The notes: a model not told the origin generated them from the sequence alone. Positions 1 through 64,000 are shown, counted from the first letter of the stretch. The stretch: 64,000 nucleotides of DNA from Chiloscyllium plagiosum (GCF_004010195.1 NC_057720.1:66938844-67002843), one strand, 5' to 3'. A program made the numbers and translations.

Positions 1-1223
1 TTTTAAACTCTGGTGATCCAGGGGTATCTCATGTCTCGGGGATTTATTTAAGGATGGGGTCCTGATGTCTTTCGGACAGCTGCGTCAGAAATTCGGATTA
101 CCCAATGGAGACCTCTTTCGATACTTCCAAATTCGAGATTTTATACAGAAGAAGACTACGTTATTAGATAGTCTTTATAAATCCGATAGAGAATGTAGTG
201 TCCTACGACCAGTGGGGGTATCTTCCGTCAGTAATATTTATCATTTATTACATGATGAAGTATCGGGAGATATGGATAATCTGCTTAAAACATGGGTTCA
301 GGATCTGGGACTAGAAATCTCCACAGAAACGTGGAATGATATCTGGGAAAATGCTAGAAGAATTACTATTTGTAACAGAACCCAGGCTATCCAGCTGAAG
401 GTACTTCATAGGGCCCATATAGCACCGGTTCGATTGGCAAAATTTAAGGCAGGAGCATCTCCAATGTGTCCCCAATGCAAAATAGAGGTGGGCACTCTTG
501 TACATTGCCTATGGACCTTCATAAGATCCGTAGATATTGGACTAAAGTAGCAAGTACCCTGACAGAAATTTTAGGAACGGAAATAAAAGTGGACCCCGTA
601 TCTCTCCTCTTGGGCTTTTCGAACTTTCCCTCCCTGGACATGTACGGGAAGAGACTATTTTCTATTCTTTCTTTCTGTGCAAGGAAAAATATTTTGGTGA
701 ACTGGGCGGCTGAGGGCCCCCCTGGACTTTCAAATTGGCACAGATTAATTATGGAATGTATTCCCCTTGACTTCCTTACAAATATGGTGCACCGAAAGAC
801 CGAATTATTTTATAAAACATGGCAGCCCTTTTTGAATTACATAAATACAGATATTTCGGCTATCCTAACAAGGGCTTTTATTTAATTGAGATTACAAACC
901 TGGCTGGTCCGAGGCCCCTCGGGGGAGGAATCCCGCACGAATACAGGTTTTATTATATCTGATGTTAACACATCCCGAGCATGTAAGAGACTTAAATATA
1001 CACCCTGGTTAGTTGTAGGTTAGATTAGTAGATAGTTGAGTTTTGTTTGTTTGTTTTTTTTTTCTTTTCGGTTTTTTTTTGTTGTTTTGTTTTTTTTTGT
1101 CAAATTTTGGCTATTGTATATTTGAGCTAATTGTATATCAATGTTTATATCTGAGAGTTTTGTTTATTTTTGTGAACTTGTAAAAATGTTAAATTTCTAA
1201 TAAAAATATCTATTAAAAAAAAA
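1..1223 (+). mobile_element. 3' end of an L1/Tx1-clade LINE (ORF2 C-terminus with CCHC zinc knuckle, 3' UTR, poly-A)
   Basis: ORFs 65..550 and 466..885 join across a ~1-bp frameshift near 519 to give CPQC-x8-HCLWT..HKIRRYW, a typical L1 ORF2 C-terminus. A T-rich 3' UTR follows, with AATAAA at 1199-1204 and an A-run at 1215-1223. Confidence 0.85.
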
Positions 1224-1480
1224 CAAAACTGCACAAGATAAAAGTATATAAGATTACAAAATTACAATCCCAGCAAGTATTAAGCAACTAAATAAGAAAA
1301 TAAAAACACTACAAGACATCCCTCAATAATCAGATAAACCACACAAGCTATAGATAAGAGACTGAAGAAAGAATAAGGAACGAGCCCCTCCACCCCCAAA
1401 GGGAGGATGGAGGAAAGAAAGAGGAAGAAAGAAAGAAGGAAAGACAAAGGGGAGCAAAATAAAGTTGTTGTCCATACAAT

Positions 1481-2200
1481 TCAAGTCCTGCAGTCTATTT
1501 TAGAGCGTCCAGGAATTCTTTTACTTTTTCTGGTGATCCAATGTTTTATGCAGATCCTCCATGACTGAAATGCGGCGTTGCCGGATGTCGCATGGAATAT
1601 TGAATATTTAAGTCTCTCAGATGCTTCTTCATCAAATACCCTCCACTTGCAGACCACAACCAGAGAAAAGTCCTGAAACAACATTATCTTGGAGCCCTTG
1701 CACATCATGGCATGGGAATCCTTCCCCAAGACTCTGGAGGCCTCCAGCAGCATTTGTTTTTCCCTATAATGTTGAAGTTGGACTAGGACTGGGAGGGGGC
1801 GCTGGTCTGACCCAGGCCTGTGTACAGCAATCAGGTGGGCCCGCTCAACCCGTACCCGGCCCAGCTCCAACTCCAATTTCAGCAGCTGTGGGAGCCATTG
1901 CTTCAGGAAATCCACAAGCTGGTCTTCCTCCTCCCATTCGGGAAGGCCCAGCAATCGAGGTCGTCGATATGTTCCTCCAGGGTCTGGACTCACCGCTCCA
2001 GAGCCCGGACCTGACCCACAGATGACTCAGCAACAGTGTCCGAGGCCGAGGCCTGTTGCTCCGCCCCTCCGATACGCTGCCCAAGTTTCCTGATCTCTCG
2101 GTCATGCTTCTGCAGCATGACTGAGATTGACTCTCCCACCTGGACCGGGTCTCGTCAATGTACGCCCGATCTTCTCTCGGAGTTTAACGAGCCTTTGCCC
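1481..2200 (-). mobile_element. Degenerate L1 ORF1p fragment
   Basis: Minus-strand translation has L1 ORF1 RRM-like motifs: R.LGLPE..E, VERAH, RPLPVLV, KIMLFQDFS. The frame is broken by frameshifts. Confidence 0.75.
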
Positions 2201-2384
2201 TTAGTCATTTTTTAAAAAGCACCAAACTGTTAATGTTTGATGCAAAATGGCTAAAGGTGCTGGGTAAAAACTATTTTAAATAGTTTAACAGGTGAAGTGA
2301 GGGTAGGCACCCCACTCTGCCTGAGTCTTGGGCAGAGCTCTGCAGACTCAGACCTACTGGGTCACCACCATCTTGGATCTCCCC

Positions 2385-2612
2385 AGTGATTAGGACTTAA
2401 CAGCAATTTGGGTTTGTTCAATACATCGTATCAGTAGTATGACACTTTGATCTTTTATATAAATTCTGTGTCCCATAATCCTGCCCCACTAGCTACCTGA
2501 TGAAGGAACAACGCTCCAAAAGCTTGTACTTCCAAATAAACCCGTTGGACTATAACCTAGTGTTGTGTGATTTTTTACTTTGTTCACCCCAGTCCAACAC
2601 CAGCACCTCCAT
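2385..2612 (+). mobile_element. Penelope-derived short repeat with a degenerate hammerhead core
   Basis: Similar to 47760-47965. Contains CTGATGA-AGGAAC..GCTCC-AAAAGCT at 2497-2524. Confidence 0.6.
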
Positions 2613-4635
2613 GTCAAGAATAGACAGGCAGCAGGGATCAAACCTGATCTATGTAACTCAGCACCAGGGTGAAACATCAACCGAGTCACTATCGACTTTG
2701 AATGAAATGTTGAACAAAATAGTTCTGCATAAAAAGTGACTCAAATATCAATATGTCACTGACTGTGGACCCTTCACTTCAAATTATTATTGCTTTGCTG
2801 CAGCCTACTAATTAAGGTGGAGAAGATCAGAGATCATATATTTAAGTTATAAAAGTGTAGAGGTAGGTCATCTATTATGCACTGCTGCAGTAACAGTAGC
2901 ATTGTCATATCGGCACCATTACTGAAGTCAGGCCACTGTAGACAAATGTGAACAGGCAAATATATTAAATTATCACAATGGAAAAGACCAGCAGGTCCAC
3001 TGAGCCAATCCTGACACCGGCATTGGCATGGGCATTGTACAGACACCCATACCCACACGCACACATTCACCCCTCTACCCCTGGCACTGATCTTATAATC
3101 TGCTGGTAGAGAAAAAAGGTTTAAGATGCCCAAGAACAATAAAAAAAACTCTTAGTTAATCAACACAAGATCATGAGATCACATAAGTCATACATGTAGT
3201 CAGAGAGTTATTGCAGCACGAAGGAAGAGGCTATTCAGCCTGTTGGTGCTTGATATTTTACCTACCTTTTATGATGTGACCTGTTGAGATCTTATTGAAT
3301 GGTGGAAAAAGCTTGAAGGGCCTGATAGCCGACTCCAAAGTCTTATGTTTCTATGTTGACTATTCTCTGGCAGATGTGGAACTATCCAGCATCTAATCTA
3401 CCTATACTTTCATAACTTAAATACATGACCTCTGATCTTCCTCAACCTAATTAGCTGAAATAGTGCCTCGGAAGGAAAAATATCAAACAATGTAATCATT
3501 TTTTATATCTTTCAAAATATCTCCAAAACAATACATTTCTAAAGGGAAGACACCCACCATTTAAATCTTTCAGAATAGTTTTAATCTTTCAATTTGAATA
3601 ATTGTCATAGCCTTCTTCAGAATTTCCCAGAACTTCTGGATAGTCCACGAAAGAGAAGATCCAAACTGAATGCAGCATTCCGAACACGGTTTAGCCAGGA
3701 GAAGACAAATTGCTTTACATTGAATAGTTCTATCTCGGCAACCAAATATTCGATTTGCTTAGTTACATTTTCTCAACTCTTGCCATGATGTTTTGGAGAG
3801 TTATGAGCAATTATAACTGAGTTTAATTAGGAATCGTGCATTGTGAAAGCACACTTGGTTTCTATCCTGCTCCCCCCCCCCCCCAATACACTCTACGTGT
3901 TTAATTACATTAAAGAATAATTGTCAGATTCTGGTTTAATCACCAAACTTATTTAAATTTGTTCTACTGCAGAGTTCTGACATTGACAAATTGTGTGCTA
4001 TCAGAAACTTTGCACACTTACACAGATGGCATTGCGATAGTGACTTCATATCAATAATGATCATGGACTTCACTTTGAATGATTCTGGATACCTGGCTAC
4101 TTTTTAAAGGTCAGTGAAAGATATTGGAACTTGTTTTAAAAACAAAGCATCTCTTTAAAGTCACAAGTCTTGTGGTAACTGCTTGTTTACTGTGGACCTG
4201 CTGCCTGAGTTTAAGACTGTCGGGTTGCAGATTCGGCTTTGGGGGTCATTTGGATTTTCCAATTGGTGGCCAACCTAAGGAAGGAAGAGAGATTCCTGGC
4301 CCAGCTCTTCTGTTTTTGAAAAATTCCTTGTTGTGGACTCAGTGTGGTAGCTAGAGTCCCAGTCTAGTTTGAACACAGATTGCCTTCATGGAATCCTCAA
4401 TATTGTTTCCTGAACAAGACGTATCAGCAAAGATCCTAGAGATATCTGCCTGTCATCAGTCTTTGCATGCAAAAATGTTTGATAGCCACATTTGAACAGT
4501 TCACATCTTATCCTCTTTCTGCCATCAAGAACTAAGACAAATTCGACCAATGCATTTTCTCCCCAAACTGCAAAGAGAGAACCTTTTTAAAAAATTTTCT
4601 TTATTCAGTGTGTGTCTGAGTGTTTATTTGGGTTA

Positions 4636-5329
4636 TGTTTATGAAGATGTGGGTGTTCTATACCTTTAAGAGAGTTAAAAGCGAGAAGAACTACCTGACA
4701 CAGCACCGATAGTTCTGAATAAGGTAACAACGTAACACTGGGTCAAAAACTATATTAGCTGGTTGCCTGGAAATGACAAGACAGATTTGAATTAAGCCAA
4801 TCAATTTAAATTATACCCTGAAAAATATCAAATTACAATCAAGTTTGAATTTAGTTTATTGGCAATCTTAAAAGCCGATGACACAATCCGATGCTTTGGG
4901 GGTATAAGACCAGAAAAAAATTGAACAGTTGGGAGGAGAACCACCAAGCCAACGACATCTGCAGATTGCCCAGAGAATAGTTCTCTTAAAGGTACCTTTA
5001 TTGTGACCTATGAAGCATAATCCCTAAGAAGACGACGACACAGGAAGATCCAAATAGAAGATTCAACAGCTGGCTGGTTTTTGAAACTTGAATTTCTGGT
5101 AACTCTTAATCGGGGCTTTTATCAGACTGATATTATAGAAGGAAAGGTAAAATATAGGTTAGAGGAAGGAGTTGTAAATAGTTGTGAGTTAATTATTCTC
5201 TGTTATACTTTAAGAAATAAAGTTGTTAATTTTTACTTTAAATAGATCTTGGCCTCTCGAATTGTCACAGATTACTGCACTGTGTTGCTGGTTTAAATTA
5301 AGCAGGACGGTTTACCCCATGTCGTAACA
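4636..5329 (+). mobile_element. Solo LTR (TG...CA) with 4-bp target-site duplication GTTA
   Basis: Starts TGTTTATG and ends CGTAACA (short inverted termini). GTTA flanks it at 4632-4635 and 5330-5333. TATAAG lies near 4903 and AATAAA at 5216-5221. Confidence 0.7.
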
Positions 5330-5629
5330 GTTATTTAGAGGGGTAAAATTTTATATTTTCATATTACAAACTAAATTCATTAACCAGTTTTGCATCATCA
5401 TTTAATAATTTTGTTTAAAGTAAATAAATAATGTTGTGCTCATTAAAGAAAGTTGATGGATCTTTTGTTTTAAAACTACATTCGAGAAATGGATTATATC
5501 GGGACCCAAGTAACACAATTATGTTGTGACCTGTGGATTACTGGAACTAATGAAAAATAGTTCACTTTCCAATCATGGTCATAGCAACATTCATAAAGAT
5601 ATTAAAAAGCATTGGCCCAGGAACAATTA

Positions 5630-7050
5630 GAGTCATAGAGATGTACAGCATGGAAACAGACCCTTCGGTCCAACCCGTCCATGCCAACCAGATATCCCAA
5701 CCAATCTAGTTCCACCTGCCAGCACCTGGCCCATATCCCTCCAGACCCTTCCTATTCATATACACATCCAAATGCCTCCTAAATGCTGCAATTGTACCAG
5801 CCTCCACCACATCCTCTGGCAGCTCATTCCATACACATACCACCCTCTGTGTGAAAAGGTTGCCCCTTAGGTCTCTTTTATATCTTTCCCCTCTCAACCT
5901 AAACCTATACCCTCTAGTTCTGGACTCCCCGGCCCCAGGGAAAAGACTTTGCCTATTTATCCTATCCATGCCCCTCATAATTTTGTAAACCTCTATAAGG
6001 TCACCCCTCAGCCTCCGACGCTCCAGGGAAAACAGCCCCAGCCTGTTCAGACTCTCCCTGTAGCTCAGATCCTCCAACCCTGGCAACATCCTTGTAAATC
6101 TTTTCTGAACCCTTTCAAAATTTCACAACATCTTTCCGATAGGAAGGAGATCAGAATTGCGCGCAGTATTCCAACAGTGGCCTAACCAATGTCCTGTACA
6201 ACCGCAACATGACCTCCCAACTCCTGTACTCAACACTCTGACCAATAAAGGAAAGCATACCAAACGCCTTCTTCACTATCCTATCTAACTGCGACTCCAC
6301 TTTCAAGGAGCTATGAACCTGCACTCCAAGGTCTCTTTGTTCAGCAACACTCCCTAGGACCTTAGCATTAAGTGTATAAGTCCTGCTAAGATTTGCTTTC
6401 CCAAAATGCAGCACCTCGCCATTATCTGAAATAAACTCCATCTGCCACTTCTCAGCCCATTGGCCCATGTGGTCAAGATCCTGTTGTAATCTGAGGTAAC
6501 CCTCTTCGTTGTCCACTACACCTCCAATTCTGGTATCATCTGCAAATTTATTAACTGTACCTCTTATGCTCACATCCAAATCATTTATGTAAATGACAAA
6601 AAGTAGAAGGCCCAGCACTGATCCTTGTGGCACTCCACTGGGCATAGGCCTCCAGTCTGAAAAACAACCTGCCACCACCACCCTCTGTCTTCTACCTTTG
6701 AGCCAGTTCTGTATCCAAATGGCTAGTCCTCCCTGTATTCCATGAGATCTAACCTTGCTAATCAGTCTCCCATGGGGAACCTTGTTGAACGCCTTACTGA
6801 AGTCCATATAGATCATATCTACTGCTCTGCCCTCATCAATCTTCTTTGTTACTTCTTCAAAAAACTCAATCAAGTTTGTGAGACATGATCTCCCACGCAC
6901 AAAGCCATGTTGACTATGCCGAATCAGTCCTTCCCTTTCCAAATACATGTATATCCTGTCCCTCAGGATTCCCTCCAACAACTTGCCCACCACCGAGGTC
7001 AGGCTCACCAGTCTATAGTTCCCTGGCTTGTCTTTACAGTCCCTCTTAAA
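5630..7050 (-). mobile_element. CR1-clade LINE, 5'-truncated (RT domain plus 3' tail)
   Basis: ORFs 6151..7080 and 5706..6089 carry QHGF, YMDFSKAF, GVPQGSVLG and KFADD motifs. The tail is (CTATGACT)-like. Confidence 0.95.
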
Positions 7051-8767
7051 TAATTCCTGCAGGACACCCCTGATAACCAACTTCCAAACATATTTATGTA
7101 CATTAAACTACAATTTTCTGCCTATATGAATGGAAATAATTTCTAATCCATGCCAGGTTTTATGAACCTGGTGTTTCTTGTCTCTGACTTACAACTTTAT
7201 ATTTTCATATTCCAAAATCAGCACCACACCAGCATCTTTCCAAACTGAGAGAATGATCCCAGAACCCAATAAGCTGTTAAGGATAAGGTCAAGGCTCTTT
7301 CAAGTCAGTTCCCATGTCATTTATTTAAGATGCTTTATTTTGAGATATCTTCCTCTCTATTGTAAAACTATCAATTTTCGTTTACAATGCAAGTCACATC
7401 TGATTGTTGGATAACATCCAGAGGAATGTGAACTGACGTAAAATAATCATTGAACACCTTTGCCACAGCTGAAATTCCAATCCATTTTGTCCTGAAGTGT
7501 CTGTCAGTAATACTAAGAAGTCCTAAATAGTCATTCAAAAAACTTTATCATTACTTCTGTAATTATCAATGATTTTCCTTCCCATTGTTCTCTAAACTGC
7601 TCTAATCGTTACTTCTGTTACCATTGATTGTGCCGTGATACTTATCTCTATTTCCTTGTCAGCTATTTAACTTCATCAATGTTTTGCCATATTCTTAAAA
7701 TGTCCAATATTTAGATTCTCTAATGATGCATAGAGCAGTAACTCAATCAATTTATTTCTAATATTACTTGTATTTGTATAAAAATATTTTAACAGTCTAA
7801 TTGTTAGCGGAATAAAGGTCATTTTTTTCTTTTAGCACCATCTATTTACAAACAATTATTTCACCTATATTAAGTTAATACTATTAATGCCCCCAATATC
7901 AGATCTTTTAAAAATCTATTCAGCAATTTAGTGTGATCATATCACAAGTTTAATTCTGATATTCTATGGCCCCAGCTCAAGATATTATTGAGTATATTGG
8001 CCTCACTGAGAATGTGACTATCACATGATTGTACGAGAACAGTGCTGTTCAAAAAGTGCACCTTCCCCAAATAACATCACTTTTTATGATGTGTGTATTT
8101 CCTTGACAGGTTCATTTAAGACAAGCTACATCCAATGTAGAAAATTAGAGTAAATAGAGGAAGTAAAGATAAACTTTTTCCAAACATGGAAATGACAATA
8201 ACCAGCGGTCACAGATTTAAGATGATGAAAAGAACTGGGGCAACATGAGGAAAAACCTTTTTATTAACAAAATGAGTACTTTGAATTTGGAATTGTACCG
8301 CTTAATAGGGTGATGGAACACAATAGCTTTCAGGAAGGAATTTGATAAATACTTTAAAAGAAATTGCAGGGAAATAGGGAAAGAACTAGGAGTGGGACTA
8401 AATGGCTTGTGCTTTGAAAGAACCAGCACAAACATGATTAGCTGCACTAACCTATAATAGGAAAATTAACACAACAAGAATTTCACAGAGACAAAAAAAC
8501 TGCAGATGCTGCAATCCAAAGTAGACAAATAGGAGGCTGGAAGAACACAGCAAGTTAGGCAGCATTCAGAGATGGAGAAGTCACTGTTTCGAATATTAAC
8601 TGCTCTTTAGGGTTAATTTCACAGAAACTGGGATTTATCGCTGCACCGAGTTTCCTGCTAATGAGGCATTAAAAAAGACTTTACAAAATGGCCACCCTCC
8701 AAAAAGCCAGGTCTCCAAACTGATTAATACACCATTACAACTGGAAACATACAATTATCTCATGTCC

Positions 8768-9088
8768 TTATAGCAGGACCAGCCCTATGATAGCAATCAA
8801 CATGAGAATTCCAGCCAAAACACAAATACCAATGAAGACAATGTCACTGGTATCTTGCATTCTGGAAAGGTCTGATCCATCTACCACCTTCAACTCATCA
8901 GAGTTGGAATCCTCAAGATTGACAGCTTGCTGTTGGAGCTGATACAGTTCTGTATCTGTAATGATGTCATACGAAGCTGCTTTTCTCTTGAGGTCGCATT
9001 GCACTTCATATTCCTGGCTATCTTCCCGTGTTCCATTAGAAACCTTTATGTACAAAATATTCACAAAGATGGTGACATTTCCTCTTCT
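8768..9088 (-). CDS. CDCP2: CDCP2 coding exon 6 (ZP-N-like second half, stalk, C-terminal TM helix, stop)
   Basis: ttgcag acceptor, phase 0, 321 bp: RRGNVTIFVN...IVFIGICVLAGILMLIAIIGLVLL*. Confidence 0.85.
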   Translation of the reverse strand, partial: RRGNVTIFVNILYIKVSNGTREDSQEYEVQCDLKRKAASYDIITDTELYQLQQQAVNLEDSNSDELKVVDGSDLSRMQDTSDIVFIGICVLAGILMLIAIIGLVLL

Positions 9089-9189
9089 CTGCAAAGGCAA
9101 GAGAAAACAGATTAGTAATGTCTATTGCACATGGATTAACTCTGAAAGACATAGAGACAAAGAAACAAGCTTCTTGTGTTTGGGAATTT

Positions 9190-10000
9190 GGAGAAGATTT
9201 GTAGCTCAGGATGGATTAGGTTGTAAATTTGCTTACTGAACTGGTAGATTTGTTCTCAGACAGACATTTTGTCACCATGCCAGGTAACATCATCAGTGAG
9301 CCTCCAGTGAAGCCTTGCTGTTCTGTCCGGCTTGATATTTATCTGTTTCAGTTTGTTGTGGTAAGTGATATCATTTCTGGTTCTTCCTTGAGAGGTTGGT
9401 AAATGGGGTACAAATCTGTGTTGGAAATGTGTTGCTGGAAAAGCGCAGCAGGTCAGGCAGCATCCAGGGAACAGGAGAATCGACGTTTCGGGCATAAGCC
9501 CTTCTTCAGGAACCTGTGTGTTTGTTAATGGAGTTCAGAGTTGAATACCAGGCTTCTAGGAATTCCTGTGCATGTCTTTGTTTAGCCTGTCCCAGGATGG
9601 ATGTATTGTCCCATCGAACTGGTGTCCCTCTTAATCTGTGTGTATGGATACCAGTGGCTAGTTTTGGTGGCTAGTTGGCACTCATGTATCCTGATGGCTA
9701 ACTTCCTGCCCATTTGTCCAATGTAATGTTTGGTGCAGTCCTTGCAGGGTATTTTGTATATGATGTTTGTTCTCCTGGTTGTTGGTATGGGGTCCTCTAA
9801 ATTCATCAGCTGCTGTCTCAGTGTGTTGGCAGGTTTGTAGTGTACCATGATACCTAGGTTCTAGATTAGAGTGGTGCTGGAAAAGCACAGCAGTTCAGGC
9901 AGCATCCGAGGTGCAGGAAAATCGACGTTTCAGGCAAAAGCCCTTCATCATGATACCTAGGGGCTGGAGTAGTCTGGTCTTCATTTCAGAGATGTCTTTG
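9190..10000 (-). mobile_element. Penelope-like element 3' portion (GIY-YIG endonuclease), left arm of an inverted pair
   Basis: Encodes NIIYKIPCKDCTKHYIGQMGRKLAIRIHE. It is interrupted by two short inserts (about 9421-9513 and 9859-9948). Confidence 0.85.
9478..9512 (-). ncRNA. Minimal type I hammerhead ribozyme motif (putative)
   Basis: TTC-CTGAAGA-A-GGGC(TTAT)GCCC-GAAA-CG-TC^GATT, on the sense strand of CDCP2 intron 5. Confidence 0.6.
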
Positions 10001-10005
10001 AAGAT

Positions 10006-10520
10006 CACATTGAAACAGCTCCTGATGAATTTAAAGGACCCATACCAACAACCAACAGAACGAACATTATATACCAAATACTCTGCAAGGACTGCACCAA
10101 ACACTACTTTGGACAAACGGGCAGGAAGCTAGCTACCAGGATACATGAGAACCAACTACCCACCAAAAGACATGACCAACTATCACTGGTATCCATACAC
10201 ACAGATGAAGAGGGACACCAGTTCAACTGGGACAATACATCCATGTTGAGACAGGCTAAACAAAGATACACGCGGGAGTTCCTCGAGGCCTGGCATTCAA
10301 ACTGGAAATCCATTAACAAACATATCGATTTGGACCCCATTTAGCAACCTCTCAGAAACAGAACAGGAAATGGTATCACCCACCACAACAGATCAAGACA
10401 GATAACTATCAAGCGGAACAGAATACCAAGGTTTCATTGCAGGCTCACTGATGATGTTACGTAGCATAGTGACAAAACATCTGAGAACAAATCTACCAGC
10501 TCAGTGAGCAAACTTACACC
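10006..10520 (+). mobile_element. Penelope-like element 3' portion, right arm of an inverted pair
   Basis: Reverse-complement similar to 9230-9830. Contains a GIY-YIG remnant (CKDCTKHYFGQTGRKL) and a hammerhead-like core at 10444-10485. Confidence 0.85.
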
Positions 10521-10629
10521 CCGAAGCTTCTTGAGTATTGTTGGAGCTTTTGGAACATTTAAAATTCATATACCTGGATGGTATATGAATAGGAATAGTT
10601 TGAGGGATAGGGCCTAATGTTGGCAAATG

Positions 10630-11445
10630 GGAGTAGGTCATACTGGGATATCTGGTCAGCATGAACTCACCCAGGCAAATGGGGAATATTCTATCATACT
10701 TTTGAATTGTGCTTTGTAGATGGTGGTCAGTCTTTGGGCAGTCAGGAGGTGAGTTATTCGCCACAGTATTCCTAGCCTCTGTTCTGCTCTTGAAGCCACT
10801 GTGATTATATAGCGAGCCCAGTTGAGTTTCTGGTCAATGGCAACCTCCAGGATATTGATAGTAAGGAACTCAGTGATGGTAACGCCATTGAGTGTCAAGG
10901 ATCGGTAATTAGATTGTATCTTATTGGAGATGATCATTCCCTGGCATTTGTGTGATGCACATTCATGAGGGGTATAGATAAGGTGATTAGTCAAGGTCTT
11001 TTTCTTAGGGTAAGGGAGTCCAAAACTAGAGGGCATTGGTTTAAGGTGAGAGGGGAAATATTTAAAAAAGGACCTGAGGTGTAACCTTTACATGCAGAGG
11101 TCTGTGTGTGTATGGAACAAGCTGCAGAGGAACTGGTAGAAGTGGGTACAATTACAACATTTAAAAAGCATCTGAATTGGTATATGAAAAGGGAAGGTTT
11201 AAAGAGATATGGGTCAAATGCTGGCAAATGGGATGTCAGATTGGGATGTCTGGTTGGCATAAACAAGTTGGACTGAAGGATCTGTTCCATGTTGTATGAT
11301 TCTATGACGCTAAATGTCACTTGACACTTGTTAGTCCAAGCTTGCATACTGTCTAGATCTGGTTGCATTTAAACATGAACTGCTTCAGTATCTGAGGAGT
11401 TGCAAATAGTGCTGTACATTGTGCAATCATTCAGCAAACATCCAA
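10630..11445 (-). mobile_element. Old L2/CR1-like LINE RT C-terminal fragment, interrupted by a plus-strand CR1 3' fragment (about 10960-11310)
   Basis: Encodes LDSMQAW...ILEVAIDQKLNW...IYKAQFKSMIEY. Related copies lie at about 43230-43900 (+) and 54640-55440 (-). Confidence 0.6.
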
Positions 11446-11449
11446 GTAC

Positions 11450-11628
11450 CTGGGTCTTTGTTCCACATGCATCAAATCGTGAGATTATCTTGTATGCAGA
11501 GCCAAAAGCCTGGGCAGTACAGCCCTGGTTTCCTAGATAAATGTTGCTTCGACTGAGTAAAGGAACAGCCTGTACAGCAATCTGAATCTGGAAATCTGTT
11601 CTCGTGCAGCTGATGTTCATGGGAACGA
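11450..11628 (-). CDS. CDCP2: CDCP2 coding exon 5 (ZP-N-like first half)
   Basis: tttcag acceptor and CAG|gtact donor; 179 bp, phase 1->0: VPMNISCTRTDFQIQI...FDACGTKTQ. Confidence 0.85.
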
Positions 11629-12108
11629 CTGAAACAAATAAAATAAGTAAAGCTTAGTTAAACCTCAATAGTTCTGGCTGCATTGATTACACAGAATAAT
11701 TCACAGAATGCTGTACAGCACCTGTTGACTCAGTGGCAAATACACTTTCCAGTGTGATACTCGGTTTGTGAGTCAGTTGGCAAATTGCCTGCTCCGAATT
11801 ATCAATATTGATGATGCTGGTAGTTAGATTGGAACAGCAGATAATGGAGCCTCTATATAATGGGTTTTCATATGTCACAATGGAGTGTCAGTCTTAAATT
11901 TTGTACTCGAGTCTCAGGAGTGGAACTTCTACCCAAAGTCTTCTAACTTAGAGTTGATATGCTATTCTATCAGAAGTGTTAGTCCATAACTGAAACTACC
12001 ATTCCCACCAATGATGCTACCTTTGTCCATTAGATATCTCATTGGATAAATTACCACCCAGATTCCACACATCCAATAACTCCTTGCCATGATGAGCCCT
12101 CTACTTAC

Positions 12109-12462
12109 CACCATTGTATGATACATGGAAGCCACGAGAGGCTGTATTCCTATCAGCAGATAACACAAATAAAAGTCGGTTCCCATTGGACAGGAGTGAA
12201 GAGGGTGAGTTCCGACCACACCATTTCCCTAGCAATGTATCAGTCTCACTTTCTCCATCAAAAACTGCAAGAAAATCATAGTCACAGGCGTCTGTCAGGC
12301 TATCCCTGTCCTCCAACTCAAAATCATTTACGTGAACATTAATCCTGTAACCAAGAGGTTGCTGGATTGTCCAGTGACAGTTGATGTTATTCGGGTAAAT
12401 GTTTGGATAGCGTGGGCTAGAGAAATTCCCTTTAATGGCCGTGAATATTTGCTGACATTCAC
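12109..12462 (-). CDS. CDCP2: CDCP2 coding exon 4 (CUB domain 3)
   Basis: cccag acceptor and gtaagt donor; 354 bp: ECQQ..GNFSSPRYP..YPNNINCHWTI..CDYDFLAVFDG..GKWCG..GFHVSY. Confidence 0.95.
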
Positions 12463-14730
12463 CTGGGAAAAATGAGACACAAAGTATCAATATTAGCTCT
12501 TAAAAATATGATTACAAATAACTGGGCATTTGTAAAGTTAATTACTAAACAAAATGGCTTCTGCCTAGAATTGACAGTGATTCATCATGAATCTGTGAAT
12601 GTGAAGAAATTGTTTTTCAAGTTGGCTATGTTGGTTGATAAGCTTTGCATTCCTCAAATCAAGGGAATGTTAAAGACTGGAAATGTAACATTTCCAGAAC
12701 TCCTGATGTCACCCTATGGGTAACAAATCACAGATTGGTGCAGTCAATTATCTGTCCTAACATAGTCTCAAAATTCCTCAGATTCCAGTAGTGAAACCAA
12801 GATTTCATTCATCTCTATTGGACCCCCGCTGCCTCCTCAGATACTTGGCTTCCTCCTATACTGACTCTTATAGAGTCTGCAGTGACAGAGGTAACCAAAT
12901 TAGCATGGGACAAGTAGACAAGAGCATAACTTTGCACAGGCCTGTGGCACTCAACTGAGTAGAAGGCCATCTATCCCATTCTTTACCCATCACACACTAA
13001 CCCTCTTCCTACAACTGATCATAGTTCTATCAGTCCACTAAGCTGGAGAGAAATCCTGAAAATTTTGTTAGAACATACATGTAGGGACTTTGAGAGTCCA
13101 GACTGCCAGATCTGCATTGCATTAGTGGAGCTTATATCCACACTTGTTGATATCCTCTAGCAAAGTAACATGCTTGAGACAGGTAACTTCATCTGTTGCT
13201 CAAATGTTTGGGATACCTTCTGTCCTCAGGTTAATTTGAGCCAGATTGGACACCTTTCAGAGCTGGAAAAGGCAGCATTTCAACAATCTTGATTTTGAAA
13301 TATATCAAACAATGATTTGATCATGATAACCATTATCACACAGGATTATTTTGACGTGCCCTATTTCAACACTAAGCTTACACTGTGGTCATATCATTAT
13401 TGGGTGTGCTTGAAATTACACTGGAAATCAATTTAAGATTATTAGTTAGGCTCCAAGTAGGATTCAATTGTACATGTTTGAATGTACATATATTCACACA
13501 CAGGATCCTGTTCTTTGCAGGCCAAGACAATTTGTTCATACATTTCACCTTTTCACTGAGGAAAGAATTATGGTGACTGCCAGTTTCTGCTGCATTCTCC
13601 ATAACAATACTTTATCCAATCATAGTCTACCTGGTCTAATTTTAATAAACTAGCTAGGACTAGTAGTTAACAGTTCCTGCTGCATCTCCATGTTAACACT
13701 GCTCAATTAATCAGTATCCTCTTCTCATGCTGTGTAAATTGATGTTACCTTTCTAAGCTTGGCTTCTTGTGTCATAGGCAAGACAAAATCTTCAACTTCC
13801 TTTATCTTTTCAGCAATATTTGAGTATTTACTCTGGTATCCAAATGTTTGCTATTTTACTTATCCCTCCTAGTTCAATTTTATAATTAAGCCCTATTGTA
13901 AATGTATTGTATAGTGTGTTATTTAATAACACTAATCTAAGAGACCAGATGTCTGTCTTTTAGATCCTTCAACCTGAGACTCCATCAGCCTGTTTTGGAA
14001 TATAAAAGATTCCAAAGTAGTATAATCAAGGAGAGCAGGAGCGGTATCCCTGTTGTCATGGCTAATATTTATGTCTCATTCAACACCACAAAAAACAGAT
14101 TATCTGTTCATTAGGATACTGATATTGTGACAGTTTAGTGAGTGCATATTGCCTGCTTTGTTTCTTGCATTATAACAGTGACAGTTCAAAAGTACTTAGT
14201 TAGCTGTAAAATGCTTTATAACATCCAATGGTTCAAAGAAAAACTCCATCAACTCAAGTCTGTCTTTATTTTTCTTTCTATCTGCAGATTTTGACTGAGG
14301 TAGTCAAAATTAGCCACAGTTTTTTAAGCTAAAGAAAGAAATTCCCATTCCTGAATTTAGTCTGGGTAGTCCTGATGGGAACAGCACATCCAAATGTCAA
14401 GGGATCAGCACTCACTATTGTACATGTTACTAAATTAAAGACACAATGTTAAAAGCACATCTTCTTGTTTGACATAGACCACATATTATGAATGATCAAT
14501 TGAGTATCAAAGAATAGTTAACATTATTGAACAAAAATGTAATAATATTTCTATAGTCAAAGATTATGACTTCCAATGGGGAATAATTTCGAACTTAATC
14601 AGGCTGGTTGATGAAACTGGTAAACACAAGGAAAATCTGAAAAGGCTGTCATTAAAAAAGTAGATGGTTTTTTTTTCAGAACAATGTCAACTTATACTAT
14701 CTTTTATTGAAACTTGGTTACATATCTTAC

Positions 14731-15072
14731 CTGAAAAGTAAAATGCTTTGAAGCCCTTTGCACCAATATTGAAATCTGATTTAAAGACAACCAGGAGTTC
14801 ACTGCTGCTGGAAATAATGTCCGGAGGCTTTGATCCACCACAATAGTGACCCCAGTGTCTGTCTTTCATGCTGGATCCATCAAATAAGGCAACGTAGTCA
14901 AAGCTACAGTCCTCATTGTTTTCCAGGTGAAAGTCATAGAAGATCAGATTGACCACTGATTGATTGGAGACTCGAATAATCCAGTGACATTCTGCATTAT
15001 TGGGGTAATTATCTGGGTACTCAGGGCTAGACAGCACTCCAGACAGACCTGTTAGCACTCCCCCACATATAT
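14731..15072 (-). CDS. CDCP2: CDCP2 coding exon 3 (CUB domain 2)
   Basis: ttcag acceptor and gtaag donor; 342 bp: ICGGVLT..SSPEYPDNYPNNAECHW..CSFDYVALFDG..YCG..FKSDFNIGAKGFKAFY. Confidence 0.95.
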
Positions 15073-17066
15073 CTGAAAAAAAGCTTGATTTGAAACTTCA
15101 GTTTAAATTGAAAGGTTTGATGCCCTTGCTTTTCAAATTATTTAATAAATATATGTTTCCCTTATGTAAGTCATTTCCCACACATTTCGTCAAAATCTTA
15201 ATGCTGCTCCAATGCTCCCATTTTGCCATTTTCTGAGAGGTATACAACATCAAATTGATTTTCACTTCTACTCGCTATTGGGCGAAGGACTGACCAAAAA
15301 CAGGAGGAAGCATGCATGAAATTGTACCAACCTACAACTTGTGGATATATTCTAGCAAAGTAGCATGTTTGAGACAGCTAACTTCATCTGTTATTCAGAA
15401 TTTCATTCATTTTTATTGGACCCTCGCTACCCCATCAGATCCTTGGCTTCCTCCTATATTGACTCTCACTTACAACACCCAGTTAATGTATTGCTTTTTC
15501 GAAGAGTCCAATATTACTGATTCTAGTGTCAATCACACTGTAGTGTTTAAAGACTTTGACTGAAAAACACAAGATCTGTGTCTGTGTGGGAAGGTTATCA
15601 AGCAATAACAACTTGCATTTATGTATCAACAGTAATATTGTGAAATATCCGAAGGCCTTGAATATTAGTGATTATCCAACAGAATATGTCACTGAGCTGT
15701 GCAAGGAAATATCATGATAGTTGACCAAATGTTTGGTGAAAGAGGTGGGTTTTAAGTAACATTTCAGAGGAGAGGGACAAGCTACTTCTTGTTGAGACAA
15801 TTGAATGTGCAAGCACCAAAGAGTAGTAATTAAAATTGGGGATACTCAAGAGACTGTAATTGGAGAAGTTCAGAAATCTAAGCGGTTTTTGGGCTGGAGG
15901 ATATAATAGAAGTAAGAAGGAAGTGGCACGATTTGAAAACAAGAATTAAAATTTTTAAATTGAAGCATTGCTGAACTGGAAGCCAATATAGATCAATTAG
16001 CACATGAATATAGAGGATTTAGTGAGAGTTGAGATAAAGGCAGCAAAAATTTTGGATGAGCTAAAAATTACAGAGGATGCAAGATGGGAGACTGGCTAGG
16101 AGATCATTGGCATAATTGAGCTCGAAGGTAACACAGGCATGGATAAGAGTTTTAGAAACTGATAAACTAAGGCAGGATAGATAATACAATAAGTAATTAT
16201 TTGAACAAAACTATTACTCGTTCCAATTTGTTATTATTTTGTTTTTTACCTTAGGCTTTCTTTCAGGCAGTCTTTTCAACATTGGGATGTGTTAGAATTC
16301 TATTTTTTATGTGAGTAATTAATTTGAAATTATTCATTTTTAACTAAGACTCTAAATACATCAGCCTCAAAATATTCAAAGACTTGGTTTCCACTACCTT
16401 TACATGAAGAGAGTTCCAAAGACTCATGACCATCTATGAGAAATATATGTTGCCTAATTTCTGTTCTAATAGGGCAATCTCTTACTTTTAAGCAGTGTTA
16501 AGAAGAAACATCTCCTCCATATTTTTTCTGTCACCTCTTACTCTTCTTATCTCCAGCTGATGCAAGTCTAGTCTTCCTCACCTTTGTTCATAAGACAACT
16601 GATGGTATGCTCTGCAAGATTTATTTCTGCATCCTTCAGCTCAAAACAATTTCTGCTCACATTGACATTGCAAGTATAAGCTGACAAGTAGACCTTGATG
16701 AATGACAGGATTAACATCTCATTCATTAACCAAAGAGATTTAGGGATAAAGAAATAAACAGAAAAGGAATTGAGATAGAGAAGGAATTAAACAGGGTGAA
16801 TTCAATGCCAAATCAAGTTGAGAAAGAGAAATAAAGGACAGGATTTTTCAGATGGCAAAGTTTCCCACTCACCACCATGAGGAACATTCATTGGCTGGAG
16901 ATGGGCCTTTTGCTTGAGTATGGGCATCTGTCCCTCACTCAGGCTGAAGACCCACTTCAGAGTACTGTCAACCATCAGATTTATTCCATAACTCCAGAAG
17001 TGCCAGTGACAGCAGTGGCCAGGGCTGGGACTATGAGTTGTTCCTGGATTCTAAATCCAGGACTGA

Positions 17067-17210
17067 AAAATGTATTGCTGGAAAAGCGCAGCAGGTCAGG
17101 CAGCATCAAAGGAGCAGGAGAATCAATGTTTCGGGCAAAAGCCCTTCTTCGGGCATAAGCCATTTTTCAGCTCTGATCTCCAGCATCTGCAGTCCTCACT
17201 TTCTGCTTCT
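17067..17210. mobile_element. Short Penelope-terminus-derived element with internal inversion
   Basis: Matches the terminus at 62530-62660 as two oppositely oriented pieces. Same structure as 41070-41220. Confidence 0.65.
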
Positions 17211-18026
17211 AAATCCAGGATCCAAGACCCAGTATTTGAGGAGGTCTTACAATGGGGGAGTGAGTTAGCGTGAATTGCCAGCGTGATCCTGTAAAATTCT
17301 GTCCAAAACTAAAAGTATGCTTGAAAGGAGAAACAAGAGAGACAAAGAAAACACAAGAAAAAAAACATAAAATTTAACATTTTAAAATCATCTGTAGTAA
17401 TTCAGAACCTGAGAGATTAAAACTGACTACTTTTGACTGTTCACTTTTTGGCAAAAGAGACTGATTGTTAAGTCATTCTTAATTATCAAGTTCTTAAAAG
17501 ATTAATTACATTATTAATTATATGCCAACTTTGTAGATACAGTAATTTTAAATCAACCTGTTCAGACATATTATGACACCGCTCTGGAGCAGTGGGACTT
17601 CAACCTGAGCCCTGTAGCTCAGATGTAGGAACATCTTTACTGTGCTACAAGATTCTCAGACTTAACTTAGTATATCAAGATTAATGGGCGAGTATAATGC
17701 AAGTCCATCATTTTAATGAAATTCAAGTGGAGATTAAAAATGAGAAGGCGTTTTTAGGAAGGCAACAGAAGGGTAGAACAAATTGACAAGTAACCTATGA
17801 TGATTTGTCATTCCACATTCCTCTTCCTCATCCAACGTATACATGAATAATAGTGTGTATAAGTCAAATGCTATTAATTTAACAGGAAATTCTAAGCCAT
17901 TATTGCTCCAATGTTTTCTGTTAAAGCACCACCCAGCAAAATCAGAATTCAATTACATCACATTGTATCAAAGTCAATAATTGTTCATCAATTAAGCATT
18001 CGATTAAATTTTAAAAGTAAACTTTA

Positions 18027-18494
<468 letters not shown>

Positions 18495-19080
18495 TTAATA
18501 GTTCAAGACACAATGTAGCAGTTGGTGTGATAATGAGCCATTTAGGAAGGCTGCGGATTTCATCCCTTTTAAAGAAACAGGAATAGGCTGTTCAGCCTAT
18601 CAGCCACTTAAGCCATGGCTGATTGGACACGTAGCCACACTATCCCCATAACCATTTATGCCACGGGTAATCAGAAATCTATCAAAAATACATACTCAGT
18701 TAAATATTAAACATCCAACATACTCATTCTAAGCATCCACAGCCAGGGTACAGAACTTCAAAGATTCACACTTTTCTGCATAAGACAAATTCTCATCTCA
18801 AATTTAAATGGCATTCCCCCTCACTTTTAAATTGTGCCCCTTGGTTCCAATCTCCCTGACCAAGGGAACCATCTTTCCTGCATCTAAAATAAAACAAAGA
18901 ACTATGGATGATGGAGTTTTGAAACAAAAACAGAAATTGCTTGTGAAACTCAGATGGTCTGAATGGATTCATGGGGAGAAAATTGAGTTAACGTTTCAAG
19001 CAAGTCTAGTGATTTATCATCAATACTAAATTTTGCCAGCAATTTATTTTTGTTTCCTACATCTATTAGAGAATCTAATA

Positions 19081-19370
19081 GGGCAGCACTGCTGCCTCAC
19101 AGCACCAGGGACCCAGGTTCGATTCCAGCTTTGGGCAACTGTCTGTGTGGAGTTTTGACATTCTCCCTGTGTCTGCGTGGGTTTCCTCTGGGTGCTCCGG
19201 TTTCCTCCCACAATCCAAAAATGTGCAGGTTAGGTGAATTGGCCATGCTATATTTTCCATAGTGTGAGGTGCATTAGTCAGGGGTAAATATGAGGAAAGG
19301 GTCTGAGTGGGTCACTCTTCAGAGGGTCTGTTTCCATACTGTAGGGAATCTAATCTCTAATCTAATCTAT
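19081..19370 (+). mobile_element. tRNA-derived SINE (HE1-like)
   Basis: B-box GGTTCGATTCC, conserved core and (AATCT)n tail. Confidence 0.85.
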
Positions 19371-20083
19371 CTCTTTATATAAATTGTAGATTTCCAAGAG
19401 ATCACCACTCGTTCATCAAAATATTAGATAATACAGGTCCAGTTTACCCAATCTCTCTTCAGAGCACATTTCCGCAATCCCTGAAACAAGCCTGTTGAAT
19501 TTCACTTCGCTCCCTATATGATAATAATATCTTGCCTGAGGTAAGGAGATACAAACTGCACACAGCAGTCCCGGTGTAGTCGAACCAAGCTTCTATACAA
19601 TTGAAGCAAGAATTCACTACTTCTGTACTCCTATTGCAATAATACTATTAGCCTATGTTGAGTTACCTGATCTCAGCTATGAGACTGTTATCTTCCAATT
19701 GGACATAAGAAAGAACTTTATTTTTAAATTGCCATTCAAGGCCAACCAAGTACATTGTTTCAGAAAGGACAAAGACATAAAACTCAACAATAGATTGAAA
19801 ATCACCAGATTTTCATTTTCATCAAAATTACATGTTTTAAAATTACTGTTTTGACAAAGCAGTGAACATCATAACCTGGATAGTCAGTATGTATTGTCTG
19901 AAATTTGTACTTTTGTCTCCATTAGCCCTCAGTTCACTGGAAATCAACTTCAATCACACTTTTTTCTTATCAAGTTTGAAAATAATCTCTTAACATCAAG
20001 GCAGGAAAGATAGCATTTTATCTTTTGAAACCCGAGGAATCTATATATAACAATTTCAAACACACAGGCAACGTATGTTTTAC

Positions 20084-20159
20084 CTGGTCTGGCTGTGACT
20101 CTACAGATAATCCACAATAGCAAGACACCCGTGGCAAATTGCACTACACAATTGTGCAT
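20084..20159 (-). CDS. CDCP2: CDCP2 first coding exon (signal peptide)
   Basis: MHNCVVQFATGVLLLWIICRVTARP+G, 76 bp, with a CAG|gtaaaa donor whose phase 1 matches exon 2. Total CDS is 1620 bp. Confidence 0.8.
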
Positions 20160-20949
20160 CGCTGAACATATAAAGACAACTAAAAACCCAAACTAGAAAG
20201 GCAAAATTATATAATTCTTTACAGCAACATATGAAGTAATACACAATGGTTGTAGAATTAATAGTGGCATTAATAATTCACTTGTAGTCTGCATTAGTAA
20301 CTTGATCCATCTCTGGTTCCTTTCATTAAATATTAATAAACTAGGCCCACTGTCCTCAGCCTCCACACTGCACTATACAACTTGTTGTACAATCTTTGGA
20401 ACAATGTCATAAATATTTAATTTACTCAAGTCATAAATTTTCTCTTGTAAGTTTAAGGATAATCCTAGCTTCATTAAATACTTTATGGAAATAGTTATAA
20501 TTAACATTCAAAATTGATTAATTTAACAGGTGCTGGACCAGTTCAAAATTGGCAAGTACAAAAGTCCCAAAATGACTTATAGGTTTAATGACTGTAATTA
20601 GAAATGCATTGACATCAGGTCAACGAGACCCCACTCTATCTCCGACTTCTCTTCGTCATAACTTCTCTTTTAAATCAAATATTCACTTGTGCATTTTGAA
20701 TAACGATTTTTGAAAATCTTTGCAATATTCAATTGAATTTTCTTCTATTGTGGCAATAACTTCACCTTATCAGTCTGGGTAACCCCAAAAAGTATGCATG
20801 TGTTAGTATTCAGGAAACTATATTATCAGACACAGCAATGAGGATCTTCATAGTTGAACACTTGCCAACACTCGATATCTAAGCTCAAACATGAAGAATA
20901 GCTACTTAGACATGGTCCCAGTCAACAGCTGGTGCCCATGGTGCATTAT

Positions 20950-21360
20950 CCCCTCAGGCCTATTCAGCCATTCACTAACACCATGGCCAATCTGATTACT
21001 TTCGAATCCTGATAAGTCTCCACCTTCTTGCTTATCAAAAATCTATCTACCTCTATTTGAAATATATTCAACGACTCTGCTTCCATTGCCTTTTAACAAA
21101 GGGAGTTGCAAAGACTGAACACCCTCTGTGAAGAAAGGTTTTCTCCATTTCTGTCTTAATTGGATGATCCTTTTTTTTGTAAAACAGTGACAGTTACTAG
21201 TTCTAGATTCTCCGACAAGTGGAAAACTCCATTCAACATCTACCCTGTCAAGATGCCTGAGGATCTTATCTGTTTCAATCAACTTGTGTTTTACTCTTTT
21301 AAATTTTAGCGGATGCAAGTCAAGCCTGCCCAATTTTCCTCATAATACCACTTGTCCCTT
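20950..21360 (-). mobile_element. Decayed CR1 LINE 3' fragment
   Basis: Encodes RLDL..LIETDKIL..FPLVGESRT, CR1 ORF2 C-terminal motifs. Confidence 0.6.
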
Positions 21361-21884
21361 CCAGCTGTTGTATGAGGAAAGGATGAAGTCTTCTTTATCC
21401 TCTAATCATTAATGATAAAATGACTCCTTATTAACCTAGTTTTAATCACTCTATATTCTCTATTCCATATAAGTGGAATAAAATGGTACACTGCAATTTC
21501 CCCAATATAGATAAATAACAAATATATTGATAAAATGAATGTGCATATTTTAAATGTTATTACAATCTGTCTCATTTTTTTAACTGTTCATGTTTTGACC
21601 AGACTTTATGTCAGATAGTGGAAAGTCGGGGTTGTTTTGCTGCTCCTCAAATCAATTATACATTGTTGCACTAAAATATAAGAGTATGATACATCTGGCC
21701 AATGATTTTGTTAATCTGATGATACACTGAGTTCAAGCAAGCAGTGTGAGACTTTGGATATTAATGGAAGTGTAGGTGGATGGGTTGGTGAAGAGGAAAG
21801 CAGACCGTCAAAGACAGTCATACCACCTTATCAAGCCAATCTGGACCAAGATAGCCGTCTTTGACAAAGTTGTGCCCAGAGTAA

Positions 21885-22190
21885 CATGATGGCTCAGTAT
21901 TTAACACTGCTCCCTCACAGCTCCAGGGACCTGTGTTTGATTCCAGCCTCAGATGACTTTATGAATGGAGTTAGCACATTCTCCTTCTGTCTGTGGGGTT
22001 TTCTCTGGGTGCTTTCTTTTCCTCCCAGTCCAAAACGTGCAGGCTATGTCGATTGGCCATGCTAAATTGCCCATAGTATCCAGGGATGTGTAAGTTGGTT
22101 GATTAGCCATGGGAAATGCAGCGTTATGGGGGTGGGTCTGAGTGAGATGCTCTTTGTAGGGTTGGTATGGTCTGCTTCTATACTATAGTG
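21885..22190 (+). mobile_element. tRNA-derived SINE (older, diverged copy)
   Basis: Degenerate A/B boxes; core ATTGGCCATGCTAAATTGCCC. Confidence 0.75.
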
Positions 22191-22429
22191 ATTTGATGAA
22201 GGTGAAAGATCTTTTCCAATCTGCATTTACTTTCCATTTACTCTATGCTATCTCACACACACAGGCCACCAGTCACTCTAACTCAGCCACTACGCATGCC
22301 TCTTACCAAGATTCATGACTACAACTCTCACTATTGCATACATCATAATCATACAATACTCTCACCCATCCCATCCTCCCAAACTACTAAACCTTCCTCA
22401 CCTCTGTATTTCACTCACTCAGGACATTA

Positions 22430-22727
22430 GGGCTCAGTGGTTAGCACTGCTGCCTCACAACACTAGGGTCCCAGGTTCGATTCTGGCCTCTATCTGTGTG
22501 GAGTTTGCACATTCTCCCCGTGTCTGCGTGGGTTTCCCCTGGGTGCTCCGGTCTCCTCCCACAGTCCAAAAATGTGCAGGTCGGGTGAATTGGCCATGCT
22601 AAATTGCCCATAGTGTTAGGTGCATTAGTCAGAGGGAAATGGGTCTGGGTGGGTTACTCTTCGGAGGGTCGGTATGGACTTGTTGGGCCAAAGGGCCTGT
22701 TTCAACACTGTAAGGAATCTAATCTAA
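22430..22727 (+). mobile_element. tRNA-derived SINE (HE1-like)
   Basis: GGCTCAGTGGTTAGC A-box, GGTTCGATTC B-box and AATCTAATCT tail. Confidence 0.85.
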
Positions 22728-23936
22728 TTTCACCACCTGTACTGCTCGTACTACCATTAAGGACTCCTTCAATTACTTCCATCATATTCACCCTTCCTTT
22801 CTCTCACTGCAGGAAGTACACACTGGGTCTAGAGGGTCAAAACTAGCTGGTGGTGGTGGGGGACCCAAGGTGGTGACAGACACAAGGCTCCTCAGATCAT
22901 CTGAGGAGAACATTTTCAAGCTGTCTGGAGAAGAATGCAACCATTCCCATCATAAAACTGTAAGTGGGTGGATTGGAGGAAAGTTGGGGGTCAGGATTTA
23001 GATTTTTAACACTTCAGCCTTACATTTGACCCAAACATATCTGTTTTGGGGGGTTAAAATTCTCTCCAGTATTCAGAGAATATAGAAGAGGCAGATTTAC
23101 CATGTTATCATTTGGAACGTGTTTTAATTTTGAAAGTCGGGTGAAATGACTGAGTTGGGAAATAGCATGAGGGAGAGAGCAGATAGAAAGGCATTATCAA
23201 AAATGTTGAGAGGCTGAAGGTAACCAAACTTTGACAAATTCAAACAAAAGTGTAAAGAAAATGTTAACTCTGTTTTCTCTTCACAGATGCCACCAAACAA
23301 GCTGAGTTTCTCCAGCAATTTCTGTTTTTGTGTATTTCAGATGTCCAGCATCTGAATTATTTAATTCAAGAAAAAGAAAAGCCAGAATGGCAATAATAGG
23401 GCTATGATTGTGTGAGAATGGGTTAGTTGCATTGAAAGCATACAATAGAACCTGGGGGTTGGGGGTGAGTAATGTAAGAAGGTATTCGTGTTCTAAAATA
23501 ATTAAACTCAGCACAGCCAACCCACTTTCCCCAACTCATTTTCACTCACTCATCCCCATTATAACTTATCTTCTTTTCTTCCTTACTATCTCAATCACTT
23601 GCTTTGTCTGACCATTTTTTGTCTCAATCTCGGGGATTCCTCTCTACCTATCCACTCATTCATTTTTCCCCCACTCCCTGTCATCAGCATACATACCACC
23701 TTTTCCTACCTGCTATCACTTCAGAAGAAGGGTCATTGGATTTGAAACATCAACTCTGTTTTCTCTCCACACATGCTGCCAGACCTGCTGAGTTTCTCCA
23801 ACAATTTGTTTTTTTGTGTTACTTTTTAAGTTACTTGAGGAGTGCACAAAGATGTGTTATCCACATTGTTTTCAGGATAGCAGTTGACATGGTATAGTCT
23901 AACATAATTGGTAAAGGGCAGGTTTATATGGTATAT

Positions 23937-24252
23937 ATTAGATTAGATTATCTACAGTGTGGAAACAGGCCCTTCGGCCCAACAAGTCCACACTGACCCT
24001 CCGAAGAGAAAACCACCCCCCCTATATTTATCCCTGACTAATCCACCTAATGCTACGGGCAATTTAGCATGGTCAATTCACCTAATCTGCACATCTTTGG
24101 ACTGTGGGAGGAAACCGAAGCACCCGGAGGAAACCCATGCAGACACAGGGAGAATGTGCAAACTCCACACAGACAGTTGCCAGAGGCGGGAAATGAACCC
24201 GGGTCCTTGGCGCTGTGAGGCAGCAGTGCTAACCACTGAGCCACCGTGCTGC
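23937..24252 (-). mobile_element. tRNA-derived SINE (HE1-like), full length
   Basis: Reverse complement of the same SINE, with a (TTAGA)n tail at the left end. Confidence 0.85.
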
Positions 24253-25419
24253 CCCTGCTAAACATTGCCGAAGGTAACAGCACAGGGCCCACTCTAACTC
24301 GTATTCTGAATGATTTGAAGAATAGAACACCGTCAAAGTTTGTATCTGCCCTAATTTAGTGCCTGTTCTATAAGAACAACCATGTGTGAAGATTCAAAGA
24401 AATCAATCTAGTGAGTAGATGGCAAGATGGCAGACAAAACTTCAACATGAATCGGTGTATACTAAAGATATTAAGGATGTCACACTTTAGAGTTACTGAC
24501 AATTGGTCTATGGATAAATTTTAGTGTAATTTATATTAAAAAGACAACATAAAATTAAAGTTCGCTTACGAGGATTAATTCATAATACAGTTTCTGAGAT
24601 AATAGTTCAAATCATTAGGTCCAGCTGAAGCATCTTCTATGATGGTATTTCTCACATTCCCATTAAGTTGAGATATCAGGATTTATTAACACATCCCAGA
24701 AACGAAATTTAGTAATTACATTTGCCAGATTGGGCCTATGTTAACATGTGGCACTTGCTGACGTCTAGCAGATGTCACAACCACCTACCATAATGATTAG
24801 TTAAGATATTGGCCAATGGGAAGCTACATATCCTACTTGACAACAACTCCCCTGCCAACACACAAAGGCTACTTATATACCACCATGAGGGATGAAAGTC
24901 AAGCAGCCTTTAGCTTTAGAGAATAGCTAAATTACCAGGAATCTCAAGGTAACAAACAAAATATCTAACATTTTCAGGGTCATTAATTAAACAGCTAATT
25001 TCAAAGAATGGCTGCCTGTTTAATTTTCACTAACAGTGCCTGTAATGCAGCAAATAACTGTAAGGAGAGTCCTTGCCAGAAATTCAGAATCACAGAGAAC
25101 TACGACTGCCATCATTATCAAACTTCTAGTTTGTTCACTAAGGATAAAAACTCTTCTGAGGTTAACAATACTACAGCTGTTCACTGTCATAATATTACAG
25201 TATTATGGAGTACTGAAGCAAACCCATTAGCCTGGGCTGGTACTTTGGTAGTTCTACTCTCCTACCCTTTTCCCTACAGCAGTGCAAGTGTTTCACTTTC
25301 TTCAAACATTTATTCAACTCCTTTCTGAATGTTATTGCAGAATCTGCTTCCACCATATTGGCAGGCAATACATTCTAGATCACAGAAACTTGCTACAATA
25401 AGGAACCTTTCCTCATGTC

Positions 25420-25775
25420 AGTGAGTCACACAGCACAGAAACATATACTTTGGTCCAACTCATCCATGCTGAACATGGTTTCCCAAATTAAACTAAACCC
25501 GGCCCATATCCCTCTAAAACGCTCCTATTCATGTACCTGTCCAAATGTCTTTTAAATGTTGTAATTGTACTTGCATTTACTTGTACAAATGTTGTAATTG
25601 TACTTCCTCTGGCAGTTCATTCCACATATGAACCACCCACTGTATGAAAAGGTTGCCCCTCAGGTCCCTTTTTAAATGTTCCCCTTTCACCTTAAAATTA
25701 TGCCCTCTAATTTTGAAGCCCTAACCTAGGGAAAGACCTTTGGTCTTCACCTTCTTGATAAACCTCTAATCAGGT
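25420..25775 (-). mobile_element. CR1 LINE 3' fragment
   Basis: Similar to 5640-6000. Confidence 0.7.
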
Positions 25776-27044
25776 CAACCCAGATTCTTTTGCAAATTAC
25801 AGGTGTCATTTGATTACTAACCTCTTTGCCAGTGATGAATTTCATTTTATTTACATTGTCAAAATTGTTAAATTTTTGAATACCTCTGTTGACCACCTCC
25901 TTAACCTTCTCCCCTCTGAGATTTGAACTTACATTTGTTCACAATCACTGATCTAGTAAAGAAACTGTACAAGGAAAAGATCTTTTTTAGCATGTATTTC
26001 CTTCTTGTCCTCTTGTTTACACTGCATGTACATTTTAGCACTACCTTCAGATATAGTAGCATGATAGAAAATGGGATGCTGGTCAATCTTCTCCAGGCAG
26101 AGAACATGACCTTGAAAGATGAGTCTATTCCTTGCATTCAGTACAGATAGTAACAAATATAAATGCAACCAAGGCTGCCATTTAATTTTGGTTTCAGCTC
26201 TCTGGCTTTCACAATGCTTATCCTTATCATTGGAGAAGGTTCAGGGCTGTAATGGTGGCATTTGTAACTTTTGAACAATTATAGAGACGCGGTTTCAGTA
26301 CTCCAATCTGTACGCTGCATCCATCCGATAGTGTGTATAGGAAGATTTTGGAATATAGGGAACTATAATAGCTTGGAGAAAAATTAGAGTCCATTGTACT
26401 TTAATAGCACAGAAACATATTCACTACATATTCCTAATTGAGGTGATATCATTGCTGCTTTTAGGATTCTGAAGAGACTGGGTAAATTAGACCATGATGA
26501 ATTGTTTCATTGTGTCCAAAATAGTAGAAATACAGGACACAAACTGTATTGAAAGAGATGGGGAAGTAATTTCAAAATGAATCAATAGGAAGGCTTTTTA
26601 GTATGTGAGTGATATATTTATGGAAAAGGGCCCCTAAGGACGCAGTGGAAACAGATACTGCTGATTAATTCAATGCAATTTAGATGGATCTATGTTTTGA
26701 GTAATATTTTGGGATATATTATATGACTAACTTGAGATGTGACATATGGTAGACAGTATACTTTAGAAGGAACAGGTGATATTGAGTTCCCAATGCTTTC
26801 TACCAGTAGAGGTTTTCCTCAACTCCTGTCTGGGTCCATTGTAGACTAATTAATAGAGCTTGATTGCTATAATTAGTCAAAATTTCCTTCATTATTGTAT
26901 TTTGCTACTATTAGGATTGTGGAAGATGAACTAGGTGAATTATAATGCATTTTCATTTTTCAATTTCTATGTGGGACTGGAGTTATGCACAAGGCAGACT
27001 GATAGAAATAACTTACATTAGATTGAATTACATTAGATTAGATT

Positions 27045-28512
27045 ACTTACAGTGTGGAAACAGGCCCTTCAGCCCAACAAGTCCACACCGACCCGCCGAA
27101 GCGCACCCACCCAGACCCATTCCCCTACATTTACCGCTGCTAACAAACTCCATATAATGACAACTTTTATAATGCCAGCCCACAAATTTCCAGCTTTACT
27201 GAATTCAGTTCCACAGTGTGCCATGATAGGAATGATACTCATAACCTCAGAATTGCTAGGCCTGTAACATATCCATCACACTGTTAGTATCTAGTTCTGT
27301 TAATACCATTCTAAATATCCAGGAGCAAAAGGTTACAAATCCACAGGTGTTGGGAATTCATTAGTTAGCTTGTATTAAAATGTAAGTTACCATAGCGTAT
27401 TAAAATATATAAAAGAGGGCTTTTGTGGCACAGTGGTAATGTCCTACCTCTGAACCAAAAGGCCTGGGTTCATTTCACATGCTCCACAACCCTGTCATAT
27501 CATCTTTGAACAGGCTGAATCAAAAATATCTATTAAAATGTAAATTTCTAGGAGTACTAATATGTATAAAACTGGTGTTTTTTGGCACAATGGTAGTGGC
27601 ACCTTCTAGCTCAAAAGGTGCAATTCCTACATGTTCCAGAGGTGTGTTATTTAACGTCCAACCTGTTTTATTTAAATTCTAATTTATAATTACCTTAATT
27701 CGGTTCAATTTTGGTTTTGGCGTTTTTGCCATAAGAGGATTAGAAGTTATAATGGTCTTGGAGTACAATGGTAATGTCCCTACTTCTGGATCTGGGTTCA
27801 AGTCTCATGCATAATGGAGCTATGTCATAAAATATCCAAACATGTTGACTAAAACATATTCAAACATATCTAAAGAAAGGCCAGCTAGAAGGAGAGGGGA
27901 ATGTATTTGAAAGGGGTAGCAAGCTCTGTGTGAAAAAATAAAGATGCTTTTCCAAAGTATATTCGTCACTGAATGTGCTTCATAAATATGCCTGATAAGT
28001 TTAATGCACATCACTGGATCCAGCATAGATATAGGATATAGAAGTAAACAGTTTCCTTTTAATCCTGCTGTAGGTAAAATTGGTTATAAGCAGTTGTATA
28101 GTTCTTTCCTTTGTCTATGTAAGTCTACTGAAAATAGTTGATTTGCATACTTCTATCTATAATGTACAATGGGAATGCAGCCTAACAACTGTGGTAAGGA
28201 CAAATGAGATCATTGGCTGTGCTGCTTTTAATGAACATCCCTATTCTGGAAAGGCAAAATCTGCCATACTTTATCCCGTGATGGTATTCTGTTGCTGCCT
28301 AGATTGCAAGGTTGGTGTTCAAAGCAACAGATTTGCTGAATAACAGAACTAAAATGCCTGCCACTCCCAATTTGTGGGCTGGCATTATAAAAGTTGTCAT
28401 TATATGGAGTTTGTTAGCAGCGGTAAATGTAGGGGAATGGGTCTGGGTGGGTGCGCTTCGGCGGGTCGGTGTGGACTTGTTGGGCTGAAGGGCCTGTTTC
28501 CACACTGTAAGT
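27045..28512. repeat. Perfect 144-bp inverted repeat (27045-27188 / 28369-28512)
   Basis: Base-by-base comparison shows identity. Each arm is about 90 bp of SINE 3' end plus about 55 bp of non-SINE sequence. Confidence 0.9.
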
Positions 28513-28822
28513 GTGTGTGTGTGTTTAATTTGAAGGTTATTCAATGATAACTATTTTCAGGAAAATCAATGTCAATAAGTCAGGAATGACTAACAGCCTA
28601 CAACCAGTCAGAGGACTGTGTAACAAAGTATAATGTAGAGTGAGCAGATCACCTTCTGGCAATCAGCAGAAAAATGCTTCTCTTCTGAGTTCCAGTAATT
28701 TTGCCATGGTCATTTATCCTGCTGTGTGAAGCAATCAAATGCCAATACATGGATTACTGGAAAGCGGATACTCATATCAACTGTCACTACCAATTAGTGA
28801 AACATCCTAAAATAAGATATAT

Positions 28823-28854
<32 letters not shown>

Positions 28855-29169
28855 TATATAGATTTGGACTAGCTGCAACTGCTAACAGTTCAAACCTGAA
28901 AACAAACCTCATGGTTTAGGTCATTTTTTTTAAGTCTAACTACACATATTTTTATGAAGTTACTGTGCATTTTAGTTGCAAGATAACACTTATATATTAC
29001 AGCTTCTTGGCATGCTTTAGCAATATGGATTACAGCTGATTTCTTGGTTTTGAGATTCATTTGGGTTAAGGAAAGTGGCAGTTTTGCCTACTAATGTTTC
29101 TTTGGTTGGATTTGCTGCCTTTGCCTATCTATTTGTGGATTGTGCATATCAATCTATATCTCTGCAAGA

Positions 29170-29545
29170 ACTGTTCTTCCAGAAGAAAAGGCAGTTGAAA
29201 GGAGATCTGAATGAGGCTTTCAAAATCATGAACAGTTCAGTCAGAGTAGATAGGGAAAAGTTGTTTCTACTTGTAAAAGAAACAAGAACAAGAGGGATGT
29301 GCAAAGTATGTGCAAAGGTGATATGAGAAAAAAACTTTTTCACTCAATGGGTTGTTAAGGTCTGGAATGTACTGCTTGGAAATGTGGAAGACAGCTTCAT
29401 TTGAGGTGTTCAAGGGGGCATTAGATGGTTTTTTGGATAGTGATGCAGGGATATCAGGAAAAGATAGGAGAGAAAGATAAATAAAAGAGCCAAGTTAGAA
29501 AATAGAGCCAGTGCAGGCATGATGGACCAAATGGTCTCTTTTTGC
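29170..29545 (+). mobile_element. Decayed CR1 LINE 3' fragment
   Basis: Encodes KRQLKGDLNEAFKIM..DREKLF..TRTRG. Confidence 0.6.
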
Positions 29546-31396
29546 ATAGTGACAATTCTGTGACTCTTCTTTTTGGGCTGTTGGAGCTGGTTTCTCTAGT
29601 GGCTAGGTACAGCACGTATGAGATTTACACCTGAAGAATAAGTCTAGTCATGTCTCTATTGGTCTATTTGGGTGTCTTTAAAGCTAAACATGGAGGTATA
29701 GTCAGGATAGGTTTGGAAAGTTATGTTTCTCATTGAAGTCCCTCTAGTAATTATTAGTTTTAGAGGAGTAAAGTTTATGGAGTTTACTTTTCTGTTGCGT
29801 GTACAATTTTGAGCGAGCTGTCATGCATTTTGTTGCAGGTGGTGATATGCTGCAAAATCACCAGCTTTTACCCAAACTAGAACAAATTGTGCATGTAGAA
29901 GTAAAAACAAATGAACATATCTGCAGTCTAGGAGGTGCACACTTGTCCAAAACATGCTGATTTTACACTTATCCATACCTAAGAAGATAAATAGATGTGC
30001 AGAGCTTTAAATTCAGGCCATCACTGAAAAATAAAACCTTTTTTCTAGTTCAGTATTGGATGGAAGTTCCATCTGGGTTGCATTTAGACAAAATGTCTCT
30101 TGTCTTTGACAAACTTTACTGTGACAAAATAATGAATGAACTGATAGCTGATTAAACATTAAATCTTTTCAGCTTTTGTTCTTGTGCCAAAAATATCTGG
30201 CAGGCTCCAATGTTTTGTTTCTGAACCCCCTGAAAATGTCTTTTTAATTTTGTACCAGTTATACTTGGCATTAATTCTAATTGGCATAAAGGTAACTTTC
30301 CAATAAATGTGGATTCCTATTAATGAATATGCTTTCTATTATAACTAAATTACATAGTAAATAATCATTTGTTTTTCATCTTATTCAAGCTGATTGCAAA
30401 CTACAAAACAATTAAGGATAACTATCAGCTGATAAATATCTGATTCATAGACTCATGATTCTCAGTTCACACACACCAGTACTTTTGTCAAATTTGTCCT
30501 TCCTTCTGAAGTTCGTGAATTTTGCTTCAGTACAAAAGTTCAAAAGAACACCAGTACTCCCCTGTCATCTCACTCATAACCTTTCTTTGTATAAGAATCT
30601 CGATCCTAAAGTCTTACTTTACTTGATGACACACATTTGAGTTAAGTCTGGTTCTGCGCACAAGTAGAAAATCAATGATCACAAAAAGGCAGCTCATTTT
30701 ACACACCTCTCAACTTTCATGTTCATTCACTTTAATGGAAATAAAATTGGGACACATTTCAAAATGGACTGCCAATTTGTAATCATCCATTCTACACTGT
30801 AGAGGAGAAAAGCAGGGAGGTAGACAGAGAAGGAGGAAGGCAGGAAATGAGACAATCATTGTCTATTTGATTTTGGGATATTGTAGCATCCCAACTGTGA
30901 CCTGGTTAAGATCAATGATTGATCCTGTAGACATGCTACTCCGAATAACCCATTCAGCAATACTTGTTTATCAAATGTTTGAATTCTTGTGACAGTGCCA
31001 GTATCCTAATCCTTTTGATGAATGTTTTTCTTAATTATTCAGGACTTATGTGTGAAATAAGAGATGAAAATCAGAAAATCATTATTTGTTTGTGCTGCGT
31101 ACATATCAACTACAGTTATTTTAAATTGAAATGACAAATATCAATTCATCTTATAAGTGGAACCAAACTCAAACTACTAAACAGAAAAGGGTAAGTGCAG
31201 AGGAACATCTCTCAATATGTACTTGCCAGTTCACAATTATCCTAACAGTTATACATTTCTTGATACTACTTCAGTGGCTTTGGACAGGCAAGTGATACTG
31301 AAAGAAAAATACAAAAGGTAAAGACACTATTAAATGTTATGACTGATTTTGATTTGTTCCACAGACTTAAACAAACTTTGCCTTCCAAAGAGAAAC

Positions 31397-34168
31397 AAAC
31401 TTGGAAGGAGATCTCAGCTATCTGTAAGAATAATAGGGTAGTTATGGTAGAGGATTTTAACTTTCCAAACATGGACTGCCATATTGTTAAAGGTTTAGAT
31501 GGAGAGGAATTTCTTAAGTGTGTACAAGACAATTTTCTGATTCAGTATGTAGATGTACCTACCAGAGAAGGTGCAAACCTTGACCTACTCTTGGGAAATA
31601 AGGCAGGGCAGGTGACTGAAGTGTCAGTGGGGGAGCACTTTGGGGCCAGCGACCATAATTCTATTCGTTTTAAAATAGTGATGGAAAAGGATAGACCATA
31701 TCTAAAAGTTGAAGTTCTAAATTGGAGAAAGGCCAATTTTGACGGTATTAGGCAAGAACTTTTGAAAGCTGATTGGGGGCAGATGTTCGCAGATAAAGGG
31801 AAGGCTGGAAAATGGGAAGCCTTCAGAAATGAGATAACAAGAATCCAGAGAAAGTATATTCCTGTCAGAGTGAAAGGGAAGGCTGGTAGGTAAAGTGAAT
31901 GCTGGATGAGGATTTGGTTAAGAAAAAGGAAGCATATGTCAGGTATAGACATGATAGATTGAGTGAGTCCTTAGAAGAGTATAAAGAAAGTAGGAGTATA
32001 CTTAAGATGGAAATCGGGGACATGAGATAGCTTTGGCAAATAGAATTAAGGAGAATCCAAAGGATTTTTACAAATATATTAAGGACAAAAGGGTAACTAG
32101 GGAGAGAATAGGGCTCCTCAAAGATCAGCAAGGCGGCCTTTGTGTGGAGCCACTAAATGAATATTTTGCATCAGTATTTACTGTGGAAAAGGATATGGAA
32201 GATATAGCCTGTAGGGAAATAGATGGTGACATCTTACAAAATGTCCAGATTAGAGGAGGAAGTGCTGGGTGTCTTGAAATGGTTAAAAGTGGATAAATCC
32301 CCAGGACCTGATCAGGTGTACCTGAGAACTCTGTGGGAAGCTAGAGAAGTGATTGCTGGGCCTCTTGCTGAGATATTTGTATCATCGATAGTCACAGGTG
32401 AGGTACCGGAAGACTGGAGTTTGGCAAAAGTGTGCCACTGTTTAAGGAGGGTGGTAAAGACAAGCCAGGGAACTATAGACCGGTGAGCCTGACCTCGGTG
32501 GTGGGCAAGTTGTAGGGAAATAGATGGTGACATCTTGCAAAATGTCCAGATTAGAGGAGGAAGTGCTGGATGTCTTGAAACGGTTAAAAGTGGATAAATC
32601 CCCAGGACCTGATCAGGTGTACCCGAGAACTCTGTGAGAAGCTAGAGAAGTGATTGCTGAGCCTCTTGCTGAGATATTTGTATCATCGATAGTCACAGGT
32701 AAGGTACCGGAAGACTGGAGGTTGGCAAATGTGTGCCACTGTTTAAGGAGGGCGGTAAAGACAAGTCAGGGAACTATAGACCGGAGAGCCTGACGTCAGT
32801 GGTGGGCAAGTTGTTGGAGTGAATCCTGAGGGACAGGATGTACATGTATTTGGAAATTCAAGGACTGATTCGGGATAGTCAACATGGCTTTGTGCATGGG
32901 AAATAATGTCTCACAAACTTGATTGAGTTTTTTGAAGAAATAACAAAGAAGATTGATGAGAGCAGGGCAGTAGATGTGATCTATATGGACTTCAGTAAGG
33001 CGTTCAACAAGGTTCCCCATGGGAGACTGATTAGTAAGGTTAGATCTCATGGAATACAGGGAGAACTAGCCATTTGGATACAGAACTGGCTCAAAGGTAG
33101 AAGACAGAGGGTGGTGGTGGAGGGTTGTTTTTCAGACTGGAGGCCAGTGACCAGTGGAGTGCCACAAGGATCGGTGCTGGATGCTCTACTTTTTGTCATT
33201 TACATAAATGATTTGGATGTGGGCATAAGAGGTACAGTTAATAAGTTTGCAGATGACACCAAAATTGGAGGTGTAGTGGACAGCGAAGAGGGTTACCTCC
33301 GATTACAACAGGATCTTGACCAGATGGGCCAATGGGCTGAGAAGTGGCAGATGGAGTTTAATTCAGATAAATGCGAGGTGCTGCATTTTGGGAAAGCAAA
33401 TCTTAGCAGGATTTATACACTTAATGCTAAGGTCCTAGGCAGTGTTGCTGAAGAAAGAGACCTTGGAGTGCAGGTTCATAGCTCATTGAAAGTGGAAACG
33501 CAGGTGGATAAGATAGTGAAGAAGGCATTTGGTATGCTTTCCTTTATTGGTCAGAGTATTGAGGATAGGAGTTGGGAGGTCATGTTGCGGCTGTACAGGA
33601 CATTGGTTAGGCCATTGTTGGAATATTGCGTGCAATTCTGGTCTCCTTCCTATCGGAAAGATGTTGTAAAACTTGTAAGGGTTCAGAAAAGATTTACAAG
33701 GATGTTGCCAGGGTTAGAGGATCAGAGCTACAGGGAGAGGCTGAACAGGCTGGGGCTATTTTCCCTGGAACGTCGGAGGCTGAGGGGTGACCTTGTAGAG
33801 GTTTACAAAATTATGAGGGGCATGGATAGGATAAATAGATAAAGTCTTTTCCCTGGGGTCGGGGAGTCCAGAACTAGAGGGCATAAGTTTAGGGTGTGAG
33901 AGGGGAAAGATATAAAAGAGACCTAAGGGGCAACTTTTTCACGCGGAGGGTGGTACGTGTATGGAACGAGCTGCCAGAGGATGTGGTGGAGGCTGGTACA
34001 ATTGCAACATTTAAGAGGCATCTTGGGTGGGTATATGAATAGGAAGGGTTTAGAGGGATATGGGCCGGGTGCTGGCAGCTGGGACTAGATTGGGTTGGGA
34101 TGTCTGGTCGGAATGGACGGGTTGGACCGAAGGGTCTGTTTCCATGCTGTACATCTCTATGACTCTAT
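31397..34168 (+). mobile_element. CR1-clade LINE, long copy (APE endonuclease C-terminus plus RT, frameshifted) with an internal 301-bp tandem duplication
   Basis: EDFNFP, LDLLL and SDHN (APE); YMDFSKAF, GVPQGS and KFADD (RT); CTATGACTCTAT tail. Confidence 0.95.
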
Positions 34169-35925
34169 AAATATATACTGTTTGAGATATCAACGGCATC
34201 AGTGGTATGAGGAGTAAGTTTCTAGTTTCTGCTTCTAGTACTAGACCAAACAACTGCAAAATACATATTTAATGACTGTAGTTGGAATGCACGCATTGAG
34301 TTCAGATAAATACAAATTAAAAGCAGATGTACTAAAAAAGGCTAACAGCACAAACTCATATTAGAGTGAGGATTGTTTTGTTTAATTATTTTTGAATTGT
34401 TGTTACCAACAAGGTTGTCAAAACAAAAGCTTCAATTTCCTTCTTGTCATGACCATAGTGGGAAATAGTGCACTGGAAATCAAAACCCACTGTTCCACAG
34501 GTTGTCATGAAATATGACCAATTTAAAATGCTTGTGACCACTATCAAAGAAAAAGAAACTCACTTAGGTTTCATTAATGAACAAGAAAATGAAAATACTT
34601 ATTTATTAGAATACATAAGAAAATAAACTCAAGCCAGCAAGTACCCTCCATATTGAAATCTTTGTAGATGTTTACCAGTCCACTGCAACTGAAAGTGATA
34701 CATTTTTAATGTCTTTTTTTCTCCTTAAACTTCAAATTAGGATATAAATTAAGTCCCAGTAAACAGATTGGCTATTTTTCCCAAGGACATTGAGATTGGA
34801 GCTGGAGATGGTGGGTGTATCAGAAACACTTTACAATGGTTCTAAAGAAGCTATGTAATTTTAAACTAAGTTTCATACTGGCACATGTCCAGAGCATTAA
34901 GTGACCATAAATTGGAATGAATGGCCTTAATCTCTCAGAAAATAAAATAATTAGTGAAAAATACAATTGCCACTTAGGCAGTTAGGGCACACTACTCCAA
35001 ATGTTCTGCCAGCATGGAGATCCTTCCTTACCCTGGAAGCGACGAACATCAACAAAATAACAGATGAAAATCCTGTTTTCAGTAATGATGTCCTTATCTT
35101 CATTGGTGGAAAAATTATACATTGAACAGGACAATGAAAGAATTTTAGGAGATAGTTTAAAAGCTTACAAATTTAGAAATATATTTCAATGAAATACATT
35201 ATCTCTAAACAAAAACCCTGCACCATTAAACATTGACCCATCACTGGGCACTAAACAGTTTAAAACTCCAGGCTTGTAAGGATGTGCCATTTCACAGGAG
35301 AGCACCATGTCCCTGTTTCATGATCACATGCCACAGTGGTTCAAGCAAGCTTTCATAATATCTAATCTCTCTTGTCCTTATATAACAACTACTACCCCTT
35401 TCAGACGTCTTGCATAATAGATATCAAAAAAACTGCAGTGAGCCAGTGCAACAGTTTCTACAGCATTACTGTACTGCAGCAGTAAGAAAAGTTCAAACCT
35501 GTTTAATAGCATAAAAACAGTGTCAAAGTTGCACTGCCACTGTAGGTCCAGGTTTGATTTCTATGGTCTATGGTGAGTTATCTGATATGAAATGGAGCAG
35601 TGATGTACATGCTTCAGATAACTTCGTAGTGATGTGAGGGGAAAAAAAACCTGGCAGATAACTAATGCTTCTCCTTGTGATTATCATCCTGTAACGTTCA
35701 CTAAAATAGATCCATTTTGATTGTGAGACCTTCTGAATCCTCTGTTCAGCAGCTTTGTTTTCCAGTGGCTATCACACAGGGTCTTCTTCCAATTTTAGGA
35801 TTCAGCTGTATTTAATTGAGTCACAGACTAAGTCTTGGAGTGGATTCTTCCAATAATAGTGGAGGTTGTTGTGTATTAAAGAAGTAGTAAGTTTTTATGC
35901 CAATGGGTATTAAGTTATTAATTGT

Positions 35926-36129
35926 CTAAAATATAAACTGCAAATCTTCCGTGATGCCCATATGATTGAGGTAGTTGAGGATGTCTTCATTAAAGGTTAT
36001 GGATCCACAAACCACAACAAATGGTTTCTGTCTGCATGAATTAACAAAATCCTTCACCATATCTTCATTTATACGTCCACGGTAAGATTTTTCTTGATAA
36101 CTCCAGGGAAGAGTTTCCAGATCGCACTC
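35926..36129 (-). CDS. CYB5RL: CYB5RL last coding exon
   Basis: ttttag acceptor; 204 bp: ECDLETLPWSYQEKSYRGRI..KPFVVVCGSITFNEDI..LQFIF*. Not in the ORF track. Confidence 0.9.
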   Translation of the reverse strand, partial: ECDLETLPWSYQEKSYRGRINEDMVKDFVNSCRQKPFVVVCGSITFNEDILNYLNHMGITEDLQFIF

Positions 36130-36449
36130 CTAAAATAATTTAGGTTATCAATAATTAATATAAATGTAGGTGAGGCTTGTGTTTGATAACTGGGTTGCTT
36201 GTATTCCCATTACAGCAGCAATTTTATTTCTTAGGCAATTGCTTGTTTTTAATTGGAAAGAAATTGTCAAAAGCAGATTGTTTCCAACTATCAACTACTT
36301 CTTCAGTCACAAACCAGAAGAAATATGGTGATATTTTTATATCTGTTGATGATTGTAAAATTGAAGAAGCTACTGTCATTAATTGTCTCTTATTGAGGAT
36401 GCTCTTTGTTAGTTGGACCAAAATATTTCTCATTGTCCCTAGTTTGACT

Positions 36450-37010
36450 GATGTGACTAGTAAATATGCAAAATATTTCTTTCTGCTTCCTTTTATATAT
36501 TTCCCCTTTTTCTCACTTTTTTTTTGTTCCCTTCATCACTTTAATTTCTCTCTTCCAGATTTGTTTTGCTGTCTCACTTGCATATTTTCTTACTCTTTCA
36601 CTTGTTTCTAATGTTTTATCTCCTCCACTTTTGTGTCTGTTTTTACCTCTTCCACTGTCCTCGTCTCTACTCCATATTCACCCATAATGTTTGTAATTCT
36701 GTTTCACTTCATTCACTTGTGTCTTATTATTTTTCTTTCTCGCTTTTATTTGTTTCTTTCCCCTTGCCAACTTTTTTCACTGTATTTTTCTCTCTTTCAG
36801 CCAATTCTTATTTCTAGTATTCTCCCATTCCTCACTCATTTGTTTCATTCTCCCTCTCCCCTTTGGGTTTCTATCTCTCCTGTTCCTCCTTCACTTGTTT
36901 TGCTCTTTTCCTGCTTCATGACTGGTCATTTTTACCCCATCCTTCTCCTTATTCGTACATTTATTCTTATTGTCCTGCTTTTCATTTTTTGTTATGCCCC
37001 TTTTCTTCAT
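36450..37010. repeat. Low-complexity pyrimidine-rich (C/T) tract in the last CYB5RL intron
   Basis: About 550 bp strongly T/C-biased on the plus strand, producing spurious F/L/S-rich ORFs. Confidence 0.7.
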
Positions 37011-37354
37011 ATTACTTTAGGAAAGTGGACAAAAGGATGCATGTGTTAAAGATGCCTTTAGAGTAGGTGTAGACACAAAGGAGGCAGAAGTGATAATATC
37101 TAAATTCTAAATTTTACTTCATTTGCTATGTGTGACAATTCTTCAGTGTAATACGTTGCTTATCATGCTCGATGATACCACTGCTGTTAGACATCTAAAG
37201 ATACTGTTGACATAGCATCACCTTTAAAGTGACTTCAGAAAAGAGAAAATCCAGAGCACAGAGTTTAGATTATTGTGGAGAATTTTCTTCAGGTCAATGG
37301 AGAGAATCACATTTTGCCACCAGCTGCAAAGTCTGTGCTAAGGTGTCATCTTAC

Positions 37355-37558
37355 CTGACTCAGAACAAACAATGTTTTCACATTCCAGTAAGCAGCCAGT
37401 TCCTGAACTTGAGACTTCATGTAGATATCTTGGAAAGTCCTGAAGCAGCCCACCAAAGTAACAAAAGTTTCGTCCTCTTCATTTGCTACAATATATTGGA
37501 TCAGAGGTATCATTGGAGCTATACCTGTCCCTGAGGCAAACAGCAATAGCTGCTCATA
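37355..37558 (-). CDS. CYB5RL: CYB5RL coding exon 5 (NAD-binding domain)
   Basis: 204 bp: YEQLLLFASGTGIAPMIP..EDETFVTLVGCF..WNVKTLFVLSQ|gtaag. Confidence 0.95.
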
Positions 37559-38177
37559 CTGCCAAATATAAAGTAAATGGTGTCAATATACCGTAAACCA
37601 TTGATCATTACATTTTGTACAATTTATCTATGGTTCTAAACTGTCAATGTTAAAGTAAGAAATCTTTCAGTCTTAGTTAACGCTTGCAGATTAATAATTA
37701 GAGAGACAATATTATTATTCCTTTACAACAGTTTATATATGGATTAAACTAAAGTTGTGATTGTGGTTTTGGACCACAGGGCTGCTCCCTCATTATAGAA
37801 AGACAACTGGTGGTGGTCTAACATTAGGGTGCCACACCTCAGGTGAGGGGAGAAGTTAAGAAGGAGACTCCTTCATGGTAACCTCAGTCCACTGAACCCA
37901 TGCTGTTGGTATCACTCTGCACTGCAAACCGGCCATCGAGCCAAATGAGCTAACTGACCACTCTACTGTTAACTTTAGTAAGAAAATACATTATTGTAAT
38001 TAAGAAATCTCACAGATTACACTGTAATTTCTTTAGGAATGATGGGGAGCCAAAAAAAACTATAATTTCTGTTTCTCACTAATCAAAACAACCTTTGAAT
38101 TATATTATTGTGTATTATCAAATTTTGCGATTATTACAACAATTCCAAAATGCAAATACTCTCGCTGAGTGATTGAC

Positions 38178-38282
38178 CTGATTTGGTTTGTATGGCAAAC
38201 CTCCAAAAGGACCCCGCCAGCACACACTATCCCACTCCTTCCAGGTCTTCACATACTGAGACATTAATCCGTCTTCATAAAT
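38178..38282 (-). CDS. CYB5RL: CYB5RL coding exon 4
   Basis: 105 bp: IYEDGLMSQYVKTWKEWDSVCWRGPFGGLPYKPNQ. Confidence 0.95.
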
Positions 38283-38517
38283 CTGTCGTAAAGACAAAGT
38301 GAAACCGTTGATGTGCATAATACATAATTGCATTTTTAAGACTACCTAAAATGCTTCACACATTGAATTACTTTTAGAGTGTTATAAGTTACAGATGAAA
38401 CATAGTAAATATTAAAATTTAGCACTGTAGATTTATCTGTTACCTGATTAATTGCTCAATTACAGTACAGTAACAAAAGTGCAACATTCTGACTAAAGCA
38501 CAGCAAAAACACAATAC

Positions 38518-38605
38518 CTTTATCAGAACCTCAAAGTAACCTTTTGCATCCAAGGGGTTCACTGGAGTGTACGCTCTCTGAATTTCTATATCATTGACAA
38601 CTCCC
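38518..38605 (-). CDS. CYB5RL: CYB5RL coding exon 3 (FAD-binding RxYTP motif)
   Basis: 88 bp, phase 2->0: GVVNDIEIQRAYTPVNPLDAKGYFEVLIK. Confidence 0.92.
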
Positions 38606-41069
38606 CTTTCAATAAATCAGAAAGATTGAAATCAGTTAAATTATAATCTTTGGCTAATAAATGTATGTTCATTAATATTGGACACACTTTAAAATTCCAT
38701 TTGCGAGATGGGAAAATCTATTAAATCCAACAGTTTTTGAGCACATGGGCAGGATGTTCCATTCGGTAGAAGGATCAGATTTTTTTCCTTTTCTTTCCTT
38801 CACTGCTACTGCTCTGCCTCATTGTCAAGGCATCAAGATGTAGTTCAATGGACTGGTTATTGGTCATTTTGAATAATTGGTAACAAGTTCCTTCCAGTCA
38901 TTAAGGTTAATACAGCTGCATTGCAGTGTCTCTGAAATAATAAAGTTGGCCATTTTAAAGTTGAGAAAACAGGACCTGGTAGGGGATATGCTTTTTGGCC
39001 ACAGTGTCCAGTCCATTCAAGTTGATTTTGCAGGGGTATTACCCGAATACTTGTGAAGTTTCTTTTCAAGAAGTCACTAGCGATTGATTGTTTAGCGGTC
39101 TTTCTATTGATTACAGAGAACGCACTGTTGATGGATCTTTTCTTGTGCTGTTATTTATCACCGCTGTAGAGTCTTGCAGTGTAGGAGCGTGATCATGACA
39201 GCTGCTCAGTACACTAGTTGACTTGCAAGAAATCTTTTGTTCAAATACTTGCTGCCATTATTGTCGAAAGTTGAGATGGCACAGCTGGTTTGGTGGTGGA
39301 TCTTTTTATCAATTATGGCCTCATGATAGAGGTAATTGCCAAGGCATGGGATGTACTCAAAGTATATCTGTATGGCCCTATTCTGCTGCCCCTTCTCAAA
39401 AGGTTCACCTCCTTCTCCTTCCCCCATCTGAAGCCAAAGTTGGAACAACAGTTTCTTTTTCTTTCAGCACAATCTATTCCAGTGTGTCTCTCCTTCAACA
39501 TATGTGAGACGTAGAATAGGAGGATGACATAGTTGGATCTGACCCAGATCCATTGTGAGAATGTCCTTGTAAAGAAATAGAATCAGAGTTAACCAAACAG
39601 GAATAAAGTCACCAAGTCAAGGAGCATCCAAAGCAATTTTCATTTGTCTGCAGAATATAGAGCAGATCACCACCTTGACAGAGGCTTATACTCTCCAACA
39701 ACCCTTTGAGTGATGCTATTGAAGGTCTTTACCACCAATAATAGCAAAGCTAGGATGTGGTGCCAGAAATAGTGCAGTGCAAAAAGTCCTCAATGTCAGA
39801 ACAGGATAAGGAAGAATCAATGTCTCACTGGCTGTGAAAGTAGAAAAAGGCTGCAGCAGCAAGATGCAGCACAATCTTCACTTGCTCATGGCAGATGATA
39901 CCCAGCATCCTTCCTCTTTGCAGAATCTTCTCTGTTTGGCTACACATGTTTTGTCCAAATAATCATCGCTGTGGCATGGTTCTCATCTCCAAGTTGTATA
40001 CAGGCTCCTCATACTTCTTTGGTTTCTCCTCCTTCTCTGATTATTCAAAGTTCTGACTCAAAATATTTAGAATAATGTTGTTTTTAAGTGTAATAACTAT
40101 AAATATGTCTTCTGCTTGCTCTTCATTTAGCCTTTGCATGGAATCAGACCTCAGCCATAGTAACTTCAAGTATTCCCTGCTAGCCCCATTTTTTACTCAA
40201 TTCATTTGCAGCAAACCACCCTTCCTTTCCTCAATCTCATGCGTCCTATAAACATTCAAGGTCAGATACTTGGTCATCCCTTTAACCTCAGCATCTCTCA
40301 TGGCCCCTCCTTTTATGCCCATATCTCAATTACTGATAAAATGATCCCTGACCCCCATTCTCCCCCAATTCCACTACTTTTACCATTTCTACATGATAGA
40401 AACTCTCCTGTAGTTGATCATCCACTGGAACTGGGGCTGTCATCAAGAGCACTACTATAACGAAAACAGTCCAGTAAAATGATCTGAAACTCAGCATACA
40501 ATCTAGATTAAATTAAATTAGCTCCAAACATCTCACCACTGGAACAGCTACCATTATAATCAGATTAAAATAAACTCTTCCTTCTATCGTCTTGAGGATC
40601 AGTTATAGTTTGATGATATTAATAGGTATCAATCAACAGCGAGAAAAACAGAAAGTCTACATTTGAAAAAGGCAGCCAATAACTTATAAGAGAGTCACAA
40701 ACCATAAATTTCATTGCAACAAACAAACTAGTTGGTAAAATGTTGTGAAATTTTAATATACCTAAAACTATATGCTTGCAAGAGTTAAAATCAGGTGCAG
40801 CAGCTCTGGTTATAGCTGCCTTCTATTCCAAACTGATAACTCTGGTAACTGTAGCATTCTTTAAAGGAATTTTCAAATCCAAGGCTTGAGTGCAAAAATC
40901 AAAGCCGACATTCTAGTGCCAAGACCATATTACACTATTGGAGATGTTCTCCTTTGCATGAGAGACTAAATTAAGATCCTGTTTAGATGACATAAAAGAT
41001 CCCATTGCATTATTTTGAAAAATAGAAAAATTATTGACAGTATACTGGCTAATAATTATATCCTAGTCG

Positions 41070-41220
41070 AAAAGTGTGGTGCTAGAAAAACACAGCTGGT
41101 CAGGCAGCATCCAAGGAGCAGGAGAGTCGATGTTTCGAGCATAAGCTCTTCATCAGCTTTTTCCAGCACCACACTTTTCAACTCTGATCTCCAGCATCAG
41201 CGGTCCTCACTCTCTCCTAA
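41070..41220. mobile_element. Short Penelope-terminus-derived element with internal inversion and hammerhead core
   Basis: AAAAGTGTGGTGCT...AGCACCACACTTTT inverted; core at 41125-41156 on the minus strand. Confidence 0.65.
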
Positions 41221-41465
41221 TAATTAAGTCCCAATCAACATCGAAAGAAACTTCTGATCAATATCAAAATGCTGTGTGCAAACTAGCTGTAGTATTTCCT
41301 CTATAACAACAGTGACTACATTTCAAAAGAATTTTACCAGCCATCTATGATGTTCACCAGATGTGAAACCTTCCATATAAATTTAAATCGTTTTCAATCT
41401 TTTCCACAAATTGTTCCGAACATCTAATACCTTAAATATTCATAAATACTTTGCAGATATCTTAC

Positions 41466-41623
41466 CTAGCTACAATGTGTTGTCCGACAGTTAACCCAAG
41501 ACAGCAGTCACTGGGCAGCTGGAATCTATACAGGTAAGTGTCGGCTGTCAGCTGTTCCACAGACTCTATCTGAAAAGCACTCCATTTCTCAGGTCCAATT
41601 ATTTGCAAGTCATTTTGTGTTGG
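41466..41623 (-). CDS. CYB5RL: CYB5RL coding exon 2 (start of FAD-binding domain)
   Basis: tttcag acceptor and gtaag donor; 158 bp: PTQNDLQIIGPEKWSAFQIESVEQLTADTYLYRFQLP..LGLTVGQHIVAR. Confidence 0.9.
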
Positions 41624-42686
41624 CTGAAACAAGACATGAAATAAGATATTTCTAATTAATAATGGCCAATGTCATTAGATTTCTGTTCTGTTTGGATAGT
41701 TCAAAACTGAAACAAGGAAAATTAAGATCTATAAATCCATTCATTTGTGCACAAATTAAGATGGTTTTGAGATAATTACCATAATCCAGTGTTTGGATTT
41801 CACCTTCTTGCCATCCATGTCATAGTTATTCTAATCTGTCAAAGTAAATGTTCTTCTATACTTAAAAAATGATCCTGATGAGTATTATCATCAAAGTGGA
41901 ATGTTTCTTTTTAAACAGTATGATCTTATAACAACATTCTGTGCAACTGAAAGTTTGTTATGATTGTTGGATTAATAGAAGCACTTTCAGTTCCAAAATA
42001 TTTTACTATTGATTGTCCCAAATACTAAAAAAATGTCTACTACATAAACTTGTCATTGTCTTAGAATGTGTGCTTTATACCAGGTTTTGAACTTGTATTT
42101 GGACATGCATTGACCCTTTTTGCAGGGTCAGTACCACTGAACTCTACTCCCTGTCTGACCTGTTCCAGGATCAATATTTTGTACTCTCATCTGGGATTGG
42201 TCCAAACAATAGTGCAACCGCTAACCTGCCCCATGACCCCATAACCTCTCCAATGATCGAGCCACCAAAGAATTTTGAAATTGTTGGTTTTAAATCTTGT
42301 CAAATCCCCATTATATTCAGTTTGTATCCTTTTTTCATGTTGGCCATAATTTGGATAACCAGGTTTTTCACAACTTATCAAGGGCCTGACTTATATTCAA
42401 ATGATATATATTAAAGTTAGTAACTATACTCAGGTGCACAATATACAAATCGTTTTATTTTCGATGCAAGGATTGAAGGAGTGTCAATCTTCTGCACTAA
42501 TATTCTTACTTTCTCTTCAACAGGTGCTAACTTTCATTGGGTTCTAAATTTATAGTGCGGTCTAATAGCCAAATGAGAATTCGTCGCAGGTGACTCAGAC
42601 AACTCACAACAGGTTATCACACTATGTGGAATTAATATCAAACCTGATCCAGATTTCATCAGGCACACACATTTCATTAAGGCTAC

Positions 42687-42860
42687 CTCAGAGCTCTGAC
42701 TCAAAAAACTTTGGTCTCCTTTTGCTTTTGCCTGTTTCCATTCGTTGAGTTCCCGCTCATAAATATCGAATACACATGGTTTACATCCACTACCACAACA
42801 CTGGGAAGGCAAAGGCTCTTGGGGTCGAAGAGAAAGCCATTCATCCTCACTGTAAGCCAT
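42687..42860 (-). CDS. CYB5RL: CYB5RL first coding exon (oxidoreductase-like N-terminal domain)
   Basis: MAYSEDEWLSLRPQEPLPSQCCGSGCKPCVFDIYE. A tttgcag acceptor 3 nt before the ATG implies an upstream non-coding exon. Total CDS is 933 bp. Confidence 0.92.
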
Positions 42861-44438
42861 CACCTGCAAAATACAATATTAAAAAAACTGACAGTGTGTA
42901 GCTCTTATTGTTAACTTTTTCAGCGCAAAAACGTGAATATTCATTACAGATCTTACAAATTATATCTTGTATTTTCAACAGTAGAGAATTTTGAAGACAA
43001 TTTTCAAGTTAAGGCTACAACCAAAGAGAACACTGAATTACATTACAAAATTTATTTTTAGACTTTGTAGTCATTTACCAATACATTTTAACGCAGAGGT
43101 ATACTGAAGTAATTGTGCAAACTCAATAAATATTCACTGTCTTTACTGGAACTACAGTGGTAGTGGTTAGATAAGCCTATTATCACACCCTCAGTCACAT
43201 GTTGAAAAATGCAGGCCAAATCGATAAGCATTTCTACCACACAAATGCTAAATAATGACCATCTCAAACAAGAGAGAATCTAACCTTCTCACTTTGACAT
43301 TCAATGGGATTACGATCACTGAATCGCCCACTATCAACAACCTGGGAGTTACCACTGACCAGAAGCAGAACTGGACCAGCCATAGTGTAGCTATAAGAGC
43401 AAGTTAGAGACTAAAAATTCTAGGAGCAGGTAACTTCTTTTTCCTGCATTGCCTGTTAATGGGGCACAAATCAGGAGTGTGATTCTCTACTTGTCTGGAT
43501 GAGTACAGCTCCAACAACACTCAAGTAGCTTGATGCCACTGAGGACAAAGCAACTGGTTTGATTGGTAACCTATCCATCAACATTAATTTCCTTCCTATT
43601 GATGAACAGTAGCAATGATGTGTATCACAAACAAGATGCAGTGCAGGAACTCCCCAAGATTCACTGACAGCATTATCCAAATGCACAACTTCTACTACAT
43701 TGAGCAGTAGATACATGTATATTACCACCATAATTTCCATACAGGAGACACAATCCTACTTTGGAATTGTATAACTGTTCCTTCATATTGTTGGGTCAAA
43801 ATGCTGGAACTCCCTTCCTCATAGCATTGTGGGTGTCCCTGTACCACAAAGAGTTCAGGTAGGCCACTCACAACCATCTATCAAGGACAATTAATGAATT
43901 TTTTAACAATTCATTTTAAAAATCAATGTTAGCTATAAAAATACCCACATAAGAACATTTTCCTCGCACAAGTTCCAGGTTCAGGTTTTAATGAGGTACT
44001 AAAAACTGACACAAAGGTTAACTGCAACCTATCCAATTTCAGCTTACTGTTATAAGACATCAATTAGTTATCTTTCCGTGTAATTTTCAGAAAAAAAATG
44101 TTGTTGTGTTTCTTTGCTGATCTCTTTTGCTAGTTTGCCTCAGTATTTCACAACTGAGTACTTATGAAAGAACCAGTTGGCACAGCAGTGAATTAAGAAA
44201 TTAACCTACTTGTATTTATATATTTTTACTGTAAGAAAATATCCCAAGGCACAGTGGCACTACTAAGCAAAATATGACTGTGAGACGCATAAGCAGATAC
44301 TAGGACAAATGCCAAAAAGCTTGATAAAAGATTTTAAAGAGTATTTTGAAAGAGGTAAGTGAGGTATAGAAATGAAGAGATTTATGAGGATAGAATTCCA
44401 GGGCTAAGAGCCTGAGCAATCAAAAGCATTGCCACCAT

Positions 44439-45705
44439 AGAGTCATAGAGATTACAGCACAGAAACAGACCCTTCAGTCAAACTCATCCATGCTGACCAG
44501 ATATCCCAACCCAATCTAGTCCCACCTGCCCGTACCTGGCCCATATCCCTCCAAACCCTTCCTATTCATATACCCATCCAAGATGCCTCTTAAATGTTGC
44601 AATTGCACTTGCCTCCACCACTTCCTCTGGCAGCTCATTCCAAACATGTACCACTCTCTGCGTGAAGAAGTTGTCCCTTAGGTATCTTTTATATCTTTCC
44701 CCTCTCACCCTAAACCTATACTCTCCCACCCCAGGGAAAATACTTTTGTCTGTTTATCTTATCCATGTCCCTATGCCCCTCATGATTTTATAAACCTCGA
44801 TAAGGTCACCCTTCAGCCTCCAACACACCAGGGAAAACAGCCCTAGCCTATTCAACCTCTCCCCATAGCTCAAATCCTCCAAACCTGGCAATATCCTTGT
44901 CAATCTTTTCTGAACCCTTTCAAGTTTCACAACATCTGTCCGATAGGAAGGAGACCAGAATTGCACGCAATATTTCAACAGTGACCTAACCAACATTCTG
45001 TACAGCTGCAACATTACCTCCCAACCCGTGTACTCAATACTCTGACCAATAAAGGAAAGCATACCAAACGCCTTCTTCACTATCCTATCTACCTGCGACT
45101 CCACTTTCAAGGAGCTATGAACCTGCACTCCAAGATCTCTCTGTTCAGCAACACTTCCTAGGAGCTTACCATTAAATGTATAAGTCCTTCTAAGATTTGC
45201 TTTCCCAAAATGCAGCACCTCACATTTATCTAAATTAAACTTCATCTGCCACTTCTCAGCTCATTGTACCATCTGATCAAGATCCCATTGTAATCTGATG
45301 TAACCTTCTTCGCTGTCCATTACACCTTCAATTTTAGTGTCATCAGCAAACTTACGAACTATACCTCTTACGCTCACTTCCAAATCATTTATGTAAATCA
45401 CGAAAAGTAGCGGACCCAGCCCTGATCCTTGTGGCACTCCACTGGTCACAGGCCTCCAGTCTGAAAAACAACCCTTCACCATCACCCTCTGTCTTCTACC
45501 TTTGAGCCAGTTCTGTATCCAAATGGCGAGTTCTCCCTGTATTCCATGAGATCTAACCTTGCTCACTAATCCCCCATGGGGAACCTTGTCGAATGTCTTA
45601 CTGAAGTTCATATAGATCGCATCTACTGCTCTGCCCTCATCAATCCTCTGTTAATTCTTCAAAAAACTCAATCAAGTTTGTAAGACATGATTTCCCATGC
45701 ACCAA
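44439..45705 (-). mobile_element. CR1-clade LINE, 5'-truncated
   Basis: GVPQGS and KFADD RT motifs with in-frame stops; same subfamily as 5630-7050. Confidence 0.93.
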
Positions 45706-46234
45706 TGATGAAGAAATTAAAAATTGGAGATGCTCAAGAAGTCAGAACTAGAGGAGTACAAATATCACAGAGCATTGAGAGGCTGAAGGAGATAGGGACA
45801 TTATGGAAGGATTTGAAAACAAGAATGTAAATTTTACAATTGAGGCATCTGGGAGCTAATGTCAAACAACAGTTACACAGTTAGTAGTAAATAGAACTAA
45901 GTGTGAATTATGACATAGACAGCAGAGCCTTATGGATGTGTGAGAAAATAAGGCTGATGAGAAGAGGATTGCAGCTTCTGAAACATGGTTCTAACGAACA
46001 GTCCTTAGAATCAGGGCTGACAGAGCAAAAAGCCAATGAATTTGTCCACAGGAAAACAGGGACCCTCAGCATTTCATAGGCTTGAAGAAGTTGAGCTGAG
46101 AACATAATATCATCAGAAAAGGTGCAGTCAGAGTCTGTTTTTGGCAAAAATAGAAGATGAGTATCAGGAAAGCACCATGAACAATGGCAGGCAAACATGA
46201 CAGGCTGGTCAGAAGTACTTTTGAATTGTCAAGT

Positions 46235-47965
46235 CTAAAACAGTAAATGCATGGAGGAAGGTTTCAACAGCAGGTGAACGCGGATAGACACAGAGTAAGA
46301 TTGTATTATGAAGGTACAACAGGGGGTCAAGGACATTTGGCCTTGGATCTTCAGGTGGCCATCCTCCAAGGTGGACTTCGGGATACTCAACAAGGTGGAA
46401 TCGCTGACCAGAGGCTGATAGCCAACTTCAATACCCATGAGGATGGCCTCAACTGGGATCTTGGGCTCATGTCACACTACAGGTGATCCCACTACACTAT
46501 ACACTCTCACACAATCACACTCACGCAGGCAGTCTCTCTCACACACGCGCTCTCAGACACACACACCCTCTCTCACAGGCATATACTCCTATCACACTTG
46601 CATTGTCTGAGCTGAGATGACACCTTCTTTGATAAAACCTTAAGTTATGTGTCTTGAAAGAAGGTCGTGCCTCACAAACCTTATTGAATTCTTTGAGAAA
46701 GTGACTAAGGAGGTGGACGAGGGGAAAGCAGTAGATGTGGTGTATATGGATTTTAGTAAGGCGTTTGATAAGGTTCCCCATGGTAGACTACTGCAAAAAA
46801 TACGGAGGTATGGCATTGAGGGTGAGTTGGAGGTTTGGATTAGGGGTTGGCTGGCCGGAAGNNNNNNNNNNNNNNNNNNNNNNNNNNNNNNNNNNNNNNN
46901 NNNNNNNNNNNNNNNNNNNNNNNNNNNNNNNNNNNNNNNNNNNNNNNNNNNNNNNNNNNNNNNNNNNNNNNNNNNNNNNNNNNNNNNNNNNNNNNNNNNN
47001 NNNNNNNNNNNNNNNNNNNNNNNNNNNNNNNNNNNNNNNNNNNNNNNNNNNNNNNNNNNNNNNNNNNNNNNNNNNNNNNNNNNNNNNNNNNNNNNNNNNN
47101 NNNNNNNNNNNNNNNNNNNNNNNNNNNNNNNNNNNNNNNNNNNNNNNNNNNNNNNNNNNNNNNNNNNNNNNNNNNNNNNNNNNNNNNNNNNNNNNNNNNN
47201 NNNNNNNNNNNNNNNNNNNNNNNNNNNNNNNNNNNNNNNNNNNNNNNNNNNNNNNNNNNNNNNNNNNNNNNNNNNNNNNNNNNNNNNNNNNNNNNNNNNN
47301 NNNNNNNNNNNNNNNNNNNNNNNNNNNNNNNNNNNNNNNNNNNNNNNNNNNNNNNNNNNNNNNNNNNNNNNNNNNNNNNNNNNNNNNNNNNNNNNNNNNN
47401 NNNNNNNNNNNNNNNNNNNNNNNNNNCTTTTTCCACTTATGGAGTCAGCTATTACAAGGGGGCATAGCTTTAAATTAAGGGGGGGTAGGTATAGGACAGA
47501 TGTTAGGGGTAGGTTCTTTACTCAGCGAGTCGTGAGTTCATGGAATGCCCTGCCAGTAGCAGTAGTGGACTCTCCCTCATTATGGGCATTTAAGCGGGCA
47601 TTGGATAGGCATATGGAGGATAGTGGGCTAGTGTAGGTTAGGTGGGCTTGGATTGGTGCAACATCGAGGGCCGACTGGCCTGTACTGCGCTGTATTCTTC
47701 TATGTTCTATGTTCTGGGATTTGGCAAATCAAATGAATCAAAACCTGCAACCCATTCTAAGTGATTAAGATTTAACAGCAATCAAGGTTTGTTCAATACA
47801 TCACATCAGTTGCATCACACTTTGATATTTTACTATAAATTCTGTGTCCTATGATCCTGCCCCACTAGCTACCTGATGAAGGAGTTTCTGAAAGTTTCTA
47901 CTTCCAAATAAACCTGTTGAGTGATTTTTAACTTTATCCACCCCAGTCCAACACTGGCACCTTTG
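46235..47965 (+). mobile_element. Penelope-derived repeat (46235-46647 and 47715-47965) split by a CR1 insertion (about 46650-47714) that contains an assembly gap
   Basis: The left part encodes a GIY-YIG C-terminal-like peptide (QRLIANFNTHEDGLNWDLG). The CR1 has RSCLTNLIEFFE/YMDFSKAFDKV and a (TTCTATG) tail. The right part matches 2385-2612. Confidence 0.75.
46862..47426. other. Assembly gap (565 N)
   Basis: Run of N. Confidence 1.
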
Positions 47966-48699
47966 CATCAGTCTAATGGGATTGATAGTACATCTTGAGG
48001 TCAAATATGACACCAAGCCTTCAACCAATTTGGTTCAGTAGCAGATAGATGCCATATAGAGTCAGTGGTTAGGGTAAATCAGCATTTTAGAGTACAGAAA
48101 TAAAAAAAACTGGATCAGTAAAAGTGAATCTTCACTGGTTCACGAGTGTTATTTAGTGAACAAAACTGGTGTTCATTACCGTGTTTTAACAATGTGTGAC
48201 ATCTGTTCAAATTAATGTGTCGACTCTCAAACTATCGAGCAAGCTTGTCATCATCACCTTCTGAAAGCCAATTGGAGATGGGCAATAAATGTCAGCAACA
48301 CCAATGACCCAACAATAAAAAAAAGAAATTGCTGGCAAAGCTCAGCAGGTCTGACAGCATCTGTGGGAAGAAAGCAGGTTTATTTGGAAATACTAGCTTT
48401 CAGGGCGCTGCTCCTTCATCAGGTTACCACCACCTCGGTGTTTGCAAACTGGCAGCCGTGTTTGAAATCAGACAGAACAAGTGATCATTCTTCGAAAGGT
48501 TCGTTGGCCTGTGGCACGCATGGGATGTCCCAAGAACATGAAGGACTCTTGACAAAAGCGCATTCCTTCAATGTCTCCTTTGCGAAAATTACTCAGCAAA
48601 ACATCTGAGCCTCAAAGGACCGAAACTGGTACTTTAATGATACAAAGCCTACGGAGAGAAAAAGTAAATCGTTATTTTAAAGTAAGGCAGAGCTCACTA

Positions 48700-49045
48700 A
48701 TGAAGTGGTCTCAGCTGGCACAGTGGTTGGGCTGCAAATCCCATTTGAGGTGCTCGGTCTAGGCTCAGGATACGGTGTACCAACAACCAGGACAATCCCA
48801 ACACCTCCAACCGTCGCCGCTGGTCCCGCCCACTAGACAGGTTCTTCTCTCATTGGTGAAACGTGGCGATTCTTTCTATCTCTTTGGCCATTTCCAATGT
48901 CAATCAAACCTAACAGTTGCGGTCAAAGTTTAATTCCCGTCATGCCTTTCGGAACCTTGTTGTCACAGTAACGCGAACCGGCCTGACTTTTCTCCTGAAG
49001 CCTCGGATTAACCAGCAGATTTCTTTTATTTTTAAATTCGTCGCT
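48700..49045. promoter_or_regulatory. Putative bidirectional CpG-rich promoter for CYB5RL / MRPL37
   Basis: Local CpG enrichment, GC box CCCGCCC at 48825-48831, and CCAAT boxes in opposite orientations (ATTGG 48852-48856, CCAAT 48894-48898), between two divergent genes. Confidence 0.6.
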
Positions 49046-49370
49046 ATGTGGTGCCGGGCTTCGGGTGTCCGAGCGGTAAATTTAGTCCCTGCCTTGTCAG
49101 GCTGCCGTACCCTCCATGTCGCCGCTGGGTTATCCGCCCAAGCCCAGCGACCGCAGAAAATGCCGGAGCCGGTAGAAATCCCCGGACTGGAGCCTATCAC
49201 TTATTGGGACAGAATGCACTACGTGCCGGGCCTAGCCGACCCCAAATGCCCACCCTGGGACAGAGGATGGGAAGACCCGTGGCATCGCCGGGGTCCCAAA
49301 TATGAGGAAATGCCGCTGTACAAGGAGAAGCCGTGTTTCACGTTTCACCAGAGAACTAAGATGTTGGAGG
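49046..49370 (+). CDS. MRPL37: MRPL37 (mL37) coding exon 1, with mitochondrial-presequence-like N-terminus
   Basis: MWCRASGVRAV..EIPGLEPITYWDRMHYVPGLA..FHQRTKMLE|G gtaagg; 325 bp. Confidence 0.92.
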
Positions 49371-49859
49371 GTAAGGACAGGGCTGTTTGGCTACAAGAAC
49401 ACGATAGGTGGGAGCAAGAGTCAGCTATATCGTCTGTCATTACAGCCATGGCTGGGTTTGGGTTTTAACTCTGCTTTCCTGGTCATTTCCTATATCCCGC
49501 GTTCTCTGAGACACGAAAAATATATGTCTGCCCCAGCCTTTAACATACTAAACAATGGAAACTTCACTAACTTCAAGGAAAGATAATTGCTAATGTTCAC
49601 AACACTGAGTGAAGAAGCTTCTCCTCATTTCAGTCCTAAATAATCGATTCTCATGTATGGAAATACGAATAGGGTACATAAGTATGTCATTCAAACCTGC
49701 TACACCACTTAGTAAGATCATGGTTGACTTGTTTACGTTTTGAAATACATTCCCATCAATTGATTCCCTTGCTGAACAATCCCAGATCTGCCTTGAGTGT
49801 CCAGTGATTCTGAGGAAGGGGTTCCAAAGTGCCTCAATTCTGAGGGAAAGATTTTATCT

Positions 49860-50135
49860 TTAGATTAGATTACTTACAGTGTGGAAACAGGCCCTTCAGC
49901 CCAACAAGTCCACACCGTCCCAGACCCATTCCCCTACATTTACCCTTACACCAAACACTACGGGAAACTTAACATGGTCAATTTACCTAACCTGCACATT
50001 TTTGGACTGTGGGAGGAAACTGGAGCACCCGGAGGAAACCCACGCAGACATGGGGAGAATGTGCAAACTCCACACACAGAGTTGCCTGAGGCAGGAATTG
50101 AACCTGGATCTCTGGTGCTGTGAGCCACCGTGCCA
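49860..50135 (-). mobile_element. tRNA-derived SINE (HE1-like)
   Basis: Same family as 23937-24252. Confidence 0.85.
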
Positions 50136-50159
50136 CCCAACTTTCTCCTTGACTCTGTT

Positions 50160-50500
50160 CAAAAAGAGTGATCCCTAATTCTGTACTCACCCACAAGAGG
50201 AAACATTCTTTCCATATTCACCTTGTCAAGACTGTTCAGGATCTTATATACTTTAACCAAGTCACTCCTCCATTATTTAAACTCCAGTGGAAACAAGCCT
50301 ATTCTGTCCAACCTCTCCTCTTAAAGTCAACTTACTCAATTCAAGTACTAAGCTAGTAAACTTCCTCTGAATTGCTTCCAGCTGATTATCATCCTTCCTT
50401 AAATAAGGAGAACAAAAACTGCAGACAATATTCAACATGAGGTTACCAGTGCCCTGCACAACTGAAGCATAACATCATTATTTTTATGTACAATTCCTCA
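50160..50500 (-). mobile_element. Decayed CR1 LINE 3' fragment
   Basis: Encodes SPYLRKD..LEAIQRKFT. Confidence 0.6.
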
Positions 50501-51859
50501 TTCTGTGACTGTGCCCCTGCATTTTAGATTCCCTGACCAGCAAAAGCAATCACTCAGCATTTACCCTGTCATGGCCTTTCAGAATTGTGTAATTTTGAAT
50601 GAGATCCCCCCTCATACTTTTGAACTTGAGAATATAGACCTAATTTGTTCAGGCTGTCTCTCCAAACCAACAGATTCATTTAGTGAACATTTTCAGTACT
50701 TCCTCCAGCATGTAATTTCTTGTCCCTCCTTAACCAGTTCCTCAATGGGACAGCTTTTACTGCTGTGATTAGTTCAAGTTTCACTGCCCTGAGTGGCCAT
50801 TTAGTACAGTTTGTGAAGCAAAGATTGGAGTCCAGCTTACCCCACTGAGTCGCAGATAGTTCCCCTCCTCTTTGATCAAGAGGCCCTCTTTATGATGCAA
50901 TCTATGAACTTTGAGGGGAAAAAGGGACCAATTGAGAGATTGAATATGTTGAAGTTGTCTATTTCTGATTATGCAAAATACGGTGAATATTGGTTCAGAA
51001 TTAGAGGCTTCAAATAGAATTGAATGTAAGACTAACCAATGACATTCTTCTCAGTACCCTATTCCAAGCTCTAAAGTTTGTCATAGCTTGCAGTCCCTCC
51101 ATCTATGTACAGGGCAAACAAAATGATGCAAATTGGTGAGACATTATCACTTAGACTGTTTGTCTCCACAACACGGCTCACATCCAGTGATGCCAACCCC
51201 CATTTCATAAAGCGTGAGACCAACCCTAGGTCAAGAAACTTCGTATGAATTCATGAGAAGCTCATGTTTTCAACTTGAATCAACATGGATTCACAGATGT
51301 TTTTCAAACGTCAATCTCAAATTAGTCAGGACTGTATACAAAAACAAAATTTAAAGATTCTCAAAATGATTTTTAAAAAAACCTTTCCTGTTATTTTTGG
51401 TAAGATCATGGCTGGACTTAAGAGAAGAGGTTCACATGCCTCGTTTTGCAGCAAAAAACACTGAATGTAGAACATATGTTGGTGGACCTGGATAGTGAGC
51501 GGGGAATATTCATCTGCATAAGATTGCATTTGTGTATTTCAGTCTATTAGATTAATATAGCTCTGAAATTACTTTGGCTGCAAATATTAATTTTTAATTT
51601 TTTTAATAATTAGCATGCACATGCTCATTATATTTGTTATTTTTAAATGTACTTGTGGATAACTTGTTAGCTTATGAGTATTTATCTGCATTAATTATTG
51701 CTGCATTTATGTATCTCTATCACTTGTAAATGCAACTGTATGAAACTTTGTACCCTAAATCATCTGTAGTTTAATATTTTTAAAAATTTATCCACAGTTC
51801 TATTTCCCATATTTTTTTTCCCAAAATGTTTGATTCATTTCTGTTTTATACATTGCGAC

Positions 51860-53140
51860 TTTGGGGAAGATTTGTAGCTTAGGTTGTGGATCAGGTCATA
51901 GGTTTGGTCGCTGAGCTGGCAGATTTGTTCTCTAATGTTTCATCACTACGCTCAGTAATATCATCAGTGAGCCTCCGATGGAGCGCTGGTGTTCTGTCCT
52001 GCTTGCTATTTATTTGTCTTCATTCGTTGTGGTGGGTAATATCACTTCCAATTCTGTTTCTGAGAGGTTGGTAAATGGGGTCCAACTTGATATGTTTGTT
52101 AATGGAGTTCCAGTTTGAATGCCAGACCTCTAGGAATTCTTGTGCGTGTCTTTGTTTAACCTGTCCCAGGATGGATGTATTGTCCCTGTCGGACTTGTGT
52201 CCCTCTTTGCCTATGTGTGTGGATACTAGTGATAGTCATGTCTTTTGGTGACTAGTTGCTGCTCATGTGTCCTGGTTGCTAGTTTCCTGCCCATTTGTCC
52301 AATGGAATGTTTGTTGCAGTCCTTGCAGGGTATTATGTATATAATGTTCGTTCTGCTGGTTGGTCGTACAGAGTCCTTTAAATTCATCAGGAGCTGTTTC
52401 AGAAAGGTGGTAGGTTTGTGGGTGATAATGATGTCTTGGGACCAGAGTAGTCTGGTCATCATCTCTGAGATGTCTTTACTGTATGGCAGGGTGGATAGAG
52501 TCTCTGGGCATGTTGTGCCTTCTTGTTTAGGTCTGTTGTGTGGGAATTGGGAATAGTGCTTATTGGCTACCCATTGTTCCTGAATATGTTGTATAGGTGT
52601 TTTTCCTTGGCTTCTCATAATTCCTGGATGATGCAGTGTCTTGTGGCTCGTTTAAATAATGTCCTGCTGCAGCTCCTTGTGTGTGTATTGGGATGATCCC
52701 TCCTGTATTTGAATATCTGGTCAGTGCATGTAGCTTTCCTGTAAATGCTGGTCTGCACCTCACTATTGGCTTTTCATTCTGCTCTGATGTCCAGGAAGGG
52801 GAGTTTGTTGTTGTTCTATTCCTCTTTGGTGAACATTTTACCGGTAAGGATGTTGTTCATGTGTTTGTGGATTTCTTTTAATTTGTTACGTTTCGTGATG
52901 ACAAAGGCGTCATCCACATAGTGGACCCAAAGCTTGGGCTGGATCCTGGGAAGAGCTTTTCGTTCTAACTTCTGTGTTACTGCTGCTGCTGCTGCTGCTA
53001 AGAGTCCTGATATTGGTGATCCATAGGCATCCTGTTGATTTGTTTGTAGATATTGCTATTGAAGGTGAAGTGGGTTGTGAGGCACAGATCTACTAGTTTG
53101 AGGATGCTGTTCTTGCTGGTGGAGTTGGTGCTGTCAGGTG
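51860..53140 (-). mobile_element. Penelope-like element (RT C-terminus, GIY-YIG, hammerhead-bearing terminus), degenerate
   Basis: Minus strand reads PMGSPISG, YVDDAFV, TLPYSKDISE and NIIYIIPCKDCNKHSIGQMGRKL; hammerhead-like core at 51930-51971. Confidence 0.85.
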
Positions 53141-53229
53141 AGGTTATTAAAGTTTCCACAATAAATAATAGGACAGGGTATTGAAAGAGTCAGGGATATA
53201 ATTTCAGACACAGCAGATAAGTGGTCATC

Positions 53230-54635
53230 TATGAGAAGAGGGGTGATCAAGGCAGGATTGAGTGTGTGGTACTTAAGTGTAGTATATGAAACAAAGGTAA
53301 ATGAGCTTGCAGCTCAATTTTGTGGGTATGATGTGGATATCACAGGGACACAGTTGTTAGGGGAATCAGGGCTCAGAACTAAATGTTCAAGGATACATGT
53401 CCTATTGAAAGAACAGGCAAATGGGCAGAAGAGGGTGGAAATGAAATTAAATTGATAGTAAGAAATGATAATGGTTCAGAAAGCATAGAATCTGTATTGG
53501 AAGAGTTGAGGAACTGCAAAGAAAAGAGTATCCTGGGAGTTGTGTGAAAGTCTCTTAGCAATAGTCAGGGTATGGGGCAGAAAATAAATTAGGAGATAGA
53601 AAAGGCTTGTAAGAAAAGCACTATTATAATAATCATGGGGGACTTCAATATGCAAGTTGGTAGTAGATTCCAAGAAAAGAAATTCATGGAATGTCTACGA
53701 GATTGTGGCTTGTGGCAGAGCTCACTAGGGAACAGACAGTTTTGAATTTAGTGATGTGTAATGAGGCAGACTTGATTAGGGAGCTTAAGGTGATGGAATA
53801 TGAGAAGTAATAACCAAAATATGACAGAATTCACCTTGCAGTTTACGAGGGTGAAGCTAGAATCAGATTAACAAGGTAACAATAAAGACATGATGGCCAA
53901 AAATTGTTGTAAGGGGAGACGAGTGAGGAAGACAGTGGAGCAGCAATTGCAGACGTTTCTGGGAGTGATTTGGGAGGCACAACATAGTTTCATTCCTAGA
54001 AAGAAGAAATGCACTAAGGGAGAACGAGACAATTATGGCTGACAAGGGACAGCATAAAAGCAGAAGAAAACTTGTGTAGGACATTGGTTGTGCAACTTTT
54101 GGAATATTGAATGCAATTCTGGTCTACCTCCTATTGGAAGGATGTTGTGAAACGTGAAAAGGTTCAGAAAAGATTTACAAGGATGTTGCCAGGGTTGGAG
54201 AATTTTGAACTACAGGGCGAGGCTGAATAAGCTGGGGCTGTTTTGCCTGGAGTGTCTGAGACTGAGGGATGACCTTTATAGAGGTTTATAAAATCATGAT
54301 GGGCATGAATAGGAAACATAGACCTGGGGTGGAGGAGTACAAAACTAGAGAACATAGGTTTAGGATGAGAAGGGAAAGATTTAAAAGGGGCATAAAGGAC
54401 AACTTTTCCACACAGTGGGAGGTGCGTGTATGGAACAAGCTGCCAGAGGAAGTGGTGGTGGTTGGTGCAAATACAACATCTAAAAGGCATCTGGATGGGT
54501 ACATGATTAGGAAAGGTTTGGAGGGATATGGGCCAAGTGCAGACAAATGGGACTAGATTAGGTTAGGATATCTGGTCAGCATGGACGAGTTGGATCGACA
54601 TGTTTGTTTCCAAGCTGTCCATCTCTGAGTCTATG
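53230..54635 (+). mobile_element. Decayed CR1 LINE fragments (APE region and 3' end)
   Basis: IIMGDFN APE motif near 53630; CR1 3' end at 54075-54635. Confidence 0.75.
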
Positions 54636-55687
54636 TCCTGGTGTTTGAATGATTGACATTTAACCACCTCAACCATCTGTTCTGCTAGGCATGACTCCAA
54701 GGGAAACTCTCCAGGAAGCGTTTTCCCTTGAACCCATTGACTCCAGGTTTACTAGGTCTTTTTGATGCCATACTTGGTTTAATGCTGCGTTGATGTCAAG
54801 GGCAGTCACTTTCACATCATTTCTGAAGTTCAGCTCATTCATCCACATTTGAACCAAGGCTATAATGCTAACACAGCAGCAACCAAGTATTTCCTTTGCA
54901 GGTGCACTTGACAGCGCTGCTGAGGTCCCCTTCCATCAGTTTGCTGATTATCATTGTAAACTATAGGGTAGCAATTGGCTGGGTTGGATTTGCCCTGCCT
55001 TTTGTGTACCTACCTGGCAATTTTCTTAATTGTCAGGTGGATGCTAGAGATGTAGCTAGACTGGAAGAACTTGGCTAGGGTCACTACTAGTTCTGAACAG
55101 AAGTCTTCGTTTACATTGCATGAATGTTTTCAGAACCTATAGACTTTGTGCATCCAGTGTCAGCCACTTATTAATAATGTGAAGTGAATCAAATTGTTTG
55201 AAGGACCACAGGAAGGGCCAAGATGAATCATTTACTGGATACTTTTGGCTAAAGATGGTTGCAAATAAATTTCAATCTTGTTTTTTTGCACTGGTGTGTT
55301 GGGGCTCAGTTTTGAAGATCTTAGCAAGGTGTTCTAATGGTTGCTTGATTATCCATCAGCATGCATGACTGGATGTGGCAAAAGTGCAGAGCTTAGATCC
55401 GATCTAAGGATTGCTTCCTTAGTGTGCCTACTGCTTTCCATTCGATTTTGCTGTAAACATTTTGTACTTTCAGACTTAGGCTACCATGTAGCTTTGTGAA
55501 GCAATCTTTTAAATTCTTATGAATTCTGTTTCTAATTTGTCTGTAAAAAAGCTTTTATTCAATAATTGACAGTGAACAATACTGTGGGAAATTTATTAGT
55601 ATATATCAATGAAATCATTCTTGCTAACTGAAATAGTGTGGCTTTTTTTAAAATTTGCACTTATTAGGATTTATTTTTTATTTCCAG

Positions 55688-55871
55688 GTGTTAAACAAGC
55701 TCTTTGGCTGACCAAATCTAAATTAATAGAGGGTCTTCCTAAGCAGATACTAAGGATAGCTGCAGATTCTGCAAATTATATTGAGGACCAGGATGAGAGG
55801 GTTAAGGCAGCTATCAGTCATGCTCGTTTTTGGAGCACCACTGAAATTCGTCCTAAAAGAAATCGGTTTTG
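55688..55871 (+). CDS. MRPL37: MRPL37 coding exon 2
   Basis: ttccag acceptor and gtaagc donor; 184 bp: [32 protein letters not shown]. Confidence 0.95.
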
Positions 55872-56146
55872 GTAAGCAGAAATATATTGTCATTAACATT
55901 AAAGCTGGAATTTTAGATGTGTAGTTCTTGAGAAATTCTACATGGTCAATGGTAAAAATGATGGAATTCTTACCAAAAATGAAAGAGATATTCCTGATAG
56001 TATTTGAAACTTTCCAGTCTGAAGAGGCAGCACTTTCAAGGAAGGAAAACATAATACTTGCTGTAATATGTTTGTAGTGTAGGATAAAGTGGATGGTTGG
56101 TGGAACTTCTAGACCATACGAGAAATCTAGAAATTGAGTCTAACAT

Positions 56147-56223
56147 AATAGTATTGCATTAAAAACCCTTCACTTTCTGCAGTTTCCCTGCAGAAAGTGA
56201 AGGGTTTTTAATGTAATACTATT
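56147..56223. repeat. Near-perfect palindrome/hairpin: 36-bp arms, 5-nt loop
   Basis: AATAGTATTGCATTAAAAACCCTTCACTTTCTGCAG-TTTCC-CTGCAGAAAGTGAAGGGTTTTTAATGTAATACTATT, with one G:T pair. Confidence 0.9.
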
Positions 56224-56454
56224 TGTAGTCTGATATTGAATTCTTAACAAGATTTATTTGTTAAAAGGCTGCCAACTTTGTATTAACTGGTACATTAATT
56301 TATCATGTTTTGTTATGTAAAGTCCATAGGTAAAGCCTGAGATACGGCATGACTACAGGCTGAATTTGTATTTAAAATGTTATGTTTAAAATCGTTTTGC
56401 ACTATATTTGATCCTAGCCAAGATGACAGTTAAATATAATGCAATATTCTTAGT

Positions 56455-56738
56455 GGGCGGCACAGTGGCTAGCACTGCTGCCTCACAGCGCCAGAGACCC
56501 GGGTTCAATTTCCGCCTCAGGCGACTGACTGTGTGGAGATTGCACATTCTCCCAGTGTCTGCATGGGTTTCCTCCCACAGTCCAAAAATGTGCGGGTTAG
56601 GTGAATTGGCTATGCTAAATTGCCCGTAGTGTTAGTGAAGGGGTAAATGTAGGGGAATGGGTCTGGGGGGTTGCGCTTCGGTGTGGACTTGTTGGGCCGA
56701 AGGACCTGTTTCCACACTGTAAGTAATCTAATCTAATC
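56455..56738 (+). mobile_element. tRNA-derived SINE (HE1-like)
   Basis: GGCGGCACAGTGG A-box, GGTTCAATT B-box and (AATCT)n tail. Confidence 0.85.
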
Positions 56739-58458
56739 TTAAATTTGAGCTGCTTTTATATTGTTATTGTGTTGGTGGCCATTTTGTTAAATTAATTTCA
56801 TTGGATTTTTTTAAACCAGTTACCAGGAAAGACTTGCTTTTACTTACGGATATATCTCCATTTTGCAGTAAAATACTGTTCCAGTGATGTGATCCTGGAT
56901 ATGCCCTGATTCTATTTACAAATCATTACCATGTTCTTATGTTGTAACCTTAGACATCACTGGTAAAGACAGTCTGTGCATATGCTGAATATGTGGAGAC
57001 ACGTTTCTAACCAATATGCAGTGACACCAACTAACTTTTTCAACAGATCCAATGCCAATTTAAAGCATTGATGACTTAAATCTGATGCTTTGCTAGTTCA
57101 TGCTGCAGAGCATGATTGCCCATTTGGTTTAGGTCCATTATCTCAATAATGGTACCAGTTAGGAATCAGTAAACTATATTCCTGATCACTTTGTCTGGGT
57201 GCTAAATTAATTAATTTCATATTGAACTGGAAAAATAGGAAACAACTACATTTAGTAGCAATACAGTAATACACAGCTCACACAACGTAAGGAATACAAG
57301 ACACTGTGTAGTCTCCATCCTCCTTTCTGACTCAGTCACATCTCTTATTTCCTTCCATCCCTGAATCATGATTCTGCCTTTCCCTTTGTTCTTTCATGCT
57401 GTTCTTTCCTTGGTTTCCATCATGAGAGTCTGGTGCACATGCATAGATATTCCTGATGCCTTTCCACACAACAGTTATAAGAGCAGAAGGAAGCAGAAAC
57501 AGTGTTTTCCCTCCTCTTCCTTTCCTGGTTATTGGCTGGGTGGCTGTGCCCTAACATAATTCCTTATGGGTTCTAAAATTGAAGAATAGTAGAGTTAGAT
57601 ATCAATCTTTTTACATCAACCCAGCCCATATTGAAAGAAAAATAATGTTTATACAGCACTTTAAAAGTAAATAATTAACTGTAAAATGGTAACAGTTTTA
57701 ATATGGAAACCCTGGCAGCAAATTTGCACAAACAGCAATGAGTTAATCAATCATCAGATAACGTTTTAATTAAATGATAAATATTTGCCTGAACACTAAG
57801 AATATTCTTCTTTGAATTGTGGCAGTCGATATGAAACTGTTTAATATCTCAACCAAAAAAGGCACCCTCCAGTAAATAACACTTCCTGTTCTGCAATTGA
57901 GTGTCAGCCTAGATTTTGTGCTCAACATTTTGGTGCGGGACTTGAACCCCATAGTCTTCTCAGACCAAAGTGTGCACTGCTAAACCATGGCTAACAGCTG
58001 GTGAAATAAGCTCTTGACGCACTTGTAATCTAAGAGAAATGTTTTCTCAGTCTTGACCTAGTTGTTAGCAAAACCCATGGCACAGACTTTTTAAACTCCC
58101 TCTGAAAGATTGCATACTTGTAACATAAATTGAATATTTCACATCCAGTTTTATTGGGAATAATTATTCTGAGTTCAGTATTCTGCAGAGAAAGCTTCAG
58201 ATCTTCATCTAGTTGGATAGATATTTTCTTATGACTGGAGCAGGTCAGACTTGAATTTTGCCCCTTGTCTATAATTAGGAACACTACCATTGCACCACAA
58301 AAAAATTAGTGAAAACTCAACAGCTTTATATAATCTGAGGAGAAACCAGCATGGATCTAGTTGGATATATTGATCTTAGAATGTATAACAACATTTAATA
58401 AGGATACTGTACCTTACTCCTCTCCATTTTCTGTCTAACCTTTGTGTTTCATTTTCAG

Positions 58459-58574
58459 CCCTGTATTGCTGCAGAACCTCTTACACTTATGCAGGATCTT
58501 GCAGCCCCGATTTCCTGCACTTGGAAACAGGACACTGGCTGAAAATTACCGTGTGACTGCAATGTGGGAGAGAG
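58459..58574 (+). CDS. MRPL37: MRPL37 coding exon 3
   Basis: 116 bp, phase 2->1: CPVLLQNLLHLCRILQPRFPALGNRTLAENYRVTAMWER. Confidence 0.9.
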
Positions 58575-60315
58575 GTTTGCCAATGTGACTTCTGTTTAAG
58601 TAGTAATGTGTAAAAATGTCTTTGTCCTTTCTCTTCAATGGTAAAAGCCATGAATACTCTATACTAGGTCGCACAAATGTAACACTCATTGGCTTAATTT
58701 CTAATAAAATAATTGTTTTGCCCGTTTGTGGAAACTTCCAACAATATATAATCATAGAATCTTAAGCACAGAGTGTTTGGTTCTTTGGCCGAGGCTTCAT
58801 ACAAGAAGCAATTTGCACACACCAACTTCCGCAAACACAAAGTTTATTGAAGCTTGTAGAAGTTAGGTGACCGCTCTGACACTCTTCACTGGTTGTGCGA
58901 AGTCAAGTCAAAATGAGGCCTCTTCCTCTTCCCCATATCCTACCACTGTACTTGGGGTAGTGTGTGGTTGAGGTCATCCTCGGAGATAACGTAAATGTCA
59001 ATGCCCTAATCCTGGGAATAATTAGACTCAGTGATTCCCCAAGATAATGCAAGTATGTTATGCCCTAGCTTTGGGGGATGGCTCTGAAAGCATTTCTGAA
59101 TGGAAGGGACTGAATGAGAGTTTAATTTGATGATAGCAGGAGAGTAGTAGTAAGTGGCTGGCTAAATAAAGTGAGTCATCCACACCCACTTCCAAAATGT
59201 TCAGCTACTGGAGAAAGACAGAACAATTTAATGCAATGTTAAAAGATTAATGTCCAGAGAGATGGTACAATTTAATCTTTTAAAATTACACAAGGAGGCT
59301 ATATGCTTGTCATAGGTCTTTGAAACATCTCTCAATTTAGTCATAAAAACTTCTGACTTAGACATTTTAAAGTACATCTCCAGTTGCCTTTCAGAGTGGT
59401 AAGAATATCTGCTTTTATCCATTCTTTCAGGTTGTTTGTTCCATGTCGTAATGTGTGGATAAAGATTCCTTTTCATTTTCCCTCTCGTCTACTGTAACAT
59501 GCAAGGGAAATTTGTTGGAAACACATCTTTGATGTAACGTTTCCTTTGGGACCTGGCGATCTCCTTCGGATAATCCGCTTTTCGGATAATCGAGTTTCCT
59601 CTGTTGTTTTGAGCATCAACTGTTGCACAGTTGGCGGCACCTTTGCCTCTGGATTGCAAACATGTGGATTCAGCTTCACTCCAGTTTAGTACTAGGGAAG
59701 AACTGCAGTTGCAAAGGTGCTACCTTAATTGAGGCTTCATCTGCATGCTTGAGTGGATGTAAATGATCCTCATTTGCAGTTAGTGTCTTTTAAAAAGTCT
59801 GTCTGAAACCAGCCTATGAATTATCACATTAATGTGACATAAGCCTGTCTTTATAACGCAACAGTAATTGTAATTATTAGTGATGTTCCAAAATGTAAAT
59901 AAATGCCAGTACATTTGGTTGATCTTCTAATAAGATTAATGTTTTCATGCTGAATTTACATTTTGCAGTTCAACCAAAAATAAGCAATTTAACTCAAAGA
60001 AAAAGTGGGTTTGAACTTTACATTCGTCTGTAGCGCTTGTGGTCACTTAATAAAAAAAAAAAATCAAGCAACTGAAAAAAAATTACTTTTTGCTCAGGTT
60101 GAAGTTGTCAGCAAATGGTTAACTGGAAATGATCAAAACTGCATCCATCTTGTTTCAGATGTCTATGTATTCTGTTCATTTTGCATATTATTTTTGTACT
60201 CCTCTTTCAAATGCACATGATTGAGAGGGGATAGTATTTAACTACAGACCTTCTGATAAGCAAATGGAACATAGTGGTTAGCACATGGATTGATGACTGT
60301 TAAATTTCTTTGCAG

Positions 60316-60501
60316 AATCTGACCTTTTCCGGATTAGTGGTTTAAATGGAATCCTCCTGAGTAGTAAGCAACCTTTACCAACAGGAGCAGGAAAAGAAGA
60401 GATATTAAGCACTGAAAGTTATGTCCTTCCAACCTTCTATCCCATCTCTCCTAACATTGACTTGCAACAAACTAATATCTATGAAATACATAATGATACA
60501 G
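60316..60501 (+). CDS. MRPL37: MRPL37 coding exon 4
   Basis: 186 bp: SDLFRISGLNG..VLPTFYPISPNIDLQQTNIY..NDTG. Confidence 0.92.
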
Positions 60502-60817
60502 GTAAGTTTTTGATACATTAGCTATTATGCAGCTTAACACCACTCATTTTTGGAATTGGCAAAACACTGAGCACCCTTTTTTTTTGTTGATTGATTGAAG
60601 GGACTAAATGGAAGGAATGAAATATCTCATGGTGCTGAAAAAGATATGGTTAATCAAATCAATTAGTTCAATTGAATGAAATATTGTTTGTGACATGAAT
60701 TTTTATATCAAGCATTCCAAAGTCAATGTGGTTTACATATAAGAGTTTTTTGAGGAAGATTAGGACTTCTACATTACTCTTACCCATTTACAATTTTTAT
60801 TAATTGTGTTGGTACAG

Positions 60818-60972
60818 GCTTCCGTGATGGGTACCCTTTTCCTCACGCGCACACACTGTATTTTACAGAGTGTTCTGCTCATACAGCTAGGTTCAAACCT
60901 GAGCCACTGAGGGCGAAGATGATCATGTTCACATTTGCAAATGCTTTTGCAAGGGCCAAGCTGCTATATGGT
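60818..60972 (+). CDS. MRPL37: MRPL37 coding exon 5
   Basis: 155 bp: FRDGYPFPHAHTLYF..LRAKMIMFTFANAFARAKLLYG|gtaagt. Confidence 0.92.
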
Positions 60973-61979
60973 GTAAGTATTTACTTCATTTGGTAACTAA
61001 TGAAGTAGCAATTCCATTTAACTTCAACTCAGTGTCATTGGTATTAGACAATATTGTAGAACAAGCACTTTGCAAATTTGTTTCTCTAACTCTTTCCAAA
61101 GAAATGAGAGTTGCAAAAGCTATAGAGACACCAAGAACCCCTATATTGACAAGCACTCAGTGTTAACACTAAAGAGGGACGAAATTCTGAAATGTGTTCA
61201 GAACAATTGTCTCAGTCTGCTTAATGGATTTATTTTTTTGCATCTACTAACAACTGGCTGTAGGAACAGGCTGTGATTGGATGAAACCCTTGGCCTTGGA
61301 TAAAAAGGAAAACAGTGATTCAGAAAAGTATTCCCAGTGGGACAAAAATAGAATTGGATTTTTCCAAAAGTACATGCATAATTTATCCTAACATAGTTCT
61401 AATGCACTGAGCAGATCAAGCATTGTATATGTATATATATTTATATTCAGTTGCTAATGGTGTAATATTTTAAAGGGAACTTTGAAGCAAATGCCTGCCT
61501 TCTCTTTTCACATAAATGAATATAGCTGAAAGTCCAGAATCCTGTTTATTGCACTGATTGTTTGAGGTAAATGTGGACAACACCAGCAGGTGGGGAGTTA
61601 AGGTTGGCAAATGTGAAAAGTGAGAGTTAGTCCTGACTCAGAAATAAAATTCATTATAAGCAGGAAACAAATAACCAGTCTGCAACAATTTTTTACTGAA
61701 TTCTGTAAAATCTGGAAAATCAGTCATTGCAATGTCTGTACATTCCTTTACAAATTGGTGACTGCTCAATAGCCTGATCTACTTTTTTTGTAATGTTTTA
61801 TGACAATTAATCAATTCCCAGTAACTTGAAACTGGAGACTTTCCTCCATCATCTTTAACCATAGATTATAATTGCTGCTGTGTTACTGAAGCTTGGACTG
61901 GCATGATACCACAAGGTGCAACTGCAAGTGCACACACTCCAATTAGATAAACATCTTGATTTATTGTTTTATTTCACAG

Positions 61980-62186
61980 GAAGAGCCAAAGGTGCTGGAT
62001 AATCCTATCACAGTACAATGCATTGCCACAAATGGAAGGATGTTCCAATTCCTGGTATTGCAGTTAAATACCACAGATCTGCAATCATCAAATGATGGTG
62101 TAAAAAACCTAATTTGGCTAGATCAAGATCAGCTACTATATGACTATGCAAAGTGCCTCCCGGTAATCAGAAAGAAAATGATACAG
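61980..62186 (+). CDS. MRPL37: MRPL37 coding exon 6 (no stop; the gene presumably continues beyond the window)
   Basis: 207 bp: EEPKVLDNPITVQCIATNGRMFQFLVLQLNTTDL..GVKNLIWLDQDQLLY. Confidence 0.93.
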
Positions 62187-62529
62187 GTGAGTACAGTTTG
62201 AACTTTGGCAAATTGTTCCTTAAAAGGCAGTGACATATTTTGTATCAGTAGTTCCCTGCCTGCATGTTGATGTCTGCATCTACAGAGAGTCTTCCTGTTG
62301 GGCTGCTCAGTTAATGTTGACAAATGAGTTCCTGTGTCACACCCTATTCCACATATTACATCATTGACTGAGTTTATTTCACTACAATGACTGTGATCAA
62401 CTGAGACCAGAAACAAACTAATTGTACATGACACTAGGTAACTTAGCTCAATTTTATTGGTCCAATAAATGTGGACTCTAAGTAAGGCTCGAAGTAAGCT
62501 TTTTTTGTTGCTAGCATAGTATTACCCAG

Positions 62530-63110
62530 TAGGAGAAAGTGAGGTCTGCAGATGCTGGAGATCAAAGTTGAAACTTTATTGCTGGAACAGCACAGCAGGT
62601 CAGGCAGCATCCAGGGAACAGGAGATTTGACGTTTCGGGCACAGGCCCTTCTTCAGGAATGAGCAGAGAGTGTTCAGCAGGAGAAGATAAAAGGTAGGGA
62701 GGAGGGACTTGGAGGAGGGGCGTTGGAAATGTGATAGGTGGAAAGAGGTCAAGGTGAGGGTGATAGGTCGGAGTAGGGTGGAGGCGGAGGGGTCAGGAAG
62801 AAGACTGCAGGTCAGGAAGGCGGTGCCGGGCTGGAGGGATTCGGCTGAGACAAGGTGGGGGGAGGGGGGATGAAGAAACTGGTGAGGTCCAAGTTCATCC
62901 CCTGTGGTTGGAGTGTTCCCAGTCGGAAGATAAGACGCTCCTCCTCCGACTGTCGGGTTGTTGTGGTTTGGCGGTGGATGAGTCCAATGACCTGCATATC
63001 CTCGGTGGAGTGGGAGGGGGAGTTGAAATGCTGTGCTACAGGTTGGTTGGGTTAGTTCGTCCGGGTGGCCCAGAGGTGCTCTCTGAATCGCTCCGCAAGT
63101 AGGCGGCCAT
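62530..63110 (-). mobile_element. Penelope-like element 3' end (GIY-YIG C-terminus plus hammerhead-bearing terminus)
   Basis: Encodes EEERLIFRLGTLQPQGMNLD, followed by a pyrimidine-rich spacer and a hammerhead core at 62625-62660. ATTACCCAGTAGG is repeated at both ends (TSD-like). Confidence 0.8.
62625..62660 (-). ncRNA. Minimal type I hammerhead ribozyme motif (putative)
   Basis: ATTC-CTGAAGA-A-GGGC(CTGT)GCCC-GAAA-CG-TC^AAAT. Confidence 0.6.
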
Positions 63111-64000
63111 TACCCAGTAGGCAAGTTTCACAGTAAATGAATTGGATTGTTTTAACAATGAACAAAAGTTATCTCCAATATTTTATTCATTTAAAGTTTA
63201 TGGACATCACTGTCCAAGTTCAATATTTATTACCCATCCTAAATTGTCCTGGAGAACGTAATGGGGACCTGTTGTCTTGAATACAACATGTGGCTTGCTA
63301 GGTTCTTTCAGAAGATAATAAAAAGGCAATCATATTGCTGTGGGTCTGAGGTTACAGGAGGGCCAGACTGGTTAAAGATGAGGGTAAAACAAGTATTTTA
63401 CAACACTAGTGGTTTCACAGTTAACATTCCCACTACCAGTTTTTAAGTAGTGTTTCCAATTAGATAAATTAAACTCCCAGCTACCATGGTGGTGGGATTT
63501 AAACTCAGTTGAAAGTTTATGCAATTCAGCCTCTGAATTGCGAGTCTCAATTGTATGGTGCAGGAAGCTAATCAGCTCACCTCTTTACTGGATTTCTGAG
63601 CACTGTAATTTTCCCTGTAAGCCTGCACATTGTTTCTATTTAAATCCACCAAATCTTTGTTATGAGGTTGGGGATTCATTTTACACCATTGTGCCGTCCT
63701 TTACTGTAGACAATCAATAGGGACCTGTCAATTAGAGGGAAAATAGAATTGTATTTGGGGCTGACCTCAAGGGAACCCACAACATTAGGAGTGACCGTAA
63801 TCATTCCAATGCCCTCAAACACTCTATTGAAACTGCCTCCATTACATTCCAGGCAGTGTGTTCTGTAGCCCTACTTACTGTGGACAAAAATTGCTTTCTT
63901 GCCTCACATTTTGCTTCTGTTTCTCAACCTGTTTACAAGTTGGATCGGTTTCTCCCAACCCACTCTGTCAGACCCCTCATGATTATGGTGAAAGAATGTG

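What the first reader, a model, noticed from the sequence alone, without database searches (positions are those of the whole stretch)
9255..62660. Three families of ultra-minimal hammerhead-ribozyme-like motifs dispersed through the locus (~11 copies)
Seen in the sequence: a recurring core CTGANGA-N-[stem II]-GAAA-NN-TH. Family A (minus strand) has stem II GGGC/GCCC at 9478-9512, 17121-17152 and 62625-62660, GGGC/GCCT at 9920-9950, and a compensatory GAGC/GCTC at 41125-41156. Family B has stem I CTCA/TGAG at 9255-9300 (-), 10444-10485 (+) and 51930-51971 (-); stem II is GTTACC/GGTGAC at 9255 and ATTACT/AGTGAT at 51930. Family C occurs at 2497-2524 (+), 47872-47895 (+) and 48391-48424 (-) with GAAA-GC-TA. 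In the best-preserved copies helix III is only the palindrome ACGT or AGCT. Established: Penelope-like elements carry minimal type I hammerheads thought to act as dimers. Inference: these A-NN-U versions cannot close helix III alone and would be obligate dimers. Many copies show CpG decay in the core, so most are probably inactive.
Basis: partly seen in the sequence, partly recalled or inferred. Interest (0 to 1): 0.75.

Follow-up and report, generated by a model that had tools for sequence, protein, structure and literature searches.

The report
Shark Penelope retrotransposons' minimal hammerhead relics
These are real but mostly decayed copies of a stripped-down hammerhead RNA motif at the ends of Penelope-like jumping genes in what is likely a shark, a pairing already described in other animals; most short copies start at the motif's first bases rather than at its cut site, and in one RNA sample its catalytic adenosines are likely edited by the host.

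Summary
All 11 motifs are present at the stated places. A CpG-tolerant minimal-hammerhead descriptor finds 7, against 0.01 per shuffle. Family A lies 3' of a Neptune-like GIY-YIG remnant and family B 3' of a Poseidon-like RT/endonuclease. C has no ORF here. This is the loopless, palindromic, dimer-type hammerhead of Penelope-like elements (Cervera and de la Pena 2014): a known kind.

Corrections: B9255 and B10444 are two arms of one insertion; GAAA-GC-TA fits 1 of 3 C copies; a fourth family was missed; only A9478 keeps core, palindrome, stem II and the first stem I pairs.

In DNA of two species, no non-CpG core or stem II position varies by 3% or more (0 of 17, against 12 of 28 loop/flank positions).

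Side results: 4 of 5 A insertions start at the motif's 5' edge; read depth is flat across the cut site; one RNA run shows strand-specific A>G at A13-A15.1 (9-17%; DNA under 0.4%), likely ADAR editing. This scan already noted shark Penelope hammerheads, 5'-edge starts and fossil edits on other DNA, including this genome.

The parts
62534..63108 (-). Family A insertion, 5'-truncated inside the GIY-YIG endonuclease of a Neptune-like element: endonuclease C-terminus (about 62875-63108), pyrimidine-rich 3' UTR, hammerhead (C3 62656, G12 62636, C17 62629; G1.1 decayed to A), downstream segment and tail
   Evidence: tblastn P0005 58%; best relatives 78% and 68%, named Chiloscyllium punctatum; 13-bp target duplication at 62521 and 63109; family sequence diverges from the window at 63108
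9422..9513 (-). Family A short insertion inside the B element. Best-preserved motif (C3 9509): full core, ACGT palindrome, 4-bp stem II, weak stem I. Starts 4 nt before C3 with a G where the long copy has A
   Evidence: 6-bp duplication exactly at both ends
9859..9948 (-). Family A short insertion inside the B element, truncated within the core (position 3 is A, from the target duplication)
   Evidence: 13-bp duplication at 9846 and 9949
17063..17206 (-). Family A insertion: inverted tail arm (about 17165-17206) joined to a direct arm that starts at the hammerhead's 5' edge; U4C and CpG decay
   Evidence: 14-bp duplication
41059..41216 (-). Family A insertion, GAGC/GCTC stem II subfamily: inverted tail arm joined to a direct arm starting at C3 (41156); palindrome decayed
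   Evidence: 10-bp duplication; subfamily seen in 36 contigs of organism B
9177..10523 (.). One inverted (fold-back) Poseidon-like family B insertion. Left arm (-) carries motif 9255-9300, right arm (+) carries motif 10444-10485, each downstream of a GIY-YIG remnant; arms 81-83% alike; both motifs G12A
   Evidence: 10-bp duplication at 9167 and 10524
51853..53150 (-). 5'-truncated Poseidon-like family B element: broken RT (YVDD motif) and GIY-YIG, then motif 51930-51971 (C3 51967), decayed at CpG sites; antisense in an MRPL37 intron
   Evidence: P0011 60-61% in three pieces, E 4e-117
2385..2608 (+). Family C copy; motif C3 2497, G12A, AGCT palindrome, H17 = U; no ORF or target duplication found
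47760..47962 (+). Family C copy; motif C3 47873 with a 4-nt deletion in stem II and broken palindrome
48318..48424 (-). Family C motif (C3 48422; full core, AGCT, damaged stem II) starting 2 nt before C3, fused to a family D tail
23700..23820 (+).
18906..19060 (-). Decayed family D insertion with an inverted tail arm joined near the motif's 5' edge
   Evidence: read from the sequence
23258..23353 (+). Family D remnant, starting near GAAA
8504..8606 (-). D/A-like remnant, 3' half of the motif and tail

Best explanation
The motifs are minimal type I hammerhead sequences at the 3' ends of Penelope-like retrotransposons (family A Neptune-like, family B Poseidon-like, family C likely a third family), scattered as truncated, mostly decayed insertions; in the master elements they likely cut RNA only slowly, as pairs or with help from the element's protein, and the copies here likely do nothing as ribozymes. 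Shown: position behind GIY-YIG/RT remnants, 6-14-bp target duplications, tails and inverted arms, CpG decay, and family-level invariance of the core. Inferred: the four bases A15.1-N-N-U16.1 cannot close a loop, so two motifs would swap strands and share a 4-bp palindromic helix III. A lone motif is predicted to collapse into an inactive rod in which core bases pair with the cleavage triplet. The element's protein likely primes reverse transcription about 60-100 nt downstream of the motif, at two sites that bound the tail, on uncut RNA. Most products stop at the motif's 5' edge and are joined, often as a fold-back.
For:: RT/GIY-YIG remnants directly upstream of A62625 and of all three B motifs; the best-named relatives are carpet-shark proteins. 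A relatives P0005/P0006 have the C-X4-C-X2-C linker that PMC8557442 gives for Neptune/Nematis; B relatives P0011/P0014 lack it. P0011 reads D-E-T-S-E across the motif where B10444 would read D-K-T-S-E, so G12 is intact in a relative; target duplications of 10-14 bp on 5 insertions and 6 bp on one; in DNA of two species 0 of 17 non-CpG core/stem II positions vary by 3% or more, against 12 of 28 loop II, N7 and flank positions (Fisher p 0.0013; core alone 0 of 10, p 0.016). The palindrome is ACGT in A and AGCT in C, a double change that preserves self-complementarity; monomers fold as rods; homodimer hammerheads are less stable than alternative folds; read depth is flat across the cut site (799, 805, 816) and falls from 589 to 173 over 62654-62665.
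Against: No cleavage was tested. Family C has no ORF, tail arm or target duplication in the window, so its Penelope origin rests on motif architecture alone. Stem I of family A is weak: U at 1.3 in 53% (X1) and 96% (X12) of summed depth leaves a U-U mismatch. The conservation test uses one window copy as reference with an 80% cut-off and contigs that drop rare variants, so it favours conserved letters; the position classes were chosen after seeing the table. Part of the 5' depth step is subfamily divergence (a coherent loose end at 62663 in 45, 44 and 70 records). Clade names rest on a linker motif, not on a tree. Pfam matches on the window's own remnants are weak (GIY-YIG E 0.038) or absent.
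Confidence: 0.9

Rival explanations
1. The motif is kept mainly as a signal, not a cutter: its 5' edge is the start of the element's RNA, so short copies are run-off ('strong-stop'-like) cDNAs from the internal priming site to the RNA's first base. This refines the best explanation rather than replacing it.
For: 4 of 5 A insertions, C48391 and probably D18924 start within about 4 nt of C3. Depth drops 2.5x, 6.4x and 3.1x across that edge in X1, X12 and X21; neighbouring steps in X21 are 1.3-1.5x. There is no step at the cut site. The edge is the exit, not the entry, of the hairpin for a reverse transcriptase. It falls on the A of an initiator-like TCATTC (consensus recalled), and A9478 begins with a G at that position. 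PMC11167929 reports internal priming, insertion from uncut RNA and no RNA-seq ends at the cut site.
Against: No RNA 5' ends were seen (table 6 empty; the library is poly(A) single-cell and poorly suited). Template switching through stem I complementarity gives the same junctions: a 62625/62660 strand-switch joint is seen in 2 contigs and 4 reads. All three B motifs have long upstream sequence. The initiator motif is degenerate, and one G is one observation.
Confidence: 0.45
2. Some copies act as working ribozymes in host RNA, for example A9920 and A9478 forming a double hammerhead in the last intron of the CUB-domain (likely CDCP2) pre-mRNA, on whose sense strand both lie 440 nt apart.
For: Same strand as the host exons; both keep ACGT; A9478 has a full core.
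Against: Both sit inside a 1.35-kb fold-back. 457 of 680 left-arm bases pair with the right arm, B9255 is fully paired, and forcing the double hammerhead costs 313 kcal/mol in a pseudoknot-free model. A9920 lacks C3, and stem I is 2-3 bp.
Confidence: 0.03
3. The repeats are non-LTR retrozymes, i.e. tandem non-autonomous hammerhead repeats that make circular RNAs.
For: Short non-coding copies with type I motifs; retrozymes are reported in one chondrichthyan and derive from pLTRs (10.64898/2026.07.22.740005).
Against: No head-to-tail arrays of these motifs in the self-comparison; copies are single or fold-back insertions, several attached to ORF remnants.
Confidence: 0.05
4. The motifs are chance matches within repeats.
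For: Rfam finds no hammerhead; copies of one repeat are not independent observations.
Against: Three families with different stems share the same core spacing, the extra base after A9 and a palindromic helix III; shuffles give 0.005-0.01 hits; the core is invariant across subfamilies.
Confidence: 0.01

Closest known systems
Minimal hammerheads (min-HHR) of metazoan Penelope-like elements, Cervera and de la Pena 2014 (PMC4209133; read: abstract, results, discussion, start of methods; supplement file 2 searched, file 1 not searchable)
   Same: Type I layout, no loop 3, palindromic 15.2-16.2, extra base between 9 and 10.1, G10.1-C11.1, short helix I, several consensus families per genome, mostly solitary copies, nearby copies on opposite strands, reported in fish Poseidon and Neptune elements.
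   Different: Sharks are not named in the parts read (0 hits for shark, Callorhinchus, Leucoraja or skate in supplement file 2). Stem II of family A is only 4 bp and its stem I usually has a U-U mismatch. Clustering of 5' ends and editing are not described in the parts read.
Short-stem-III hammerhead variants of Penelope-like retrotransposons, Lunse et al. RNA Biol 14:1499 (not read; title and a summary passage seen in review PMC6765202)
   Same: Type I, very short palindromic stem III, cleavage as dimers.
   Different: Could not check whether sharks or these exact families are in its data set.
Poseidon element of Anolis carolinensis (PAc), Frangieh et al. 2024 (PMC11167929; read: abstract, main text, first methods)
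   Same: Hammerhead in the pLTR, a 30-40-nt tail between two internal priming sites, insertion from uncut RNA, no RNA ends at the cut site.
   Different: PAc's hammerhead was shown to be protein-assisted; untested here. PAc's ORF starts in stem II, whereas the ATG in family A's core meets a stop after 16 codons.
EN+ Penelope-like element insertion units, Craig et al. 2021 (PMC8557442; passages read)
   Same: 5' truncation, inverted 5'-truncated copy, tail at one end only, variable target duplication; Neptune/Nematis linker motif in family A relatives.
   Different: Here most A units shrink to about 90-160 bp holding only the hammerhead and tail; no full-length element lies in the window.
ADAR hyper-editing of repeats, Porath et al. 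2017 (PMC5625713; passages read)
   Same: Penelope is heavily edited in lizard; elephant shark has abundant repeat editing; palindromic repeats self-pair.
   Different: The passages read do not place edits on hammerhead catalytic residues or in shark Penelope elements.

Membership tests
min-HHR of metazoan PLEs | Core CUGANGA ... GAAA ... UH | tested here: met
   6 of 11 copies complete, 5 with one deviation, 3 of them at a CpG; 0 of 10 non-CpG core positions vary by 3% or more in family A DNA of two species
min-HHR of metazoan PLEs | One unpaired base between A9 and 10.1; G10.1-C11.1 | tested here: met
   Extra base in 11 of 11; G10.1 in 10 of 11; C11.1 in 7 of 11, T (CpG decay) in 4
min-HHR of metazoan PLEs | No loop 3; palindromic 15.2-16.2 | tested here: met
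   No loop in 11 of 11; ACGT x3 and AGCT x2 intact, 5 decayed CG, 1 GT
min-HHR of metazoan PLEs | Helix I of 4-5 bp | tested here: inconclusive
   4 bp in B10444; 3 bp in C2497; family A has 4 bp only in a minority, a U-U mismatch in 53-96% of DNA depth
min-HHR of metazoan PLEs | Lies in the terminal repeat of a PLE | tested here: met
   A62625 and all B motifs follow GIY-YIG/RT remnants; not shown for C and D
min-HHR of metazoan PLEs | Inactive as monomer, slow cleavage as dimer | not testable with these tools
   Folding only: rods favoured; hammerhead dimer -15.3 against best dimer -24.1 kcal/mol for A9478
EN+ Penelope-like element | RT followed by C-terminal GIY-YIG endonuclease with two cysteines inside the motif | tested here: met
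   B51930 element: YVDD RT then CxxC GIY-YIG, broken. Family A: endonuclease C-terminus only; its relatives P0005/P0006 carry RT and GIY-YIG matches, mostly below Pfam cut-offs
EN+ Penelope-like element | Variable target duplication, one-sided 30-40-nt tail, inverted 5'-truncated arm | tested here: met
   Duplications on 6 of 11 insertions examined; inverted arms at 17165, 41158 and in the B unit. None found for the three C copies or B51930; ambiguous for D18924
Neptune/Nematis clade (family A) | CX2-5CxxC linker before the endonuclease | tested here: inconclusive
   Present in relatives P0005 and P0006; the window copy is truncated downstream of it; no tree built
Penelope/Poseidon clade (family B) | No Zn-finger-like linker before the endonuclease | tested here: met
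   Absent in the window translation and in P0011 and P0014; no tree built
Non-LTR retrozyme | Head-to-tail tandem units, each with a type I hammerhead | tested here: not met
   No tandem copies in the window's self-BLAST; rest of the genome not available
Rfam hammerhead families | Match to a curated model | tested here: not met
   0 hammerhead rows among 8 matches at E<=10

The most novel reading that the evidence does not exclude
In sharks the Penelope hammerhead marks the very start of the element's RNA. Most of the very numerous short copies are abortive strong-stop cDNAs joined into fold-backs, and these act as the shark's Alu-like double-stranded RNA source, in which ADAR edits the catalytic adenosines A13-A15.1 and so switches the ribozyme off. 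If the same happens on master-element RNA, host editing would control ribozyme-dependent steps of Penelope transposition.
Probability: 0.2. Interest if true: 0.55.

Novelty: new member of a known kind. Interest (0 to 1): 0.25.

Why it matters
The core finding is ordinary: it extends a described ribozyme-retrotransposon pairing to carpet-shark-like genomes. Four paper searches bearing on this (open-access library only) listed no paper by title on shark Penelope hammerheads, but tandem retrozymes are reported for one chondrichthyan and Lunse et al. could not be read. Its use is as material: why Penelope elements keep a hammerhead is still open, and a family laid by 51,368 and 34,362 contig pieces in two species (not a copy number) records in its junctions where reverse transcription started and stopped. 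The junctions seen favour copying from uncut RNA. The RNA-level A>G signal on catalytic residues gives a testable link to ADAR.

Tried and rejected
No whole genome is held for this window, so there was no genome-wide consensus or R-scape test. A 19-nt tail motif found 0 viral contigs and 81 metagenome loci. None of the 81 resembled the window beyond the motif (4 had a 25-nt match), so they are chance hits and were dropped. Rfam gave nothing relevant. Pfam found nothing on the read-through RT and endonuclease remnants. No listed holder of the stretch is on record as RNA. Run X22 laid 0 reads and is no test. The table of molecule ends was empty in both lays; with a poly(A) single-cell library read to 2% this is no evidence on cleavage. 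Summed contig depth was not used as copy number. Rejected: a cis double hammerhead in the CUB-gene intron; a type III layout cutting at the CUC just before family A's edge (no room for a stem I hairpin); looser CTGANGA..GAAA matches such as 33448, 45954, 46072 and 56019 (fail the stem and palindrome filter); 4-5-bp duplications at the C copies and B51930 (chance level). The T>C row at 62660 (9 of 144 against 0 of 83) was not counted as editing, because it lies at the 5' edge where an added G is possible. Family C found no look-alike among earlier notes. Lunse et al. is not held; supplement file 1 of PMC4209133 and the bioRxiv supplements could not be seen and may list shark motifs.


Full report
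Setting. The window is vertebrate DNA of about 39% GC, rich in CR1-type repeats. It holds a minus-strand CUB-domain gene (Pfam CUB E 2e-29), a minus-strand exon with an oxidoreductase-like N-terminal domain (E 1e-12) and plus-strand MRPL37 exons (E 5e-21 to mL37). The names CDCP2 and CYB5RL for the first two rest on recalled synteny. The best-named relatives of the repeat proteins are from Chiloscyllium, Stegostoma, Hemiscyllium and Rhincodon, so the host is likely a carpet shark.

Observation. A strict minimal-hammerhead descriptor finds 2 copies and a CpG-tolerant one 7, against means of 0.005 and 0.01 in 200 dinucleotide shuffles. Six of 11 have every core letter and five keep the A-NN-U palindrome. 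Of 24 CpG sites inside the motifs, 14 read CA or TG and none reads anything else. Only A9478 has core, palindrome, stem II and the first stem I pairs together. A fourth family, D, was missed.

What carries the motifs. Family B follows a GIY-YIG endonuclease in all three cases. At 51853-53150 it ends a broken element with a YVDD reverse transcriptase (60-61% to P0011, E 4e-117), and its relatives lack the cysteine linker: Poseidon-like. B9255 and B10444 are the arms of one 1.35-kb fold-back with a 10-bp target duplication. Family A at 62625 follows the C-terminus of a different GIY-YIG (58% to P0005) whose relatives carry the C-X4-C-X2-C linker described for Neptune/Nematis (PMC8557442, passages). 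The other four A copies are 90-160-bp insertions with duplications of 6, 13, 14 and 10 bp. Two have an inverted arm that carries the tail, and two jumped into the B fold-back. C has no ORF or duplication in the window; its Penelope origin is inferred.

Conservation across the families. In one search, 51,368 contigs of the same organism (X1, possibly the source sample), 34,362 of a second organism (X12) and 3,260 raw RNA reads (X21) were laid; X22 laid none. In one search (81 bases, complete variant table), DNA variation of 3% or more fell on loop II, N7, position 1.3, CpG sites and flanks. It fell on 0 of 17 non-CpG core and stem II positions against 12 of 28 loop, N7 and flank positions (p 0.0013). 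G1.1 is restored in 87% of X1 depth and over 90% of X21 reads, but only 18% of X12 depth, a row I cannot explain except by alignment clipping. A GAGC/GCTC stem II subfamily appears in 36 X12 contigs. For B, a relative's protein reads D-E-T-S-E across the motif, which requires G12. The test is biased towards conservation by the reference and the 80% cut-off.

Mechanism. Shown: anatomy, decay and invariance of the core. Inferred: A15.1-N-N-U16.1 cannot form a hairpin, so helix III must be shared between two motifs; ACGT in A and AGCT in C both allow this. Monomers are predicted to fold as rods with core bases paired. For all 8 motifs tried, the double hammerhead is less stable than the best dimer, by 9 kcal/mol for A9478 and up to 34 for D (nearest-neighbour energies ignore the tertiary core). 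This fits the low activity of dimers in PMC4209133 and the protein-assisted cleavage in PMC11167929. A cis dimer in the CUB-gene intron is unlikely because the fold-back sequesters the region.

Where the short copies start. Four of 5 A insertions and C48391 begin within about 4 nt of C3, not after the cut site. Depth falls 2.5x, 6.4x and 3.1x across that edge and is flat across the cut site in X21 (799, 805, 816). Most RNA reads come from genomic copies inside host transcripts, so the step reflects DNA structure, and part of it is subfamily divergence. Two readings remain. One is run-off at the RNA's first base: an initiator-like TCATTC (consensus recalled) and one extra G at 9513; the cap reading of that G is taken from earlier scan notes. 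The other is template switching through stem I complementarity: a 62625/62660 strand-switch joint in 2 contigs and 4 reads, and 93 reads whose loose end at 62660 is the motif in inverted orientation. Both imply uncut templates, as PMC11167929 found in vitro.

Editing. In X21, pairs oriented as element-sense RNA (strand assigned by the tool's general rule for stranded libraries) show A>G at A15.1, A14 and A13 in 87 of 505, 86 of 496 and 46 of 494, against 7 of 287, 6 of 281 and 3 of 285 in the other orientation. DNA runs show at most 0.12% and 0.39%. Three downstream positions show the reciprocal pattern on the other strand (4.8 vs 10.3%, 4.0 vs 12.0%, 1.6 vs 6.9%), while 6 control sites show no strand bias. 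A13, with a 5' G, is the least changed, as ADAR preference (recalled) predicts; A7 is not listed although its context is favourable. This is one sample, reads are not independent (36-62 start places), and the DNA is from other individuals. Earlier scan notes report genomically fixed A>G copies of such elements, so a few expressed loci of that kind could mimic the signal. Penelope editing in lizard and repeat editing in elephant shark are published (PMC5625713, passages). A search on hammerhead, ADAR, inosine, self-cleavage and retrotransposon (15 of 19 papers listed, titles and abstract starts seen) showed none on edited Penelope hammerheads.

Comparison and verdict. The motif meets the testable sequence features of the min-HHR of metazoan Penelope-like elements except a clean helix I in family A; activity is untestable here. 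It is not a tandem retrozyme within the window. Papers seen: PMC4209133 (abstract to early methods, supplement file 2 searched), PMC11167929 (main text), 10.64898/2026.07.22.740005 (first half and passages), PMC8557442, PMC6765202, PMC5625713 and PMC2377424 (passages); Lunse et al. only as a citation. The scan's index holds 93 earlier findings with the same key words in at least 18 genomes, including other pieces of this genome; these are unchecked notes and not support. Verdict: new member of a known kind, interest 0.25.

Noticed in passing
62629-62660 family, run X21: RNA-only, strand-specific A>G at hammerhead A13, A14, A15.1 and the extra base after A9, with reciprocal changes on the antisense strand downstream; likely ADAR editing of these repeats.
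   Followed up: partly
9177-10523: A 1.35-kb fold-back insertion in the last intron of the CUB-domain gene is predicted to form several hundred base pairs of double-stranded RNA in the pre-mRNA; two younger family A elements inserted into it.
   Followed up: partly
17154-17166: A short duplicate of stem II with a TTAT loop precedes the direct arm, whose loop is TTTT; it may come from a second template of another subfamily.
   Followed up: no
48318-48424 (-): Chimera of a family C motif and a family D tail, just upstream of the first MRPL37 exon.
   Followed up: no
P0013, P0017, P0018, P0020, P0021: Several annotated shark proteins (MAP3K7, CUEDC2, NT5DC1, WBP2-like isoforms) contain family B endonuclease sequence: exonisation or annotation artefact.
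   Followed up: no
27045-27188 and 28369-28512: A 144-bp inverted pair, 100% identical, 1.2 kb apart, in a SINE-like repeat family; recent duplication or conversion.
   Followed up: no
56155-56215: Near-perfect short palindrome (hairpin) that gave weak miRNA-family scores far below Rfam cut-offs.
   Followed up: no
17-885 (+) and 1481-2026 (-): Remnants that look like L1/Tx1-type ORF2 C-terminus and ORF1 (recognised from memory; no significant Pfam hit for the two pieces scanned).
   Followed up: no
46862-47426: 565-base assembly gap inside a CR1-type element.
   Followed up: no
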